Program-made: the position numbers and the translations under genes | The notes under the pieces: model-generated | Seen by the model: only the letters and a program-made list of their open reading frames with translations | What the model was told of the DNA's origin: nothing | Databases searched by the model: none | Shown here: in pieces, positions 1 through 64,000 of the stretch | How the letters are laid out: the number at the start of each line of letters is the position of its first letter | Numbering within the stretch: the stretch's first letter is position 1 | Source of the DNA: Macrostomum lignano | Taxonomy: Eukaryota | Assembly (NCBI GenBank): GCA_002269645.1 | Contig: NIVC01000157.1 | Coordinates: 62,001-126,000 of the forward strand | Length of the DNA stretch: 64,000 nucleotides | Direction of reading: 5' to 3'

Positions 1-1552
1 TCTACGGCGGCCGCGTAGAGTGCTTTATCCCGCATGCTGTGGCCAGCGAGACTGAGACTCTCAAATATCGGGATGTGGTGAGTAGTGATACTACTAATAT
101 AGTAGAATATTTTGCAAAAAAATACAGTTTATGAAAAAATAATGCTTTATTTCAACTGGCAGGTCTCTCTGTACCCGACGGTGCAGTCGAAAGACCCGTA
201 CCCGATTGGCCACCCGGTGCAACATCCGACGCCGCAAGTGCTAGATTCTGACGCGCTGGCTAGTTACTTTGGTATTGCCAAGGTGACTGTGTTGCCGCCG
301 TCAAATTTGCACATTCCGCTGCTGCCGTACAGAGTGCAAAAGAAGCTCTTTTTTGGGCTTTGCCGCACCTGTATGGAGCAGCAGTGCGGCGAGTGCTGCG
401 ACCACTCAGACGAGCAGCGGGCACTGACTGGTACCTGGGCCACGCCAGAGCTGCGGAAGGCCTTCCAGTTGGGCTACCGGCTGCAGGTGGTGCACGCGCT
501 GGCCTACTGGACAGAGCAGCGGACGGGCCTGTTCGGTGACTATGTCAGCACCTTCCTCAAGCTGAAGGCCGAATCGAGCGGCTCCCCTGGCATGTCGGAT
601 GAGGACAAGGCCGCCTACATTGCCGATTTCTTTGCAAAGGAGGGCGTCACGCTGGACAAGGTCGAGCCCAACCCAGGACTTCGCTTTGTAGCGAAAATCT
701 TTTTGAATTCGTAAGTATTCATAAATTTTGTTTTTTAAATGATTTTCTTCTACTATCAGTAGCACTTCCTTTCACAACACACAGGCTCTGGGGCAAATTT
801 TGTCAGCGTGACGACCTGACATCGACCGAAATAGTATCCAGCTACGAGGACTGGCTCGCCCGGCTGACCGACCCCAACCTCAAAGTCAAGGCCTGCGAAC
901 CGGTTGGCAGCGAGTTTATGCTGCTAGAGTACCGGCACCGCTATTTTAATCAGCGGCCGTTCCGGTACTCCAACGTACCGATCGGGGTCTTTACGACCAC
1001 GCAGGCCCGGCTGCGCCTGTACGAGGCATTGGAGGGGCTCGGCGAACGGGCCATTTACTGCGGCACTGACTCGTAAGTATTGCATTGGGAAAATTCTTTT
1101 AGAATTGATTACATGTAAATTAGCAAGTTGGCAATTATCTCGTTTTCTCTCCCCCACACAGGGTCGTTTACCGGCATTCCGAGGGCCAATGGGAGCCGCC
1201 CCATGGCACGAGCCTCGGAATGTGGACCGATGAGGTGCCCGCAGGCAGCCGGATGACCGACTTTGTAAGTGGGGGGCCCAAGCTCTACACTTACATTGTC
1301 GAGGATGCGGCCGGTGTCCGGAGTCAGGTCCTGAAGTGCAAGGGCATCCGCCTGACTCCAGAGATTCGGGAGCGCAGCGATGAATTGCGCAGTGCCCTAC
1401 TACACGGCGGCTCCCTGCAGCTGCCGCAGCTTCAGTTTAGGCGCGACAAGGCGTCTTGTACCATACACACTGTTAGTATGGACAAGACGTTTCAGCGCGT
1501 CCTGACGAAGCGCGTGTACGGGGCCTGCAGCAGGCCTTATGGTTATAAATAA
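1..1552 (+). pseudogene. polB: Protein-primed family B DNA polymerase (Polinton/adintovirus-like), copy A, last four exons
   Basis: Splicing introns 78-162, 711-784 and 1073-1161 (all GT-AG) restores YRDV|VSLYP (motif A), KIFLNS|LWGKF (motif B) and YCGTDS|VVY (motif C, with D>G at the first Asp). It ends RPYGYK* at 1552. The 5' part runs off the window. Confidence 0.93.
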
Positions 1553-1913
1553 TGTGGCCCTTGCTTAATAAATATCTTGTTAAATTTGACTGAGTAAAAT
1601 CTATTTATTGTTGTACATATTTTGCATGTTAAATTAATGAAGAGTTACATACTACTATACAAATGTACATAAAGCATTTTTGTATTGTATGCAGCGAAAT
1701 TGCCAATGTAAAAATCTATTGTACATATTTTGCGTGTCAAACTTGTTTAAAATCATTTATGAAAAGAAAATTAATGAAAAACAATTTAAAATTTTCTGTA
1801 TATTCTATTTGCTGGTAATGCTGTACATAAATTATTTCCTGTAATATGCTACTGATTTAATGTAAATATATCTTCATTGTAAATACTTATACATGATGTA
1901 CGCTACACGGTTA

Positions 1914-2414
1914 GTTGACTCATTTGGTAGTAGATGAGATTAGTAATTCTCGCCTCTGCGTACATGTAGTATTGTACATGTAATTTTGGTGCGCGCGCGC
2001 TGGGGATGACACTGTAGATTAATGCACATGTACATATAGAATTGGGGATAGACAATTTGGGATAGGGATTAATGTACATGGAATTAATGTACAATTTGAG
2101 ATAGATAGGGATTAATGTACATGGAATTAATGTACAATTTGAGATATTTAGGGATTAATGTACATGGAATTAATGTACAATTTGAGATATTTAGGGATTA
2201 ATGTACATGGAATTAATGTACAATTTGAGATATTTAGGGATTAATGTACATGGAATTTTTAATATGATCACATGGATTATTACAACTACATATTGAATCA
2301 CGCTTAGGATAGCGTTTTTGTATACTACTTACTTCATTTTTCAGATAGTAGTATAATTTGCGTTTTTTGCGTCAAAACATCTGAAAATCAACACTTATCT
2401 GCACATTACGTAGT
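1914..2414. repeat. Terminal inverted repeat / end of the element downstream of pol copy A
   Basis: Shares sequence from GTTGACTCATTTGG to ...ACATTACGTAGT with 13816-14209 and 14678-15045. Similarity stops at the same base in all three. Confidence 0.8.
2065..2256. repeat. 43-bp tandem repeat, about 4.5 copies
   Basis: Unit GGGATTAATGTACATGGAATTAATGTACAATTTGAGATATTTA starts at 2065, 2108, 2151, 2194 and 2237, with no spacers. Confidence 0.95.
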
Positions 2415-2509
2415 ATGGTGGGAAAAGTTTTCCTCTATAATGCATTGAAATTTTGAATCAGCAATTAGTTGCAAAATGAAAAGTTTTAGGATAAAATGCA
2501 ATTATTTAC

Positions 2510-3033
2510 CATGTCCAAGTCGGCTCGCGGCGCCATTGCCGCAAAAATTCTTGGTATGCGGCCTCTTCGTTGTCAGCAGCGACAGCAGCAGCCTCCCCAC
2601 TAGCAGCAACCGCACTATGCAGCCCCATCCGAGGGGCTAAATTAATACCTAAGCGGCTGCTCTTTTTTTTCGGCTTCATGCTGCTGCTGTTGCTGCGGCT
2701 GCTGTTGATGTGACTGCTGCTACTGCTGCTGCTGCTGTGATTGCTGCTGCTGCTGATTTCAGAGCCAGAGGGTTGATGTCTCGTGGCCTGACGGTCGTTG
2801 CTGCTGCTGCTGCTGTCGCTGTCGTTGCTGCCAGATTTGTTTGACAGGTTTAAAACCGGTCGGGTGATATAACGATGTGACAGGTTCCGACCTACTCGGC
2901 CACCCCCAACCCCGCACCATAGGATTGAAGGGGTTTTGCCGCAACGCAGGGCTGCCGCCACCGCAACTAACTGCGGCGGCTCGTCTTCAACACTGATGCT
3001 ACTGCTGCTGCTGTTGATGCGGTCGCTGTTCAT
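2510..3033 (-). pseudogene. Orphan gene Y (Ser-rich), exon 1, left inverted-repeat arm
   Basis: MNSDRINSSSS...EEAAYQEFLRQWRREP, with a GT donor at 2509. A 1-nt deletion relative to the 23 kb copy shifts the frame just before the donor, and exon 2 is absent. Confidence 0.65.
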
Positions 3034-3429
3034 GGTAATCAAGTTTAGGCGAGTAGGCGAGTAGATGTGTTTGATCACAAATTTTCAGTCTCGCAGGGGT
3101 CTCGTTTTTATAGTGATTTTGTGAGGCCTCCCATTGGCTCCGCCAGCCTGCAAGCAAGCAGGCAAGCAAGTCTGCCCAAACCCCAGCCCAGCCCCACCAG
3201 CGAGTTAGTCAGTCTGACTCAACAACAGCAATATCTGTTTTAATAATAAAATTTCAAAGTCTCGGTTATTTTCAATTTCAAAATAAATGAAATAAGACCA
3301 TTTTTAATTCCAGAGATGTTATTTGTCAATTCCAGTTTATTCAAAAAAATGGTTTTCACATTATTAGAGTTGATATATAATCGCAGAAACACAAATTCCC
3401 ACAAGTAAAAATTATACAATTGAGAGTTA

Positions 3430-3690
3430 ATCAGCATCAACATCAAAGGCCCGGCCAAAATTTAAAGCAACAAGTGTTGAATATGTGGTATCGTTCACCG
3501 ATACCACTGATATTCGCGCCACGTTTGGTGGCATAATTTCTGTGCTTTGCGCCGACCTACACGCAAACGATTTTGTTTCGGCCAAGTTGACTGGCGACAA
3601 CATGATGCTTGCCATCAATGTCCCGCCGGTCCGCGCCGCCCGCTTCACTGCAGAGTTGATATTCAAGCACATTAACAAGGTTCTACACAT
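3430..3690 (+). pseudogene. polB: pPolB exon-3 fragment inside the inverted-repeat arm (mirror copy about 8165-8425 on -)
   Basis: VSFTDTTDIRATFGGIISVLCADLHANDFVSAKLTGDNMMLAINVPPVRAARFTAELIFKHINKVL matches the N-terminal exon of copies B, D and E. Confidence 0.85.
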
Positions 3691-3897
3691 GTCAAAGTTA
3701 TTATACAAACCATATATTCCCACAAAAGCAATGATTATACAACCCCCACATTATGAATATGAATATTCCCACACAAAAAGCATACAGCAGACACAAAAGA
3801 GTTTTTTTAGCAATTGTTTTAATCATTTTCACTCGACACGCATTGTGGCCTTGTCACTGCAGATTAGCTTAAATCGCTTGTTCTGCTCCTTGATCAC

Positions 3898-6443
3898 TTC
3901 CCAAATGACACAAACACTGTAATTATGCCGCTCCAACTCGCGAGTGAACCACTCGGTCTCGTGGCGAATGTGGCTCAGAGGCTGCCGTTTGAGCGGGTGG
4001 ACGACATCCTGATCGGGCATACACTGCTCGCAGCCATGGTAGAAACAACCATGAAACTGCAAGACAGTGTTGCTAGTCTCATCAAAGCCGTCCACCTTGC
4101 GGCCGAGAATGACCGCCTCGCCGCCATTCGAGTCGCAGGTGCGCAGCCGCCCGCCAAATTCGGTGGCATTCAAATAGGCCAGCCACTTGCGCGCCTTGAA
4201 TGACTGCTGGTCGGCCTGCCGGGCAATCACGCCGACCGAGTTGGGCTCCATGAATTTAGTAGTAAACACGGCCATTGCTAAACTGGCAATCGTATTGGCC
4301 TGAACAAACGGTTCCAGGCCGTCGCAAATGTCGCCAATTATCGACCTGTACTTGATGCAGCCCTCGCGAAGCAGGACTGTGTCACTCAAACAATAATCGA
4401 GATACTCCCGATTAAAGTTGAACAACTCGCCCTGTCGCGAGGCCAGCCAAGCACAGACGGAGTCGTAGTCATTGTTTGCCTTGCCGCCATAATATTCAAT
4501 AGCCGGGTAGGGGCCCACGTAGTTCCAATTAGCAGGCTTGTTGAACTCGTGGGGAAAGATCCCCCTGGCCAGCTTTGTGTCAGCGAGCCCCAGCGCTTTG
4601 GGGGATTGCGCAAGCGGGATTGGTATAAAGTTTAACGAATCTTTAAATACCAATTTATCAACAGTCATGCTCATTAGCCGGCTGCCCTGGAACAGTACTT
4701 GGGGCCGCTTCTTGGCCAGGCCGATGAGCAGAGCGCCAAGCAGTAGAAACGCATCATAGCCTGATGCATTGTGCGCGACAACAATGGCGCCGCCACGGAA
4801 AGTGGTGCTCAGCCAGGCGAAAAACGCATTCAGCGAGGCCGGGCCCACAGCCACAAAATCGGCCATTTGGCAGGCGCAGTCTGAGTGGCTGACGCAATTG
4901 GAGAATTCCTTCCCCAGATCGCGGTCAGTCAGACAGTTGGCGGCGCTATGCAGGCCATTGCAGAGGCGGCAAGTCTCGCGAGGAAACGACCGGCCAGAGC
5001 AGGTCTCGCAGCACGTGACGGCAGTCACCAGATGCACGTGATGCTGCTTCTCCTCGTCTGTGTACGTTTCCGTATCGTAGAACACGTACGGCATAGTTGA
5101 AGCTTTCACTTTGGGAGCCTTGACGAAACACAAATGCGAGCCGGCCTCGTCGTACTGTTTACACAGTGGGCACTTGACATGCCCGCACTTGTGTTCCGGC
5201 TCCTTTTGCCCGACTTTTAGCTCCTCCTGATAACCGCAATTAGCGCATACACGGACAGAGTCGCAGCGCGAACGGCCGGCCCGGTTTTTCTGGCGGTGAT
5301 TATTAAAGCACTGCGGATTGTAACATTTTAACCCGCAGTCTGGGCATCGCTTATAGTCACACCGCAGGCTCTTGCAATTGGCGCCGGGCGCTTTGCATTG
5401 AGGGCAGGTGTTGGCGCACTTGTGCCCTCCAGACACGCAGTCGTACGGCTGCTGGCAGCGGTCACAATAGCGGCGGGCTCCGAAAAATGGCGGCACCTTG
5501 CACACCGCGTTAAAGTGCTCGCCAATTAGGTGCAAATTCAGCACTGTGCTGCCTGGTAGGGCATACACGCATGTATTGCCCTCCTCTGCGCTGTACACAC
5601 GAACGCCTAAATCTCGGCCGGGCGACTGGGCGTTCAGAACAGCCAGCAGTTGGGGGAGCACATCAACCCCGAAAGGCCCGGCCTGTGCAATGGTTGATAA
5701 AGACTAAAACATTTGTATATTAATAAAAATGTAAATTAAAATGTGCAAAATTATTTTTTACTTACCGAATACAATTTGGCGGCAATCTGAAGTTCCTCAG
5801 TCAGCTTCGTCTGCAGTGGGGAGTCGGCCTTGATTGTTTGCCACGTATGCTAAGTGATGGCCTTGGCCAGCATGTCCGCGAAAGCCTTGGCGACAATCAG
5901 CGCTCGAATTAAACAGCGCTTATCGCGGTTGGCGATGACGACGTAGCTGTTGCCCATAGCATGCCTGGCCTGGATGTGGCGCTCCATAACAAAAACAAAA
6001 CAAAAACAAAAAACAAAAACAATTTAAAGTTGTTGCCCAAGACGCTGGAGTCCGACTGCAGCACCTTGTTTATATGCTTGAAAACAAGCTCTGCAGTGAA
6101 GCGGCTGAGGCGGACTGGCGGCACGTTAATAGTGAGTAGCATATTATCGGCGGTCAGCTTGGCTGCGACGAAATCGTTAGCGTGCAAGTCACTGCAGAGT
6201 GCCGAAATTATATCCGCAAACGTGGCGCGAATATCGGTAGTATTTGTGAAGGCTACTTCATACTCACACTCTTTTGCCTTAAATTTTGGCAATGCCTTTG
6301 CCCCGCCCAGGCGTGCAATGAAGCCTGAAAAATGGAGGGTTTGAAATTAGAATTGCGAGTGAATGACTCATGAAATAAAATCAACTCCTTACCATCGCCT
6401 TCAACAGTGTCGGGCTGGGGCGGGGGTTGAAATTGAGCCAAAT
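3898..6443 (-). pseudogene. polB: pPolB copy B (micro-exon 2, exon 3 and most of exon 4; 3'-truncated)
   Basis: Micro-exon 6443-6393, intron 6392-6325, exon to 5766, intron 5765-5683. Then Cys-rich region, ExoI YDTETY, ExoII HNASGYD and ExoIII YCLSD. Broken at VIWE (3898). Exon 3 has a deletion replaced by (TTTTG)n. Confidence 0.9.
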
Positions 6444-7424
6444 CTGCAATAAAAATGCGCATGGTGACTAAAATTCTGACCGCTTGGAATTTTACAACTG
6501 TCAAAAAGTTTTGATTGATTGCCTGCAGCAGCAGCAATTTTATCGCCCCCACCCCAAGCAACAAAAATCGGCGAGTTGTAAAAACCCCAACTCGGCACGT
6601 TCCGACACGTAGCAACAAAAGAAATGTGGGGTTGATTGACCCCGCTTCGAATTTTAGGCTGTCAAAAATGTTTGATTGATGACCCTGATAACACAGATCC
6701 TGCCGCAGCAGCCATTGTAAAATTTAAGAAAACCCCTATCAGCACGTGCCTCCATTGTGTCTCCTTGACACCTAGCAACAATACCGCGCGGCCGCTTTTG
6801 GATTTTTAAAGCTGTCTGATTAATAACCCTCACTGTAGCAGCCATTGCTGCTAACACCCCTACTGTCAATTGCAGCGGTGATTACATCATCATGTCCAAA
6901 AATCGGGGGGTTGATTTTATCACTGCCGCCTGCCCGCCCCCCGCTGAGTCTCGCGCGCGCCGCAGGATTGCTGTTTTTGCTTCTCTCTAGTTCAAGGATT
7001 AGTCACATAACCCCTGAAATTTTATGAATATCCTCTACAGGCATTATCTGGCTATACTGCTGCTGCTGCTGCGGATATTCTCTAAAACTCTGTTATTTCA
7101 ACAGGCCTGAATTTGAGAAATCCAACTTCAACATCTATGTCAAGAGGAAATTCAGAAATTGATGAATGCTATTGAATTGATGAATTGATGAAGTCAAAAT
7201 GAATGCTAAAGATGAAAAGCAGCTGTAGTTTCAAAGAAAGCCCATATTTCAAAAAGCGTGAAGTTTGCAAATCACACTAATGCTAAAGCTAAAAAGCGCA
7301 GTTATACAACCATATTTTTCTAATTTTAGATTTTGCAAATGCTAAAAATGAAAATAATTGAGGCTAATGACTAAAAAGCAGTTTTTCAAAGAGTCCTATT
7401 ATAATATTGAGTCTCTGCACGTCC

Positions 7425-8026
7425 TCGACTCTCGTCATAAGCGGTTTCAACTGGGTGAGAGCGGCCGCAAGATTCTGGAAGTGAAAAACAGCCAGATTTG
7501 GCTGCATCGCATCAACCCGGCCGGCTGCGATGAGGGCGAGCGTTGGAAATATTACATCAAGTTCACCCCTGAATTGTGGACTGCTCTGATGGATGCTGAC
7601 GTTGATTCACTGTTTGCCTCGCAGTCGCCGCCGCCGCCACCCAAGACGGCCTCGGAGCCATCATCGCGGTTCAACAGCTGCAGCAGCAGCAATGATGGTG
7701 ACGGCAATGGCAACCGCCGCCGCAGTGCTGGCACCCCGCCACCGATTGAGCTGCAGCCGCAGGTGAAGAAGCTTTCAACGACTGACGGCGGCAGAGGCAG
7801 CGGCAGCGGCAGCAGCAGCTACAAGTGGTGGCACTCGTATCCTCCGGACTCGACTGAGCTCGAGAGCTGGGCTGCTGGCCTGACTGATGAACAGCTTTTC
7901 AAGATCCCGGCCCATCAGATTGGGCCCCACGAGCCGGCCTTTGCTGCTTGGGCTGCTGTGATCAAGGAGCAGAACAAGCGATTTAAGCTAATCTGCAGTG
8001 ACAAGGCCACAATGCGTGTCGAGTGA
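7425..8026 (+). pseudogene. 5'-truncated copy of the PC4-like gene
   Basis: From about LDSRHKRFQLGE onward it matches 25641-26432. The N-terminal PC4-like domain and promoter are deleted, and it is joined to pol intron-1 sequence. Confidence 0.8.
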
Positions 8027-8716
8027 AAATGATTAAAACAATTGCTAAAAAAACTCTTTTGTGTCTGCTGTATGCTTTTTGTGTGGGAATATTCATATTC
8101 ATAATGTGGGGGTTGTATAATCATTGCTTTTGTGGGAATATATGGTTTGTATAATAACTTTGACATGTGTAGAACCTTGTTAATGTGCTTGAATATCAAC
8201 TCTGCAGTGAAGCGGGCGGCGCGGACCGGCGGGACATTGATGGCAAGCATCATGTTGTCGCCAGTCAACTTGGCCGAAACAAAATCGTTTGCGTGTAGGT
8301 CGGCGCAAAGCACAGAAATTATGCCACCAAACGTGGCGCGAATATCAGTGGTATCGGTGAACGATACCACATATTCAACACTTGTTGCTTTAAATTTTGG
8401 CCGGGCCTTTGATGTTGATGCTGATTAACTCTCAATTGTATAATTTTTACTTGTGGGAATTTGTGTTTCTGCGATTATATATCAACTCTAATAATGTGAA
8501 AACCATTTTTTTGAATAAACTGGAATTGACAAATAACATCTCTGGAATTAAAAATAGTCTTATTTCATTTATTTTGAAATTGAAAATAACCGAGACTTTG
8601 AAATTTTATTATTAAAACAGATATTGCTGTTGTTGAGTCAGACTGACTAACTCGCTGGTGGGGCTGGGCTGGGGTTTGGGCAGACTTGCTTGCCTGCTTG
8701 CTTGCAGGCTGGCGGA

Positions 8717-8750
8717 GCCAATGGGAGGCCTCACAAAATCACTATAAAAA
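8717..8750 (+). promoter_or_regulatory. CCAAT box and TATA box of gene Y (mirror copy about 3105-3138)
   Basis: GAGCCAATGGG followed by CACTATAAAAA about 70 nt upstream of ATG 8822. Confidence 0.6.
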
Positions 8751-8821
8751 CGAGACCCCTGCGAGACTGAAAATTTGTGATCAAACACATCTACTCGCCT
8801 ACTCGCCTAAACTTGATTACC

Positions 8822-9349
8822 ATGAACAGCGACCGCATCAACAGCAGCAGCAGTAGCATCAGTGTTGAAGACGAGCCGCCGCAGTTAGTTGCGGTGGCGG
8901 CAGCCCTGCGTTGCGGCAAAACCCCTTCAATCCTATGGTGCGGGGTTGGGGGTGGCCGAGTAGGTCGGAACCTGTCACATCGTTATATCACCCGACCGGT
9001 TTTAAACCTGTCAAACAAATCTGGCAGCAACGACAGCGACAGCAGCAGCAGCAGCAACGACCGTCAGGCCACGAGACATCAACCCTCTGGCTCTGAAATC
9101 AGCAGCAGCAGCAATCACAGCAGCAGCAGCAGTAGCAGCAGTCACATCAACAGCAGCCGCAGCAACAGCAGCAGCATGAAGCCGAAAAAAAAGAGCAGCC
9201 GCTTAGGTATTAATTTAGCCCCTCGGATGGGGCTGCATAGTGCGGTTGCTGCTAGTGGGGAGGCTGCTGCTGTCGCTGCTGACAACGAAGAGGCCGCATA
9301 CCAAGAATTTTTGCGGCAATGGCGCCGCGAGCCGACTTGGACATGGTAA
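8822..9349 (+). pseudogene. Orphan gene Y exon 1, right arm
   Basis: Identical translation to the 3033-2510 copy. Confidence 0.65.
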
Positions 9350-9355
9350 ATAATT

Positions 9356-12300
9356 ACGCCTCTCGCAATTCTAATTTTGAAACCCTCCATTTTTTCAGGC
9401 TTCATTGCGCGTCTTGGCGGGGCGAAAGCCCTGCCTAAATTTAGAGCCAAGGGCTACGAGTATGAAGTCTCATTCACAGCACTCACCGGTATTAGAGTCA
9501 CATTCGAGAAAGTAATTTTGGCACTGCAATGACTTGCGTGAGGACGATTTCATCTCGGCCAAACTAACGGCCGACATATCAACAAGGTTCTGCAGTCGGA
9601 CTCCAGTGTCTTGGGCAACAACTTTAAATTGTTTTTGCTCAAGGCCTGGGTCCCGCGGGGCGGCTGCGGCAGCTTAGATGCGGCGGAGCGCCACATTCAG
9701 GCACGCCATGCTATGGGCTATAACTATGCTGTCATCGCCAACCGCGACAAGCGGTGCCTCATCCGGGCGCTAGTGGTGGCCAAGGCCTTTGCCGACCTGG
9801 AGGCCAAGACAATTTCTAAGCGGGCTTGGCGGACAATCAAGGCCGACTCCTCAATGCAGAAGAAGCAGACTGGGGAACTTCAGATTGCCGCCAAATTGTA
9901 TTCGGTGAGTAAAAAATAATTTTGCACATTTTAATTTGCATTTTTATTAATATACAAATGTTTTAGTCTTTATCAACCATTGCACAGGCCGGGCCTTTCT
10001 GGGTTGATGTGCTCCCCCAACTGCTCGCGGCCCTGAACGCCCAGTCGCCCGGCCGGGATTTCGGCGTCCGGGTGTACAGTGCTGAGGAGGGCAATACATG
10101 TGTGTATGCCCTGCATGGCCGCGAAGTGCTGAATTTGCACCTAATTGGCGAGCACTTTAACGCTGTTTGCAAGGTGCCGCCATTTTTCGGTGCCCGTTAC
10201 TATTGCGACCACTGCCAGCAGCCGTATGATTGCAACTCTGCAGAGCACAAGTGCGCCAACACCTGCCCTCAGTGCAAAGTGCCCGGCGCCAATTGCAAGA
10301 GCCTGCAGCGTGACTACAAGCGCTGCCCAGACTGCGGGTTAAAATGCTATAACAGGCAGTGCTTTGATAATCACCGCCAAAAGAACCGGGCTGGCCGGTC
10401 TCGCAGCAACACCACCCGCGTCTGCCCCAAATGTGGATATGTTGAAGAGTTAAGAGTCGACCAAAAGGAGCCGGAGCACAAGTGCGGCCATTTCAAGTGC
10501 CCACTGTGTAAACAGTACGACGATGCCGGCTCGCATTTGTGTTTCGTCAAGGCTCCCAAAGTGAAAGCTTCGACTATGCCGTACGTGTTCTACGATACGG
10601 AAACATACACGGACGATGAGAAGCAGCATCACGTGCATCTGGTGACTGCCGTCACGTGCTGCGAGACCTGCTCTGGCCGGGCGTTTCCGCGCGAGACTTG
10701 CCGCCTCTGCAATGGCCTGCATAGCGCCGCCAACTGTCTGACTGACCGCGATCTGGGGAAGGAATTCTCCAATTGCGTCAGCCACTCAGACTGCGCCTGC
10801 CAAATGGCCGATTTTGTGGCTGTGGGCCCGGCATCGCTGAATGCTGTTTTCACCTGGCTGAGCACCACTTTCCGAGGCGGCGCCATTGTTGTAGCGCACA
10901 ATGCATCAGGCTATGATGCGTTTCTACTGCTTGGCGCTCTGCTCAACGGCCTGGCCAAGAAGCGGCCCCAAGTGCTGTTCCAGGGCAGCCGGCTAATGAG
11001 CATGACGGTGGATAAATTGGTATTTAAAGATTCATTAAATTTTATACCAATCCCGCTTGCGCAATTCCCCAAAGCGCTGGGGCTCACTGACACAAAGCTG
11101 GCCAAGGGGACCTTTCCCCACGAGTTTAACAAGCCGGCTAATTGGAACTACGTGGGCTCCTACCCGGCTATTGAATATTATGGCGGCAAAGCAAACAAGG
11201 ACTATGACTCAATCTGTGCTTGGCTAGCCTCGCGACAGGGCGAGTTGTTCAACTTTAATCGGGAGTATCTCGATTATTGTTTGAGTGACACAGTCCTGCT
11301 TCGCGAGGGCTGCATCAAGTACAGTTCGGTAATTGGCGACATTTGCGACGGCCTGGAACCGTTTTTACAGGCCAATACGATTGCCAGTTTGGCAATGGCC
11401 GTATTTACTACTAAATTCATGGAGCCCAACTCGGTCGGCGTGATTGCCCGGCAGGCCGACCAGCAATCGTTCAAGGCGCGCAAGTGGCTGACTTATTTGA
11501 ATGCCACCGAATTTGGCGGGCGGCTGCGCACCTGCGACTCTACTGGCGGCGAGGCGGTCATTCTCGGCCGCAAGGTGAATGGTTTTGATGAGGCTAGCAA
11601 CACTGTCTTGCAGTTTCATGGTTGTTTCTACCATGGCTGTGAGCAGTGTATGCCAGATCAGGATGCTGTCCACCCGCTCAAACGGCAGCCTCTGAGCCAC
11701 ATTCGCCACGAAACCGAGTGGTTCACTCGCGAATTGGAGCGGCACAATTACAGTGTTCGTGTCATTTGGGAGCACGAATACGACGCTGTATCAGCAGGCC
11801 GATTTCATTGCCGCAACTGCCCATCTGCGCGCTCCGCTCAAGATGGAGGATGCGCTCTACGGGGGCCGCGTAGAGTGTTTCATCCCGCATGCTGTGGCCA
11901 GTGAGACTGAGACTCTCAAATATCGGGATGTGGTGAGTAGTGATACTACTAATATAGTAGAATATTTTGCAAAAATACAGTTTATGAAAAAAATGCTTTA
12001 TTTCAACTTGCAGGTCTCTCTGTACCCGACGGTGCAGTCGAAAGACCCGTACCCGATTGGCCACCCGGTGCAGCATCCGACGCCGCAGACGCTCAACTCT
12101 GACGCGCTGGCCAGCTACTTTGGTATTGCCAAGGTGACTGTGTTGCCGCCGTCAGATTTGCACATTCCGCTGCTGCCGTACAGAGTGCAAAAGAAGCTCT
12201 TTTTTGGGCTTTGCCGCACCTGTATGGAGCAGCAGTGCGGCGGCTGCAACCACTCAGACCAGGAGCGGGCGCTGACTGGCATCTGGGCAACGCCGGAGCT

Positions 12301-13392
12301 GCAAAAGGCCTTCCAGTTGGGCTACCGACTGCAGGCGGTACACGCGCTGGCCTACTGGACAGAGAAGCGGACCGGTCTGTTTGGTGATTATGTAAACGCC
12401 TTCCTCAAGCTGAAGGCCGAATCGAGCGGCTCCCCCGGCATGTCGGATGAAGACAAGGCCGCCTATATTGCCGATTTCTTTGCAAAGGAGGGCGTCACGC
12501 TGGACAAGGTCGAGCCCAACCCAGGACTTCGCTTTGTAGCGAAAATCTTTTTGAATTCGTAAGTATTCATAAATTTTGTTTTTTAAATGATTTTCTTCTT
12601 CTAACAGTAGCTTTTATTTTCACTACACAGGCTCTTGGGTAAATTTTGTCAGCGTGACGACCTGACATCGACTGAGATTGTGTCCAGCTACGAGGACTGG
12701 CTCGCCCGGCTGACCGACCCCAACCTCAAGGTCAAGGCCTGCGAACCGATTGGCAGCGAGTTTATGCTGCTAGAGTACCGGCACCGCTACTTTAATCAGC
12801 GGCCATTCAGGTACTCTAATGTGCCAATCGGGGTTTTTACAACCACGCAGGCCCGGCTGCGCCTGTACGAGGCCTTGGAGGGGCTCGGCGAACGGGCCAT
12901 TTACTGCGACACTGACTCGTAAGTATTGCATTGGAAAAATTCTTTTAGAATTGATTACATGTAAATAGTTAGCAATTATCTCGTTTTTCTCTCCCACACA
13001 GGGTCGTTTACCGGCATTCCGAGGGCCAATGGGAGCCGCCCCATGGCACGAGCCTCGGAATGTGGACCGATGAGGTGCCCGCAGGCAGCCGGATGACCGA
13101 CTTTGTAAGTGGGGGGCCCAAGCTCTACACTTACATTGTCGAGGATGCGGCCGGAGTCCAGAGCCAGGTCTTGAAATGCAAGGGCATCCGCCTGACTCCG
13201 GAGATTCGGGAACGCAGTGACGACTTGCGCAATGCCCTGCTACACGGCGGCTCCCTGAAACTGCCGCAGTTTCAGTTCAGGCGCTACAAGGCGTCTTGTA
13301 CCATACACACGATCAATATGGACAAGACGTTTCAGCGCGTCCTGACAAAACGGGTGTACGGGGCTGGCAGCAGGCCTTATGGCTATAAATAA
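9356..13392 (+). pseudogene. polB: pPolB copy C (most complete copy: exons 3-7)
   Basis: Introns 9905-9987, 11933-12013, 12559-12630 and 12919-13001. All exonuclease and polymerase motifs are present (YCDTDS intact). Lesions: internal deletion and frameshift in exon 3 (about 9530-9580), a short deletion/frameshift at about 11790, and W>L in motif B (NSLLGKF). Confidence 0.93.
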
Positions 13393-13815
13393 TGTAATCC
13401 AATTATAACTGACGATTCAATGTACATTTTGCAATATTAAATTAGTAAAATCTATTTATTGTACATAATTTGCATTGTAATACTGCTGTATTTATCAGAA
13501 TTCATTTGCTGTATATATTTCAATGTAAAATAAAACATTTATATTTTTATTCAATAAAACAAAAAAAAACATAAAACATTTTTGCATTGCGTGTGGCGAA
13601 ATGCCAATGTAAAAATCTATTGTACATATTTTGCATGTCAAACCTGTTTAAAATCATTTATGAAGAGAAAATTATTGAAAAAACAATGTAAAATTTTCTG
13701 TATATTCTATTTGCTGGTGATGGTGTACATGTCTTGATTCCTGTAATATGCTACTGATTAAATGTAAATATATCTTCATTGTAAATATTTATACATGATG
13801 TGCGCTACACGGTTA

Positions 13816-14209
13816 GTTGACTCATTTGGTAGTAGATGAGATTAGTAATTCTCACCTCTGTGTACATGTAGCATTGTACATGTAATGTTGGTGCTCGCGG
13901 GACGTCTGGGGATGACACTGTAGATTAATGTAAGTGTACATATAGAATTGGGGATAGACATGGACATTTGAGATATGGATTAATGTACATGGAATTAATG
14001 TACATATCCAATTTGAGATAGATAGGGAATAATGTACATGGAATTAATGTACATATATGAGCACATGGATTATTACAACTACATATTGCCATATCACGCT
14101 TAGGATAGCGTTTTTGTATACTACTTACTTCATTTTCAGATAGTAGTATAATTTGCGTTTTTTGCGTCAAAACATCTGAAAATCGACAACAATCTACGCG
14201 TTACGTAGT
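13816..14209. repeat. Terminal inverted repeat / end downstream of pol copy C
   Basis: Same sequence as 1914-2414; ends TTACGTAGT at 14209. Confidence 0.8.
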
Positions 14210-14452
14210 CAAGTGGGCGCCGGCGTGATTGACCCTGACTATACTGGAGAATTGACTGTGGTGATATTTAATCATGGCAGTGCGGACTGGTTCATAACTC
14301 GGGGCTACCGTATCGCTCAATTAGTTTTGGAGCGTGTAATGATTGCTCCCGTAGTTGTGAAGGATCTCTATAGAGGGAATGGCGATGAGGAGGCCTCCCA
14401 CACCCACTCAATTCGCGGTGCAGGAGGGTTTGGTAGTACAGGCTATAATTAA
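14210..14452 (+). pseudogene. dut: dUTPase, 5'-truncated fragment
   Basis: Motif 3 GVIDPDYTGE, motif 4 RIAQL and motif 5 RGAGGFGSTG. It starts mid-gene immediately after the element terminus. Confidence 0.93.
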
Positions 14453-14677
14453 GTCTCAACTTGCTGTTGTCTCCCTACTGTTTTTGCTCTCTTTTTCAAT
14501 TATTTAAATGAAAATATACGCTTTTCCAATGTGAAAACTATATGAATACAGTCTTTTTCAATAGAATCTTGATTTGTAACTCTACTAAAGGTAGTAGTGT
14601 AATCAGCTACATGTAGGTTTTGAATAATTGACATATAAATAGGAATATGTATATAACGTGGTTTGTAAAACTTGAAT

Positions 14678-15045
14678 GTTGACTCATTTGGATGAGATTG
14701 TACATGTAGTAGGGTTTCGAGTTGTAATTTTGGTGGGCGCGCGTGGGCCGTCTGGGGATGACACTGTACATGTAGATTAATGCACATGTACATATAGAAT
14801 TGGGGATAGACAATTTGGGATAGATAGGGATTAATGTTCATATCCATTTTGAGATAGATAGGGATTATTGAACATGGAATTAATGTACATATGTGGGATT
14901 ATTGTACATATACGAATACATATACGCATATCACGCTTAGGATAGCGTTTTCGTATACTACTTACTTCATTTTCAGATAGTAGTATAATTTGCGTTTTTT
15001 GCGTCAGAATTCTAAAAACCCGGCAGCTTCGGCACATTACGTAGT
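14678..15045. repeat. Terminal inverted repeat / end downstream of dUTPase
   Basis: Homologous to the pol-side end; ends ACATTACGTAGT at 15045. Confidence 0.8.
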
Positions 15046-16606
15046 GAGGCACAATGGAGACACGTGCTGATAGGGGTTTTCTTAAATTTTACAATGTCTG
15101 CTGCGGCAGGATCTGTGTTATCAGGGTCATCAATCAAACATTTTTGACAGCCTAAAATTCGAAACGGGGGTCAATCAACCCCACATTTCTTTTGTTGCTA
15201 CGTGTCGGAACGTGCCGAGTTGGGGTTTTTACAACTCGCCGATTTTTGTTGCTTGGGGTGGGCTGATAAAATTGCTGCTGCTGCAGGCAATCAATCAAAA
15301 GTTTTTGACAGTTGTAAAATTCCAAGCGGTCAGAATTTTAGTCACCATGTGCATTTTTATTGCAGATTTGGCTCAATTTCAACCCCCCACCCCAGCCCGA
15401 CACTGTCGAAGGCGATGGTAAGGAGTTGATTTTATGAGTCATAAACCTGCCGCCGCCTCTCGCAATTCTAATTTCAAACCCTCCTATTTTTCAGGCTTCA
15501 TTACGCGTCTTGGAGGGGCGAAAACCCTGCCTAAATTTAAAGCAAAAGGATATGAATACATAGTATCGTTCACGGCTGATATTGTAGATGTTGGCTCAAC
15601 GATTGCAGAGGTTATTTCTGTACTCTGCGCAGACCTACACACCAACGATTTCGTCGCAGCTAAACTAACGGCGGACAACATGATGCTCGCCATCAATGTC
15701 CCACCCGTCCGCCGCAGCCGCTTCACTGCAGAGCTTGTTTTCAAGCACATTAACAAGGTTCTGCAGTCGGACTCCAGTGTCTTGGGCAACAACTTTAAAT
15801 TGTTTTTGCTCAAGGCCTGGGTCCCGCGGGGCGGCTGCGGCAGCCTAGATGCGGCGGAGAAACACATCCAGGCTCGCCATTCAATTGGGGGACGAAATTA
15901 TGTCATCATTGCCAACAGCGACAAGCGTTGTCTCATCCGGGCGCTGGTGGCGGCCAAGGCCTACGCGGACATGGAGGCCACGACAATTAATAGACAGGCT
16001 TAACGGACCATCAAGGCCGACTCCCCACTGCAGAAGAAGCTGACTGGGGAGCTTCAAATTGCTGCCAAATTGTATTCGGTGAGTAAAAGATAATCTTGCG
16101 CATTTTAATTTGCTTTTTTATTAATATACAAATATTTTAGTCTTTATCAACCATCACACAGGCCGGGCCTTTCGGGGTTGACATGCTACCCCAACTGCTG
16201 GCTGTTCTGAACGCCCAGTCACCCGGCTGGGATTTCGGCGTTCGTGTGTACAGCGCGGAGGAGGGCAACACGTGCGTGTATGCCCTGCCCGGCCACACGG
16301 TGCTGAATCTGCACCTAATTGGTGGGCATTTCAATACTGTGTGTAAAGTGCCGCCATTTTTCGGGACCCGCCGCTATTGCGACAACTGCCAGCAGCCGTA
16401 CGACTGCATCTCTGCTGAGCACAAGTGCGCCAACACCTGCCCTCAGTGTAAAGTGCCCGGCTCCAATTGTAAAAGCCTGCAGCGTGACTACAAACGCTGT
16501 GCTGACTGCGGAATGAATTGTTACAATCCGCAGTGCTTCGAGAACCACTGCCAGAAAAACCGGGACGGCAGGTCTCGCTGCAGCTCCATACGCGTCTGCC
16601 CCAAAT
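15046..16606 (+). pseudogene. polB: pPolB copy D (part of intron 1, micro-exon, exon 3, start of exon 4)
   Basis: Micro-exon 15366-15417 (52 nt, +1 frameshift), introns 15418-15494 and 16079-16161, premature TAA at 16001-16003. Truncated at RVCPK and fused tail-to-tail with copy E. Confidence 0.9.
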
Positions 16607-19600
16607 TTAGAAGCCTGCTGCAGCCTCCGTACACACGTTTCGTCAGGACCCGTTGAAAGGTCTTCTCCATACTGATCGTATGAATGGTACAAGACGCCTT
16701 GTCGCGCCTGAATTGAAACTGCGGCAGCTGCAGGGAGCGGCCGTGTAGCAGGGTGTTGCGCAGGTCGTCGCTGCGTTCCCGAATCTCCGGAGTCAGGCGG
16801 ATGCCCTTGCATTTCAGGACCTGGCTCTTGACACCGGCCGCATCCTCGACGATGTAAGTGTAGAGCTTGGGCCCCCACTTACAAAGTCGGTCATCCGGCT
16901 GCCTGCGGGCACCTCATCGGTCCACATTCCGAGGCTCGTGCCATGGGGCGGCTCCCATTGGCCCTCGGAATGCCGGTAAACGACCCTGTGTGGGGGAGAG
17001 AAAAACGAGATAATTAGTTCCACATGCTAACTATTCAATTCTAAAAGAATTTTTCCAATGCAATACTTACGAGTCAGTGTCGCAGTAAATGGCCCGTTCG
17101 CCGAGCCCCTCCAATGCCTCGTACAGGCGCAGCCGGGCCTGCGTGGTCGTAAAGACTCCGATTGGCACATTGGAGTACCTGAATGGCCGCTGATTAAAGT
17201 AGCGGTGCCGGTACTCTAGCAGCATAAACTCGCTGCCAATCGGTTCGCAGGCCTTGACTTTGAGGTTGGGGTCGGTCAGCCGGGCGAGCCAGTCCTCGTA
17301 GCTGGACACAATCTCAGTCGATGTCAGGTCGTCACGCTGACAAAATTTGCCCCAGAGCCTGTGTTGTGAAAAGAGGTGCTACTGTTAGTAGAAGAAAATC
17401 ATTTAAAAAACTGAATTTATAATTACTTACGAATTCAAAAAGATTTTCGCTACAAAGCGAAGTCCTGGGTTGGGCTCGACCTTGTCCAGCGTGACACCCT
17501 CCTTGGCGTAAAAATCGGCAATATAGGCTGCCCTATCTTCATCCGACATGCCGGGGGAGCCGCTCGATTCGGCCTTCAGTTTGAGGAAGGCATTCACGTC
17601 ATCACCAAACAGACGGGTCCGCTTTTCTGTCCAGTAGGCCAGCGCGTGCACCGCCTGCAGACGGCAGCCCAACTGGAAGGCCTTTTGCAGCTCCGGCGTT
17701 GCCCAGGTGCCAGTCAGCGCCCGTTCCTGGTCTGAGTGGTCGCAGCCGCTGCACTGCTGCTGCTCCATACAGGTACGGCAAAGCCCAAAAAAGAGCTTCT
17801 TTTGCACCCTGCATGGCAGCAGCGGAATATGCAAATCTGACGGCGGCAGCACAGTCACTTTGGCAATGCCAGAGTAGCTAGCCAGCGCGTCCGAGTTGAG
17901 CGTCTGCGGTGTCGGATGTTGCACCGGGTGGCCAATCGGGTATGGGTCTTTCGACTGCACCGTCGGGTACAGAGAGACCTGCAAGTTGAAATAAAGCATT
18001 TTTTTCATAAACTGTATTTTTGCAAAATATTCTACTATATTAGTAGTATCACTACTCACCACATCCCGATATTTGAAAGTCTCAGTCTCGCTGGCCACAG
18101 CATGCGGGATAAAACACTCTACGCGGCCGCCGTAGAGCGCATCCTCCATCTTGAGTGGAGCGCGCAGATGGGCAGTTGCGGCGATAAAGTCGGCCTGCGA
18201 TGCCAATACAGCGTCGTACTCATGCTCCCAAATGACACGAACACTGTAATTGTGCCGCTCCAACTCGCGAGTGAACCACTCGGTTTCGTGGCGAATGTGG
18301 CTCAGAGGCTGCCGTTTGAGCGGGTGGACGACATCCTGATCGGGCATACACTGCTCACAGCCATGGTAGAAACAACCATGAAACTGCAAGACAGTGTTGC
18401 TAGTCTCATCAAAGCCGTCCACCTTGCGGCCGAGAATGACCGCCTCGCCGCCAGTCGAGTCGCAGGTGCGCAGCCGCCCGCCAAATTCGGTGGCATTCAA
18501 ATAGGCCAGCCACTTGCGCGCCTTGAATGACTGCTGGTCGGCCTGCCGGGCAATCACGCCGACCGAGTTGGGCTCCATGAATTTAGTAGTAAACACGGCC
18601 ATTGCCAAACTGGCAATCGTATTGGCCTGTAAAAACGGTTCCAGGCCGTCGCAAATGTCTCCAATTATCGACCTGTACTTGATGCAGACCTCGCGAAGCA
18701 GGACTGTGTCACTCAAACAATAATCGAGATACTCCCGATTAAAGTTGAACAACTCGCCCTGTCGCGAGGCCAGCCAAGCACAGACGGAGTCGTAGTCATT
18801 GTTTGCCTTGCCGCCATAATATTCAATAGCCGGGTAGGGGCCCACGTAGTTCCAATTAGCCGGCTTGTTGAACTCGTGGGGAAAGGTCCCCTTGGCCAGC
18901 TTTGTGTCAGCGAGCCCCAGCGCTTTGGGGAATTGCGCAAGCGGGATTGGTATAAAATTTAACGAATCTTTAAATACCAATTTATCCACCGTCACCCTGG
19001 AACAGTACTTGGGGCCGCTTCTTGGCCAGGCCGTTGAGCAGAGCGCCAAGCAGTAGAAACGCATCATAGCCTGATGCATTATGCGCGACAACAATGGCGC
19101 CGCCACGGAAAGCTGTGCTCAGCCAGGCGAAAAAAGCATTCAGCGATGCCGGGCCCACAGCCACAAAATCGGCCATTTGGTAGGCGCAGTCTGAGTGGCT
19201 GACGCAATTGGAGAATTCCTTCCCCAGATCGCGGCCAGTCAGACAATTGGCAGTGCTATGCAGGCCATTGCAGAGGCGGCAAGTCTCGCGCGGAAACGCC
19301 CGGCCGGAGCAGGTCTCGCAACACGTGACGGCAGTCACCAGATGCACGTGATGCTGCTTCTCCTCATCCGTGTACGTTTCCGTATCGTAGAACACGTACG
19401 GCATAGTCGAAGCTTTCACTTTGGGAGCCTTGACGAAGCACAAATGCGAGCCGGCCTCGTCGTACTGTTTACACAGTGGGCACTTGACATGCCCGCACTT
19501 GTGATCCGGCTCCTTTTGCCCGACTTTTAATTCCTCCAAATAGCCGCAATTAGCGCAGACACGGATGGAGCTGGAGCGCGAACGGCCGGCCCGGTTCTTC

Positions 19601-21835
19601 CTGCGGTGATTGTCAAAGCACTGCTGATTGTAGCACTTGAGGCCGCAGTCAGCGATGCGCTTATAGTCGCACAGGCTTTTACAATTGTAGCCGGGCACTT
19701 TGCACTGATAACAGAGGTTGGCACACTTGTGCTCAGCGCAGAGATGCAATCGTACGGCTGCTGGCAGCTGTCACAGTGGCGGCGGGCTCCGAAAAATGGC
19801 GGCACTTTGCACACAGTGTTAAAGTGCTCGCCAATTAGGTGCACATTCAGCACTGTGCTGTCTGGTAGGGCATACACACATGTATTGCCCTCCTCGGCAG
19901 TATACACACGAACGCCGAAATCCCGGCCTGGCCACTGGGCGTTCAGGACAGCCAGCAGTTGGGGGAGCACGTCAACCCCGAAAGGCCCGGCCTATGCAAT
20001 GGTTGATAAAGACTAAAACATTTGTATATTAATATAAATGCAAATTAAAATGTGCAAGAACATTTTTACTCTTCGAATACAATTTGGCAGCAATTTGTAG
20101 CTTCCCAGTCAGCTTCTTCTGCAGTGGGGAATCCGCCTTGATGGTTTGCCACGTATTCTTAGTAATGGCCTTGGCCTGCAGATCCGCGTATGCCTTGGCC
20201 TCCACAAGTGCCCGGATTAAACAGCGCTTGTCGCGGTTAGCGATGACCACGTAGTTATACCCCATAGCATGCCTGGCCTTGATGTGTTTCTCCTTAACAT
20301 CCAGGCTGCCGCAGCCGCCCCGCGGGACCCAGGCCTTGAGCAAAAACAATTTAAAGTTTTTGCCCAAGACACTGGAGTTCGACTGCAGAACCTTGTTTAT
20401 ATGTTTAAATATTAACTCTGCAGTGAAGCGGCTGCGGCGGACTGGCGGCACGTTAATAGTGAGTAGCATATTATCGGCGGTCAGCTTGGCCGAGACGAAA
20501 TCGTTAGCGTTCATATCCGCACAGAGCGCAGAAATGATGTTCTCAAATGTGGTTCGAATATCGGTAGTATCGGCGAACGATACCACATATTCAAAACCTG
20601 CGGCTTTAAATTTAGGCAGGGCTTTCGCTCCGCCAAGGTACGCAATAAAGCCAGAAAAATTTGAGGGTTTGAAATTAGAATTGCGAGAGGCGGCGGGTGA
20701 ATGACTCATGAAATAAAATCAACTCCTTACCATCGCCTTCGACAGTGTCGGGCTGGGGCGGGGGTTAAAATTGAGCCAAATCTGCAATAAAAATGCGCAT
20801 GGTGACTAAAATTCTGACCGCTTCGAATTTTTAAAACTGTCAAAAACTTAATTGATTGCCCTGCTGCAGCAGCAATTTTATCGCCCCACGCCCAAGCAAC
20901 AAAAATCGGCGAGTTGTAAAAACCCCAACTCGGCACGTTCCGACACGTAGCAACAAAAGAAATATGGGGTGGATTGAACCCACTTCGAATTTTAGGCTGT
21001 CAAAAATGTTTGATTGATGACCCTTGATAACACTGATCCTGTCGCAGCAGAGATTGTAACATTTAAGAAACCCCCCTATCAGCACGTGTCTCCATTGTGC
21101 CTCCTTGACACCTAGCAACAATACCGCGCGGCCGCTAAAGCTGTCATAAATGTCTGATTAATAACCTTACCTGTAGCAGCCAAGTTTTATTGCTGCCAAA
21201 ACCCCTACAATTGCAGCGGTGATTACATCATCATGATCAAAAAAATTTTGGGGTTGATTTTATCACTGCCACCTGCCCACCCGCTGAGTCACGTTCGCGC
21301 GCGCGCGCTCGCCACAGAATTGCTGTTTTTGCTTCTCTAGTACAAGGATTAGTCATATAGCCCCCTGAAATTTTATGGCTATCCTCTACACACATTATTC
21401 GGCTATACTGCTGCTGCGGATATTCTCTAAAACTCTGTTATTTCATTAGGCAATTAAGAAATCCGAAAACAGTTTCCTCCCTTTACTTCAACATCTATGG
21501 CAGGAGGACAGCCTGACTTCAGAAATTTTAAGCCAAAATGAATGCTAAAGCTGTAAAGCAATTACAGAAATTTTAAGCCAAAATGAATATTAAAGATGAA
21601 AAGCAGCTGTGGTTTCAAAGAAAGCCCATATTTCAACAAGCGTGAGTTTGCAAATCACACAAATGCTAAAGCTGAAAAGCGCAATTATACAGCCCTATTT
21701 TTCTGATTTTAGATTTTGCAAATGCTAAAGATGAAAAGCATAGTTTTACGTGCGCGCAGAGACTCACCTAGCTGTCGTCCCCTCTTTGCGGCCGGAGGCT
21801 GATGCTGCTGCTGCTGCTGCTGCTGCCTGTACTCT
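16607..21835 (-). pseudogene. polB: pPolB copy E (end of exon 1 through exon 7)
   Basis: Exon-1 remnant RQQQQQQQHQPPAAKRGRQL with donor at 21767, intron 1 21767-20782, micro-exon 20781-20731 and motif-A intron 18059-17979. Lesions: intron-2 acceptor CAG>CTG, intron-3 donor lost, 17-nt deletion at about 18990 and further frameshifts. Confidence 0.9.
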
Positions 21836-22238
21836 GGATACATACTTCTACATGTGCATTATTCCACTTCTACATGTACAGTGTCATACATTAATCCCAA
21901 GACGGCCCACGCGCGCCCTGTATATGAATCACCAAGATTACGTGTACAACTCGAAACCCTACTACACGTACAGTTGTACAATCTCATCTACTACTGCCAA
22001 ATGAGTCAACACCCAAGTTTACAAAGCACGTTATATGCACATTACCATTTATATGTCAATTATTCAAAACCTACATGTAGCTGATTACACTATATACTAC
22101 CTTTAGTAGAGTTACGAGTCAAGATTCTATTGAAAAAGATTGTATTCATATAGTTTTCAAATTTGAAAAGTGTATATTTTTTCATTTTAATAGTTGAAAC
22201 AGAGAGCAAAAACAGCAGGGGCAACAGCAAGTTGAGAC

Positions 22239-22702
22239 TTAATTATAGCCTGTACTACCAAACCCCCTACACCGCGAATTGAGTGGCTGCTACTGGAAGT
22301 AACCTCCCCTTCGCCATTTCCCCTATAGAGATCCTTTACAACTACGGGAGCAATCATTACACGCTCCAAAACTAATTAGGCGATACGGTAGCCCCGAGTT
22401 ATGAACCAGTCCGCACTGCCATGATTAAATATCACCACAGTCAATTCCCCAGTATAGTCAGGGTCAATCACGCCGGCGCCCACTTGTATAGACTTGCGCA
22501 ACGCCAGTCCAGACCGGCCGGCAATCCGAGCGTAGGTCCCATCAGGCGGTTGGATTGAAATTCCGAGAGGCACCTGCGCAACAGACCCGGCCCGGACAAC
22601 AGCATCCTCAGAGGCAAAGAGATCGTAACCAACAGAGCCGATCGTCTGGCGAGCCGGCGGGCAGGCGCCTTCAGTCAGCAGCGACACCTTTAAAGCAGCC
22701 AT
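22239..22702 (-). pseudogene. dut: dUTPase (full length, disabled)
   Basis: MAALKV... with motifs GYDL, GRSGLA, GVIDPDYTGE and RIA*L (CAA>TAA at 22376-22378), plus a 1-nt deletion in motif 5 relative to the 14.2 kb copy. Confidence 0.93.
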
Positions 22703-23060
22703 GATGACGTAGCTGGAATTGGTGAGTTCGCGGTTATAATCAGTCACAGTGTTTACACACACAGAATGTTTTATAGTTTTTTTCATTCATTCTAAATATC
22801 ATTACTTGAAAAATGGTAAAAATCTCAACACAGTATTCAAATTTTACAAAACAATTTCTTTGAAACTAATGAGCGAGGTGCATTTGGATAACGCATGTGT
22901 GCATACACAACATTTAATACTATAGCGAGTTGAGATATATAGTATGGAGTGCATGAAAATTTAGATTGAGTGCAGACACGACACTTGATAAAAACAAGAT
23001 ATGTACAAGGTGCATGAAAATAAAAATGTGTGCAGACACAACATTAAATTGTCAATAATA

Positions 23061-23719
23061 TTAACAAAGCCCCGAGCCGGGGAATAGTCTGTCTAAGTCT
23101 TCAGCGACCTCCCCATGGAGGTCAGCCTCATATTCGGCCCTCTCCCTTTTCGCGGTGTAATAAGCCCGCTCCTCAGAGGGGCTTCCAAAACAATAGTCCG
23201 CTAGCTAGGAAAAAAAGAAAATGGGTGGAAAAGTTTTCCGATATAATGCATTGAAATTTTGAGTCGGCAATTAGTTTTTAGTTGCAAAATGAAAAGTTTT
23301 CGAGTAAAATGCATTCATAGTCAAATCTGCAATTATTTACCATGTCCAAGTCTGGCTCGCGACACCAACGCCGCAAAAATTCTTGGTAGGCGGCCTCTTC
23401 GTCAGCTGCGGCAGCCGCCTTTCCACTAGCAGCAGCGTCAGTACTGTGCAACTGCAGCCCCATCCGAGGGGCTAAATTAATCCCCAATCGGCAGCGGCTC
23501 GTCTTCTTCTTCTTCATTTGCGGTTGTTGTTGCCGCGGATGCTGATTCAGACTGCTGCCTTCAATAGTCGCGGCGGCGGCGGCGGTGGCGACTGCGGCAT
23601 ATTCACAGAGGCTGGCCCCCAGCAGCCCACAGCCATTACCAGGCTGGCAACATTCGTTGCCGCAGTAGCTACCGCCGCACCAACCTAGAAAGTCGTCAAT
23701 GCTGCTGCTGTCGCCACTG

Positions 23720-23751
<32 letters not shown>

Positions 23752-23967
23752 GTTGCCGCTACTACTGTTGCTGCCGTTGTTGTCAGATTTGTTCGACAGA
23801 GTTAAAACTGGTTAGGCAGTAGAGCGAGGCGGGTTCCAGCCTACTCGGCCGCCCCCAACCCCGCACTACATGATTAAAGGGGTTCTGCCGCCGCAAGGTA
23901 GCGCTACCGCCACCGCAACTAACTGTGGCGGCTCTTCTTCTTTTACACTGCTGCTGCTTCTGTTCAT
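23061..23967 (-). pseudogene. Orphan gene Y with terminal intron (23340-23205) and 47-aa exon 2
   Basis: ...EEAAYQEFLRRWCREPDLDM|LADYCFGSPSEERAYYTAKRERAEYEADLHGEVAEDLDRLFPGSGLC*. The GT...polypyrimidine-TAG junction is in phase 0; exon 1 has stops or frameshifts. Confidence 0.65.
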
Positions 23968-24355
23968 TGTGCTCGTGGGTGTGGGAGTTGATCGCAAATT
24001 TTCAATTTGAAAAGATTTTTAGTCGCGCAGGGGTCCCTCTTTTAAAGTGATTTTGAGTGGCCTCCTATTGGCTCCCCCGGCCTCACAGCCCCCGCCAGCC
24101 AGTCAGTCTGCCGGCCGGCCTGCCCACAGCCAGCGAGTTAGTCAGTCTGGCTCAAAAACAGCGAGCTAATAACTATCTGTTTTAATAATAAATTTCAGTC
24201 TCAAAATTTCAGAGACTCAGTTGCTTTCAATTTCAAAACAAATGAAATAAGACCATTTTTATTCCAGATATGTCATTATCAGTGCCAGTTTATTAAAAAG
24301 ATGGTTTCACTTTCATATTATTAGAGTCGATGTAATTGCAGAAACGCAAATTCCC

Positions 24356-25470
24356 AGCAGCGGACTGGGCTGTTCGTTGATTATGTGAACACCTTCTGTT
24401 GTACTCGCGGGCTGCGATCTCGTCTAGCCCGGTCGTTTCGTTTTCCCCGGGTAGCGGGTTCGGTGCGGGACTGCCCCGGGCGCGCGGCGGAGGGATGGAC
24501 AGAAGGCGAACGACTGGCGCTCCTCGAGGCGGATGGCCACTCCGAGGGGAAGAGGGAGAGATGCGACCCGGGGCGCACAGGCACTCCTCGGTCACGGAAG
24601 GCTCGGGGTACTGCCGCGGTCAGCGGAGCGGATAGCCACTCAGTGCCGGCCCGGGAGTCACCGAGGAGATTGTGAAACGAGGTGAATGTGAAGGATTGGC
24701 CGGGGCGTACAGACACTCCGGACCAATCAAGAGATACGAGGTGATGGATTAGCTGGGGCGTACAGACACTCCAAGCCAATCGGAGAGCGCAGGTGAGCAA
24801 GGGGGTGAGTAGGTGAAGCGATGAGGCGGCGAGGATGGAGAGAAGACACGTGCAGAGAGCCCAAAAAAACGCGAACGCAACCCGAATAAACGTAATTTAA
24901 GCTCACCGGGCGGGGTCAAACCGACTCATGCAACGCAGTTTATTTGGCCGTAGTAACTGTTCTGGCAGCTCGGAGACGGCGGGTGGCACGGATTAGCTTG
25001 CTACGAAGTGTTCCGATAGTTTACTGGGCTCGTGCAGTTTTGTACTTTTATGATATTTTTCTTACTCAGTTGCTGGTGTAGCTCTAACCGCAAAAACCAA
25101 GCAGCGTGCCACCGGCCGGCTCCAAGCCAGCTAATAAATAGTATGCGAAAATGGGGGAGTGGGCCAAACCGGCCTGAGCGCAAATACTCACACAACAGAA
25201 CCCCGCGAGCACCCCACCCTAGCCCAGCCAATCAAAACATGCGCTGGGTAAGGCTTTACGAACGAGGGGGGTAGAAAAGCGAGGGTCTGCCGGCCCAGCC
25301 AGCCAATCAGAGCACACGCCGGCTGCCTAAAACCAAAGCCGGCTGAACCAACTCAAACCAGCTAGGCCGGCAGACCGGGCGGTTCGCATGCACCAAAAAA
25401 AACAAGTTGATGAGAAGGTCATTGTGGCGCAGGCCACAACACTTCCTCAAGCTGAAAGCCGAATCGAGCT
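24356..25470 (+). pseudogene. polB: About 70-bp pPolB filler fragment (QRTGLFVDYVNTF|LKLKAES) split by a solo LTR
   Basis: 24356-24396 and 25442-25470 join into contiguous exon-5 sequence. Confidence 0.8.
24397..25441. mobile_element. Solo LTR (1045 bp), Gypsy-like by target duplication length
   Basis: Termini TGTTGT...ACAACA with 4-bp target site duplication CTTC (24393-24396 and 25442-25445). Internal CCAAT-like and AATAAA motifs; no coding signature. Confidence 0.85.
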
Positions 25471-25640
25471 CAAATAATCCCCACAAAAAGCAATGATTAT
25501 ACAACCCACACAAAAGAGTTTTTTATCAATTGTCTTAATCATTATCATTGAGCAAAAGGCTACGAATATGAATACTCCCACAAAAGCAATGATTTTACAG
25601 CCCACACAAAAGAGTTTTTTAGCAATTGTCTTAATCATTT

Positions 25641-26432
25641 TCACCCGACACGCATTGTGGGCAGCTGCTGCAGTTTGGCCTTGTCGCTGCTGTAGATTAG
25701 CTTAATTCGCTTGTTCTGCTCCTTGATCACAGCGGCCCAGGCAGCAAAGGCCGGCTCGTGGGGCCCAATCTGATGGGCCGGGGTCTTGAAAAGCTCTTCA
25801 TCAGTCAGGCCGGCAACCCAGCTCTCGAGCTCAGTCGAGTCCGGGGGATACGAGTGCCACCACTTGTAGCTGCTGCCGCTGCCGCTGCCTCTGCCGCCGT
25901 CAGTCGTAGAAAGCTTCTTCACCTGCGGCTGCAGTTCAATCGGTGGCGGGGTGCCAGCACTGCGGCGGCGGTTGCCATCGCCGTCACCATCATTGCTGCT
26001 GCTGCCGCTGTTAAACCACGATGATGGCTCCGAAGCCGTCTTGGGCGGCGGCGACTGCGAGGCAAACCGCGAGTCAACGTCAGCATCCATCAGAGCAGTC
26101 CACAATTCGGGGGTGAACCTGATTGAGTATTTCCAGCGCTCGCGCTCATTGCAGCCTCCGTTGGAGTCGGCAGGGTTGTTGCGATGTAGCCAAACCTGGT
26201 TATTTTTCACTCCCAGAATCTTGCGGCCCTCACCCAGTTGAAACTTATGACGAGAGCAGTCGAGCATTCCCCGAGACTCAATAATCGGCCGAGCCCTCTT
26301 GAGATGCTGCCACTCGATGCGAGTCAGAAACACGCCGGGGAAGCCGTGCTTGTAGTTGCCGTTCTTGTCAGTGTAGAAACGCCGAATCTCAATCAGTTCT
26401 CGATCAGTATCGAATGTGGGCTTGCGCACCAT
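25641..26432 (-). CDS. PC4/Sub1-like ssDNA-binding protein (263 aa, apparently intact)
   Basis: LIEIRRFYTDKNGNYKHGFPGVFLTRIEWQHLK resembles the PC4 core ([28 protein letters not shown]). A second, weaker repeat is WKYSIRFTPELWTALM. TATA box at 26551-26560. Confidence 0.65.
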   Translation of the reverse strand: MVRKPTFDTDRELIEIRRFYTDKNGNYKHGFPGVFLTRIEWQHLKRARPIIESRGMLDCSRHKFQLGEGRKILGVKNNQVWLHRNNPADSNGGCNERERWKYSIRFTPELWTALMDADVDSRFASQSPPPKTASEPSSWFNSGSSSNDGDGDGNRRRSAGTPPPIELQPQVKKLSTTDGGRGSGSGSSYKWWHSYPPDSTELESWVAGLTDEELFKTPAHQIGPHEPAFAAWAAVIKEQNKRIKLIYSSDKAKLQQLPTMRVG

Positions 26433-26550
26433 AATTGTCAACAAGTGGAATAGACATTTTGACAGAGTTTCACGGAGATAGAGCTGTTGCAAAGAGTGTC
26501 GGAGCGAGCGAGCGCGAGAGAATTCTGAAAAATCTCTCAGCAGCATGGTC

Positions 26551-26833
26551 GTTTATATACCCGCGAAAGCGACTGTACTCTGAGGAGATGAGGCTGCGGT
26601 CTGCATTTTTCGTTCCTACAGCACTACCGGTTGGTTAGATACACTCAGATCCAATTAAAATCCGTATGAGAACGAAAATGATGGGGTATTTTCAGACTTG
26701 ATCTTTTCTATACCAAGTTGCGGTCTGAGTGTACAATTGTACACTAATTTGCAAATGCAGTACAAGGGAAAGAGAAATAATGCACACGCGCTCTCTGCTT
26801 TTGCAGCATCCCCTTCCTGCAGGGGTATTTAAA
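26551..26833. promoter_or_regulatory. Bidirectional promoter: PC4 TATA (-, 26551-26560) and pol TATA-like TATTTAAA (+, 26826-26833)
   Basis: Two outward-facing TATA motifs lie between divergent ATGs at 26432 (-) and 26927 (+). The same layout recurs at about 53037-53300. Confidence 0.6.
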
Positions 26834-26926
26834 GGAAATTGTAGGAGCATCACCAGTCACAGCCGCTTCCGCAGCATCAGCAGCATCAGCCACAATCGCA
26901 GCAGCATCAGCAGCAGCAGCAGAAGC

Positions 26927-27613
26927 ATGGCATCGAAGCGTTCAGCTGCTGAAGCCGCCATTTCAGCCTTGTGGGGGCAGGCCGGCCCATCCAGGCAGCA
27001 GCAGCAGCAGCAGCAGCAGTCACGGGGTATCAGCCTCAGGTCGAGACCAGCCTCTACGCCGATGACAGCGCCCTGCTGGCCCTGGACCGCAAGCTAGACA
27101 ACTGCGCGAGCAAACTCCAACCGGCTCTCGACGCGGTCCAACGTTGGTGCGAGCGCTGGAAAATGCTGCTGAGCCCAGGCAAATGCAGCTACAGCACCTT
27201 CAGCCTCAGCCCAGCGGAAAATAGAGGCAAGGCTCGGCTCAATGTCAGCATCGGCAACAAACAACTGGCCTTTGAGCCCCACCCAGTCTTCCTTGGGGTG
27301 AAACTCGACGATCACCTCGGCTTCGCCGAACACGCCTAAGACATTCGCCGCCGCATGGCCGCCCGCAGACGACCCCTTCAGGCCATTGCTCACCGCCAAC
27401 TGGGCGCAACTCAAGACATCCTTCGAGCGGTCTACACCGCCACCGTGCGCTCAGTGGCCGACTACGGCAGCGGAATCTGGCTGGCGGGAGCAGCCCCGAG
27501 CACCCGACTCATGATTGAACGACAACGAACGGCGCCGGTAATGCGAGCGCTGAAGTAGAAGAAGAAGAAGCAGCAGTCACAGCCTCCGGCCGCAAAGAGG
27601 GGACGACAGCTAG
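26927..27613 (+). pseudogene. polB: pPolB exon 1 (poly-Q plus basic NLS-like motif), interrupted by a LINE fragment
   Basis: MASKRSAAEAAISALWGQAGPSRQQQQQQQQ...QPPAAKRGRQL, then G|GTGAGT at 27614. The phase-1 donor matches the phase-1 micro-exon acceptor. Confidence 0.7.
27038..27530 (+). mobile_element. Internal fragment of a non-LTR retrotransposon reverse transcriptase
   Basis: YADD at 27055-27066, followed by RWCERWKM...PGK...FLGVKLDDHLGF and the downstream thumb/tether-like region. One in-frame stop; no 3' tail. Confidence 0.88.
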
Positions 27614-28210
27614 GTGAGTCTCTGCGCGCGTAAAACTATGCTTTTCATCTTTAGCATTAGCAAAATCTAAAATCAGAAAAATAAGGCTGTATAATTGCGC
27701 CTTTCAGTTTTAGCATTTGTGTGATTTGTAAACTTAACGCTTATTGAAGTATGGGCTTTCTTTAAAACCACTGCTTTTCATCTTTAAAATTCATTTTGGC
27801 TCAAATTTTGGCTTAACATTTGTGTAATTGCTTTTTAGCTTTAGCATTTGTGTGATTTGCAAACTCACGCTTGTTGAAATATGGGTTTTCTTTGAAACCA
27901 CAGCTGCTTTTCATCTTTAGCATTCATTTTGGCTTAAAATTTCTGAAGTCAGGCTGTCCTCCTCCTGCCATAGATGTTGAAGTAAAGGGAGGAAACTGTT
28001 TTTGGATTTCTCAATTCAGGCCTAATGAAATAACAGAGTTTTAGAGAATATCCGCAGCAGCAGTATAGCCGGATAATGTGTGTAGAGGATAGTCATAAAA
28101 TTTCAGGGAGCTATATGACTAATCTTTGAACTAGAGAAGCAAAAACAGCAATCCTGTGGCGCGAACGTGACTCAGCGGGGCGGGCAGGCGGCAGTGATAA
28201 AATCAACCCC

Positions 28211-28911
28211 CTGGGCAACGCCGGAGCTGCGAAGGCGTTACAGTTGGGCTACCGCCTGCAGGCGGTGCACGCGCTGACCTACTGGACAGAGCAGCGGACT
28301 GGCCTGTTCAGAGATTATGTCAGTACATTTCTCAAGCTGAAGGCTGAATCGAGCGGCATGACTGACAAGGACAAGGCAGCCTACATTGCCGATTTTTACG
28401 CAAAGGAGGGCGTCACGCTGGACAAGGTCGAGTCCAACCCAGGACTTCGCTTTGTAGCGAAAATCTTTTTGAATTCGTAAGTATTCATGAATTGTTTTTT
28501 AAACGATTTCTTCTACTATCAGTAGCTTTTCTTTTCACAACACAGGCTCTGGCGTAAATTTTGTCAGCGCGATGACCTCACATCGACCGATATTGTGTCC
28601 AGCTACGAGGACTGGCTCGCCCGGCTGACCGACCCCAACCTCAAAGTCAAGGCCTGCGAACCGATTGGCAGCGAGTTCATGCTGCTGGAGTACCGGCACC
28701 GCTACTTTAATCAGCGGCTGTTCCGCTACTCGAACGTGCCAATCGGTGTTTTTACGACCACGCAGGCCCGGCTGCGCCTGTACGAGGCATTGGAGGGGCT
28801 TGGCGAACGGGCCATTTACTGCGGCACTGACTCGTAAGTATTGCATTGGGAAAATTCTTTTAGAATTGATTACATGTAAATAGTTAGCAATTATCCTTTT
28901 TCTCTCCCCCA
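28211..28911 (+). pseudogene. polB: pPolB copy F (exons 5-6), joined to intron 1 by internal deletion
   Basis: WATPEL...KIFLNS|LWRKF...YCGTDS. Truncated in the motif-C intron. Confidence 0.9.
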
Positions 28912-29699
28912 CCACCCGAGTGGCATCGATCTTATCGGGAGTAGATGTACCATTTTTTACCGATGTTATCGGGTTGAAAACATGGCGGGAATGTCGGCAA
29001 CATGTCATCATCCCGATATAATCGGGGCATAATGCTTTTAAATTGAGCATGTTTTGCGTTTATTTGAATTTCACGTTGCTAAATGTATAGAACTGGCCTA
29101 GCGTATTCATTTGCATAAAATATATATTATGCTTGTGCTTCATGTGTTTGAAACTTTACTCGAGGTCAAGGCTTCCCTCAGTGTGGAGAGTTTTTGTATA
29201 CAGGCTACAGGTTTTTATAACTATGACAAATATTAATTAATGCTTTTACTTGGGTGCTTTTACTAATTCATCATCATTTACTCTAACCAATAAAATATTA
29301 ATATTATTAATGTTACCTAAGAGTGACAAACTGCAAAACTTCTTCAAGTTAGGCCTACCTAAAAATTGTTTGAAACCTTTAGACCAAAATAGGAAGAATT
29401 GATTTTAATTTATTGTCTATATATTTGATTATTTCTGCAAAATTCTTAAATTCTTAAATTCTTCTAGACCTTATAGAAGACTTCTTTCCTTAATTTATAT
29501 TAGGAAAACTTTTGAAATATTAATATGGTCATGGATTAACTTAACTATAGCTAAAAACTTTGAAAAGGAAGACAGAATAGGAGTCTAGACTATAGTCCTA
29601 GAAGGGGACAGATAGGGTATATCTATATTATATTGTCCTTTTATTGTCTATACTACCAATATATTCCTTATCCTTATGCTAGGCTCCTACTCTCTATAT

Positions 29700-30900
29700 C
29701 CCTATATCCTCCTTGCCTTCCTTGCCTTCCTACTAGCCCCCTAACCTCTCCTAACCTCCTAAGGATTCCCATATCCTTATTGCTCTCCTACTAGGCTTTT
29801 ATCCTCTATACCTTCTATATATTTTTCCTTACCCTATTGCTAGGTTCTAATCCACCAAACACTATGCCCTTATTATCCTCTATATCCTCCTTTCCCATCT
29901 ACTGGGTCTTACCTTCTATAATATATATCCTCTTGACCTCTTATCCTCTTGCTGGCTCCTATCCTCCATATCCTCAATATCCTTCTCTTTTTACTAGGCT
30001 CCTACCCTCTATAGTCTATACCATCCTTACCCTCCTTCCCCACCTGCTGGCTCCTACCTTCCATATCTTCTTATTCTCTTGCTAGGCTCCTACCCTCCAT
30101 GCCTTCCATACCCTCTATGTCTCCTCCTAGGCTTCTTTCCTCTATGCCTTCCATGTCCTCCATGTCTACTCTCCTAGGCTCCTACCCTCCATGTCCTTCT
30201 TACCCTCCATACCCTCCATGCCCTCCATACCCTCCATGCCTCATAAGTTCTTACCCTCCATGCCCTCCATACCCTCCATGCCTCCTAGGCTCCTACCCTC
30301 CATGCCCTCTATACCCTCCATGCCTCCTAGTCTCCTACCATCCATGCCCTCCATACCCTCCATGCCCTCTATACCCTCCATACCCTCCTTGTCCTCCTAC
30401 CCTCTATACCCTCTTATCCTCCTGCTAGGCTCTTACCCTCCATGCCCTCCATACCCTCCATGCCTCCTCCTAGGCTCCTACCCTCCATGCCGTTCTTACC
30501 CTCCATACCCTCCATGCCTCCTAGGTTCTTACCCTCCATGCCCTCTATACCCTCCATACCCTCCATACCCTCCTTGCCCTCCTACCCTCCATACCCTCTT
30601 ATCCTCCTGCTAGGCTCTTACCCTCCATGCCCTCCATACCCTCCATGCCTCCTCCTAGGCTCCTACCCTCCATGCCCTCCATACCCTCCTTGCCCTCCTA
30701 CCCTCCATACCCTCCTAGTCCTCCTACCCTCCATACTCTCTTACCCCCTCCTAGGCTCCTACCCTCCATACCCTCCATGCCTCCTCCTAGGCTCCTACCC
30801 TCCATGCCCTCCATACCCTCCATACCCTCTTAGCCCTCCTACCCTCCATACCCTCTTAGCCCTCCTACCCTCCGTACCCTCTTTGCCCTCCTACCCTCCA
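29700..30900. repeat. C/T-rich minisatellite based on 9-mers (CCATGCCCT / CCATACCCT / CTAGGCTCCTACCCT)
   Basis: Direct inspection; the Pro-rich ORFs here are by-products of the repeat. Confidence 0.9.
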
Positions 30901-31149
30901 TATTCGCTGTTGAAACAGCGATTCAAGGCTGTAAAAAATGAGCCCTTCTCTTTTTCCTGCTTTAATAGGAAAATAAAGATGGCAAAACATCTTCTGAACT
31001 ATGTTCTGCTGGCCTCCAACATAAAGAGCAACTTTTTGTTTGTTGGAGACAAGACATATACTATTGATAAGTCTTCTTTTTACTTTGTGACATAATTAGC
31101 ATAAAAAGCTAGCATGATCTTACCAAAAACCACTACTTAACTACCTCTG

Positions 31150-32530
31150 TTATGCTCTGATGGGGGTGGGTGTTGATTTCAACGGTGAATAGTTTGTACT
31201 GACGTTGATCATTGAGAGAATGTGAGAAAATGCGTTCCCCTTTTAAGTATGCTTGCCGAGAATGGAGTATAGAGTGGTATGAAAAAATGCGCGCATGTGT
31301 ACTCAAAATCTCTTACCCCATTCTCACAGGTTGTGGGCGCGGGCGTCTCGTGTGTGGGGGAGAGAGGAGTGTATGTGTGTGGGTGCAGCGCGCGTGGGGG
31401 AGATTTTCACTTTAACTGAGCCCAGACGAGGAAGAATTCAGTGTTGAGCGAAGGCCAGAATGCAAACGATTTTGGCCTTTCAGTTTTTTTGGCTGCATAC
31501 TATTAATTATAAGTCCTGTAACTTAAGTGAGAATACCGCTACTTTTCGCCCTTAGATTATGTTGATTTTTTTGCTGTCCTAGGAAGGGGAGGGGTGGTAG
31601 ACTGATGTTATCCCCCTTAGATGAGTGGTTGTAAGTATTGCACTAGGATAGCTAATTTTAAACGTAAGAGCATTATGTATAGATAGATTTTACTAGATGT
31701 TTATCTGTGGGGGGTTTATTCTCTTTTGTCCCAGAACTTCCCTCATGACAAATACTGAGTTTGGGCTTGAGATTTTTAACGCAATTGTCTAATGATTTCT
31801 GCAAAGTTATAGTAGCTGTCGTAATCTTTTACGTAGGTTACTCCATACTTAAGAGCCAGTGTCTTTGGAGAGCTAGATTAATATTAGGGACATTGATATC
31901 AACGCCGGGCCAATATTTTCTCATGTACTCACTGCATTCTAGTTTGCATTGGTACTTACTCCTGTAATTAGGCTCGTGCGCTTTGTAATAAGAACCTGGA
32001 GAGACGATTGGAAACATTTTTACGAGCGAATTTAATTTTTTTCAAAGGGTAAGGACCCTGCGCTGATGATTTAAAGTCTTAGGGATCTGGTTTCGCGTTG
32101 CAAATTGAATGTGGGGAGAAGAATGCAGATTCTTTTCTGATTGTTTCGAAGATGCTATGGGTGGATGTCAAAGGAAAGGATTATGTAGGACACCTGTTAT
32201 GCTCTGATTCTGTCTTGGAGGAAGGAGGATAGGTTAGGAGGATTATGTTCGAAGTTTTCGGAACAAGTGTGAACCTCTGATTCAGGAATAATATGGATGG
32301 ATTTAATGGGACTATGTTCGAAGTTTTCGGAGCAAGTGCGACACCTGTTATGCTCTGATTCTGTCGGGGATAATATGAATGGATTTAATGGGATTATGGA
32401 GGACGTTTTGTGAGCGAGTGCGACCCCCCTTTTTTCTGATTCTGTCAGGGATAATATAGATGGATTTAAAAGGATTGTGGAGGACGTGAAAAATTTTGTC
32501 CCAGAAGCCCCATCATGCATTCTACTCCGG
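31150..32530. repeat. Interspersed repeat with an inverted, diverged partner at about 40050-40720
   Basis: Blocks such as AGAGCCAGTGTCTTTGGAGAGCTAG and GGACCCTGCGCTGATGATTTAAAGTCTTAGGGATC recur in reverse complement. Confidence 0.85.
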
Positions 32531-33689
32531 TATAATATACTAGGCCCCTATGCTATTTAAATGCATAGCTCAGTATGATATTATCGGGTAGAAAGCGTGT
32601 CGTCTTGACATACGACATGCTCGCAAGCCGATATTATCGGTCCCAATTGGTACATCTTCTTCCGATAATATCGGTGCCACTGGGGTGGCTCCAAAGGCGG
32701 ATATTTGTGAAATTAAGCGTAAGTGCAGTTACCAGCGGATCGCTTTTTTCCGCTTTGGGCGGACATGAAAAAAACCTCAATCAGCTAGCAAGGGAAGACA
32801 AAAGGCGTCAAAAGAAAGTTTCGGATGCGGTTGTTTCTGCTTGAATACTTAAAGTGCGAATCGTTCTAATGTAACTTAACTAAAGTCAGCGAATGGTCCG
32901 CTGTTATTTAATGCTTTTCTTAATATTTTTGTCTATTAAGAATATATATATAACACAAGTATAACACAATAACAATTGCTGCATACACGATGTTTGCTTT
33001 GAAAATTTCGATAGCAAAGGTAGCAAACAGGCTATGGAGTAGGTTTGATATTCTGATCGCAATGATAGACTGCCTTTGAAATCAAATTTTATTTTGTCAC
33101 AGTAAGTTAACACAGTTCAGGTGTGCCTCTGCTATCTGTCATTTAATAATTATTTTTTTACTTTTGTCTATTTCCGATGATGTTCTAGTTCAATCGTAGT
33201 TAAAATTTTCCTCGTTCTGTGTGTTATTGGTGTTTAAATAGTATCACATTATTTTTTACATGTTCATTAAATTTGTCTTTGTTTTGCAGTCGCTGTTGCA
33301 GCATTTGTTCTTTCACAATATAATTTCGATTATCTTTGATAGCTGTATGGTAGTGTGGTTAATGAAAAGCACCCTGGCAATAGCGTATTAACAGTATGAA
33401 TCACAGTCACTAAGCTAACATAATGACATAGTAAAGTTTAACATGTAACAATGTAGTCATTTTATAGCCCTCATAGGTTTCCACTAGACGATGCAACTTA
33501 GACACCTTAGATTATCAGACATTCCTCAATTTCCTATCCTGCTTATATTATTTCAACTGTCATAAAACACAAAAAAATTGTCGCTCTGATGCGCCTGCTG
33601 GTTCATTTGCGGCTCGGCAGTAGATTCACTGACACCCAGAGCAGCGGTACTCCAGATTTTAACGACACCGCCAACACACAGGACGATGA

Positions 33690-33830
33690 AACCGCCGACA
33701 CGCAGGACAATGACACCGCCGACATGCAGGACAATGACACCGCCGACACGCAGGACAATGACACCGCCGACATGCAGGACAATAACACCGCTGACTCGCA
33801 GCCGTCGCAGGACGATGACACCGCTGACAC
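33690..33830. repeat. 24-bp tandem repeat (DTQDNDTA in one frame), about 5-6 copies
   Basis: Unit GACACGCAGGACAATGACACCGCC. Confidence 0.9.
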
Positions 33831-33989
33831 GCGAAGGACATCGTTAACACCGGAGATTTGGACAGCGATATGATAGACTCCCAATGCATTTGTATTAGAA
33901 AATTACGAGACGAACAGGACATGCTCGCTTGCGAATGCTTTTTTAATGATTTCAGTCGATTCGATTGTTTCATTTTGCAAATTTCCTTC

Positions 33990-34770
33990 CCAGACTATCT
34001 CTCTGACTCTAGCCCTCCCAGGCTATCCTATCCAGTTTATCCTTCCTACTCTACCCTTCCCAGGCTATCCCGCCGACTGTACCCCTCCCAAACCAGCCCC
34101 CCAGGCTTTCTCTCCCACTTTAGCCCTCCCTGGCTACCCCTTCCAGGCTGCACCTCCCAGGCTACCCCTCCCATGCTACCCCTTCCAGGCTACCCCTCCC
34201 AGGCTACCCCTCCCAAGCTACACCTTCCAGGCTACCCCTCCAGGGCACACCTCTCAGGCTACCACCCCCAGGCTACCCCTCGCAGGCTAACCCTTCCAGG
34301 CTACCCCTTCCAGGCTACCCCTCCCAGACTACCCCTCCAGGGCACACCTCCCAGGCTACCACCCCCAGGCTACCCCTACCAGACTACACCTCCCAGGCTA
34401 TCCTGTCCAGTTTACCCTTCCTACTCTACCCTTCCCAGGCCTCCCGCCGACTGTACCCCTCCCAAACCAGCCCCCCAGGCTTTCTCTCCCACTTTAGCCC
34501 TCCCTGGCTACCCCTTCCAGGCTGCACCTCCCAGGCTACCCCTCCCAGGCTACCCCTCCCAGGCTACCCCTTCCAGGCTACCCCTCCTAGACTACCCCTC
34601 CAGGGCACACCTCTCAGGCTACCACCCCCAGGCTACCCCTACCAGGCTACACCTCCCAGGCTACCACCCCCAGGCTACCCCTACCAGACTACACCTCCCA
34701 GGCTATCCTGTCCAGTTTACCCCTTCCAAGCTACCCCTCCCATACTACCCTTGGCCGGCTACCTGTTCCT
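33990..34770. repeat. C-rich minisatellite (CCAGGCTACCCCTC) with an internal block duplication
   Basis: Direct inspection. Confidence 0.9.
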
Positions 34771-35369
34771 CCCGTCTTTTCTTCGTTCTTCTCCATCCTT
34801 TTCGTTGTATCCCGTCGTTTTCGTAGTGCAAATTTTTAATGCAATCATCAACTCTTGCAGTGTTGCAGTCATGCGCTTGGGGAAAGCTTCCCCATGAAAT
34901 GTATACGTTGCTGAGCGATACTCTCAGGCTAGAGGATAATTTAAATGTTTGTCAGGTTATTATTCATAGTTGCCACCCCTGCTCAAATTTTGAGCAATTG
35001 CTCAAAAAAATTAAGCTGCTCAAATGCTTAATTTTATTTGGTTCTGCTCAAAAAAGTAATTATTTTTTGCTTGTCTATTTTTTACTTCTATTGCTGAAAA
35101 GTCATTCTAAATAAAGTAAGAAAGGTTAAAATGTTTCTTGTTCCTATTTTTGGGTCATTAGTTTTGTAATTTTCTCTATAAACTTGTACGTATAAGTCTA
35201 TGTATAAGTATATTATATGTATAAGTAGTGAAAATACTAAAGTGGGAATCTAGGGAAGTAGTAGTTTAGGTACTATAAAATTCAAGTCACATTTCAGCCA
35301 CATTCTAATGCCCACTGATCGAAAAACGAAGTGGAATGCTACCTGGTTATCTTAACATGACCATTCGGG

Positions 35370-36900
35370 GTCAAAATATCACGCTGGTGCCAGAAAGACG
35401 AAGAAAATGACGATGAAGCCACATGTAGATTGTGCAACCGTGGAGTAAATTTTCGTCAACATGGCATTGCTGCTTTGCGACATGCTGATGGTGCAAAGCA
35501 CAAGGCTCTTTCTCGGGCTATTGTTGCTGCTGACAGTCAGCAAAAAATCAATGCTTTTTCCCAATCACTCCATCTGAGAACCAACAGCTAAAAAAAGTGG
35601 AGGCAGAGGCATCTTTGCCCCAACAGACCATGGCGGCGAGCCTACGATTCGAACTGCTTGTTGTTCGGAAAGACCTATCATTCAAAACTATGGACGAAAT
35701 TTCTGAAACACTGCCTGTTGCTATTCCTGATAGCAGTGTTGCTCAGAACTTTTCATGTGGAAGAACCAAGACAACGTACCTGGTCACTGATGCACTTGCC
35801 CCACATGCTAAGGAGGAAATGTTTAAGAGCCTTCGTGACCCTCCCTTTTCAATTCTGCTTGATGAGGGCATGAAACGTGACCGCTGCTGGCTGGTTTTAC
35901 TGGCCCGCACTTTCTGCATTGAAAGGCAGAAGGTAATTCTTCTCTACATTGGTTCAGAGGAGCTTAAAAATTCATCGGCGTCAAATATGAAGGACACCGT
36001 TTTGTCCTTGCTATCCCAAGCCAAATTGCCTGCAAGGAATGTTATTTCTGTGATGACAGATTCCTGCAATGCAATGAGAGGTATGCGAGATAGCTTGATG
36101 AGTAATCCTTGTTGAAAAAGATCCTATTCCTAAAATAATTCACCTTTCACATTTCAGGCATCCATAATGGACTTCTCACCAAGCTGAAAGATGCTATGCC
36201 GCAGCTTATTGATGTTGGAGGCTGCAGTCTCCATCATGTACATAATAGTGTTCAATATGCAACTAAGGCATTTGACAGCACTGGCGAGGCTGAAGGACTG
36301 ATGGATGACGTCTATAACTATTTCCGATTTGTGAAAAGGCGCGAAGCATTCTATGAGGCATGAATTTAAACTTAGCTAAATCTTGAAAGTGCTTCTCTTC
36401 CCTGACAAAAATTAACCTTTTAGATTCAGGATGCACTGGACCTTGCGGAACATGTGTTCATCCGCCGAGTCAAAACTCGCTGGCTCCAGATTCTAAACGT
36501 CATTCGACGGATTCTAGAGCAATGGGAGGCCCTGAAGCTGCACTTTGAGAAAGCTAGTGCCTCAGAACTGGACAACATTCGGGCACGACGAATCAAGCTG
36601 GCCCTTACTGATGAGATGCTAGCCAAGCTCCAGTTCTTAAGCCAAGTGCTGCCAAGATGCGAAACATTCGAGAAAATTTTTCAGCGGGAGAGCACTCAGG
36701 TTCACCACTTGGCTTCTTCGCTGGAAAAGCTTTTTAGTGACATTCTTCTTTGCTTCATGCGGAGTGAAGTTGTTGAGAACAGCCGCTCTCTTTCAGACCT
36801 GGTTGACAGGGCTACTGATCGCAACAATCAACTAATAAACAAGGATCTAATCATCGGCTTGGCCACCCGTGAGACTGTTGCAACTCTAACTATACGCTCG
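35370..36900 (+). pseudogene. hAT-superfamily transposase, intron-containing, 3'-truncated
   Basis: N-terminal zinc-finger remnant (CRLC...H...H), SCGRTK, FSILLDE, VMTDSCNAMRG|, GCSLHHVHN and TRWL. Introns at about 36082-36157 and 36359-36423. Confidence 0.82.
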
Positions 36901-37779
36901 TAATCCAATTATACTAAATCTCTGTCTGTACTGTACTAAACTATACTAACTATACTAAAAGTCTGTCTATGGAATTTCACTTTCTAATTCTAAATTCTAG
37001 TATATTATACTAGTATATTATATATAGTCTAATAGTTTTCCCATATAAGTTTGAACGCTGACTTGCCAGCAGCCTAGGAGTTATCGTACATTGAGAGAGG
37101 GCCACTGTTAATTACATCCACCCCTAAACTGAGCACGCGGGCCAATGAGAATTCTTTCACGGAGAGCCAGACAAGCCAACCCCTCTCCTTAATTAATGAG
37201 CCTCTCGCTTTTTGATTCTCCGACGGCCACCACCCACGGTGTATTTGTCGCTTAACCGTTTTCTCACATTTTATTTTTAAGCATAGGCGTTCATAGATTA
37301 TTTATTTGCTTTGTCGGATAAATATAATGCATAGAGCATAAATATTTCAGCGAAAGCTCAACAGCTATACTTGGTTTTATTAAATTTATTAAGAGGGGTA
37401 TACTGCCCTCTCCTTTAGAGACCCCAAAATTCCATGATGCCCCTTTTGGCACCCACCCCCTGGGGCTTTGGCACTTGGCCGTGAAATACTTTGATTGTGA
37501 TTTTCACTTGCACAAATTGTGGGTGGCATTTTAAACTTTAAAATAGTTCGACTTCCTAGAATCTTACTTTGATAATACGCTTCATAATAAGCAATATTAA
37601 TAAGCAATAAGCTTAGTTATAGGCAATTTATAGTGAGTTTTAAGCTATGTGCATTTAGTTATAACAGACTTAGAAATTTATATATTAGGTGGATATCTAC
37701 AGTTCCTAATAAGCTGTATATATATTTAGTAATAAGCTATATATAGTTATTTTCTGTCATATCTGTTATCTGTCCCAGT

Positions 37780-38060
37780 GGCTGTCTAAGTGTCTGTCCC
37801 AGTGTCTGTCTCCGTGTCTGTCCCAGTGTCTGTAAGAGTGTCTGTAAGAGTGTCTATCCCAGTGTCTGTCTCAGTGTCTGTCCCAGTGTCTGTACCAGTG
37901 ACTGTCTCAGTGTCTGTCTCAGTGTCTGTCCCAGTGTCTGTAAGAGTGTCTATCCCAGTGTCTGTCCCAGTGTCTGTAAGAGTGTCTATCCCAGTGTCTG
38001 TCCCAGTGTCTGAAGGAGTGTCTGTCCCAGTGTCTGTCCCAGTGTCTGTAAGAGTGTCTG
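37780..38060. repeat. 12-bp tandem repeat (CAGTGTCTGTCC / GAGTGTCTGTAA)
   Basis: Direct inspection. Confidence 0.92.
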
Positions 38061-40764
38061 TACTTAAATCACGTCATCTTTCTGGCTAATCAATCAGCAG
38101 CGCTAAGAGGAATTAGTGTATCTCCAGCTGCATCACAGTCTGCGGCAGTCCAACAATTAAGGAAATATGCATTTTTAGGAGGCTATTTAAATTTAAAAAA
38201 ATACCTTATGCGAATCTTAATGTTAAAATCTTCATGGTGTAAATAATTTAGTAGGATTACATAATCATCCACTTTTCTCTCTCCCACCGTTTCTAGTGCT
38301 CCCAAAGCACACAAATTCTTCCTATACACAAGCAATATTGAACACAGACTTCTAAATCCAGGAGGTTCGCCCTGAGTATCTGAGTGACCTGCGAGACAAC
38401 TAGGAAGAGTAGGCTACTAAAAGTTGTATGAGGAGAACATGTGCACTATGGTTTCTAGACATACACTAGCATCATGTTTTAAGTGACGCAATTCATCATT
38501 ATAGTTTCAAGATGGCGCGAAAAATGGTCCTTTTTCACTCAACTCTGGTTTCTTTTCCAGATGGATCTAGCGCATTTGGCGCCTTCGGCGCATTCGGCAC
38601 ATCCGCAGCAGCGGGTTAAGAATTTGAACAGTTTAAACATAAATGTCAGTTATGTGTCAGTTTTGCTTTGTGTCACTAAGGTGGGCTCGGCTATCTGATT
38701 GTGGGGAAAGTTTGGGGATTAAGCAAGCCGCCTGGAAGGTTAGATGATATAGTCCCGACCGATCGAATAACTCTGGCAGCTGAGCCTCGTAGTAGACCTT
38801 CTGCGATAGATCCGCCAGGAATGCCACATAGGCAACATTCGCACGCAGGCCGAGCCAGCTGGGCGGTGCTGTTGTTCCGTCCTCCGGAATCTTTGCCTGG
38901 CGCACGAATCCGTACGTGTCCATCTGAGCGGTCAAAATGGTCTTAATCGTTTTTTAGGCTGCTCTGAAGGCAAGTTTGTGTCTGAAAAACGAGCGGCAGC
39001 TGCTTTTGGCATGTAGAGCTGGGTCTCCACGCCAGAGTTCGCAGTCCGTTGTCGTGTTTGTTCCACTTCTCTGCATTGCCGAAGAGGATTGCCGTATTCT
39101 TGCGTTCGAGGGCCTCCTTCGAGACAATCGCAGCTTCAGGGGAGAACGCCATCTCGGTCAGCCAGGTCGGTTGTTGCTAGGCGGTTGTGGGACTACGAGT
39201 AGTGCCTTATATAGACCTCAGCAAATGACATGATGCAGTAGCCCGGATGAAAAAACAACATTCCGCGCGATTTTACCAAAATGTCTAAGGGAGAACCCGC
39301 GCGTATTTATTTTTTTTAAATTTGCATGCAAGTAGCGGGACGATAGCTTTTTTCATTTAAATGGCGAAAGTCAGTTGGTCTTCTAGATCCTGTAAGTAGC
39401 AATGGTCTGCTAATGGAAGGGAAGAATGAAAAATGCAGTCAAGACTGAAACAGTTGGTGAGGGCCGAAAATGCCACTAGAGAACTGTGTCAGCTGTTGTA
39501 TATACAAAGTTAGTGGGGTTAAGAAGAAGAAGACAGCTGTAGCAAGAAATAAAGAAGATGGGGTGATCGCTTATCTCTTCTCAAACAAAAAACCGCAAGC
39601 CCCGTTCGATATCGGTTGGGTTGCAGGGCGTGATGACCCACTCTGTTGGGCCAACAGCTGTTGTGAAGAATAAAGACGGTAAATATAGCCAATCCTAAAC
39701 AAAGAACTTCACTTTTGATATAAGCTTAGACGATAAGGGCGCTGCATCCAAGAGGATACACTCTAAAACTCGCGATCTCTATCATATTCGACGCTCGTAT
39801 TACTAAAACTAAAATATTAAATTTCGTTGGAATTATGAGCTATGTCGGATCCCTGAAGTGAGCAATTATGGTGCACACTTGATTATGTGTTAATTTAATT
39901 TGATTGAAATAAATACCTAGTGTTTTGACTATCCTCCGCAGATGCCACCCATCCTGAACCGCACAGAGAACACAAACGCTGGGTACCGTGGATGTGGGTG
40001 TCGAGTGCGTGGACGCGAGCGAGGGCCCTGAGGAGCAATGGCGCTGCGGGCGCAGACAGCCAAGTAGAATGCATGAGGGGGCTTCTGGGACAAATTTTTA
40101 ACGTCCTCCATAATCCCATAAAATCTATCCATATTATCCCCAACAGAATCAGAAAAAAGGGGGGTCGCACTTGCTCCGAAAACTTTGAACATAATCCCAT
40201 TAAATCCATCTATATTATCCCCGACAGAATCAGAAAAGAGGGTCGCACTAGCTCACCAAACGTCATCCATAATCCACCTAAATCCATCTTTATTATCCCT
40301 GATCCATCTGTTATCCCTGACAGAATCAGAGCATAACAAGATCCCTAAGACTTTAAATCATCAGCGCAGGGTCCTTACCCTTTGAAAAAATCTAACTTTT
40401 CTCTAAATTGCCTCCAGTTGTCTCTCCAGGTTCTTATTAAAAAGCGCACGAGCCTAATTACAAGAGTAAGTACCATTGCAAACTTGAATGCAGCGAGTAC
40501 ATGAGAAAATATTGGCCCGACCACACAATACATGTCCCTAATATTAATCTAGCTCTCCAAAGACACTGGCTCTTAAGTATGGAGTAACCTACGAAAAAGA
40601 TTACGAAAGCTACTATAACTTTGCAGAAATCATTAGGCAATTGTAATTTTTTCCTCACATTCTCTCGATGATCAACGTCAATACAAACTCTTCACCGTTG
40701 AAATCAACACCCACCCCATCTTCAGTCTCAAACTGTAGCACAATCTCGTGAATCTCCTTATTAC

Positions 40765-41490
40765 TCAACACAACTTTTTTTTCACTGGATTTGGTTTCTC
40801 TACCAGCATCTGTCCTCCAGTTACAGAGTTAGAGATGTTGTACAAAATATTCGTTCGCTTTCCCTTAAATACCCAATCAAGACTAAGATTACTTTTGATG
40901 AGAATATTCAAACCCTTTAGAATGTCTGCAATATTGGGTGCTAAGAACAAACCGCTTACTCTTTCCCGGGCCCTGCTAACGACCCCCGATGATTTCGGCG
41001 CTTAAGTGCCGGTCTGCGCCGTGGATTCTACCTTATAAACTTTCTTCTCGAATCCCAATTCCCTATACCAAGTGTCATCTTTAAACTCAACCTCCGCAGC
41101 TTTGTGAACTTAAATGACCACTCTCATTACAGTGAGATCATAGGCTAGTTGGACAGGGAACAGTTCTGGCTTAATCAGATTAGGTGTCTCAAAACGGCCT
41201 CTTTTAAGTAAAAACTTTTTTCTAGAAATTAATTGTAGGTATCCACACTTTGCGTGCTCACAGGGAATGCCACAGGTTCTGCTGCCGCACCTTTTAATTT
41301 GTAATAAAACTTATTATTTGCTGCTGTAACATTGGGAACGTTTGACCAACCAATGCAGTCGTTAAGCAATTCGCCTGATCTAATTTTTCAACAAATATCC
41401 CGTTTGAGTCATTAATTGGCCCAGTTATTGCAAAAGGAATGCTCTCCTTGGAGTGAGAAATATTATTTAGTCTTTCAGAAGTCGCTTTCA
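40765..41490 (-). pseudogene. Polinton/adintovirus minor capsid (penton)-like remnant
   Basis: Reading through stops gives ...VEFKDDTWYRELGFEKKVY...ADILKGLNILIKSNLSLDWVFKGKRTNILYNISNSVTGGQMLVEKPNP, which fits the LGF...I.S.L....G....ILY......G....E.P pattern of Polinton pentons. Confidence 0.55.
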
Positions 41491-41658
41491 TTTTTTGTAC
41501 TAAAAATATTTAAACTTTACTGGATGAATTGTTGATCGTGTTAAGCTTCACCAAATGCATAGATAATGTACAGGTCCACGGGTGTTGCGACAGTCCTCTC
41601 AATGTTAGTCACGATACTCACAGGGCTGTTATCAGTAGGCATTTGTCTGGCAGACACA

Positions 41659-42030
41659 TCAGCGCCAAACATCGGATATAGAGTTCCATATTGAAGTGTA
41701 GTGACTCCTCTCTTGGTGTTCCTTTGCAGGATTTTTTATAGGCGCATACTGGTTGGATTCTAATTGATTGATGATTTCCAAGTGTTTTTCATAGCTTCCC
41801 AGGTGACCAGGGTCGGTGTTAAACTTTTGTTTGAATGCTTCTTTTAGTAAATTACTTTTGTCTTGAAATGAGACGCCTTTTGAAAAATATTTGTTGACTA
41901 AATCTTTTGCTGAATTGGCTTTTGACATTTTTTCTCTAAAATAATAAAAAAATTGAGGGTGACCACCCTGATAGAAAAGTTGAGCTGTTTCTACATCCTC
42001 GTCACATCCGCATTGTTGTAAACCCAGCAT
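41659..42030 (-). CDS. Hypothetical 123-aa ORF between the penton-like and PLA2X-like remnants
   Basis: Open frame with normal composition; no family recognised. Confidence 0.35.
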   Translation of the reverse strand: MLGLQQCGCDEDVETAQLFYQGGHPQFFYYFREKMSKANSAKDLVNKYFSKGVSFQDKSNLLKEAFKQKFNTDPGHLGSYEKHLEIINQLESNQYAPIKNPAKEHQERSHYTSIWNSISDVWR

Positions 42031-42049
42031 TGCGCAGTGTCATGATGGC

Positions 42050-42484
42050 TTTGTGACAACGCTATGGTGGTAACTTAGATTCACATGGATTAATTGAAAA
42101 GCTTCCTCATCCAAACAGAGGCTGTACAATTCCCGGGTAGAAATATTGCGGGCCTTTGAATCCACTTGAAATTCAGTTAAAAACAATAATCCAAATCCTG
42201 GGCATGAGCCTGTGAACGAGCTCGACTCTGTCTGCATGTGGCACGACGTTAAGTATAGGGATTTTCCAGAGGAGAAGAATCGCTGGGACAAGGAAATGCT
42301 TAGGAGACTAGACAATATGGGGACTTCAAGCGGGTGGAGGGAATCGATCGCTTGGAAGCTAGTTAAAGCTGTTATTTTTGGTAAGACAAAGTTGGGGTTG
42401 GGGCTTGGCGGCTTGGGAGAAGGGGCGAGTTTTGTATTGCATGCGCCAAGTAAAGAACTAGGAAGACTGCTGACTGGGGGTTGA
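42050..42484 (+). pseudogene. Parvovirus-type phospholipase A2-like (PLA2X) gene remnant typical of adintoviruses/Polintons
   Basis: GLIEKLPHP..G..IPG*KYCGPLNPL..QL, then after a frameshift PGHEPVNELDSVCMWHDVKY...DKEML...RE...VKAVIFGKTKLGLG. Confidence 0.78.
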
Positions 42485-44369
42485 GAGAGCAGAATAATTC
42501 TCTCTTCACTTGTGTGGAGAGAAGAGAAGTGAAGGCCAGAAAGCCAGTCTGCGATAAAATTTGGCCTTACTCGAGGCCAAAATCCTTTGCATTCTGGCCT
42601 TTTGGCCTTTGCTTCTCTTCTCTCCACACAAGTGTACAGTCTTGAGCACTGGTTTCGGCTACAATCTCTCTTTCCAACATGCTTCTCCTTCATGCTCCTC
42701 ACCTCCTCACCCTATGCTCTGTGTACAGAGAAGTCTCACCCTTCACTTTCACACGCCTAATGTTCTATCGTACATTGAGCTATATCGATTACTTTTCCCT
42801 GCTTGACTCCAAGATTTTACAGTCCAGAATTTTCTGGAATTTTCTACGGCTAGCTGTATTTAAGCAAACACAGAAACATTCGGGCTTCTTCTCCCCACAT
42901 ATGCAATCAACTGCGACTGAGAAACGACGATTGCACGAACCTAGATCGAAACTAAGGACTGTACAAAATCTGACAGCCGTGCTGCACGCTGAAAGCGATC
43001 TAAGAAATTGTCCGCCAGACTAGAAGATTAGAAGACTAGAAGACTTAGAAAATGGAAGTCGAGTGGAATCTTTATTTGACAGATAAGCAAGGCATTTGTG
43101 CCATGCTACAAAGAATGTTACAGGATATGCCGTCACATCTACAAGCAAGAAAGGAACTAACCACCTTTTTCGGTCTAGTGTAGAGTATTATATCTCCCAG
43201 AAAAGTTATTTAAAATTGTTAACGTACTACTTAAATAGTAATTTGAGGAGCATGTATAAGGATATGCGCTGAACCATACATATATTCGAATTAACCAATA
43301 GAAAGAGAGAAATCTCGAGCATGCTAATTTTAGAAATCACCCAATCACGTGCGACCAACAACTGTCAATTCAAACCCCACCTTCAAGTCATCATTTGGTT
43401 TGCACTCGGGTTGCACCCGGATGAACCAATCAAAGTCTACCAGCTACGGTAACCAATCATGCGCTTGTACAGTAGACTAGTTGCGCAACTTTCTACCGTC
43501 ATGCTTGACAGCCATCGAATCGTGACCCTTTGACATTTGCGAAGACAGTGATGTGCGACCTCGAGAGAGGTCTGAACGCCTATAAATACAAGTGGTCCGG
43601 AACGGACTCAGAGCCAACAATTCCTCCGGAAGTAGAAGAGCTCCGAAGATGAAGCCACTACAGGACTTCCTACAGAAGACTCGTCGAGTTCTTGCCTTAC
43701 TCATTTGCGCCTGTGTTTTGAGACGTCTCGTCGGAGTTTAGTTTGAGTCTGTTGAGACTCCTGAGTCTGTTTAGACTCTACTGGTTGCAGTCTCCAGAAG
43801 GACTGCCCCTGATAGATCTTAGAAGACTATCAGTGGTTTCCGGAGCTATACCTAGAGTGCATAGAGGCACTGCTAGAAGGAGTAGGCTTATATTAAACCG
43901 CAGTTTGGCGCAAGGTACCCATTGTTAAGTTGGAAGCTTCTTATTGGTCCGAACGACAGATACCGACCGGCAAAAGAAGAAAAAGAAACTCGGACCAGGA
44001 CCACAAGTCAAGTCGAATTCAGGCCTGAGCTACAGATCGAGATCTACACGAGATCTACGAAGGACTCAAAGAAGGAGAGATATCTCATAAGAAGTCAAGG
44101 TAATTGAATGCTTGAATGTTTGAATTACTGGGTTGCCTAGCTAAAGAGCTAGAAGTGATTGTTCTTTGATTACCGAAGTCAGGTAACAAGGAACACATCA
44201 CTAGAAACTGGCGATCTACCAATCGAGTTTTTCGCCATGGCCCCAGATAATATCGCCGCAGCGAATGAAGCGCAAATGTGAGTAGCGAAGAGAAGAAGAC
44301 GGCGGATCTGCAGATATTCAGGGAGAAGCTGTACGCATCTTGCGTAACACTAACTGATCAGCTGATCAC

Positions 44370-44720
44370 CAGCTTCCATCTGGCGAGCAGAACATCATCA
44401 CGAAGGTGAAGGCGGCTATAGCAAAATACAAGACTCAAATTGGAGGTCTACATTGGATTCTCGAAGTTGGGCGGCTTCTTACAACTTATCGCACCGAAGA
44501 GAAAAAGAACTTTGGACAAGATGTTAAAGTACGGTTCGCCCAGTTGTGCAAAAATGTAAACATCCAGCGATCAACTGGCTATTTTTACATTCGTCTGTAC
44601 AAACTGTCTGTTACCTACCCAGGCTTGAGACAGGTTTCGATGCCAATTAGGGAATTAAACTCTAAGATGAAGTTTCTAGAAGAAATTTTAGCCCGTGATC
44701 CTGCGTGGAAAACTGTGTAA
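44370..44720 (+). CDS. Small helical protein, weakly DUF3102-like
   Basis: LEVGRLL...F...RF......IQRSTGYFYIRLYKL...YP.L pattern; the start of the gene is unclear. Confidence 0.35.
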   Translation, partial: QLPSGEQNIITKVKAAIAKYKTQIGGLHWILEVGRLLTTYRTEEKKNFGQDVKVRFAQLCKNVNIQRSTGYFYIRLYKLSVTYPGLRQVSMPIRELNSKMKFLEEILARDPAWKTV

Positions 44721-45360
44721 TTTTAGAATTTAGTTCATGTAGAATTTTTCTAACGCGTTAGAATTTTAAACAAGATTCAACTACTAACTGGAGGCAACCG
44801 ATTGGTTAAGTAGAGGAGGGTAGCAATTTTCTCAGTGCTGCGTGCAACTCAATCGGTGGGTTTTGAATTTTAACGCTGTTAGAAATTTCTATGTGAAAAG
44901 TTTCCCGCAAGATAAGCTTGGGCACACCAAATTTTCGCATAGAAATTTCTAACAGCGTCAGAAAATCTAGCTGCTGGCTCAAAGGAACGCTAGGCTGGCT
45001 CTGTATGTTGTTAAAAAATTCGAACGCGTTAGACAATTCTGAGATTTTTTTCTGTTTTCTGATGTCTGTTTTTTTCTATCATTTTTTATAATCTTGTAAT
45101 AGTTAATAAATATCCTATCAGCTGTGCAACCATTAATAAATATATAGTTCTTAAAAATGAATAATAAGATTAATAGGCAAGCTGTAAGAAAAGTATCCTC
45201 TTCCTTCTCTTCAAATTCACTGTAATTTTTGCAATTTGTAGAATGAGCTCTCAAAAATTCTTTCTCAACTCAAAAATGTCTTTCTGTTTTACTTCCTTAA
45301 TCTGTTTTGATTTTCTAAAAAACGTCTTTACTAAAAGTCAACTCTGTTGCTGCAGGACAT

Positions 45361-45700
45361 ATGTTGGTAGAGAATCCAGTGAAAAAAGTTGTGTTGAGTA
45401 CCAATTCCATCACATGCAACAAATGCGCCGGTGATCATCAATCTACTGAATGTCCCAAGACTGATACCCTAAAGTGCGCAAACTGCAATGGCGCACACCT
45501 GGCTTACTCGCATAAGTGCCCAGTTGCAAAAAAGGCGCACCAACAAGCAAACGCGCGTGAAATTGAACGAGTATCCAACTTAATGCAAGCCAACAACAAG
45601 CAGTATGAAGAAGACTGCTACCGACGACATCTGCCCGAGACTTATCCTGGACTACAACAGTACGCCACTGTAGCTAGGCCACAGTTCGACTCTGCACCAA
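45361..45700 (+). mobile_element. Non-LTR retrotransposon ORF1 (gag-like) zinc-knuckle fragment
   Basis: CNKCAGDHQSTEC...CANCNGAHLAYSHKCP, the CCHC knuckles typical of Jockey/I-group ORF1. Confidence 0.75.
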
Positions 45701-45739
45701 GTCTCCGCCCTATGACTGCTGCAATGCCAACCTGCGGCA

Positions 45740-46430
45740 GTCCAGACGATGGCCTCTGCGTCCCCGAACACATAGTTCCCCTAGGCACTGAAAACAACGG
45801 AACTGATAATTGGGAGGTTGATCAATATTTAGCTTGGGCTATGGCCGATGATAGCGACCCCGAGTCTAAAGTTTTCGACTTCCCGCTGCTGGCTATTGGA
45901 GGGGTTGTGAACGGTGCCCCTGCTGCTGCCTCCGATTTGACTGCTGCCTCTGCCGCCCTCTTTGAGGTCTCTGTTGAGGAGCTGACCACAGCCGGCCCCG
46001 TCTCGAGCAATGCCTCTGCTGACGCCTCTGCATCGGCTGATGTCCTGTCTGCTGCCGCCTCTGCATCGACTACCTCCAACCGGGGCTCTATATCATCTGC
46101 CGCTACGCTCCTCCTACTTGGTGATGAGGACGAGGACGTGCCTGGGGAGTTTGCCATGGCTCGCGAGCGCTTTCCACGCATCCTTGCCTCATTTTTCTGC
46201 GGGGATATCGACTGGCTGAGGTCTCGGCATCCTGGCGGCCTGCTTTCCCAAGACACCTTTATCAGAGCCTTTGATAGGGTTCTCTATACTTTGGTTTCGA
46301 GGGGGGCCGGCCTACGGGAGGTGCTGGAGGCTGAGACTCTGCACCAGGACTGGTTGATGGGGCGCAATTCGAATGCCTCTGACTCAGAGGCGTACGTGGC
46401 CGGTCCTGGAGCGCGCCCGACTGCGTGGGT
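45740..46430 (+). pseudogene. Gene Y' (family 2) exon-1 fragment, fused in frame to the zinc-knuckle ORF
   Basis: PEHIVPLGTEN...ARERFPRILASFF..DIDWLRSRHP...AETLHQDWLMGRNS matches 54030-54980. Confidence 0.8.
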
Positions 46431-46699
46431 CGCAATTCATCATTATATTTTAAAGATGGCCCGAAGAAATGGTCCTTTTCCACTCACACGTCTGATTTCT
46501 TTTCCAGATGGACATTGTTATTAATGAAGGAGGGGGGCCGCATCCGCCCCGCCGCCGCCGCCGCCGCCGCCACCGCCGCCGCCGCCTCGCCGGCTGAGGC
46601 GGCTGCGGAGCGGCCGGCTGCGGCTACTTTGAGCTCAACTCAACTTTGTACTGTGTACTGTGTACTGTACTGTTTGGGCTGGGCTACAAATCTGATTGT

Positions 46700-47100
46700 A
46701 GGGAAAGTTTGTATATATAGATAGATATAGATGAATAAAAATTTTACTGTTTAAGACAATTGAAATTAATTGTCTCAAGACAGACAGACAGACAGACAAA
46801 CTTTCCCTACAATCAGATATGAACCCTCGGGTCGGAATTAATAATTGAAATAATTTAAATAATAATTTAATAATTTAATTTAAAAAATTTAATTTAATTT
46901 AATTTTTTATTGTAATTAATTATTTAATTTAATAATTTAATTTAAATAATTTAATAATTTAAATAATTTAAATAATAAATAAATAATAAATTAATAAATT
47001 AGTAATAATGTAATAATGTAATGTAATAATGTTTAATAATGTAATAATGTAATACTGTATGAATGTAATAATGTATTAATGTAATAATTTAATAATGTAA
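46700..47100. repeat. AT-rich low-complexity tract (AATT/TAATG)
   Basis: Direct inspection. Confidence 0.85.
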
Positions 47101-48110
47101 TAATAACCAGCTTTGTCTGCTAGCTCAATAACACCAAAGGGCAAGGCCAACTCAAGTTCCACCCCCCAAGGAACACCAGTTACACCACAGCAGCAGCAAC
47201 AGCCTATATCTGCATCATTTATGCCCCAATCAAAATGCCCAGCAGATGACCCAAAGGCTAAAGAGTTAACAAGGGATCTTGGTAAGTCTACTACTAGTCT
47301 GACCAGTAATTCTTTTTTCTAAAGACAGTCTAAAAGTACACTTCAAATAGGCTTGTAAAATACCCCCTTTTCCCACCCACCCTCTTCTTATGGCAGAGCT
47401 TATTGCGTTCGACAGGGAGCCATTTAGTCAGGTTGAGCGACTTGGATTCTCGAGGTTCTTGGCGAAGCGTTTCCCACGCTACTCCATTCTATCCGCCGAC
47501 AAAATGGCGAAGGTTGCTGTGCCACAGCTATACGATTCTGTTCGCCAATCAGTCGAGAGTGTGCTAAAAGATAGTACATCTTTCGCCCTTAGCACAGATG
47601 GCTGGACATCAGCTTGTGGTTCATTTGAAGTCATAGGGCTTGTTATGCACTTTATTGCTCCAAGTGGAAAGCTGGAGCAGGTAACGCTCTGCTGCTCCCA
47701 AGTTCCTGGTTCACCAACAGGCGAATGTATTGCAGAGGTTGTGAGAAATGTGAGTAAATTTGGAAAACAAAAAGGAAAAAGTAAAAAAAAACTGATATTG
47801 ATAAATATCAATGATGAATAATTTTGAGCTAGCCACAGAAATATGTTGTTAAAAGATGAGAGTAGCATAAGGAGAGTAGAATAGTGCAAAAGCATCAATG
47901 CTTTTTTCTAAAGCTGGCCCTTTAGTTAAAGAATTTAGTATATTTGGATTACGTGTACATTTGGAGTTTATTGTAAAAAACTCCAAAAACTCCAAACTTT
48001 TATAGGTGTTATCTGACTGGCATCTAATGGATGCAATTGTTTCCGTTATCACTGATGATGGACCAAACGTGAAGAAAGCAATCCGACTGGGCCTTGCTAG
48101 GCACTCGTGC
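47100..48110 (+). pseudogene. hAT (Ac/ZBED-like) transposase fragment with introns
   Basis: LIAFDREPFSQVE..GF..F...FPRY, FALSTDGWTS and ITDDGPNVKKA...HSC. GT donors at about 47282 and 47749; truncated before the pol copy G. Confidence 0.85.
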
Positions 48111-48159
48111 GTCCTATATCGACTGCCGATTTGCGTTCATACAGTTTTGCCTCAGAAGG

Positions 48160-50858
48160 CAATGATTGTGGGCTAAATTGCTACAATGCTCAGTGCCTTG
48201 AAAATCACAAGCGCAAGAATAAGGCTGGTAGATCGCGCTGTGATTCGGTTCACGTTTGCGGGACGTGCGGCTATCTGGAAGAGCAAAGAGTAGGCCAGGC
48301 CCCCGAGCATCAGTGCGGTCACGCCAAGTGTCCAGTCTGCAAGCAGTACGCAGAAACTGCCACCCACGAGTGCTTTGTCACCCCGCCCAAAGCCAAAGAA
48401 TCTAGCGCCCCGTACGTTTACTACGATTTTGAGACGTACGTAGACTCTGACAAGCAGCACCGGGTACACTTGGTTACGGCAGCTACCTCGTGCGAGTCGT
48501 GTCCCAAACTCTTCCCCAGGCCCTGCTGTAGCGCGTGCGGGGGGTTGCACAGCTCAGCCAATTGCATTGCGGGACGCGATTTGGCGCGCGATTTTACTGG
48601 CTGTGTCTCCCACAATGACTGCGCTTGCGGGATGCGAGAGTTTGTTTCGGTTGGGCCGCACTCTATCGATGCCTTTTACTGCTGGTTGACTAGTGTGTTC
48701 AAGCAGGGGGCTATTGCTATTGCGCACAATGGCTCCGCGTATGACGCATTCCTCCTGCTCGGAGCCCTACTCAACGGACTGGCCAAGAAGAAGCCCCAAG
48801 TGATCTTCCAGAATAGCCGTTTAATGTACATGAAGAGCGACAAGATCACAACATTCAAGGACAGCCTCAACTTCATTCCTATTGGTCTGGCGCAATTCCC
48901 AAAGGCGCTTGGTTTAGGCACCCAGCTGACCAAGGGAGATTTCCCGCATGTGTTTAATCAACCGCAAATTTAGGACTACGTAGGGCCTTACTGTTCGATT
49001 GAAATGTACGGCGGGAAGAAAAACAAGCAGCATGACTCCATCGCAGACTGGCTGGCCAAGCAGGAGGGTCAAGTGTTTAATTTCAACAAGGAATACTTGG
49101 ACTACTGCCTGCAAGACACTCTAATTTTGCGGGAAGGGTGTCTAAAATACGCACGCCTGATTAAGGACATTTGCGGACTGGACGCATTTGTCCAATCTAA
49201 CACCATTGCAGGCTTGGCCATGGCTGTTTTCACTACCAAGTTTATGGAGCCCAACACTCTTGGGGTGATTTCCCGCCGGTCAGATGTGCAGTCGTACAAG
49301 GCGCGGTGCTGGCTTGCACCTTTGAATGCAACCGAGTTTGGTGGCCGGTTGCGGACAGCCGACTCTGGCGGCGAGGCTTTCGCCATGGGTCGAAAGGTGG
49401 ACGGCTTCGACCCAGAGACTAGGACAGTGCTCCAATTCCACGGCTGCTTCTATAATGGCTGTCCCAAGTGCTTCCCCAACGGCGACGTGCTGCACCCGCT
49501 CAAAAACCAGCCAATGCGGGCAATTTATGAAGAGACTGAGCGCTTCACTCGACTGCTCTCCACGGCCTAAAATGTACGTGTCCTGTGGGAGCACGACTAC
49601 CAGGACGAGGGAGCGCCAGTCCAGCCGCCTATTCGCCTGGAGGAGGCCCTATTTGGCGGCCGCACCGAGGCTTTTGTCCCGCACGCCGAGGCCACCGAGA
49701 CTGTGGAGCTGTGCTATCGGGATGTGGTAAGTTTCTCTTGCACAGTTTACTATACTAAATCTATATTCTACTACAACTACCACCACTTTCCCTTTAGGTG
49801 TCGCTCTACCCGACTGTCAACAAGTTTGACAAGTACCCTGTCGGGCACCCGGTTCACCACCCCGAGCCTCATCTACTGGATGAGGCTGGCCCGGTACTTT
49901 GGCATCGCCGAGGTCTCGATTCTGCCGCCTACCAATCTCCACATCCCGCTACTGCCCGCCAAGATTAGCAAGAAGCTGGTTTTCGGCCTCTGCCGCGTCT
50001 GCATGGAGACCCAGTGCAGCAGCGAGTGTACACACACTGACGCTGAGAGAATGCTCCGCGGTACATGGTCGACCCCAGAGCTCCACAAGGCCCTGCAGTT
50101 GGGTTACATGCCGCAGTCAGTTCATGCCCTGGCCTATTGGGCCGAGACTCGGAGCGGGCTGTTTGCAGACTATGTAAACACCTTTTTGAAGCTCAAGGCC
50201 GAGTCTAGCGGTTCGCCGGGGATGACTGAGAACGCCAAGGCCGCCTACATGGCCAGCTTTTTCGAGCGCGAAGGTGTCCGGCTGGAAAAGGTGGAAGAAA
50301 ATCCTGGCCTGCGCTTTGTTGCCAAGATTTTTCTAAACTCGTAAGTTGGGGTTTCTACTTGCCGTGGGGGACGTGTTTTTCTACTTACAGTAGCCAGATA
50401 TACCTACATATTCCCTAAAACTGCAGGCTCTGGGGCAAATTCTGCCAGCGCGACGACTTGACCTCCACGGAGATTGTGGACAGCTACGAGGCGTGGCTGC
50501 AGCGTCTGACGGACCCGTCCATCAAGGTCAAGTCGTGCGAGCCTGTCGGGGAGAGCTTCATGATGCTCGAATTCAAGCCCCGAATTGGTGGTGCTGGCGA
50601 GCGGGCCTTTAAGTACGCCAATGTACTAATTGGCGTTTTCACCACCTCCCACGCCCGGCTGCGACCATACGAGGCTTTGGAGGGCCTAGGGACCCGAGTC
50701 ATTTACGCTGATACTGATTCGTAAGTAATTTTTCCCCCTGTCTCTGTCTGTTTCCCACCTTAACACTATATCCTCCTGCTCCACAGGGTCGTGTATCGGT
50801 GCTCTCCCGGCCCGTACGAGCCTCCCGGCGGTTCGAGTTTGGGGCAGTGGACTGATGA
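48160..50858 (+). pseudogene. polB: Diverged pPolB (family 2, copy G), exons 4-7, inverted relative to its own 5' exons
   Basis: YDFETY, HNGSAYD, YCLQD. Introns 49727-49797, 50341-50426 and 50721-50786 sit at the same codon positions as in family 1 (RDV|VSLYP, LNS|LWGK, YADTDS|VVY). Nonsense codons at 48971 and 49568, and a frameshift at about 49885. Confidence 0.92.
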
Positions 50859-51220
50859 GGCCACAAATTGCAGGTAGGCGCAGGCCACAACTAGAGCTCG
50901 CAGCAGGCACCTCTTATCCGTGTTGGTAATGTGGACATAGTGCTTGGAGAAGGCATGGCGCTCCTCCAGAAGCTTGTTCTCGAGGGCACAGCCAACCTGA
51001 GGCACCCAGGCCTTTAGCAGACGGATAGAAAAGTTGCCCGTCAATACAGTGGCATCCGACTGCACAATCTTGTCAATGTGCTTAAACAACAACTCTGCTG
51101 TCATGTGGGCTGCACGCACCGGGGGAGTATGGGCCGCTTTGAGCATGTTGTCGCTCTCGAATTTCGCGGCCATAAAGTCTTCCCCCGCCAAATCCTGCTT
51201 AAAGACATCGAGCATGTCGG

Positions 51221-52096
51221 TATAAGGATTCAATTTCATATGCATGTAGGCCTTAGGGACTATTTAGGGACTATCGTAGGAACTATTAGGAATAGGACTT
51301 AGGATTTAGGAAATTAAGGAATTGCATTGTTATCAGAGCGTGGTGGAGTGTAGCAGTTGTGGACAGCTGCACTCTTACAAAAAGCCACAAGTGCTTGATG
51401 ACGGCATTGCAAAGGGCGAGTGCAGGCCACCCTAAAAGTCTGCTTCCACTTTAGAGGGGTTGTATGCCTTTATGTGGGGCGGGGTTCAATTACATTTTTT
51501 AACAGAGGCATTTCAGGAATCGCACGAGAAAGGGGAACCGTGAGAATCGGCCGGAATTGCGCGGTGGCTGGAAGACGTGGGAAATGATAACGCAGACAGT
51601 TTCACAGGGACTTCATCGGGGAAATTTACTATAAATAAGCGAGGGGTTAAATGCTAAAAACTTTACCTTTTCTCACTCTCTTTTCACTCTCTTTTAAACG
51701 CCTTGTATTAACTTTTGGATTGCTTAATAGTTTGCAAATCACGACGACCGCTTCTGCAGAAACCTGTGACCGGAGGGTAAGACTGAGCACTGACATGACT
51801 ATAGATTTATGAATATTAGCGTATCGGTCTCAGACCAGGTAGATAGGCGTAATTTATATATATATATAATAGATTAATAGGAGTATTTGAGTAGCTTAGT
51901 TATACCGTAGTGTCTCAGACTTATTCTCCCTGCTTGTAGCTCGCTTATTTGCTTATTAATACAAACGTTGAAAATGCAGTAGTAAATATAATTATATGGT
52001 TGATCGGTAAATAACATCCAAGCATATTCTACCTCGTTTGAGTCACTATTAATCATATGTAAGGTTCTTAGTTTGCGGCCAACTAGGAAGCTTATA
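51221..52096. mobile_element. Unclassified 876-bp non-coding insertion
   Basis: 5-bp target duplication GTCGG (51216-51220 and 52097-52101) and 6-bp terminal inverted repeat TATAAG...CTTATA. Removing it restores EVFAD|MLDVFK in pol exon 3. Confidence 0.8.
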
Positions 52097-52399
52097 GTCG
52101 GCAAACACCTCCCGCAAATCTTCGGTGTTAGTAATGCGCACCACATACTCGACGCCCTTTGCCCTAAACTTGGGCAGGTCACGTTGATTATCTAGCCGGG
52201 CCGTAAAGCCTGCAGGGAATGAATGGGAGTGTGAGTCAGCCCGGGTCTGTCTGGGGAATGGGGGCTAGATAACTCACCCGGTCCGGTAACTGATTCAGGT
52301 TGGGCAGGCGGAACAAACGCGTCTGAAAAAACAAGAAAATAAAAAATCAGAAGAATCTGTCAATTCGCGGCACCCCAGGATCAGACTCCAACCGGCTCA

Positions 52400-52900
52400 T
52401 TGTTTGTGCTCCTGCATAACCCCTTGCGCTCAGGCCCTCCTGCCGACACGCGTCTGCAATTTTTTTAACCCCAGCCCGCAGCTGTTATCCAGCCTGCTCT
52501 TTGTTTGCGCTCCCACATAACCCTTGCACGCAAGCCCTTCTGCCGACACGCGTCTGCAATTTTTTTAACCCCAGCCCGCAGCCGTTATCCGACCTGCTCT
52601 TTGTTTGCGCACCCTCCCTACTCAAACTCGTAAGCCCCCTGTCGCAGCACTCTGAATTCCCGCATGCGCCTGAAGCTGTCAGAGCGCCCACCATTTTTTA
52701 TCGGTCTGGCTCATTGTTTGCGCTCACGCATAACCACTCGCGCGCAAGCTCTCTCGCTGAAACGCTCTGCAATTTTTTTAACCCCAGCCCGCAGCTGTTA
52801 TCCTGCCTGGCTCTTTGTTTGCGCGCCCTCCCTACTCAAACTCGTAAGCCCCCTGTCGCAGCACTCTGAATTCCTGCATGCTCCTGCCCCTTGCCAATTC
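52400..52900. repeat. Degenerate tandem repeats in family 2 pol intron 1
   Basis: TCTGCAATTTTTTTAACCCCAGCCCGCAGC.GTTATCC...CTCTTTGTTTGCGC occurs three times. Confidence 0.85.
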
Positions 52901-53041
52901 ATAGAAGCTCGCTGCTGCAGCAACTCAAAACCCGTCTAGACTGATAAACAACCGTCGGAAATTAATTAAAACTTACCATAAAGACGTTGCCTCTTGTCAG
53001 CCAGGAAAGCTGTCGATGCTGCGCTGCGTTTAGTCATTTTG

Positions 53042-53046
<5 letters not shown>

Positions 53047-53096
<50 letters not shown>
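53047..53096. repeat. (AG)25 microsatellite in the family 2 divergent promoter region
   Basis: Direct inspection. Confidence 0.97.
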
Positions 53097-53099
<3 letters not shown>

Positions 53100-53298
53100 G
53101 ATTATCTCTCTACCCCTGTTCTGGGGGTCTAAATATATACTAGAAACCTGCTAAGCTCGTCTATTATTGGTCAAATCACCAAAAAACCAACCAGAATCAC
53201 CCAAAATCACCCCTAAAATCACACCCTCCCCACCCTCCATCTGGGGTATATAAAGCGCTGCACGGCTGTCAGAGAGCTCTCTGCTGCTGCTGCTAATC

Positions 53299-53847
53299 AT
53301 GTCTTCTATCGCTCTATACTAAAACTTTGTGGTGCGGAAGCCCACATTTGAAACGGAGCATGACTTAATTGAAATCCGTCGTCTCTACACCAACGAAGCC
53401 GGAGTGTGGAAGGACGGCTTCCCAGCAATCTATTTAAGCGAGGCCGAGTGGAAGAAGCTCGAAGCTGCGCGCCCTGACCTGGAGGTGGCAGCACGTCTTC
53501 ACGTGGACAAGCGGGTCGTGCTGGGCAATTTCAAGGCGGTCGAGGCTTCACAGGGGAGGATTCGTTTGCGGCGCAATTGGCTCAATCGGGATCCAAAGTT
53601 TAATTGGCGCTACACGATCGAATTCACGCCTGAACTGTGGCACCGGATGTTTGCCGCCCGTTTGGGCAAGCTCTTCAAGTCGGCACCCGAGGATCCGCTG
53701 CCGGCCAAGCGAACCAAGACAGAGACCCCTCCGGTAGCCAGGACTGAGGAGGAGGAAAATCTCGAGGACGTTCTCCAGGTTGTGGGTCTCAAACCCTACC
53801 AATCCCCGCCCTGGGAAAATCTGTTTGACGAGAGTCAGCGCTGGTAG
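53299..53847 (+). pseudogene. Family 2 PC4-like gene
   Basis: VRKPTFETEHDLIEIRRLYTNEAGVWKDGFPAIYLSEAEWKKLE...WRYTIEFTPELW. TATA GGGTATATAAA at about 53244-53254. The ATG at 53299 is in frame but followed by TAA seven codons later. Confidence 0.7.
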
Positions 53848-53960
53848 TTTCCTATTGGCTCACACTACCCCGCGGGGCTCCTTATATAACTAATCTATCC
53901 TGTCTCCAGAGAGCCAAACCTAATTTTAGCTCTGATACTATAGTCTCTGTCGATTCCAAC

Positions 53961-55216
53961 ATGTCCCGCCGCCGAGCTCTATCCACCCTCTGGGATAACA
54001 ACCGCCCATCTGAAGAATTAGCCGCCCTCGACGGTGATATACCCGAACACATAATCCCTATAGGCATAGAAAACGGCGAACCTGAATATCCTGAAAATTG
54101 GGGTGCTGATATAGCCTTATCTTGGGCTTTGTGGGCTATTACCTATGATAGCGACCCGGAGTCTGAGATTTTCGACATCCCGTGGGGTAATACCTATGAT
54201 AGCGACCCAGAGTCTGAGATTTTCGACCTCCCGCCGCTGACTATCGGAGGGGTGTGAACGCCGCCTCTGTCGCTGCCGCCTCTGCCTCTGCCGCCTCTGT
54301 CGCTGCCGCCTCTGCCTCTGCCGCTGCCGCCCCTGGTGCTGCCGACTCTGGTGCCTCTGCTGCGACCGCCGCTACCTCCCCTGGTGCTGCCACCTCTGCC
54401 GACTCTGGTGCCTCTGCTGCCGCTGCCGCCCCTGGTGCTGTCGACTCTGGTGCCTCTGCTGCGACCGCGGCTACCGCCCCTGGTGCTGCCTCCTATGCCG
54501 ACTCTGGTGCCTCTGGTGCCTCTGCTGCCGCCGCTACCGCCCCTGGTGCTGCCGCCGCTGCCGCCCCTGGTGCTGCCTCCTCTGCCAACTCTGGTGCCTC
54601 TGCCGCTGCCAACTCTGCCTCCTCCACCTCCAGCCGGGCCTCGATACCATCAGCCTCTACGATCCTTCTCTTTGGCGATGAGGACTTGGATATGTCCGAG
54701 GAGATCGCCATGGTCCGCGAGCGCTTTCCACGCATTGTGGCCTCATTTTTCCGCAGTGATATTGAGTGGCTGAGGTCTCGTCACCCCGACGGCTTGCCTC
54801 CCCAAGACAGCTTTGTCGAGGCCTTTAATCGGGTTCTCGATACTTTGGTGTCGAGGGGGGCTGATCTACAGGTGTTGGAGGCGGAGACGCTACACCAGGA
54901 TTGGCTAATGGGGCGAAATTCGCATGCGTTCGACTCTGAGGCATACCTGGCCGGTCCAGGAGCGCGCCCTACTGCGTGGGACGCACCTTTAGTAAGATAT
55001 TACACTGCATACACAATTCATCTAATCATATACAATGCATATATTCTATCTACATTGAATGTTTTAATTTTCACATTGCAGTCGGCCGACTACTGATTCG
55101 AGACCGTTGAGGAGGAGGCGGCATATGAGACAGCACTGAGGGAGCGGATGGAGGTTGAGGGTTTGTGGTTTTTTCTCCCTGTAAGTGGTTTAGGGGAACC
55201 CCGCAGTATACACTGA
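53961..55216 (+). pseudogene. Gene Y' (family 2): Ala/Ser-rich linker, helical domain and terminal exon
   Basis: Frameshift at about 54252 (in frame in the 45.9 kb copy), intron 54992-55081, and exon 2 SADY*FETVEEEAAYETALRERMEVE homologous to gene Y exon 2. Confidence 0.7.
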
Positions 55217-56101
55217 GTAGATAGGAATGGGGTTGACTGCGGTTAAAAGACTAATTCAGATGGCTCACCCCTAGGGAGAAAATTGTCTCCCTTACACAGT
55301 CTCCCCTGACTGAGATTCGCCTGTCTGCGCGGCACTTGGGAGCCGCTAAAATCCTATTTGGAAGCCCCCATTTGGGGAGGAAAAATAGCTCTCCTAGGTG
55401 AGGGTCCCCTTGTCTGGATGAAAATAGCTCACTGTACATTGGGATCCCCTCGAAACATTACTCAGCCCGCCTTGGTCTCCGCTGTCTGGCGCTAGATGCA
55501 GTGTCGGTCGCTTTGCACTCAGCTGGGGAGGGACTGGCTCTCTGTTTCTCCGCCCTCACTGTACTCGCCCCTGGGGAGGAATGCCTTCATGCGTGTCTCG
55601 AATATCCCTTACTAGGTGGGCCGGATATTTTACCATTGTTTGCACCTACATTATGTCAATATATGCTTAATTTTGCGTACATATGTTGCATATATCACAA
55701 TTTGTACCTTCCGTGTGTATATTTTAGCCCATGCACCTCCATTAATTTGAATCTACAGTGTATTTTGCCTATATACGGTTGCATTATACTTGCATCTACT
55801 GTGTGTAAGTGTCTATTTCAACCTATGTTTAGTTTTCGTGCAGTATACTTGAATCTGCCTACTACACTAACAAAGCGATATGTACCTGCTATTTTGCCAG
55901 TTTTACCGTCTGCCAATATAACGATAATATTATTGTGTGTATTTTGCTATACCTAAGTTTGTACACCTATATGCATTATGCACCAATATGTACATTTTTA
56001 ATATGCACCTGCATTATACCTACCGTGTATTTTTATGTAAATATACATAATTAAATCCACTATAGTGCATAATTTTGTGTTTTTATCGCTAACTACACGT
56101 A

Positions 56102-56223
56102 TATTGGGAGAGTGTACACCTGTATTGGACGAGTGTACCTACATATCAGGAGAGTGTACACATGTATTGGGCGAGTGTACACGTGTATTGGGCGAGTGTA
56201 CACCTGTATTGGGCGAGTATACC
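56102..56223. repeat. 21-bp tandem repeat (TATTGGGCGAGTGTACACCTG), about 6 copies
   Basis: Units start at 56102, 56123, 56144, 56165, 56186 and 56207. Confidence 0.92.
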
Positions 56224-56349
56224 TTCGGTTTGGGGTGCCTGTGGCAGGGAGGGTGCCTGCGGTGTACATATAGGGGCGCCCGCGGCAGGGAGGGTAGCAC
56301 TTGGTTATCAGATTGTTAATGTCAAGTCAACCAATGTCCAGTGATAAGC

Positions 56350-58430
56350 AATGGCAAGCTGTAACAAATCATTAACACGGGCTTATTTCTCTCGTCTATC
56401 GGCAACTGAAGCAATGTGCATTTTATGCAATACCAAGATTTCAACAAAAGGAAGTTCAACATCAGGAATGCGCACTTATTTGCGGTCTAAGCATAATGAT
56501 CTTTCTGATTCTACTGGTCCAGCTAAGGCCTACAGCTACAATCTCTACTAGTACTACATGTACTACTCAAGGGCCTAGCCAAGCAAGCAAGCGCAGTGCT
56601 GTTTCTGATATATCTGCTACTACTGTTGACACTGGAAGAAGTGCTGAAACTTCTTCTCTAGCTCCAATCCTCCAAGTCTAGCTCTAGGTTCTTCTAATGC
56701 AAGTCCAAGTCTAATGGCATCAAAGCAAAGGCGAATTGGTGAATTTTTTTAAGTTAAAGTGGAAAATCCAAATTTGGTACTGGCTAGAATGGTAGCTAAA
56801 GATGGCATTGAATTTTCTCTATTCATTATGTCAACAGATCTTCGTGCCGCATTACATGCCCGAGGGCTTCAACTGACAAAGTCTAAAGATACCATCAAGG
56901 CTCGTGTGTTAGACTTCGCTGCAGAAGTTGAAGGAAAAATGAAACGTGACCTAGACATCCGTCGTGAAAAAATAAACGGTTTGCTTTAACGATTGATGAA
57001 TAGAATGGTGTTAATAATCGTCGCTACATGAATATTAATGTCCACCTATTCAATCTTGGCTTAGTTCGCATCAGAGGGTCTATGAATGCAGAGCGTTGTG
57101 TAGAACTTGTGACTGATCACATTGCGAAATTCGGACTTGACGTTAACTGTGACATCATTTCATGCACAACAGGTTCTGCTTTAGTCATGGTTAAGTTTGG
57201 GAAACTTCTCAAACAGAACATCAGTTGTGCTATTCGCACAGTATACATTTGGCTGTGTCTGATGTGCTGTATACCAAGAAGAGCAATGAAGAGAAGATCA
57301 GATCGAGTCTGCTGCTTCTGAAGAGACTTTTCAAGCTGAACAGCCAAAACTTCCAGAAGGTAATTTACAAGATCCTGATGATTCTGATGAGGAAGTTGAA
57401 GATGAAGAGTACTCTAGTGCTTCTGCTGCTACTGCTGGTCTGTGGAACCTTGGCTATGATGATGGTCCTTCAAATGGCATCCAGTTGACTGCTTCAGTGT
57501 TTGATGCAATCAAGAAAGTGCGGGAAACTAAAGTTTTTCAAGAAAAGCCCTACCCGCAATGACACTTTCCAATCAATTGTCAAGGAAGCACTTGGTCATG
57601 AGCTTTTTTTACTTCTGGATGTACTGACAAGATGGAATTCTCTGGTGCACATGACTGAGCGATTCCTATTGCTGCTGAAGCCCATTCAGCGTACACTTCT
57701 GCATTTAGACCAGGAGCCGCTATTCAATCAAGCTGATATCAAGTACATTTAAGAGATTACTAATGCCTTGAAGCTTATTGAGTTAGTAGTGAGCGTATTA
57801 TCACAGCGTGACTGTACAATTTTGAAGGCCCAGACATCAGTTGAGTTCGCCATCTCCGAACTGAATGATCAAGGCACCAAGTTGGCTGAAGATTTGGCAG
57901 CTGCTTTGACCAAGTGAATTAAACATTCTGGTGCTATTGTTGATGCTGTTAGCTTTCTAAACCGTTTTGGCAAGGCTAACACACCATGTGAGCTAAACAC
58001 AGTCAAGTAAACCCTGGTCTCAATAGCAAAAAAGCTGGCTTTGTATCCAGGATCAGAATCAGATCCTGGTCAGCAAAATGAGATGGCATGACTGATGAAG
58101 AACCTGACTGTCTCCTGCCATCTACTGATGGCGAGGATGGCAATGGTGCTAGCAAAGTAACTGCATCAACCTCAAGCATGGAGTCACGGCTCAGAAAAGC
58201 ACTCTAGGAATGCAACCTGCCAAAAGGACAAAGCACAAGTTTTCTCTAGAGTCAACAATTGGTCATGAGCTGGAATTTCTATAAGCCACTGGCCAATGTG
58301 GAAGACTTCTTGAGAACCTATTCCAGGCTCTAATGACAATTCCACCCACAAGTGTAGATGCAGAGCGTGCATTTTCGGCGAGCAATACATTTCTATCAAA
58401 GGTGCGATCACCGATCAGGGCTATCTAATA
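56350..58430 (+). pseudogene. Degenerate hAT transposase with BED finger
   Basis: YFSR...AMCILCNTKIS..GSSTSGMR.YL..KH (BED), CYSHSIHLAV, LLLDVLTRWNS and the C-terminal PTSVDAERAFS motif; many stops and frameshifts. Confidence 0.88.
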
Positions 58431-59429
58431 AGACATTGCCGAAAATGATTTTACTTTGTCATTACTTCAATAAAATAAAATAGTCTATTGCTTTGCGCCG
58501 CCCCCTTGGCACTGCACTACTGACAAAGAAAGACAGCTGCAGCAAATCTGATGCCACAGTTTTAAAAACTTGTTTTTGTCACTTGTCAGCATGTAAATCC
58601 CCATTTAACTATTTTACAGTGTGTTTCTCTTCATAATTTTATGCTATGCCGATTGCTATATATACATGCATTAAATTGCATGATGATGATATGAATAATC
58701 AATAAATTATGCATTGCTCTAATTAATGGTTCAACAGTAAGATTATAACTTGTCTATAACAAATGTTTTAGTAGAAATTTCTGCCATTTACAAATTGCAA
58801 TGTGTTACTAATTTTTCGTAATAAAGAGGCAATACACCTAGTTAAAGGGAGCACTTAGTAGGCAAAGGCTACGTCAGATCTTGGGTCTGGGGATAGAGGA
58901 AAGCAGGCCTGTTTTACTGGGGAATAGGGATGGGCAGTTTTGGGAGGGAGGAGTTGTACGCTCTTTGTAGAGGAAAAAAAGAGAGGAAAGATTGCACGTC
59001 TGACATCTTTAAATGAACAAAGTGGACTCAGTTGCTATTGCTATTTTTAGACTATGATTGGCGCTAAGGCCTAATAGCAATTGCCAGAACAGGGCAGTCA
59101 AGCACAAGTTGTTCTTTGTTGCTGTATATTAGCTCATATATGTAGTAATTTTACTAAATATGGCGCAAAATTATTAACAAAATTTAAGCAATAGTACATA
59201 GTAACAGTAAGCATAATAAAGCAACTTAGCAAAGCAAGGCAATATATTGAACCACTTAATAAGAAAAAACAGGATAAACGGGACAATAGGATAAAGAATG
59301 CTATTAAAATGATAACTACAATACAAGAAATTACAGCATTCCTTCGGTTTACGATCATTTTTCCACCCGTATTTCGGTTTACGATCCACATGTATTTTTC
59401 TATTTTAGTGATCATGGCCTGCTCAAAAG

Positions 59430-61350
59430 AAGCAAAAATTGAGAAACCAGGATTATTCGTTTCACTGGAAAAACTGAGCGGAATAGCCGACCTAGTTTCT
59501 CCCATGGCATGGCGATTCATTGACAAAGTAAATTAGATTACACTACTTCAAGCCGAAGGTCTTCTAGCTGAATCAATGTCGTGTCCAACATGCGGTAGCG
59601 CAATGAAAATGATGCCTGCGCACAACACCCCTATAGGAAAAAGTTGTAAAACCGCGGACGGTGTCCGGCGCACTTTTGAAATTTTTCTAAAGCGCAGCGC
59701 GCGCACAGGCGCAGCGCCTGCGCGCGCTGCCCTTTCTTACTGGCTGCTGCTCTAGCAAATACATATACATGGAAATGGGTATAATACCTCTGTTGAAGGG
59801 GCTTATACACTTGTAATTTATTAAGCTTAGAGATGTTCCGAAAATTCAATTTCAATTTTCCAAAATTTGAAATTTTTTAGAGCGAATTTCAATTTCGAAA
59901 TAAAATTTAGAAGTGAAAATTTTGGTAGTGTCTAAAAAGTCGCTAAAAATAAACTACTTTCTACTACATATACATTTATTACTTTTTGCTTAAGCAGTAA
60001 ATTGAAAGTAAAAAAGTGAGTGTTGATCATACTAAACTTTGTTTTTCTGAATTATGATTTCGGGAAATTTCAATTTTGATTTTGGAAAGTTAGCGAATTT
60101 TAATTTCGACGAAACTGCAGATCTTTCGGAACATCTCTAATAATCCTAAAGCGCGGTAAAATAGTTTGACTCTTTTCTAAAGCGCGCGTCCGCGGGTTTT
60201 TAACATTTATTCCAATAGGGCACAACACTGCAGACGGCCTCGTTTTTTGGTGCAAAATCAACAATACGTCTCCATTTGGTGCCCATGAAAAACGGGTATC
60301 CATCTGGAAATTCTCCTTCTTCGAAGGATCAAAATTGAATCCGATGGACATCGTAGGCTTTATCACACATTATCTGCTCGGTGTGTTGCAAAAGTGAGTA
60401 AAACCTATATATCCACTTTGGTTTATGATCATTTAAATGGCAGAAATACATGTAAATGATCGTGAACCGAAGGTAGGAGGTTTTGGTGTAAGTAGTAGAG
60501 CAGTAAACCGAAATTGATCATTATCGGGATACACACTACCTTTGGTTTACAATCATTTACATACAGATTCTATATTCATATGATCGTAAACCAAAGCTGA
60601 GGGGGGGTAGTGGAGATGTAATAGTATTACTAATTCATTTGTTTTCATCCACAGATCTCTGCAGACGATGTACAGAGTTGAGTTGGAAGCTGCCGTATAG
60701 TGGTGGAACTACTGTCGTGACATTATGTACAAATGGTTTGAAAGTCAACGAGAAAGCATCATGATTGGTCACGTTGGTCACACAGTTGAAATCAACGAAA
60801 GTCTCTTTAGACGCAAAATGAAGTACAACAAAGGTGCCTGAAAAGGCTGTCAGATATGGGTCTTTAGAATGGTTGACCGCGATGACGGACGCTGCATTAT
60901 TTGGCCTGTAGCTGACAGATTGGCCGAAACACTTCTACTGCTCATTTAAAAGTTTGTGTAGCCCGAAACGGCAATTTACAGTGACGGATGGGCAGCTTAC
61001 TTGAAAGTGGAAGAGATGGGTTACACCCATTGGACCATGTCACACAAGGACACTTTTAAGGTGACAATAATTCATAATTCTGAGAGGCGTGAGGTGCACA
61101 CTAACCGTATTGAAGGTTTCTAGGGCAATAGCAAAGCGAAATTCAAGTCAATGCGAGGAACGTCAGCTGTCCATTTTGCTTCGCATCTTGTCGAGCAGAT
61201 GTATCGAACTCACCATAGCAAAGAGCCATGCGAACTTGTGAAGCAGTTCTGGAATGACCTGAAGGTAGTCTATTCGTGCGCGACGCCGGCAGTAGTTTCT
61301 GACAGTCGTCTATTTGACTTGGACCTATCGGCAATTAAACTGGCTTGAAA
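59430..61350 (+). pseudogene. Merlin (IS1016/IS1595-like) transposase pseudogene with intron
   Basis: CPTCGSAM...DGLVFWC...SIWKFSFFEGSKL, VEINESLFRRKMKYNKG, IYSDGWAAY and VHTNRIEG. Confidence 0.85.
59629..60220. mobile_element. 592-bp MITE inserted in the Merlin ORF
   Basis: 8-bp target duplication CACAACAC (59621-59628 and 60221-60228), imperfect TIRs CCCTATAGGA.../...TCCAATAGGG and internal inverted blocks. Removal restores MPAHNT|ADGLVFWC. Confidence 0.88.
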
Positions 61351-63280
61351 TAAGGTCCAAGTCAAATAGACTTGGACCTTATTTCAAGGTCCATGAGCCA
61401 CATCATGGACCTTGAAATATTCTGATTTCAGTCTTGGACCTTGTCAGTACATCCATGAGCCACATCTTCCGAAGAGATACAGCTTTTTATAAAAACCAAG
61501 TTTACTAGTTCTTAAATCTTCTACGTATACTAAATCTTCAATGTAAAAATATTTAATTTGTACTGCAGAAATATTTTATTACATATAATAATACAAGTGT
61601 ACTATATTCTGATTATATTGCCCTGCAGCTTATAATATTTAGCATAGAATATTAAATAAAACATTGTAACAACTTACGTCTACTTGCTAGGAGTTACCGG
61701 TTTCAATAAAAGTTCGCAGAGCCCAGACCAGACTGATAAAAAAGTATGGGGTATGGGGACGGGCGCTCCAATATACAAACTGAGACGAAAGGCCTGAGGG
61801 CCATTCGAGTCTGGCAAGTTGGCTGTCTGTCTGACTGAATCAGCGGTATATACTCATGTTCGACCCCCGCCCCTCCCCTTTCGTGCAGGCCGCGGGGGGT
61901 AAGGGAGAGAAAGGGAGGCAGGCAGGCAGTTAATGTACGGCCCAGCCATTGGACAAGCGGTTGGAAATCGAGGGAGTTGACAAACCCAGTTTTAGGGTGA
62001 GTGAGGAGAGAAGGCTAGCTGCGTGCACGTGCATACGATCGGTCGGTCGGTCGAGAGATATCGATCGGTTCTGTTTTGTGGGCCATGTGGGGCCAGCTTG
62101 AATACTTCCCAATTCTGGGTTAAGGGCCAGACAAAGAATCCAATCCATGGGAGTCATGGCTTATGGCTGCCGGGAGGGGAGGGAGAGAAGAAAATAACAG
62201 GAAAGAGCTGAGAGCCTGAGAGACACAGAGCGGACCGAATTGCTATTGGGATAGGGAAGTTTAAGGACCCGAGGCCCCGAAGGCCAAACCGGATAGACAG
62301 GATTCGCGCTTCGCGGGCCTTGAAGCCTTTGATTATACAAGGCCTGCTTCGCATAGCATCATGGACGACTTTAATAATCAATAGCAATAAAATCTAGGAG
62401 TTCATGTTCGCACACAGGCACACAGCACCGGGAGAGGTGAATCATCCCAGTTCGCGTCATGGGCAAAGGGCCATAATTCTCATGAAGAGAGATCATTAGG
62501 ACTTAAAATTGAAAAGGACCGCTGTAAAAGTTGAAAGTCAAAACTTAACAAGCGACTGCTTGAGTAGAACAACACTAACGACATAAACGACACTTAGTAG
62601 TCCATGACTTAAACTTGAAATTTCAACATCTTTAAGAATTAGTTGAAACAGCACATCACAAATTGGTTTGGGAAAATCAGACCACATCAAAATTACATGG
62701 GAATTGTAAACGAGCTTTTTTCACACACAATTTGAAAATTTAAGAAATTCCGGGCGGTACAATTTGTCGAGAATCCCGGGATTTTTTAAGTCGGGGATAT
62801 CCCAATCCCGAAAATCCCGGGATTGGCAAAACTCGGGATTTTTTATTCCCCAGTTATGACTCATGGAATGGAATTTGTCATTCCGTGCGGCAGACCAAAT
62901 CTGCACCTAATGGTATAGGGTCTAGCTCAGGGGTTGGCAAACTTTTTATATCAAGGGCCAGATGGACAATCTAGTGGCAGACTGCGGGCCAGAGGAGAGG
63001 AGATAGGATAGGGTCAAAGGAAATAGAGAAGAGATGGGAGACAAAAGAGTGAAAGCACAGGAGAAAATATAAGAGAGGAGAGGAGAAGACCAGAGGAGAG
63101 GAGAGGAGAGAAGAGGGACAAGAAAAGAGATTATTAGAGAGAAGATCGAGCTGAAAAGAGACGCAAACCTTGTGCTATTGTAGGACCCGAGGGTCGGATA
63201 AGAGAGGCTTCTTCGCGGGACGGAGTTTGCCGACCTCTGGTCTAGCTTCTGGATTCCTCTTGACTGTAGGGGGGGGGGGG

Positions 63281-63618
63281 CAGGGGCGTAGCCAGAGGGG
63301 GGCAAGGGGGCCGTGGCCCCCCCCCAATCACTAACTCTGGCCTTGGCACCCCCCACTAAAAGAAACTGGCGCCCACCTCCTAAAAGTAACTGGCGCCCCC
63401 CACTAAAAGAAACTGGCGCGCCCCCCACTAAAAGAAACTGGCGCCCCCCCCCCACTAAAAGAAACTGGCGCCCTCCCTAAAAGAAACTGGCGCTCCCCCT
63501 ATAAGAAGCTGGCGCCCCCCCCCCTATAAGAAGCTGGCGCCCCCCCCCCCCTATAAGAAGCTAGCGCCCCCTAACTCACGGCCCCCCCCCCCAATCAAAA
63601 TTCCTGGCTACGCCCCTG
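63281..63618. mobile_element. MITE with 15-bp TIRs and internal tandem repeats of about 21-23 bp
   Basis: CAGGGGCGTAGCCAG ... CTGGCTACGCCCCTG, with internal CCCCACTAAAAGAAACTGGCG repeats; inserted in a G-run. Confidence 0.8.
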
Positions 63619-64000
63619 GGGGGTGTTATTTCGCATTGGATTTTGGTAGGGGTCACAAAATCCCGGATTCTGTCAATCCCGGGATCCCGGGATCCCGGGA
63701 TTAGGAAACGTCAAATCCCAGGATCCCGGGATTAATATTTTTTCAGTACCATCCTTGTCGTAACATTGTTATAATGTTATATCAACGCTGCGAATTACTT
63801 TTTTATCACGTGACTAACGTGAGAACATCTGCAAGTTGCAAGTAAAAATAAGCAAACACTATGCAAAGCAAAATAAAATGTATACACATGTATTACATAC
63901 TATGTAGTAGCACTAGCAGTATGCACATTGCAAAACAAATGCACATGACTCGTGGACGTGGTCGTGGAGTCGTTGGCCCGTGGCATGAGGCACACTCACA

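Follow-up and report, generated by a model that had tools for sequence, protein, structure and literature searches.

The first 28,911 positions of the analyzed window, a stretch of 64,000 nucleotides from contig NIVC01000157.1 of Macrostomum lignano, are nested, broken copies of a roughly 10-kb virus-derived mobile element. We consider it likely that this element is a Polinton-derived satellite, autonomous for replication and dependent for integration; it is probably inserted by the integrase of complete Polinton viruses that share its genome and, if so, would be the parasite of a parasite. A natural copy running from one terminal inverted repeat (TIR) to the other was found at G000:C1263. It is about 10.44 kb long and is arranged as TIR, pol (-), PC4 (+), a pol N-terminal fragment, Y (+), dUTPase (+), and TIR, with two ends that are 91.9% alike over 370 bp. 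The original prediction had pieced together this gene order and a unit of ~10.3 kb with the shared end sequences as TIRs, and both are present in this copy. From positions 1 to 28,911 of the window, 26,530 bases align to it in 18 pieces at 72 to 91% identity. Exon 1 of its pol is split over two frames, so the copies read are at most candidates for active elements.

The window may be a place where element copies became inserted one into another before undergoing rearrangement. Its features are as follows.

1-2414, plus strand: pol-side end of a complete insertion of about 9.86 kb (G000:C157:54556-64414), with the last pol exons, stop at 1552, and a TIR ending ...TACGTAGT at 2414.
2415-2420, plus strand: 6-bp target duplication ATGGTG, a hexamer that also stands before the left end of that insertion.
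2500-3897, minus strand: Y with TATA promoter, pol N-terminal fragment, and PC4 3' end, a 99.93% inverted duplicate of 7958-9355.
3899-7354, minus strand: truncated pol copy with a partial large exon, the terminal-protein exon (stops inside), the 51-nt exon 0b, and partial intron 0.
7403-9355, plus strand: 5'-truncated PC4 (stop 8026), pol N-terminal fragment (8168-8411, antisense), and Y (8822-9349).
9357-14209, plus strand: pol copy with a deletion in the terminal-protein exon, four GT-AG introns (62, 81, 72, and 83 nt), and a TIR to terminal base 14209.
14210-15045, plus strand: dUTPase 3' half (stop 14452) and TIR to terminal base 15045.
15046-16606, plus strand: end of pol intron 0, exon 0b (52 nt here, out of frame), terminal-protein exon, and start of the large exon.
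16613-21829, minus strand: broken pol copy that starts at the end of exon 0 (donor after 21768) and extends almost to the stop.
21849-23434, minus strand: dUTPase (start 22702, premature stop 22376-22378) and inner TIR, with the outer TIR missing.
23278-24356, minus strand: diverged Y gene and promoter.
24357-25471, no strand: short pol fragment split by a solo-LTR-like insertion (24397-25441, 1,045 bp, TG...CA, 4-bp duplication CTTC), as read from sequence.
25641-26458, minus strand: PC4 gene, with a tandem PC4/PUR fold and disordered tail.
26552-26835, no strand: putative bidirectional promoter with two back-to-back TATA boxes.
26927-27613, plus strand: pol exon 0 (MASKR...), split by a LINE reverse-transcriptase fragment at 27020-27556 (RVT_1, E 1e-4); donor GTGAGT at 27614.
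27614-28912, plus strand: partial intron 0 fused to a fragment from the middle of pol, where the array ends.
31163-32526, plus strand: right end of a canonical capsid-bearing Polinton, Cap-432, ending ...TTCTACT.
40063-42403, minus strand: second Cap-432 remnant, with right end, minor capsid, major capsid 3' end, and PLA2 piece.
48101-55736, no strand: rearranged family 3 copy (pol 63% identical, PC4, TIR remnant) and an extra orphan open reading frame (ORF).

The upstream part of the insertion ending at 2414 contains PC4 and pol matches, and the insertion struck a second family member in the interval separating dUTPase from Y. At three places in the window (2414, 14209, and 15045) an end copy finishes at the identical base; for two of the three, 14209 and 15045, no left end bearing the expected duplication was found, and a full Russian-doll nesting was rejected. 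A general preference for insertion into relatives is not claimed: of 21 end flanks, just 4 are element sequence, of which two lie in the window and the other two probably represent one locus. Some readings in the original prediction had to be revised. The AT-rich "promoter" upstream of pol is its first intron, the promoter being the short stretch at about 26552-26835; PC4 and Y, described as adjacent in "family 2," are separated by the pol fragment with the 1,045-bp insertion; and "families 1 and 2" are 85 to 91% alike variants of one family, the distinct one being that at 48 to 56 kb. The introns, target duplications, reversed end motif, pol-plus-PC4 and pol-only versions, palindromes, and complete Polintons described below go beyond it.

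Element units with TIRs and 5'-ACTAC ends (versus the canonical AGTAG) span 8.5 to 10.8 kb, with a TIR of 370 bp in type A and at least 1.25 kb in family 3. The 5' end motif is ACTACGTA, ACTACATA, or ACTACTA in 14 of 14 end pairs, and the canonical Polinton 5'-(AG)3 or (AGT)2 is absent from them. A 24-nt motif just inside the end has 178 matches in the genome (90 forward and 88 reverse, the best 100 being listed), against 0 for a reversed-pattern control. Lengths cluster, with 14 of 32 end pairs at 9.07 to 9.90 kb. The copies form a series of four genes, pol plus PC4, pol alone, and no gene, and dUTPase and Y are optional. Family 3, with 63% polymerase identity and a size of 8.5 to 8.8 kb, has only pol and PC4; all five of its exact-end pairs measure 8.45 to 8.84 kb and contain pol and PC4 matches.

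The polymerase gene has at least 78 matches in the genome and matches Pfam PF03175. Its predicted product is an animal-Polinton-type protein-primed DNA polymerase (pPolB) with terminal protein, vOTU protease, Zn-rich region, exonuclease, VSR-like nuclease, and palm, the terminal protein being assigned by position and fold pattern rather than by direct structural match. The vOTU Cys/His (C232/H318), exonuclease, VSR-region, and palm residues are invariant in 66 homologues, and a fold search with the predicted model returned phi29 polymerase and adintovirus pPolB as first matches; exonuclease motifs are present in pol and no helicase domain was found there. The gene begins with the exon MASKR... 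at 26927, which is basic and NLS-like. Six GT-AG introns are predicted at the same positions in both families, whose polymerases are 63 to 66% identical; no intron-type joint was seen among the 15 listed of 54 (four runs, assembled contigs). Named homologues, at about 33 to 38% identity, come from Nematostella, Branchiostoma, Apostichopus, Ischnura, Nymphon, and Paramacrobiotus. In a FastTree phylogeny of 68 rows, the four element polymerases form one clade (100) on a long stem that falls within an 11-row set including Nematostella; the tree has no plasmid or adenovirus outgroup.

PC4 matches PF02229 (E 1.2e-5) and is predicted to be a tandem PC4/PUR single-strand-binding fold with a disordered tail; its model aligns to Pur-alpha (Z 9.0, rmsd 4.4, 118 aligned) and to human PC4 (Z 6.4, rmsd 1.9, 66 aligned). 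No homologue was found with the long form and only Macrostomum entries with the short form, and Atlas leads, scored under 0.9, point to PC4 clusters. The dUTPase matches PF00692 (E 3.6e-25). Y had no useful Pfam family and no Atlas match, and it is most likely, on weak grounds, a small basic, disordered DNA-binding accessory protein. All four genes are under purifying selection, with within-family dN/dS estimates of 0.10 to 0.25 for pol (12 pairs), 0.18 to 0.34 for PC4 (4 pairs), 0.21 to 0.45 for Y (3 pairs), and 0.00 to 0.12 for five of six dUTPase pairs, the remaining one giving 0.74. The promoter layout, identified from sequence only, is the same in family 3.

When 11 Polinton proteins encoded in this genome were used as tblastn queries for integrase, capsid, ATPase, and protease genes (E ≤ 0.05; two integrases for the rve part), no match appeared within 1-28,911 or within any of the four element types that were read (A, B, C, and family 3), with the positive control found; tblastn and Pfam could both miss an integrase gene split among short exons. 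No integrase, capsid, or ATPase lies between PC4 and Y in any copy read, as the original prediction anticipated, and the replication-only unit that it described (pPolB, single-strand-binding protein, dUTPase, and orphan) exists as natural copies lacking integrase and capsid. A genome search with PF04665 found 0, a test that is insensitive, since two ATPases score with PF04665 directly; of 4,300 candidates in an rve genome search, 150 were scored, filled by long ORFs resembling LTR-retrotransposon pol. Three sequences searched against Rfam, the C1263 copy among them, gave no match, and no relative was found in the viral contigs searched. The copies are precisely integrated: a 6-bp target duplication (6, not 7) is exact in 13 of 14 end pairs, the 14th (C1263) sitting in a G-run on both sides, and none of 182 noncognate end pairs shares a duplication. 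A complete Polinton at C1316 likewise has a 6-bp duplication, the value given as the Maverick rule in the available text of PMC8097293.

The same ends and 6-bp duplications are found on giant noncoding palindromes, in whose 31 arm ORFs no integrase or other Pfam match was detected. Integration in trans therefore occurs in this family in any case. The end moves in noncoding derivatives, three of which nevertheless retain the dUTPase 3' end, so the idea that the shared end is an independent transposon was rejected; it is the element's own TIR. Within elements, palindrome arms are 99.9 to 100% alike in seven of eight cases, and between elements most are 88 to 97% alike (one pair, 99.9%). Derivatives without any genes may replicate as half molecules that fold back with a hairpin end, and may then integrate in the form of palindromic dimers. 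A possible but less favored account, for the palindromes only, is that one ancient fold-back event was followed by gene conversion that kept the arms alike after insertion. The common center of palindromes C657, C600, and C1485 is consistent with this, as are the eighth element, with arms only 97.7% alike, and the deeper parts of three elements, at 92 to 94%. However, arms are near identical despite a 3- to 10-kb spacer or inserted DNA (C126 and C600), and the center forms an imperfect hairpin whose loop is 3 nt long (-45.9 kcal/mol; its z of -8.3 is what any palindrome center would be expected to give). If arms are reset at each insertion by hairpin replication, the palindromes would record an intermediate of Polinton-type DNA replication never observed directly.

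Complete Polintons with AGTAG ends, which encode integrase and capsids themselves, are abundant in the genome. All 121 integrase matches that were scored (of 1,725 candidates) are 90 to 100% copies of the Cap-432 integrase, most without stops, and Cap-432 carries its own pPolB. Because 5'-AGTAG ends are found in both complete families read, neither stands out as a cognate helper; both end types finish T-A-x-T-3' (GTAGT versus CTACT), and one integrase could accept both. Other, intronless pPolB families exist in the genome beyond these two. A split Polinton with Cap-463 as a polymerase-less partner is a candidate reading that was not supported: no pPolB occurs in the 9.6 kb read, which excludes a further 8 kb, but its ends are AGTAG, and its end pairs (17.8, 17.8, 18.2, 18.2, 19.2, and 22 kb, with two shorter at 5.7 and 13.9 kb) are mostly long enough to hold a polymerase as well. 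For the satellite, we propose that host Pol II would transcribe pol and PC4 from the bidirectional promoter and splice pol; a released copy would then undergo protein-primed, strand-displacement replication starting at its ends, in which PC4 would cover the displaced strand and dUTPase would prevent uracil incorporation; and the linear product would be inserted by the rve integrase of a complete Polinton. Target duplications on gene-less and integrase-less copies are direct genomic evidence of a Polinton-type integrase acting in trans, apparently on a noncanonical end. We suggest only tentatively that these are hyperparasites: nuclear, intron-bearing Polinton satellites with their own protein-primed polymerase that use helper integrase and capsid, are held by packaging near half the helper genome size, and spawn hairpin-ended noncoding palindrome parasites. 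If so, this way of life is old enough for the lineage to have diverged into families with 63% polymerase identity.

It is unlikely that the copies are ordinary deletion derivatives of an autonomous ACTAC-ended Polinton with the same pol plus integrase and capsids. Nonautonomous derivatives are common among DNA transposons (available text of PMC6431247), only the best 100 of 178 end matches were listed, and four ACTAC pairs of 16 to 24 kb left unread (C200, 18 kb; C1001, 24 kb; C106, 21 kb; C2693, 17 kb) could be autonomous masters. However, among the matches listed, no pol (of at least 78), capsid, or integrase match falls inside these four, and the long pairs that were read (C126, C600, and C1485) owe their length to inserts. 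Two families 63% apart also miss the same modules and have six introns in common, and selection on pol continued while copies diverged to dS of 0.2 to 0.3. Still less probable is a self-integrating polymerase, in which the VSR-like nuclease of pPolB (or Y) would cut the target and the polymerase join the ends, leaving the 6-bp duplication without a helper. Family 3 has the duplication with only pol and PC4, the VSR-region residues are invariant, and the element ends differ from those of both helpers read, but 6 bp is the exact rve value and, to our knowledge, VSR enzymes make nicks at mismatches and lack strand-transfer chemistry. The pPolB2 of marine nematode and mollusc Polintons also contains VSR domains (available text of 10.1101/2023.08.22.554363). 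Finally, a helperless nuclear linear plasmid entering chromosomes only through DNA repair is very improbable, being largely refuted for integrated copies: the gene set and TIRs fit linear plasmids and the window is scrambled like a repair product, but repair would not leave 13 of 14 pairs with base-exact ends and 6-bp duplications. Of the two lifestyles offered by the original prediction, helper dependence fits, whereas a free plasmid caught by chance does not, for the same reason.

Relative to Polintons/Mavericks with group-2 pPolB and VSR (animal adintoviruses), the satellite has the same terminal protein, vOTU, VSR-like domain, TIRs, and 6-bp duplication, but it lacks rve integrase, capsids, ATPase, and protease, is 8.5 to 10.8 kb rather than 15 to 25 kb, and ends in 5'-ACTAC rather than (AG)3 or (AGT)2. 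Intact vertebrate Mavericks are described as intronless in PMC8097293, whereas the element pol has six predicted introns, whose conservation points to long residence in one host lineage. Eukaryotic linear plasmids are cytoplasmic or organellar and encode their own RNA polymerase. The fungal cytoplasmic and mitochondrial plasmids (pGKL and kalilo) likewise have pPolB fused to a terminal protein, TIRs, and no capsid; the element, in contrast, would be nuclear, as its predicted spliceosomal introns and TATA (Pol II-type) promoters suggest, has no RNA polymerase ORF in its ORF lists, and integrates precisely. Transpovirons have a pPolB-S1H fusion without exonuclease and parasitize giant viruses of protists, whereas the element has a full pPolB with exonuclease, an animal nucleus, and integration with 6-bp duplications. 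The available text of PMC11071308 derives linear plasmids from (proto)polintons by loss of the morphogenetic module, and transpovirons, which are capsid-less TIR-bounded linear elements dependent on another virus, from structural-module loss; the element is likewise capsid-less and TIR-bounded, and its dependence is inferred. This transition, deduced from trees in those cases, would here be seen in an animal nucleus with intermediates and complete Polintons together. The Lepidoptera polinton-like viruses AHEV_PLV1 and Ca_PLV1 have PolB and no detectable integrase; one is integrated, and integration in trans has been proposed (available text of PMC11296320). They were assigned divergent capsid genes, whereas type B and family 3 have no spare ORF for a capsid.

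Whole-element palindromes that fold back on themselves are found in snap-back defective genomes and palindromic linear plasmids. The palindromes described here differ in that they integrate with 6-bp duplications and form a large noncoding family.

Self-comparison showed that the first 28.9 kb of the window consist of direct and inverted pieces of a single unit, in which Pfam identified pPolB, PC4, and dUTPase; the remaining gene, Y, had no Pfam match. Genome-wide searches covered the 764-Mb assembly (the window is G000:C157:62001-126000). A natural TIR-to-TIR copy of 10.44 kb on contig C1263 accounts for 26,530 of the 28,911 bases at window positions 1 to 28,911 and has the same gene order that the original prediction had deduced. 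In this copy, a pol fragment sits between PC4 and Y; therefore, no hidden genes lie there, and the integrase, capsid, or ATPase that might have occupied that interval is absent from it. Three end copies in the window (2414, 14209, and 15045) stop at one base, as had been read for the pol-side and dUTPase-side ends. The observation is real and the element richer than described; the kilobase taken for a promoter is intron 0 of pol.

The element exists in four versions.

Versions of the element
Type A, C1263 (read) and C157 (from matches): pol, PC4, Y, and dUTPase
Type B, C1485-inner (read), 9.6 kb: pol plus a 3-kb arm without a recognizable gene
Family 3, 8.76 kb: only pol and PC4, with a TIR longer than 1.25 kb
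Type C, C657 and C2132: palindromic, noncoding or almost so

Five further contigs counted under type B (C260, C566, C1159, C1300, and C1396) have a pol match and, among the matches listed, no PC4 match. All five exact-end family-3 pairs carry both genes and measure 8.45 to 8.84 kb. C657 matches its own inverse at 99.7% along 9.1 kb, and C2132 is laid out as TIR-dUT-Y...Y-dUT-TIR. As queries, 11 proteins of complete Polintons in the same genome (integrase, capsid, ATPase, protease, and polymerase) gave no match in window 1-28,911, C1263, C1485-inner, C657, or the family-3 copy C24; these same proteins detected remnants at 40 to 42 kb of the window and a control.

The pol gene is predicted to be spliced, with six GT-AG introns. 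Four are internal, 61 to 89 nt long, and AT-rich, with lengths modulo three that differ among copies; two lie upstream, flanking a 51-nt exon. The first exon is short and basic and lies downstream of a TATA box arranged back to back with that of PC4. Family 3 has all six introns at identical positions, with a small exon of 45 nt and 63 to 66% identity to the window family in the large exon. Invariant positions in an alignment of 66 homologues comprise the Cys and His of the vOTU domain, three Asp residues of the exonuclease, the Glu/Asp/His of the VSR region, and the YxD motif. The terminal protein-vOTU-palm arrangement is that of polinton pPolBs (PMC11071308), and the VSR insert is shared with marine pPolB2 (10.1101/2023.08.22.554363). 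A structure model (pLDDT, 75.5) had its best fold matches in phi29 polymerase and an adintovirus enzyme. In a FastTree phylogeny, the only method used, the element polymerases form a single long-stemmed clade amid animal Polinton-type enzymes. Of the 20 long sequences homologous to the window polymerase, 18, at 50 to 91% identity, are entries from Macrostomum lignano or sequences near such entries (17 are so labeled); the other two show 23 to 27% identity. This flatworm is therefore the probable host.

PC4 is modeled as a single-chain double repeat resembling Pur-alpha. With a single dUTPase outlier, dN/dS is far below one in pol, PC4, Y, and dUTPase, so the lineages diverged while functional. 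A piece of about 250 bp from the pol terminal-protein exon is retained downstream of PC4 in several copies (window 3431-3700 and 8168-8411; L041:8838-9090; L023; L035), where it runs antisense to pol in PC4-direction transcripts and could exert antisense control of pol.

The end motif occurs 178 times in the genome (control, 0). All 14 left-right pairs with flanks read start with 5'-ACTAC, and 13 have an exact 6-bp target duplication, none reaching 7; the junction of the 14th sits within a G-run. No noncognate flank combination matched (0/182). Maverick duplications are likewise 6 bases, with published end motifs of (AG)3 and (AGT)2 (PMC8097293). At C157:54556-64414, an insertion flanked by the duplication ATGGTG has entered another copy between the dUTPase and Y of that copy; window 1-2414 forms the right end of this insertion. 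A search for left ends partnering 14209 and 15045 found none; these two ends are left over from nested insertions or else represent one-ended joins. Despite differing contents, 14 of the 32 pairs drawn from 100 of the end-motif matches span 9.07 to 9.90 kb, which only hints at a size limit because many pairs may descend from few masters.

None of the integrase and capsid matches listed for the genome falls within the 32 pairs. In the genome, where at least 73 capsid matches were scored, two Polinton families are candidate helpers, and further families with an intronless pPolB are present. Cap-432 (C1316; ~16.1 kb) is complete, with an integrase, its own intronless pPolB, a protease, an ATPase, and both capsids between AGTAG ends with a 6-bp duplication; its integrase is present in at least 121 copies, and two remnants lie within the window. 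Cap-463 encodes an integrase, capsid, ATPase, protease, Eco47II-like nuclease, and PLA2-integrase ORF; its AGTAG ends carry a terminal hairpin, and its pairs are mostly near 18 kb. The hairpin at its start is 99 nt long (L044:753-851; also L051 and L053), with arms AGTAGTAGT... and ...ACTACTACT, so that an ACTAC motif lies just inside the canonical end. ACTAC ends were absent from both families. Both end types terminate in T-A-x-T, a resemblance that might or might not suffice for one integrase to take both.

It seems likely to us that the element genes would be transcribed and spliced by the host, that protein-primed replication would proceed from the TIRs by strand displacement with PC4 as the single-strand binder, and that insertion would use an integrase borrowed from a Polinton. 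The element resembles Polintons in replication and integration but differs in its end motif, its pol introns, and the absence of integrase and virion genes. Its replication genes, ends, duplications, and absent genes are evident from the sequence; it is a Polinton variant and probably a satellite, for which chromosome release, free linear forms, a helper, and packaging are presumed. Capsid loss is known from transpovirons and linear plasmids (PMC11071308), integrase-less PLVs have been described in Lepidoptera (PMC11296320), and dinoflagellate polinton-like elements carry introner insertions, mostly acquired after integration (PMC11957031). Among the papers listed by full-text searches, none dealt with such elements or with Macrostomum Polintons; the family may already be named in Repbase or Dfam and could have an entry in Polinton-survey supplements.

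Over their first 1,100 bases, palindrome arms within one element are 99.9 to 100% identical in seven of eight cases (97.7% in the eighth), and different elements, one pair excepted, show 88 to 97% identity. Resetting of the arms thus roughly keeps pace with movement of the element. This would fit replication via a hairpin; gene conversion following insertion could instead have homogenized the arms.

Same-orientation right-end motifs at G000:C362:505493, 515355, and 525216, spaced 9.86 kb, are possibly a head-to-tail array of the element. Two further scrambled arrays of the same families (G000:C471 and C513; L035 and L036) share the site at which an end is fused to pol and may be copies of a single locus; arrays of this kind could be small-RNA sources. 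Polinton-type elements are also nested: Cap-432 in a type C element and beside or in Cap-463, and type B in a type C palindrome (L037:3552; L047:2571; L033:4265). Another unit has inserted into a palindromic element (L031:5248 to L032:1775) and contains a 769-aa ORF along with a gene for a CIDE-N protein (PF02017; E, 6.5e-11).

In the window, an orphan ORF has two related copies (45319-46524 and 53829-55096; 79% DNA identity in part), one of them lying in the family-3 copy, flanked by PC4 and the TIR remnant; the ORF is not in C24 and had no useful Pfam match. Fragments at 35534-36903, 47351-47821, and 57004-57752, which we take to resemble hAT-type transposases, had no Pfam match. Strongly strand-skewed simple tandem-repeat blocks lie at 29900-30900, 33990-34770, and 37770-38060. 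A family-3 end altered by one base marks a subfamily on G000:C2368, C176, C1711, C3682, C5237, C106, and C2693, with pairs of 7.7 to 21 kb and with pol and PC4 matches inside the one on C2368.

Follow-up and report, generated by a model that had tools for sequence, protein, structure and literature searches.

Three copies of one precise terminus in a Macrostomum lignano contig are probably nested insertions of a Polinton-derived element

How does a single terminus come to stand three times in one locus, each time joined directly to the interior of another copy of the same element? The locus lies in the window analysed here, a 64,000-nt stretch of Macrostomum lignano assembly GCA_002269645.1 (contig NIVC01000157.1, hereafter C157, positions 62,001–126,000, forward strand); its parts are listed in Table 1. 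The window contains exactly three copies of the terminal motif TTACGTAGT and, as a preliminary description had reported, the three ends stop at the same base (2414, 14209, and 15045). Their terminal 130 nt are 86–90% identical to one another, and folding of these segments gave no consistent signal (z −2.8, −1.7, and −1.0). In the assembled sequence, all three are joined cleanly to interiors of sister copies: the base after each end is the one at which the uninterrupted sister-copy sequence resumes, with zero filler throughout, and the microhomology said to be lacking at every junction is indeed absent at 14209 and 15045. An uninterrupted sister copy confirmed that the second junction lies in the middle of dUTPase (next six nucleotides CAAGTG). 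For the other two targets, earlier labelled gene Y intron and pol intron 1, inspection of GT-AG motifs in uninterrupted copies agreed: a donor at 23340 and an acceptor at 23201 bracket the first site, and a donor at 21170 precedes the third, which lies upstream of pol in the upstream intron of E4 (next six nucleotides GAGGCA). Among the matches listed for the window region, there were no RNA records.

Table 1. Features of the nested locus and its surroundings (window coordinates; TIR, terminal inverted repeat).
Feature	Position	Strand	Remark
E1 right part: polymerase 3' exons, right TIR	1..2414	+	
Terminal motif, end 1: polymerase-side end of E1	2406..2414	+	
Target site duplication ATGGTG, 6 bp	2415..2420	+	repeated before left end at C157:54556
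Target copy T1 continued: gene Y region, captured pol fragment (3446-3687), PC4 3' side	2415..3897	+	
E3 body: gene Y, PC4-like ORF, 5' two thirds of pol	3899..9355	-	broken both sides; colinear map on E1
E2, inside E3: pol, right TIR	9357..14209	+	left half and left end missing
Terminal motif, end 2	14201..14209	+	joined to mid-dUTPase
dUTPase-side end of E3: 3' part of dUTPase, TIR	14210..15045	-	
Terminal motif, end 3	15037..15045	+	joined to pol upstream intron of E4
Target copy E4: pol 5' fragment	15046..16606	+	
E5: pol (PF03175), upstream region	16613..21817	-	both ends missing
E6: inner TIR, dUTPase, gene Y, 1.1-kb insert, PC4-like ORF, LINE fragment, pol fragments	21849..28912	+	no termini
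Family C remnant (complete integrase-bearing Polinton family)	40100..42500, also 31782-32526	.	context only
Sister family B remnant: pol, PC4-like ORF	45761..55231	.	rearranged; context only

The three termini belong to family A, a dispersed, virus-derived inverted-repeat element of 9–10 kb. Its left end had been given as ACTACGT; both matches to this string in the window (11147 and 48975) are polymerase coding sequence and not ends, and the true left ends, reading 5'-ACTAC[AG]TA, are located outside the window. The end pattern matched 127 genomic sites versus one for a reversed control and is therefore not due to chance; 27 of the 127 ends fall outside the matches listed. Among the ends listed, a 6-bp target duplication flanks the insertion in 30 of 32 two-ended events (29 perfect, all 30 different), 45 of 53 events lie in non-family DNA, and the target sites show a symmetric base preference, with 62% having a central YR. 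The preliminary description had proposed that free linear ends were inserted preferentially into resident copies, either by a trans-acting integrase or by host end-joining. That the three junctions are insertions into resident copies is supported; however, the flanks tabulated genome-wide are mostly non-element DNA with a constant 6-bp duplication, as for an ordinary transposon. This is the pattern that the preliminary description had named as its own refutation, and preferential self-insertion as the rule is not supported. What stands of the proposal is that nesting exceeds background (8/53 events, and 3/48 away from the window locus, among the ends listed) and that the window locus is a hot spot; what was proposed as free-end capture by resident copies amounts to nested transposition at this hot spot. 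Capture by host end-joining at breaks in resident copies would suit the two junctions without a visible duplication and a cluster rich in repair-type breakpoints, but it is largely refuted by the duplications, including that at end 2414, and it also sits poorly with the symmetric base preference and with three exact ends showing neither nibbling nor filler; we regard it as highly improbable.

End 2414 can be followed to its partner. The nested copy E1 spans C157:54556-64414 (9,859 nt), beginning 7.4 kb upstream of the window; it has an internal deletion in pol, its right and left terminal 130 nt are identical, and it is flanked by a perfect 6-bp duplication. The pieces 15045-14210 and 9344-3899 are colinear as one reversed copy (E3), with E2 filling the gap, and the stretch 2500-3897 is an inverted duplicate of 7958-9355 (1 mismatch in 1,398). 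For ends 14209 and 15045, a genome-wide search with subterminal variants returned only unrelated copies and no partner ends, nor was a target duplication found for either anywhere in the genome. Since neither has a partner or a duplication, we infer an integrase origin for these two. We favour the reading (probability about 0.72) that all three ends are ordinary termini and come from a Polinton-derived family whose copies nested in turn, a retroviral-type integrase provided in trans having inserted them. Family A would be replicated by its own protein-primed polymerase; E3 would have entered E4, E2 the dUTPase of E3, and E1 a duplicated piece of E3, and ends 14209 and 15045 would have lost their partners through later deletions and an inverted duplication. 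Loss by later deletion is the most likely fate of those partners. The three alleles of the window host site (C157, C471, and C513) hold different nested piles, and the C157 allele lacks ~80 nt of host DNA and the outer terminus, both present in the other two, so secondary end loss is demonstrated at this site. The dUTPase subfamily proved not to be unique to the locus, being present at ~10 other sites. As to where E1 came from, its pol half is 94–98% identical to a copy on another contig versus 89–95% to its neighbours, which does not support a simple local hop for that half.

The missing partners could also be explained by one-ended or intramolecular transposition, in which the integrase uses an end of a resident copy to attack a neighbouring copy, so that unpaired junctions and deletions or inversions arise together in a single event. 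Only 47 nt separate the left border of the T1 inverted duplicate from the site in dUTPase that E2 entered, a spacing that hints at a break begun at the missing E2 end. However, many breakpoints of the cluster, indeed most, are not at termini, the simple nested order accounts for all three ends, and the site holds two fully paired nested insertions, the second with duplication GCCGAA in the C513 allele; a third, with CATATA, lies on C1485. We consider this course of events unlikely. An assembly artefact is very unlikely: the region is repeat-rich, and among the public-contig matches listed for 1800-17000 none bridges the junctions, but none contradicts them either, family A copies are 80–95% alike rather than identical, and a misjoin cannot produce the perfect duplication at 2414. 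Other junctions of the cluster also recur on separate contigs, GACGGT being common to C471 and C513, and the 28210 junction with its LINE fragment to C157 and C513.

The polymerase is a protein-primed family B enzyme (PF03175, E 1e-20 to 5e-28) with thousands of relatives at 30–37%; its best PDB match is 1xhx, which we take to be the DNA polymerase of phi29, and it carries a Vsr-fold insert. Judging from the GT-AG motifs that interrupt pol in all copies viewed, it is apparently spliced. The first inverted blocks of the TIRs measure 0.3–0.9 kb in five pol-bearing copies, and the end motif, 5'-ACT...AGT-3', is that of vertebrate Mavericks reversed; both the difference from the AGT/AG ends and the precise ends expected of a protein-primed, Polinton-related element were anticipated correctly. 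No integrase gene was detected: tblastn with the family C integrase gave nothing better than E 1.1 in 12 stretches of families A and B, with both controls matched, and the 103 ORFs of at least 55 aa in A and B copies included no rve integrase, capsid, or ATPase. Neither ORF lists nor Pfam scans for families A and B showed a virion module (major capsid, A32 ATPase, or protease), and in family C that scan does pick up capsid and ATPase; Cas1, the casposon integrase, was absent from the Pfam scans, no bidnaviral capsid or NS1 helicase occurred in the A or B copies examined, and no plasmid RNA polymerase was found. A divergent, heavily spliced transposase inside the element is formally conceivable. 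Together with the 6-bp duplications, these results make a trans-acting integrase, one of the two agents first suggested, the likely one.

Which element would supply it? Sister family B, whose remnant in the window has a pol with ~65% likeness at the DNA level, ends in 5'-ACTACTA, a 3-nt-type terminal repeat. In the same genome, family C ends start 5'-AGTAG, and a central YR is found at 18% of the targets of this family, the one complete Polinton examined, versus 62% for family A; because both ends and target signature differ, family C is unlikely as the helper. Searching the genome for A32 ATPases gave no match, which was a false negative, so further complete families may exist. Family D, a further integrase-bearing family with capsid loci in this genome, was considered as the cognate parent and set aside; judged by eye, the motifs of its polymerase resemble those of family C.

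Non-autonomous Polintons are reported in Repbase and by Kapitonov and Jurka (2006). The non-coding members of family A are near-perfect giant palindromes, with arms 98.9–100% alike in six of eight tested; they keep the ends and transpose with 6-bp duplications without any transposase. At 9.1–9.6 kb, they converge with the coding members on 9.0–9.9 kb. Recombination has made a mosaic of the subterminal 19 bases: 104 ends yield 53 distinct terminal 28-mers, and each of the 34 column pairs spaced 8–11 nt shows all four gametes, which implies contact between different copies. Such contact, the common length, and the 3/48 nested events off the locus would fit nesting before integration, whereby free linear copies co-replicate, recombine at their ends, and integrate into one another, their own DNA being an abundant target. 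However, the different nested sets in the three alleles indicate additions or rearrangements after integration, and family B is similarly mosaic, yet none of its 35 junctions is nested in A or B; we find this sequence of events rather improbable. Successive nesting by an integrase acting in trans remains our preferred reading.

Family A resembles Polintons and Mavericks (Polintoviricetes) in its PF03175 protein-primed polymerase, TIRs, and 6-bp target duplication, to which sister family B adds its 3-nt-type terminal repeat; it differs from them in having no detected integrase, ATPase, capsid, or protease, in its length of 9–10 kb (Polintons, 13–25 kb), and perhaps also in splicing of the polymerase, Polinton genes being intronless. 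A PF03175 match defines the Alpha-adintovirus polymerase class in the excerpted text of PMC8502044, and a retroviral-like (rve) integrase gene is required by the Polinton/Maverick definition as excerpted from PMC5499653. Vertebrate Mavericks end in 5'-(AGT)2//(ACT)2-3' or (AG)3//(CT)3, according to an extract of PMC8097293, whereas family A has ACT...AGT ends. For integrated polinton-like viruses without an integrase, such as Ca_PLV1, supply in trans has been suggested (PMC11296320, in extract); family A is likewise integrated without a detectable integrase, but those viruses keep capsid genes, and family A keeps the replicase without virion and integration modules. Like bidnaviruses, whose PolB is a related protein-primed polymerase (PMC8502044, same excerpt), and linear plasmids, it is a small TIR-bounded replicon; unlike both, it integrates with integrase-type duplications, and no bidnaviral capsid, bidnaviral helicase, or plasmid RNA polymerase was found in it. 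The palindromic members recall, by analogy, fold-back or copy-back defective genomes and foldback transposons, from which they would differ in matching the coding members in length and in lacking a transposase. In IMG/VR, two weak matches (22–27%) were found, one of which, on examination, proved to be a Polinton that carries both an integrase and an ATPase. Family A is unusual in its reversed ends, same-length fold-back siblings, recombined subterminal mosaic, and distinct target sites.

More speculatively, families A and B might form a satellite tier below Polintons: self-replicating replicons with an Alpha-type polymerase that borrow an integrase for ACT...AGT ends, are size-selected as if packaged, give rise to equally long fold-back parasites that are non-coding, and shuffle their 19-nt subterminal zone by inter-copy end pairing, possibly with Vsr-fold patch repair, family A being self-preferring. 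Because the definition of a Polinton demands an integrase as well as a polymerase, and a large survey retained a polymerase only where an integrase was linked to it (PMC10748475), a mobile tier with polymerase only would be missed. In the M. lignano genome, young insertions of three kinds can be counted: polymerase-only, non-coding fold-back, and complete Polinton, which differ in ends and target signatures. Long-untested parts of the Polinton model, namely panhandle intermediates of single-stranded DNA, the way the integrase recognises ends, and replication in the free state, are therefore testable in a laboratory animal.

The window contains the motif TTACGTAGT three times, with its last bases at 2414, 14209, and 15045, and the base after each begins uninterrupted sister-copy sequence with no filler, so the preliminary description of a fixed terminus joined to the interiors of other copies holds. 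All three ends belong to family A, a 9–10 kb inverted-repeat element with a protein-primed polymerase (pol). They adjoin, respectively, non-coding sequence next to gene Y, mid-dUTPase sequence, and a stretch upstream of pol; the intron labels given earlier to the gene Y and pol targets agree with GT-AG motifs and are purely motif-based. Microhomology was absent at 14209 and 15045. The right end of copy E1 (2414) has its partner on the same contig, a left end at C157:54556; ATGGTG flanks both, the outermost 130 nt of one match those of the other exactly, and on either side lies the sister copy that E1 interrupts. E1 is thus a complete nested insertion. A genome-wide search with the subterminal variants of 14209 and 15045 found no partner ends elsewhere.

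Mapping the window on E1 showed that 15045–14210 and 9344–3899 form one reversed copy, E3, and that copy E2 (9357–14209) sits within its dUTPase; a single deletion would account for the lost left half of E2 plus the adjoining part of E3. The E3 terminus at 15045 falls in the upstream intron (by GT-AG motif) of another pol copy, and window 2500–3897 is an inverted duplicate of 7958–9355 (1 mismatch in 1,398). The host flank of the cluster was also found on contigs C471 and C513 (92–99.6% identity), each with a different pile; C513 carries another nested insertion with both ends and the duplication GCCGAA, which is not part of the pattern sample. Both contigs retain the outer terminus and ~80 nt of host DNA that are gone from C157, showing that ends were lost after insertion at this site. 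The pol half of E1 has its closest copy on C1485 and not among its cluster neighbors, which speaks against a simple local hop; for its dUTPase half, comparison was limited to copies within the cluster. The interval between gene Y and the PC4-like ORF holds, at one particular spot, different pol-gene fragments in different copies, and one 60-kb region is common to three related element families, namely A, its sister family B, and the integrase-bearing family C.

In the 764-Mb assembly, of which the window is C157:62001–126000, the family A end pattern had 127 matches (100 of them listed) versus 1 for the control. Flanks were taken for 105 ends, and removal of one divergent match left 104 ends, representing 83 junctions and 53 insertion events; ends beyond the 32 two-ended events are single within this sample. 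A 6-bp direct duplication was present in 30 of these 32 (29 perfect, one with one mismatch, no two alike). The two exceptions were C485/C583, with unlike ends, and C1190/C1580, a short palindromic copy whose flanks are mirror images over 330 nt; its center measures 3.4 kb on C1190 (L154/L155) and 6.4 kb on C1580 (L156/L157), and it looks like a palindrome-induced inverted duplication. Length was 9.0–9.9 kb in 14 of the 32 contig-level pairs, both coding and non-coding; five pairs exceeded 12 kb, and all four that were opened contain extra inserted DNA. The first 130 nt of each TIR hold an inner motif facing the terminal one, the two separated by a small palindrome (TACTAC...GTAGTA).

To score events as nested, flanks of up to 600 nt were compared by BLAST with natural family A copies. 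The target was family DNA in 8 of the 53 events, five at the window locus and three elsewhere (C1485, which is certain, and C1190/C1580 and C102/C885, on 84–94 nt matches). The other 45 lie in non-family DNA, the outcome that the preliminary description itself named as refuting it; preferential insertion into resident copies, as first proposed, fails as a rule but survives as a probable enrichment above background, resting away from the locus on few events (3 of 48), two of them weak. We estimated the genome share of family A at 0.1–0.4% from end counts, and a control of 395,656 bases (61 stretches fetched for other families) had no family A match; for 3/48, P is 6e-5 at a 0.15% share, 1e-3 at 0.4%, 0.012 at 1%, and 0.07 at 2%. 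Family B (7–10 kb, 5'-ACTACTA ends, 6-bp duplications) yielded no integrase by tblastn with the family C integrase; of its 35 junctions, none falls within family A or B DNA, and a single event lies within family C, a pattern that disfavors a general self-insertion rule.

Coding members of family A carry the polymerase (PF03175), interrupted by GT-AG motifs, plus a short low-complexity gene; dUTPase and the PC4-like ORF mark a subfamily only, which also occurs at some ten further sites. The closest polymerases in the databases carry the label Macrostomum lignano and reach 90–98% identity. The polymerase contains a Vsr-fold domain common to many relatives (pLDDT 96; versus 1cw0, Z 9.6, rmsd 2.9, 102 aligned; RAP-type domains tie). 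Non-coding members are giant palindromes, equal in length to pol-bearing copies, with arms 98.9–100% alike in six of eight tested; one (L031) lacks any ORF >119 aa. A tblastn search with a Polinton integrase of the same genome found none (best E 1.1 over 12 stretches; both controls matched), and integrase, capsid, and ATPase families were absent among 103 ORFs scanned.

Family C is a complete Polinton (~15 kb; rve integrase, ATPase, capsid, 5'-AGTAG ends, 6-bp duplications) whose integrase has 116 scored matches at ≥90%. Its different ends, together with its target center, make it an unlikely helper supplying the integrase: a YR center was seen at 18 of 100 family C ends listed (hand tally; some copies contribute both ends), versus 32/52 for A and 13/21 for B (flank background 0.24; Fisher P 1e-7 and 1e-4, respectively). 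Family D, a second Polinton family, has a 463-aa capsid ORF, an ATPase, a protease-like ORF, and a polymerase that resembles that of family C (motifs read by eye).

The family A subterminal zone (−27 to −9), flanked by an unvarying tip and by conserved sequence on the inner side, is a mosaic: the 104 ends comprise 53 different terminal 28-mers, and 107 of 153 column pairs show all four gametes, including every one of the 34 pairs spaced 8–11 nt. Most copies carry one variant at both ends, the exceptions being ~6 of 32 pairs judged by eye. In family C, one exact 20-mer, for which the search selects, is shared by at least 281 ends. The mosaic suggests that different copies pair ends, after which the variant is copied to both ends. 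The recombined 19-nt zone acts as a per-copy barcode; family B variation is similar.

Coordinates of features in the window and elsewhere in the assembly (G000; C plus number, contig; L plus number, extracted stretch)
Feature	Location	Detail
Hypervariable subterminal zone	window 2388-2406, 14183-14201, 15019-15037	19 nt
Giant palindromes	L031 C2205, L032 C657, L034 C301, L036 C982; also C2132	non-coding or dUTPase-bearing, 9.1-9.6 kb, 6-bp duplications
Inner ACTAC[AG]TA, ~130 nt in	e.g. L031:204-335
pol fragments, gene Y/PC4-like spot	window 3446-3687, 8168-8409; L047:5241-5350; C471:28108-28289
Unrelated insert, same spot	window 24357-25470	1.1 kb
LINE retrotransposons inside several family A copies	L041:3210-7886; L136/L137; L134/L135; window 27015-27553
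Family C and B remnants	window 31782-32526, 40100-42500, 45761-55231	≤30 kb from family A pile
DNA-transposase-like ORF fragments	window 35534-36903, 47351-47821	judged by eye
Low-complexity tandem arrays	window 29937-30908, 33988-34766, 37769-38063
Family B copy nested within family C Polinton	C1412:113829-138958 (L174, L140, L141)	TSD TACATG
Two ORFs beside family B end	L151:4962-7471	226-237 aa, no Pfam match
Family D loci	C67:355000-362708, C25:599896-605400, C2232:176285-184572

In published work, vertebrate Polintons/Mavericks have end motifs, intronless ORFs, and 6-bp duplications (PMC8097293), and Alpha and Beta polymerase classes are distinguished (PMC8502044). One survey, confined to integrase-linked polymerases, gives sizes and includes some polymerases with a Vsr domain (PMC10748475), and an integrated PLV without integrase is on record (PMC11296320). 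The nesting in PMC12220804 and PMC8547959 concerns retrotransposons; passages in PMC5718144, PMC6431247, and bioRxiv 10.1101/2025.02.07.637071 add nothing specific. A literature search whose scope excluded Repbase, most subscription papers, and supplements, any of which may already include such families, gave no description of Polinton derivatives that have reversed ends and keep only the polymerase, of fold-back siblings, or of these elements in Macrostomum.

The best reading, to which we give a probability of roughly 0.7, is that family A would be replicated by its own polymerase and inserted by an integrase acting in trans, copies nesting one after another at a hot spot and deletion following. 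The preliminary interpretation of the junctions is supported in part, the junctions themselves representing nested transposition at a hot spot. Polintons by definition encode both polymerase and integrase (PMC5499653), whereas no integrase was found in family A. Taken together, family A functions like a non-autonomous Polinton, yet lies outside Polinton by definition, and the elements that gave rise to these junctions form a new variant, several of whose traits lack an explanation.

What the first reader, a model, noticed from the sequence alone, without database searches (positions are those of the whole stretch)
20731..27614. Seven-exon pPolB model with a poly-Q/NLS first exon and a conserved micro-exon, missed by the ORF track
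Seen: family 1 exon 1 (MASKRSAA...QQQ...PPAAKRGRQL), an intron of about 986 nt and a 51-nt micro-exon (DLAQFQPPPQPDTVEGDG) all join in phase 1. Family 2 has matching exons MTKRSAA...DKRQRLY and DAFVPPAQPESVTGPG (45 nt), also in phase 1. The spliced product is about 1300 aa. Inference: host-like gene architecture with a nuclear localisation signal, kept under selection across two diverged families.
Basis: partly seen in the sequence, partly recalled or inferred. Interest (0 to 1): 0.8.

Follow-up and report, generated by a model that had tools for sequence, protein, structure and literature searches.

The report
Spliced polymerase in stripped-down Polinton transposons
Two families of small virus-derived jumping elements in a flatworm-like genome carry a DNA polymerase gene cut into seven exons that the host really splices, yet have no gene for inserting themselves or for a virus shell, so they depend on host splicing and probably on another element's insertion enzyme.

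Summary
The seven-exon pPolB model is right, but no copy in the window is whole: the finding's coordinates join pieces of two opposite, broken copies. Genome-wide there are many copies (115 exon-3 matches); 9 of 40 examined have all seven exons in frame with GT-AG borders (1,276-1,319 aa). Contigs from three RNA-like runs of three studies skip introns 1, 2, 3 and 5 (intron 4 in two) of family 2, including both sides of the 45-nt micro-exon; the unlabelled control run shows none of these joints. Micro-exon dN/dS is 0.12-0.19. Poly-Q is family 1 only; the NLS is a motif match, untested. The larger point: the gene sits in ~9-kb elements with terminal inverted repeats, ACTAC..GTAGT ends and 6-bp target duplications (16 of 17), carrying a PC4-fold gene but no integrase, capsid or ATPase. 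Full-size Polintons in the same genome have unbroken polymerase frames and AGTAG..CTACT ends. Three introns split polymerase motifs A, B and C. Best reading: self-replicating, integrase-borrowing mini-Polintons adapted to nuclear, spliced expression; helper not identified. New variant of a known kind.

The parts
26927..27613 (+). Family-1 pPolB exon 1, copy E (basic N-terminus, poly-Q, NLS-like C-terminal motif), interrupted by a retroelement fragment
27024..27580 (+). 5'-truncated non-LTR retroelement (RVT_1) inserted in exon 1, 11-nt target duplication, (GAA)n tail
27614..28210 (+). Start of intron 1 of copy E, then a deletion joint into the middle of exon 5 (28211 on)
25641..26552 (-). PC4-like gene of family 1 (tandem PC4 fold, predicted ssDNA binder), head-to-head with pPolB
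23278..23811 (-). Unnamed low-complexity ORF of the left arm; its end resembles the last left-arm exon of family 2 (by eye)
22376..22786 (-). dUTPase gene of the family-1 left arm (premature stop in this copy)
21768..21824 (-). 3' part of exon 1, copy D (5' part lost at a joint with the inner TIR of copy E)
20782..21767 (-). Intron 1, copy D, 986 nt, GT-AG, phase 1
20731..20781 (-). 51-nt micro-exon 2, copy D (in-frame stop in this copy)
20074..20651 (-). Exon 3, copy D: terminal-protein domain and first half of vOTU protease; both splice borders non-canonical in this copy
18060..20012 (-). Exon 4, copy D: rest of vOTU, Cys-rich region, exonuclease, VSR-like insert, up to motif A; broken (7 stops)
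17431..17978 (-). Exon 5, copy D: motif A to motif B
17071..17358 (-). Exon 6, copy D: motif B to motif C
16613..16985 (-). Exon 7, copy D (end lost at a rearrangement)
6393..6443 (-). 51-nt micro-exon 2, copy A, open; source of the peptide quoted in the finding
15366..15417 (+). Micro-exon 2, copy C, 52 nt (out of frame)
13777..14209 (+). Family-1 terminal inverted repeat ending ..TACGTAGT (further ends at 2414 and 15045)
52977..53037 (-). Family-2 exon 1, 61 nt, bipartite-NLS-like, no poly-Q
52278..52322 (-). Family-2 micro-exon 2, 45 nt
   Evidence: joints in RNA-like contigs
48101..50860 (+). Family-2 exons 4 to start of 7, inverted against exons 1-3 and broken
53323..53847 (+). Family-2 PC4-like gene, head-to-head with exon 1

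Best explanation
These are two old sister families of mini-Polintons (about 9-9.7 kb). SHOWN: each is bounded by terminal inverted repeats with ACTAC..GTAGT ends and a 6-bp target duplication; a seven-exon pPolB gene and (all but some family-1 copies) a PC4-fold gene face away from a shared promoter region; family-2 transcripts are spliced at the predicted joints; all exons are under purifying selection; no integrase, capsid or ATPase was found inside. INFERRED: the spliced mRNA gives a polyprotein [basic tag + linker (exons 1-2)] - terminal protein - vOTU protease - exonuclease - VSR-like insert - polymerase. Exon 1 takes it into the nucleus; the terminal protein primes replication at the ends of an excised linear copy; vOTU cleaves behind the terminal protein, so the basic tag stays on the DNA-bound piece; the PC4-fold protein coats the displaced strand. 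New copies are inserted by a retroviral-type integrase borrowed from another Polinton family. The same machinery moves gene-less palindromic derivatives that carry the same ends. The window is a heap of broken, nested and inverted copies.
For: Gene model. Splicing: GT..AG joints for introns 1, 2, 5 and the intron-3 joint in 3 of 3 RNA-like runs from three studies, intron 4 in 2 of 3, a PC4-gene intron in 3 of 3; 0 in the control run. Selection: dN/dS 0.02-0.27 for all 13 exon sets tested. Domains: PF03175; exon 3 has invariant Ser, Gly and Cys against 40 homologues, folds at pLDDT 86.7 and repeatedly matches the little-finger domain of Y-family polymerases (Z 6.6, rmsd 3.0, 89 aligned), the fold reported for this terminal protein, which is followed by vOTU (10.1101/2024.03.18.585575, passages). 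PC4: Pfam at cut-off, top PDB fold match human PC4 (E 5.6e-3, probability 1.00). Ends and 6-bp duplications: 16 of 17 elements with both ends in view. TIR arms 92-100% alike in most: recent insertions. Helper candidates are abundant: 73 capsid, at least 102 integrase matches, and several unbroken pPolB frames of 1,100-1,480 aa.
Against: No helper was identified, and the three full-size families whose ends were read all end AGTAG..CTACT or ..ACTACT, unlike the mini-elements, so cross-mobilisation would need a tolerant integrase. The runs are only guessed to be RNA and also cover introns; the intron-6 joint is not among the rows shown (8 rows hidden). Fold matches for exon 3 are middling (Z under 8; Foldseek E >= 4e-3). 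NLS function, protease activity and extrachromosomal copies are untested. Two complete family-1 elements show no PC4-like gene. dN/dS used only stop-free exons of modal length, which favours low values.
Confidence: 0.7

Rival explanations
1. Bipartite or dedicated-helper system: a partner element with the same ACTAC..GTAGT ends, not yet seen, encodes the integrase (and perhaps capsid), possibly itself split by introns and so missed by family searches.
For: End motif differs from all three full-size families read. The TIR core has 296 matches (control 0); 30 of 36 pairs among the first 100 listed span 7.5-11 kb and most hold no pPolB. A hybrid TIR at L099 points to a third family whose interior was not read.
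Against: The 13 pPolB-free stretches with these ends that were compared gave no match to any Polinton protein held and are mostly palindromic; none of the 101 integrase candidates scored (of 1,926) or 73 capsid matches falls inside a listed TIR pair (compared by eye, only 100 of 296 TIR places listed).
Confidence: 0.2
2. The elements insert without an integrase, using their own VSR-like nuclease or host repair.
For: No integrase inside; the polymerase carries a VSR-like insert like its closest named relatives (10.1101/2023.08.22.554363, passages).
Against: Exact ends and uniform 6-bp duplications at unrelated sites (16 of 17) are the signature of full Polintons in the same genome and in print (PMC8097293).
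Confidence: 0.07
3. A domesticated, host-serving polymerase gene with ordinary host architecture.
For: Six spliceosomal introns, spliced transcripts, purifying selection.
Against: Dozens of dispersed copies, most broken (31 of 40 not shown whole), each with TIRs and its own target duplication; nested in and by other elements.
Confidence: 0.03

Closest known systems
Polintons/Mavericks of animals (PMC8097293: passages and section 7 read; 10.1101/2022.07.12.499685: passages)
   Same: Protein-primed family B polymerase, terminal inverted repeats up to 1.4 kb, 6-bp target duplication, short repeated end motif.
   Different: About 9 kb against 12.7-24.6 kb; no integrase, ATPase, capsid proteins or maturation protease found; six introns where both papers call the core genes intronless; ends (ACT)2..(AGT)2 or ACTACG..CGTAGT, not one of the three motifs listed (the swamp-eel (AC)3A..T(GT)3 is the nearest).
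pPolB2 with VSR insert of a marine nematode and molluscs (10.1101/2023.08.22.554363, passages)
   Same: Closest non-host homologues are about 30% identical and include mollusc proteins and two named VSR-like; the insert lies in the exonuclease-to-palm region.
   Different: The two families form their own long-stemmed clade (SH-aLRT 100, quick tree); no spliceosomal introns are mentioned for Polinton genes in that paper (2 hits for 'intron', both group I).
TP-vOTU-EXO-PALM polyproteins of polintons and yeast cytoplasmic linear plasmids (10.1101/2024.03.18.585575, passages)
   Same: Domain order; candidate linking Ser and catalytic Cys invariant; capsid loss as in linear plasmids.
   Different: Nuclear, spliced, chromosomally integrated; extra basic first exon, absent upstream of the TP core in 25 of 25 homologues where the core could be placed.
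Introner-containing Polinton-like proviruses of dinoflagellates (10.1101/2025.03.18.643946, first third read)
   Same: Spliceosomal introns inside Polinton-type elements.
   Different: Those are young, repeated introners gained mostly after integration; here six unlike introns sit at the same codon positions in two families about 64% identical in DNA, so they predate the split and travel with the element.
Capsid-less Polintons (PMC4028283, passages: nine elements lacked MCP, protease and ATPase)
   Same: Concerted loss of the morphogenesis module.
   Different: Loss of the integrase as well is not mentioned in the passages seen.

Membership tests
Polinton/Maverick | [quoted passage not shown] | tested here: met
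   PF03175 over cut-off on exons 4 and 5 of both families; motifs A, B, C present across joints
Polinton/Maverick | N-terminal TP followed by vOTU with catalytic Cys and His | tested here: met
   Invariant Ser, Gly, Cys in exon 3 and near-invariant His column; little-finger-like fold Z 6.6, middling; activity not testable
Polinton/Maverick | Long terminal inverted repeats | tested here: met
   0.3-1.4 kb arms in coding elements, mostly 92-100% alike
Polinton/Maverick | 6-bp target-site duplication | tested here: met
   16 of 17 elements with both ends in view; one off by a base
Polinton/Maverick | Published end motifs (AGT)2//(ACT)2, (AG)3//(CT)3 or (AC)3A//T(GT)3 | tested here: not met
   Ends are ACTACT..AGTAGT (family 2) and ACTACG..CGTAGT (family 1) (motifs)
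Polinton/Maverick | Retroviral-like integrase gene in the element | tested here: not met
   No room or match in a whole element read base by base; no tblastn match to two host Polinton integrases in complete family-1 elements; an intron-split divergent gene in unread derivatives is not excluded
Polinton/Maverick | Capsid proteins, packaging ATPase, maturation protease | tested here: not met
   None of 73 PF21738 matches in a listed mini-element; no tblastn match to host MCP, penton or ATPase; protease not searched separately
Polinton/Maverick | Intronless core genes, 12.7-24.6 kb | tested here: not met
   Six introns, five seen spliced; 9.0-9.7 kb
pPolB2 with VSR insert | VSR nuclease domain inserted in the polymerase | tested here: inconclusive
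   Region aligns with homologues named VSR-like and shares their conserved D-G and H-G-C columns; no Pfam VSR hit; not folded
Introner-made introns | Introns are repeated, mutually similar mobile sequences | tested here: inconclusive
   No intron-to-intron match in the window self-comparison; the introns were not searched against the genome
Classical importin-alpha NLS | Drives nuclear import | not testable with these tools
   Pattern match only, patterns recalled
PC4-like ssDNA-binding proteins | PC4 fold | tested here: met
   PF02229 at cut-off; model with two repeats, best PDB matches human PC4, probability 1.00 but E only 5.6e-3; binding untested

The most novel reading that the evidence does not exclude
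These are satellites of Polintons: spliced, self-replicating 9-kb genomes that borrow both integrase and capsid from a full-size helper (which would explain why even gene-less derivatives stay near 9 kb), and whose introns in polymerase motifs A, B and C were fixed because they break the DNA targets of nucleases carried by rival Polintons, a spliceosomal counterpart of inteins and group I introns in viral polymerases.
Probability: 0.2. Interest if true: 0.87.

Novelty: new variant of a known kind. Interest (0 to 1): 0.64.

Why it matters
Core Polinton genes are described as intronless, and searches for them rely on long open frames, so intron-rich, integrase-less lineages would be systematically missed or dismissed as decayed. 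Here the splicing is seen in public sequence data, the elements inserted recently, and they live beside ordinary Polintons in what appears to be a laboratory flatworm, which makes three open questions testable in one animal: whether Polinton polymerases replicate linear copies in the nucleus, whether the terminal protein carries the import signal, and how non-autonomous elements borrow an integrase. The clustering of introns in the three catalytic motifs is unexplained and bears on how spliceosomal introns are gained and kept.

Tried and rejected
C234 locus as helper: it has an unbroken group-2-type polymerase beside capsid and integrase genes and an ACTAC-like motif, but the motif lies inside an internal inverted duplication, not at an end, and its polymerase does not group with the two families; dropped. 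Partner segment: pPolB-free elements with the same ends gave no Polinton protein match; a 14.4-kb one holds an unrelated nested insert. PF04665 found no ATPase in the genome by family search although ATPases are there: that search is insensitive. The rve family search was swamped by long retrotransposon-like frames. No relative in viral contigs. No RNA holder is on record as RNA; the runs used are guesses, judged by their joints. Intron 6: no joint among the rows shown, not evidence either way. Stop-free 3n intron 4 of family 1 (10 of 14 copies 3n) as a retention switch: not so in family 2 (1 of 18), about what chance gives among twelve introns; not pursued. The interior of the third TIR family at C175 could not be read. 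Literature searches: searches found no paper on these elements, on PC4-like genes in Polintons, or on conserved spliceosomal introns in a Polinton polymerase; the library lacks most subscription papers, Repbase and the 2006 founding paper (not held), and no supplements were read, so a prior Repbase or supplementary description cannot be excluded. Complex prediction and the metagenome scan were not used.
Full report
WHAT IS IN THE WINDOW. The window is G000:C157:62001-126000 of a 764-Mb eukaryotic assembly. The closest named proteins are UniRef entries labelled Macrostomum lignano, up to 96% identical, so the host is probably that flatworm. Positions 1-29,000 hold a tangle of nested, inverted and deleted copies of one pPolB family (85-95% alike) and 48,100-55,100 a second family about 64% identical in DNA. 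No copy here is whole. The finding's left end is the micro-exon of a minus-strand copy (D); its right end is exon 1 of a plus-strand copy (E). Between them lie intron 1 of D (986 nt, as stated), the 3' part of D's exon 1, and the left arm of E: dUTPase, an unnamed ORF and a PC4-like gene. D's micro-exon has an in-frame stop, its exon 3 lacks canonical borders and its exon 4 has 7 stops; E's exon 1 is split by a 557-nt reverse-transcriptase fragment.

THE GENE MODEL. Exon 3 has 115 matches in the genome; I fetched 20 loci of each family, chosen from the top of each identity band. The micro-exon is 51 nt in 19 of 20 family-1 loci and 45 nt in 20 of 20 family-2 loci, always CAG|..|GT. Family-2 exon 1 is 61 nt in 20 of 20; family-1 exon 1 was found whole in 6 loci (121-133 nt, all 3n+1), longer and out of frame in one, partial or missing in the rest. 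Nine of 40 loci have all seven exons in frame with GT-AG borders: 1,319-1,320 codons in family 1 (3 loci) and 1,277 in family 2 (6 loci); the other 31 are broken, truncated or not fully mapped by my anchors. All six introns lie at the same codon position and phase (1,1,0,0,2,2) in both families. Intron lengths vary and take all remainders mod 3 in most cases. dN/dS among stop-free, modal-length exons is 0.02-0.27; for the micro-exon 0.19 and 0.12, pooled 9 synonymous variants at 23 sites against 4 non-synonymous at 67 (p = 4e-4). Family-1 exon 1 was not put through this test.

SPLICING. Nineteen runs from seven studies hold the family-2 stretch; none is on record as RNA. I laid 4 of the 24 listed, three guessed RNA from different studies and one unlabelled, on L052:2100-8330. 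The three show joints that skip exactly intron 1 (743 nt, GT..AG), intron 2 (71 nt), intron 3 (with the two-letter variant found in other copies, fixing the upstream of two in-frame acceptors) and intron 5; two of three show intron 4; all three show a 75-nt CT..AC joint in the PC4-like gene on the other strand. The unlabelled run shows none of these. Intron 6 is not among the rows shown (8 hidden). Public gene models capture part of this: 19 of 46 hold the exon 2-3 joint, 1 the exon 1-2 joint, and only 2 any of exon 1, both in mid-protein.

THE PROTEIN. Exons 1-2 are a short basic, proline-rich leader. Poly-Q is confined to family 1. NLS-like patterns (recalled) match 6 of 6 family-1 and 20 of 20 family-2 exon-1 peptides and 0 of 25 homologues upstream of the same core (25 of 107 full-length homologues could be placed). 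Exon 3 aligns with the N-terminal part of 40 homologues with invariant Ser, Gly and Cys, folds well (pLDDT 86.7) and matches little-finger domains of Y-family polymerases many times over, at middling Z (6.6 at best among them); in the viral library the matches are weak, with adintovirus and mavirus proteins among the top ten. This agrees with the published TP-vOTU-EXO-PALM order, in which vOTU is proposed to cut behind the terminal protein (10.1101/2024.03.18.585575, passages). If so, the exon-1 tag stays with the DNA-bound terminal protein; working NLSs in phage terminal proteins are reported (PMC3609834, search listing only). Non-host homologues are about 30% identical and include mollusc and VSR-labelled proteins; a quick tree of exon 4 puts both families in one long-stemmed clade (careful search unfinished).

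THE ELEMENT. Reading one locus in full showed an element of 9.0 kb with 1.4-kb terminal inverted repeats, ACTACT..AGTAGT ends and a 6-bp duplication, holding only pPolB and the PC4-like gene head to head. Two complete family-1 elements are 9.5 and 9.6 kb with ACTACG..CGTAGT ends. Sixteen of 17 elements with both ends in view have a perfect 6-bp duplication, each different but for one repeat. The PC4-like protein models as a tandem repeat whose best PDB matches are human PC4; distant relatives (about 30%) occur at dozens of other loci, one beside a full Polinton, so it probably came with the Polinton ancestor. Some family-1 copies also carry a dUTPase; two complete ones show neither gene. No integrase, capsid or ATPase match lies inside. 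Gene-less palindromic derivatives share the ends. The family-2 TIR core occurs 296 times (control 0); 30 of 36 pairs among the first 100 places listed span 7.5-11 kb, with or without pPolB.

THE CONTRAST. The same genome holds several full-size Polinton families with capsid, ATPase and integrase genes and single polymerase frames of 1,100-1,480 aa. The three whose ends I could read use the standard AGTAG..CTACT type; one of them has inserted into intron 1 of a family-2 element. So introns are not simply what this host does to Polintons, and the helper is not identified. In print, intact vertebrate Mavericks are 12.7-24.6 kb with eight intronless ORFs and three end motifs, none equal to these (PMC8097293, passages and section 7); nematode Maverick core genes are called intronless (10.1101/2022.07.12.499685, passages). 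Introns in Polinton-like proviruses are known from dinoflagellates as young introners (10.1101/2025.03.18.643946, first third), and capsid-less Polintons are known (PMC4028283, passages).

INTRONS IN THE MOTIFS. Introns 4, 5 and 6 fall in polymerase motifs A, B and C. Against 120 homologues these joints lie in the top 5.3%, 0.1% and 1.5% most conserved six-residue windows; introns 2 and 3 do not (with ten-residue windows 1.4%, 0.8-1.0% and 11%). The test is after the fact. Of 202 non-host homologues, 7 break off in or at motif B and 2 in motif C, at several different positions (counted by eye; DNA not seen, so introns are only one reading). Unchecked notes from other genomes in this scan report the same pattern and, separately, integrase-less mini-Polintons; these are leads, not support, and they suggest that neither trait is unique to this host. 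Inteins in family B polymerases also sit in these motifs (recalled). Why spliceosomal introns should do so is open; protection of DNA targets from rival nucleases is my boldest reading, survival of introns where imprecise loss is lethal the plain one.

VERDICT. Observation real, coordinates composite, interpretation partly supported. Gene model about 0.95; working NLS about 0.7; self-replication with a borrowed integrase about 0.7. It works like a Polinton replication module but fails the membership tests for integrase, capsid module, size, end motif and intronless genes. New variant of a known kind; interest 0.64.

Noticed in passing
window 17979-18059, 17359-17430, 16986-17070 (introns 4-6): The three polymerase-domain introns each split a catalytic motif (A, B, C); top 5.3%, 0.1% and 1.5% of conserved windows.
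   Followed up: partly
G000-wide: TIR-bounded elements stay at 7.5-11 kb (30 of 36 pairs) even when gene-less and palindromic; a length constraint (packaging or replication) is possible.
   Followed up: partly
L099:1-770: A hybrid terminal repeat (family-1-like first 30 nt, family-2 core) closing a 10.4-kb element whose interior was not read; perhaps a third family.
   Followed up: no
L031-L070, introns 3 and 4: These introns differ less between copies (0.004-0.044) than nearby four-fold sites (0.04-0.20) in matched pairs; constraint, gene conversion or an alignment effect.
   Followed up: partly
window 14209-14210: One family-1 element has inserted into the dUTPase gene of another; the window is a nest of self-insertions and inversions.
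   Followed up: partly
L078:5787 and L079:6715: A full-size Polinton (AGTAGT..ACTACT, 6-bp duplication, about 31 kb with whatever it holds) sits in intron 1 of a family-2 element.
   Followed up: yes
L093-L096, L103-L104: A Polinton family carrying a D5-like primase-helicase as well as a group-1 pPolB, and an integrase fused to a phospholipase-A2-like domain.
   Followed up: no
window 54218-55096 and 45319-46524: An unnamed family-2 left-arm ORF; a similar stretch is fused behind a zinc-knuckle-like region at 45319. No Pfam match.
   Followed up: no
L105-L106: A 14.4-kb element with family-1 ends holds two long foreign ORFs (769 aa; 542 aa with a CIDE-N domain), probably a nested transposon or cargo.
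   Followed up: partly
window 35534-36903, 47351-48100, 57004-57752: Fragments that look by eye like hAT-type transposases; not tested.
   Followed up: no
L111:174-215 and other family-1 TIRs: An internal AGTAGTATA motif about 85 nt in from the end resembles the terminus of a full-size family in this genome; could be a helper-integrase site or a relic end.
   Followed up: no

What the first reader, a model, noticed from the sequence alone, without database searches (positions are those of the whole stretch)
45740..56300. A second, diverged family with the same gene order and intron positions
Seen: pol (5' exons on -), divergent promoter, PC4-like gene and gene Y' are in the same order as in family 1. 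Proteins align readily while introns and intergenic DNA do not. The pol body (48160-50858) is inverted relative to its 5' exons, and no dUTPase follows Y'. Inference: the module is an old, stable lineage rather than a one-off rearrangement, and two families accumulated at one locus.
Basis: partly seen in the sequence, partly recalled or inferred. Interest (0 to 1): 0.72.

Follow-up and report, generated by a model that had tools for sequence, protein, structure and literature searches.

The report
Intron-bearing, integrase-less Polinton-derived mobile elements
The stretch is a broken copy of a roughly 9-kb mobile element of a flatworm that keeps a virus-type DNA polymerase gene with six spliced introns but has no integrase or capsid genes, so it probably copies itself and borrows another element's enzyme to insert into chromosomes.

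Summary
Intact relatives lie elsewhere in the genome (UniRef labels the proteins Macrostomum lignano). They are 8.8-10 kb long, with terminal inverted repeats, 5'-ACTAC…GTAGT-3' ends and 6-bp target duplications (29 of 30 copies). They carry a Polinton group-1 protein-primed polymerase, usually a PC4-fold gene and sometimes gene Y. None of 14 polymerase-bearing complete copies showed integrase, capsid or ATPase genes. Six polymerase introns sit at the same position and phase in both families, three inside catalytic motifs A, B and C; all six are skipped at GT-AG in RNA-like contigs of family 2. The families are 66% identical in protein, dS about 2, dN/dS 0.10-0.14. Non-coding palindromic derivatives of similar size share the ends. 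Best reading: an old satellite lineage that self-replicates and is integrated in trans by a Polinton integrase. The helper is unidentified: the four integrase-bearing Polinton families seen have AGTAG ends and the other polymerase type. 'Old lineage' holds; 'same gene order' holds only for subtypes; both families are dispersed, not locus-specific.

The parts
45761..46429 (+). Separate, diverged fragment of gene Y'
   Evidence: 79% to window 54571-54985; 85.5% to intact copy L099
46430..48158 (.). AT-rich repeats and hAT-like transposase remains; not part of the element
   Evidence: ORF 47351-47818; hAT label from my recall of the motifs, no Pfam hit; no match to intact copies
48159..50860 (+). 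Inverted body of the protein-primed family-B polymerase (exonuclease to just past motif C), with in-frame stops
   Evidence: PF03175; 89% DNA identity to intact family-2 copies
49727..49797 (+). Pol intron 4, phase 0, inside motif A (YRDV|VSLYP)
   Evidence: homologous joint in X1, X4, X7
50341..50426 (+). Pol intron 5, phase 2, inside motif B (NS|LWGKF)
   Evidence: homologous joint in X1, X4, X7
50721..50786 (+). Pol intron 6, phase 2, at the end of motif C (DTDS)
   Evidence: bridged by X7 contig 28 (table 8)
50859..52209 (-). Pol exon 3 (terminal-protein region), truncated at the inversion and split by an insertion
51221..52096 (.). 876-bp insertion with short inverted ends (small DNA transposon-like); not an intron
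   Evidence: absent from C471 homolog and intact copies
52210..52277 (-). Pol intron 2 (phase 1)
   Evidence: homologous joint in X1, X4, X7
52278..52322 (-). Pol exon 2 (45 nt; 51 nt in family 1)
52323..52976 (-). Pol intron 1 (phase 1), with tandem repeats
   Evidence: homologous joint in X1, X4
52977..53037 (-). Pol exon 1 (start codon, basic motif)
53038..53298 (.). Divergent intergenic gap with TATA-like motifs on both strands (putative bidirectional promoter)
   Evidence: function inferred
53299..53847 (+). PC4-fold gene (putative ssDNA-binding protein); this copy has an early in-frame stop
   Evidence: model of a relative, pLDDT 77, matches human PC4 and Pur-alpha; PF02229 in family 1
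53961..55160 (+). Accessory gene Y' (unknown function), intron 54992-55081; expanded and partly deleted here
   Evidence: no usable Atlas hit
55161..56294 (.). Remains of the terminal inverted repeat; the terminus is replaced by a 2.3-kb insertion (56295-58621), while C471 keeps it
1..28912 (.). Cluster of nested, inverted and deleted family-1 pieces; right termini end at 2414, 14209 and 15045; PC4 25644-26432(-), Y, dUTPase 22240-22704(-)

Best explanation
The window holds a dead copy of family 2 of a lineage of about 9-kb Polinton-derived elements that kept only the replication module. SHOWN: TIR-bounded units at many unrelated sites with exact 6-bp target duplications; a TP-vOTU-exonuclease-polymerase gene with catalytic residues kept, under purifying selection and (family 2) spliced; no integrase, capsid or ATPase gene found and little or no room for one. 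INFERRED: the host transcribes and splices pol in the nucleus; the polymerase primes on its terminal protein at the ACTAC ends and copies excised linear DNA by strand displacement, with the PC4-fold protein coating the displaced strand; template switching yields the palindromic non-coding derivatives; a Polinton-type retroviral-like integrase supplied in trans, most plausibly by the co-resident capsid-encoding Polintons, inserts the product. The lineage is thus a self-replicating satellite, autonomous for copying and dependent for integration.
For: 6-bp duplications in 29 of 30 copies with both ends and in 5 further copies, the same length as in the resident Polintons. No integrase, capsid or ATPase hit in 14 complete pol-bearing copies (12; 2 more). 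Copies without Y' are 8.8 kb and are filled by TIRs, PC4 and pol. vOTU Cys/His, Exo I-III and Pol A-C motifs present. dN/dS 0.10 within and 0.14 between families. Six GT-AG joints in RNA-like contigs, none listed for run X15. Sister copies C24, C811, C1165 have different target duplications and the smallest within-family dS is 0, so movement is recent. The PC4 gene is shared with resident Polintons and had no hit outside this species. 14 of 14 palindromic derivatives tested are 84-100% self-inverted; dUTPase lies at both ends of C2132, as a fold-back of one arm predicts.
Against: Ends do not match the candidate helpers: ACTAC here, AGTAG in the integrase-bearing families A-C and, read by eye from the window relic, D. 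Their polymerase is of the other type. No integrase-linked group-1 polymerase was found, but only 150 of 420 candidates were scored, and 111 of 2429 for integrase. Extrachromosomal replication was not observed. Ends are not always homogenised: 20 of 30 copies have identical first 32 nt at both ends, and three sisters keep the same left/right difference. The runs are only guessed to be RNA, and family-1 splicing was not tested. Integrase absence was tested against resident Polinton proteins, so a very divergent multi-exon enzyme in the 2.2-kb family-1 filler is excluded only by its many frame-breaking indels.
Confidence: 0.65

Rival explanations
1. A cognate helper with ACTAC ends and a group-1 polymerase exists (exogenous virus, unassembled copy, or recently lost), and these elements are its reduced segment or defective genomes rather than parasites of the AGTAG Polintons.
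For: End mismatch with the resident integrase families; two families with their own ends, ACTACTA and ACTACGTA; genome searches score only the best candidates.
Against: No longer ACTAC-ended element with morphogenesis genes was seen: the one oversized copy read (C126, 14.4 kb) is a palindrome with an unrelated insertion; the other 7 end pairs over 12 kb were not read across. A group-1 query found only these families and one relic. Two scans of viral contigs found nothing. Six conserved introns imply long residence in the nucleus.
Confidence: 0.2
2. Integration needs no Polinton integrase: linear replicons are captured by host repair at staggered breaks, or by another DDE transposase or an LTR-element integrase.
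For: No cognate integrase identified; the genome is rich in other mobile elements.
Against: Ends are base-precise and the duplication is always 6 bp with varied sequence (29 of 30). Repair capture would give variable junctions (general knowledge).
Confidence: 0.1
3. They are passive deletion derivatives of an extinct Polinton, or a host-domesticated gene cluster; the polymerase no longer drives copying.
For: Many copies are broken; non-coding derivatives spread without any polymerase; introns are typical of host genes.
Against: dN/dS about 0.1 among recent copies at unrelated sites; intron lengths vary freely while exon frames are kept; two families have kept the gene since dS about 2.
Confidence: 0.05

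Closest known systems
Polintons/Mavericks (eupolintoviruses) with group-1 pPolB
   Same: TP-vOTU-EXO-PALM polymerase (architecture per bioRxiv 2024.03.18.585575, passages; motifs); best outside hits 28-41% identical, named ones from Nematostella, Nymphon and Ischnura; TIRs of 0.2-1.4 kb; 6-bp TSD.
   Different: 8.8-10 kb instead of 13-25 kb (bioRxiv 2023.08.22.554363, passages); no integrase, capsids or ATPase found; six spliced introns, whereas intact vertebrate Mavericks are intronless; ends ACTAC rather than (AG)3 or (AGT)2 (PMC8097293, passages).
Capsid-less Polintons
   Same: Loss of the morphogenesis genes is documented in nine elements (PMC4028283, passages).
   Different: The passage reports loss of capsid, protease and ATPase, not integrase; Polintons are defined by polymerase plus integrase (PMC5499653, abstract start in listing).
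Cytoplasmic linear plasmids of fungi (pGKL-type virus-like elements)
   Same: Derived from Polintons by loss of the morphogenetic module, keeping pPolB and TIRs (passages; PMC13348850 listing).
   Different: Those replicate in the cytoplasm; these are nuclear, use the host spliceosome and are integrated with precise TSDs in an animal.
Introner-invaded Polinton-like viruses of dinoflagellates
   Same: Introns inside integrated Polinton-like elements (PMC12166617, passages).
   Different: Those introns come from intron-generating transposons in elements that keep viral machinery; here the introns are old, positionally fixed across two families, and the element lacks that machinery.
Snap-back defective genomes and satellites of linear DNA viruses (recalled, no call)
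   Same: Palindromic, non-coding genomes that keep the origins and depend on a helper.
   Different: Here they are germline-integrated with TSDs and form dispersed families.

Membership tests
Polinton/Maverick | Protein-primed family-B polymerase with TP and vOTU domains | tested here: met
   PF03175; full-length hits and conserved motifs. TP and vOTU assigned by sequence and position, not by a fold search.
Polinton/Maverick | Retroviral-like integrase gene in the element | tested here: not met
   No hit with two resident integrase queries in 14 complete pol-bearing copies; no room in 8.8-kb copies
Polinton/Maverick | Major and minor capsid, packaging ATPase, protease genes | tested here: not met
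   No hit for capsids or ATPase; protease was not used as a query and is excluded only by lack of space
Polinton/Maverick | Terminal inverted repeats | tested here: met
   0.2-1.4 kb, up to 99.9% identical within a copy
Polinton/Maverick | 6-bp target-site duplication | tested here: met
   29 of 30
Polinton/Maverick | 5'-AG termini, (AG)3 or (AGT)2 | tested here: not met
   5'-ACTACTA and 5'-ACTACGTA
Polinton/Maverick | Intronless core genes in intact elements | tested here: not met
   Six spliced pol introns
Linear plasmid (invertron) | pPolB plus TIRs without morphogenesis genes | tested here: met
Linear plasmid (invertron) | Maintained as extrachromosomal DNA with 5' terminal protein | not testable with these tools
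   Only assembled contigs were available
PC4/Pur/Whirly ssDNA-binding fold | PC4-type sheet-helix repeat | tested here: met
   Human PC4 Z 6.6, rmsd 1.7, 66 aligned; Pur-alpha Z 9.3, rmsd 4.0, 117 aligned; Foldseek best E 0.007, none under 0.001; PF02229 at 25.2 bits against cut-off 25 in family 1
PC4/Pur/Whirly ssDNA-binding fold | Binds single-stranded DNA | not testable with these tools
   Inferred from fold only

The most novel reading that the evidence does not exclude
An animal carries a three-tier Polinton system: capsid- and integrase-encoding Polintons with one polymerase type; an old, spliced satellite lineage with the other polymerase type and its own origins that borrows their integrase and possibly their capsid; and palindromic non-coding genomes that parasitise both. 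The shared 8-10 kb size of pol-plus-PC4, pol-plus-filler and palindromic forms would then reflect a packaging window, making these the first satellite of an animal Polinton virus.
Probability: 0.3. Interest if true: 0.88.

Novelty: new variant of a known kind. Interest (0 to 1): 0.72.

Why it matters
Polinton self-synthesis and integration have, to my knowledge, not been shown experimentally in an animal. Here the replication module is naturally separated from the integrase, is transcribed and spliced, and has moved recently in a laboratory flatworm. That makes protein-primed replication, trans-integration and packaging separately testable. It also gives a nuclear, animal counterpart of the route from Polintons to linear plasmids, and a case of long-lived spliceosomal introns inside the catalytic motifs of a virus-type polymerase. 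Surveys that require polymerase and integrase together (passages) would miss such elements, so they may be more widespread.

Tried and rejected
(1) Bipartite partner: Polinton family C lacks almost all of its polymerase in the 4 copies read, so I tested it as the complementary segment; its ends are AGTAG and one copy keeps a remnant of the other polymerase type, so the pairing is not supported. (2) PLA2-like ORF at 42170-42481 as part of the element or its helper: it belongs to a fourth Polinton family with integrase and the other polymerase. (3) Group-1 relic at C234 as helper: single degraded copy, no integrase or capsid hit in 30 kb. (4) Hidden integrase in the family-1 filler: frame-breaking indels throughout 5 copies. 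(5) Y' as the integrase: absent from 5 of 11 complete family-2 copies that still have TSDs; no usable Atlas hit, which shows nothing about novelty. (6) Viral-contig scans with two polymerases found no relative. (7) No run is on record as RNA; small-RNA mapping could not be done. (8) Local clustering was not formally tested; only examples noted. (9) Literature: no paper on these elements (open-access full text only); one search gave nothing usable. Four look-ups, for Kapitonov and Jurka 2006 (twice), Krupovic and Koonin 2015 and Koonin 2024, were not held, and Repbase could not be checked, so prior description is not excluded. (10) Earlier scan findings: none. (11) The family-1 copy just upstream of the window and 14 further family-1 stretches were not read; their content is known from coordinates only.
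Full report
OBSERVATION. A family-B protein-primed polymerase (PF03175) lies on + at 48159-50860, its 5' part on - at 50859-53037, then a PC4-like gene (53299-53847) and gene Y' on +. No dUTPase match occurs there. Against intact copies, the window copy has an inversion with losses at both breakpoints, an 876-bp insertion at 51221-52096, in-frame stops and no termini. Most of the supposed promoter is pol intron 1, exon 2 and intron 2; the true divergent gap is about 260 bp. The same inversion occurs on C471 and C513 at 98-99% identity, so it is one event at one duplicated locus. The window copy is dS 0.33-0.50, dN 0.01-0.025 from 7 intact family-2 copies.

WHAT IT IS. UniRef labels the closest proteins Macrostomum lignano. 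A pol segment gives 128 matches in the genome, in two identity groups (a lower bound). Reading the flanks gave discrete elements. Family 2 runs TIR - [Y'] - PC4 - divergent gap - pol - TIR, 8.8-10 kb, ends 5'-ACTACTA. Family 1 has ends 5'-ACTACGTA and is about 9.5 kb. Terminal motifs match 174 and 137 times (reversed controls 0 and 1; only the first 100 of each were listed). Of 31 copies fetched in one stretch, one was cut short by my coordinates and dropped; 29 of the other 30 have identical 6-bp flanks of varied sequence. Five more family-2 copies also do. Paired ends are 8-10.6 kb apart in 28 of 38 family-2 and 16 of 35 family-1 pairs.

GENE ORDER. By coordinates, 49 of 64 family-2 pol loci have PC4 divergently upstream; 5 differ (3 are this locus) and 10 had no PC4 hit within 6 kb. 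Y' is present in 6 of 11 complete family-2 copies. In family 1, 5 of 5 dispersed pol-bearing copies read across that arm carry a 2.2-kb filler with many frame-breaking indels instead of PC4, Y and dUTPase. The constant core is TIRs plus pol.

WHAT IS MISSING. Queries from resident Polinton integrases, capsids and ATPase found nothing in 14 complete pol-bearing copies; the 8.8-kb copies have no space for them. The genome holds four integrase-bearing Polinton families. Their ends are AGTAG (A-C by script; D read by eye from the window relic), with 6-bp duplications in A-C, and their polymerase has no significant similarity to this one. A group-1 query found only the two families and one relic (150 of 420 candidates scored).

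THE POLYMERASE. The best outside hits are 28-41% identical; of 10 looked up, 3 carry organism names: Nematostella, Nymphon, Ischnura. The vOTU Cys/His, exonuclease and polymerase motifs are kept, matching the TP-vOTU-EXO-PALM layout of Polintons (bioRxiv 2024.03.18.585575, passages). Across four exons, family 1 vs 2 is 66% identical, dS 1.84-2.35, dN/dS 0.14 (21 pairs); within families dN/dS is 0.10 (21 and 3 pairs), with dS down to 0 (three exon segments with frameshifts were skipped).

INTRONS. Six GT-AG introns have the same position and phase in both families; three cut motifs A, B and C. Their lengths vary between copies while exon frames are kept. Five, and the acceptor of the sixth, were located from sequence (the coordinate script ran alongside the read call). 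Contigs of three runs from three studies, guessed to be RNA, laid on a family-2 copy skip intron 1 (2 of 3 runs), introns 2-5 (3 of 3) and intron 6 (one contig of X7). None of these joints is listed for the fourth run, of unknown kind, which covers the introns (its tables were cut). Family-1 splicing was not tested. Intact vertebrate Mavericks are intronless with AG-type ends (PMC8097293, passages).

PC4 AND Y. A model of a family-2 PC4 protein (pLDDT 77) matches human PC4 (Z 6.6, rmsd 1.7, 66 aligned), Pur-alpha (Z 9.3, rmsd 4.0, 117 aligned) and the phage T5 PC4 homologue (Z 5.9); Foldseek gave E 0.007 at best. It looks like a tandem PC4 repeat; ssDNA binding is inferred. Homologues occur in resident Polintons A-C, and sequence hits were only from this species. 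Y and Y' share a short last exon and its intron; their function is unknown.

DERIVATIVES. Of 15 family-2 end pairs absent from the pol list and 3 such family-1 pairs, none has pol or PC4. Fourteen tested are 84-100% palindromic and 7.2-9.6 kb; the rest are short, or carry unrelated insertions. C2132 has dUTPase at both ends, as a fold-back of one arm would give.

MECHANISM. Shown: mobility with precise ends, a conserved and spliced polymerase, and absence of detectable integrase. Inferred: terminal-protein-primed strand-displacement copying with a PC4-fold single-strand binder, fold-back errors giving palindromes, and integration in trans by a Polinton-type integrase (0.65). The main weakness is the end mismatch. 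An undetected ACTAC-ended helper (0.2), a non-Polinton integration route (0.1) and passive decay or domestication (0.05) are the rivals. The similar size of forms with very different content may reflect packaging in helper capsids (resident helpers 10.6-12.9 kb; adenovirus-like lower packaging limits are recalled, not cited) or only inheritance from the parent.

COMPARISON AND NOVELTY. It works like a Polinton replication module or a linear plasmid, but fails Polinton membership on integrase, morphogenesis genes, ends and introns. Capsid-less Polintons (PMC4028283, passages), introner-invaded Polinton-like viruses (PMC12166617, passages) and cytoplasmic plasmids (PMC13348850, listing) each share one trait. 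Two reviews read as passages (PMC5718144; PMC6431247) describe Polintons with polymerase and integrase together. I found no description of these elements; the founding papers were not held, Repbase was not available and no supplements were read, so prior notice is possible.

VERDICT. A real feature. The window itself is a dead relic, but it leads to a recently mobile, old, intron-bearing, integrase-less Polinton derivative with two families and palindromic dependants. New variant of a known kind; interest 0.72.

Noticed in passing
L041-L052, L101, L102, L105-L106: Non-coding palindromic elements of 7.2-9.6 kb with family-2 or family-1 ends and their own 6-bp duplications; 84-100% self-inverted.
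   Followed up: partly
End motifs listed: Bases 9-30 of the termini are hypervariable in mosaic blocks: 25 distinct 32-nt ends among 30 copies, suggesting frequent recombination between ends.
   Followed up: partly
L056-L059, L063-L067: Polinton family C (10.6-12.9 kb) has integrase, capsids, ATPase, protease-like, TBP-like (labels recalled) and PC4-like genes but almost no polymerase, yet sits at 4 sites with different duplications.
   Followed up: partly
L078:2393 to L079:4512: An integrase-bearing Polinton is inserted inside a family-2 palindromic element.
   Followed up: partly
window 40060-42480 and 31160-32530: Remains of Polinton family D with a PLA2-like gene; at least 150 copies of that gene genome-wide. 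A family-2 copy sits about 210 bp from one (L003).
   Followed up: partly
G000 C382, C462, C1176, C1753: Family-1 ends lie within 0.4-16 kb of family-2 ends or PC4 fragments; possible nesting preference, untested.
   Followed up: no
G000 C471 and C513: The same inverted locus occurs on two other contigs at 98-99% identity; C471 lacks two insertions seen in the window.
   Followed up: partly
window 27020-27550: Reverse-transcriptase fragment interrupting family-1 pol exon 1.
   Followed up: no
L009-L010, L033-L034: Long near-perfect inverted repeats outside two elements; at C1485 a pol-bearing copy appears nested in a palindromic one.
   Followed up: no
G000 C1090, C986, C2787: PC4 hits downstream of pol, on both sides in C1090: the inverted repeat seems to have grown to include PC4.
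   Followed up: no
window 56295-58621 and 59540-61350: Degraded hAT-like and IS1595/Merlin-like transposase remains (labels from recall).
   Followed up: no
L030:6180-9999: Helitron Rep-helicase genes next to family-1 PC4 fragments on C1753.
   Followed up: no
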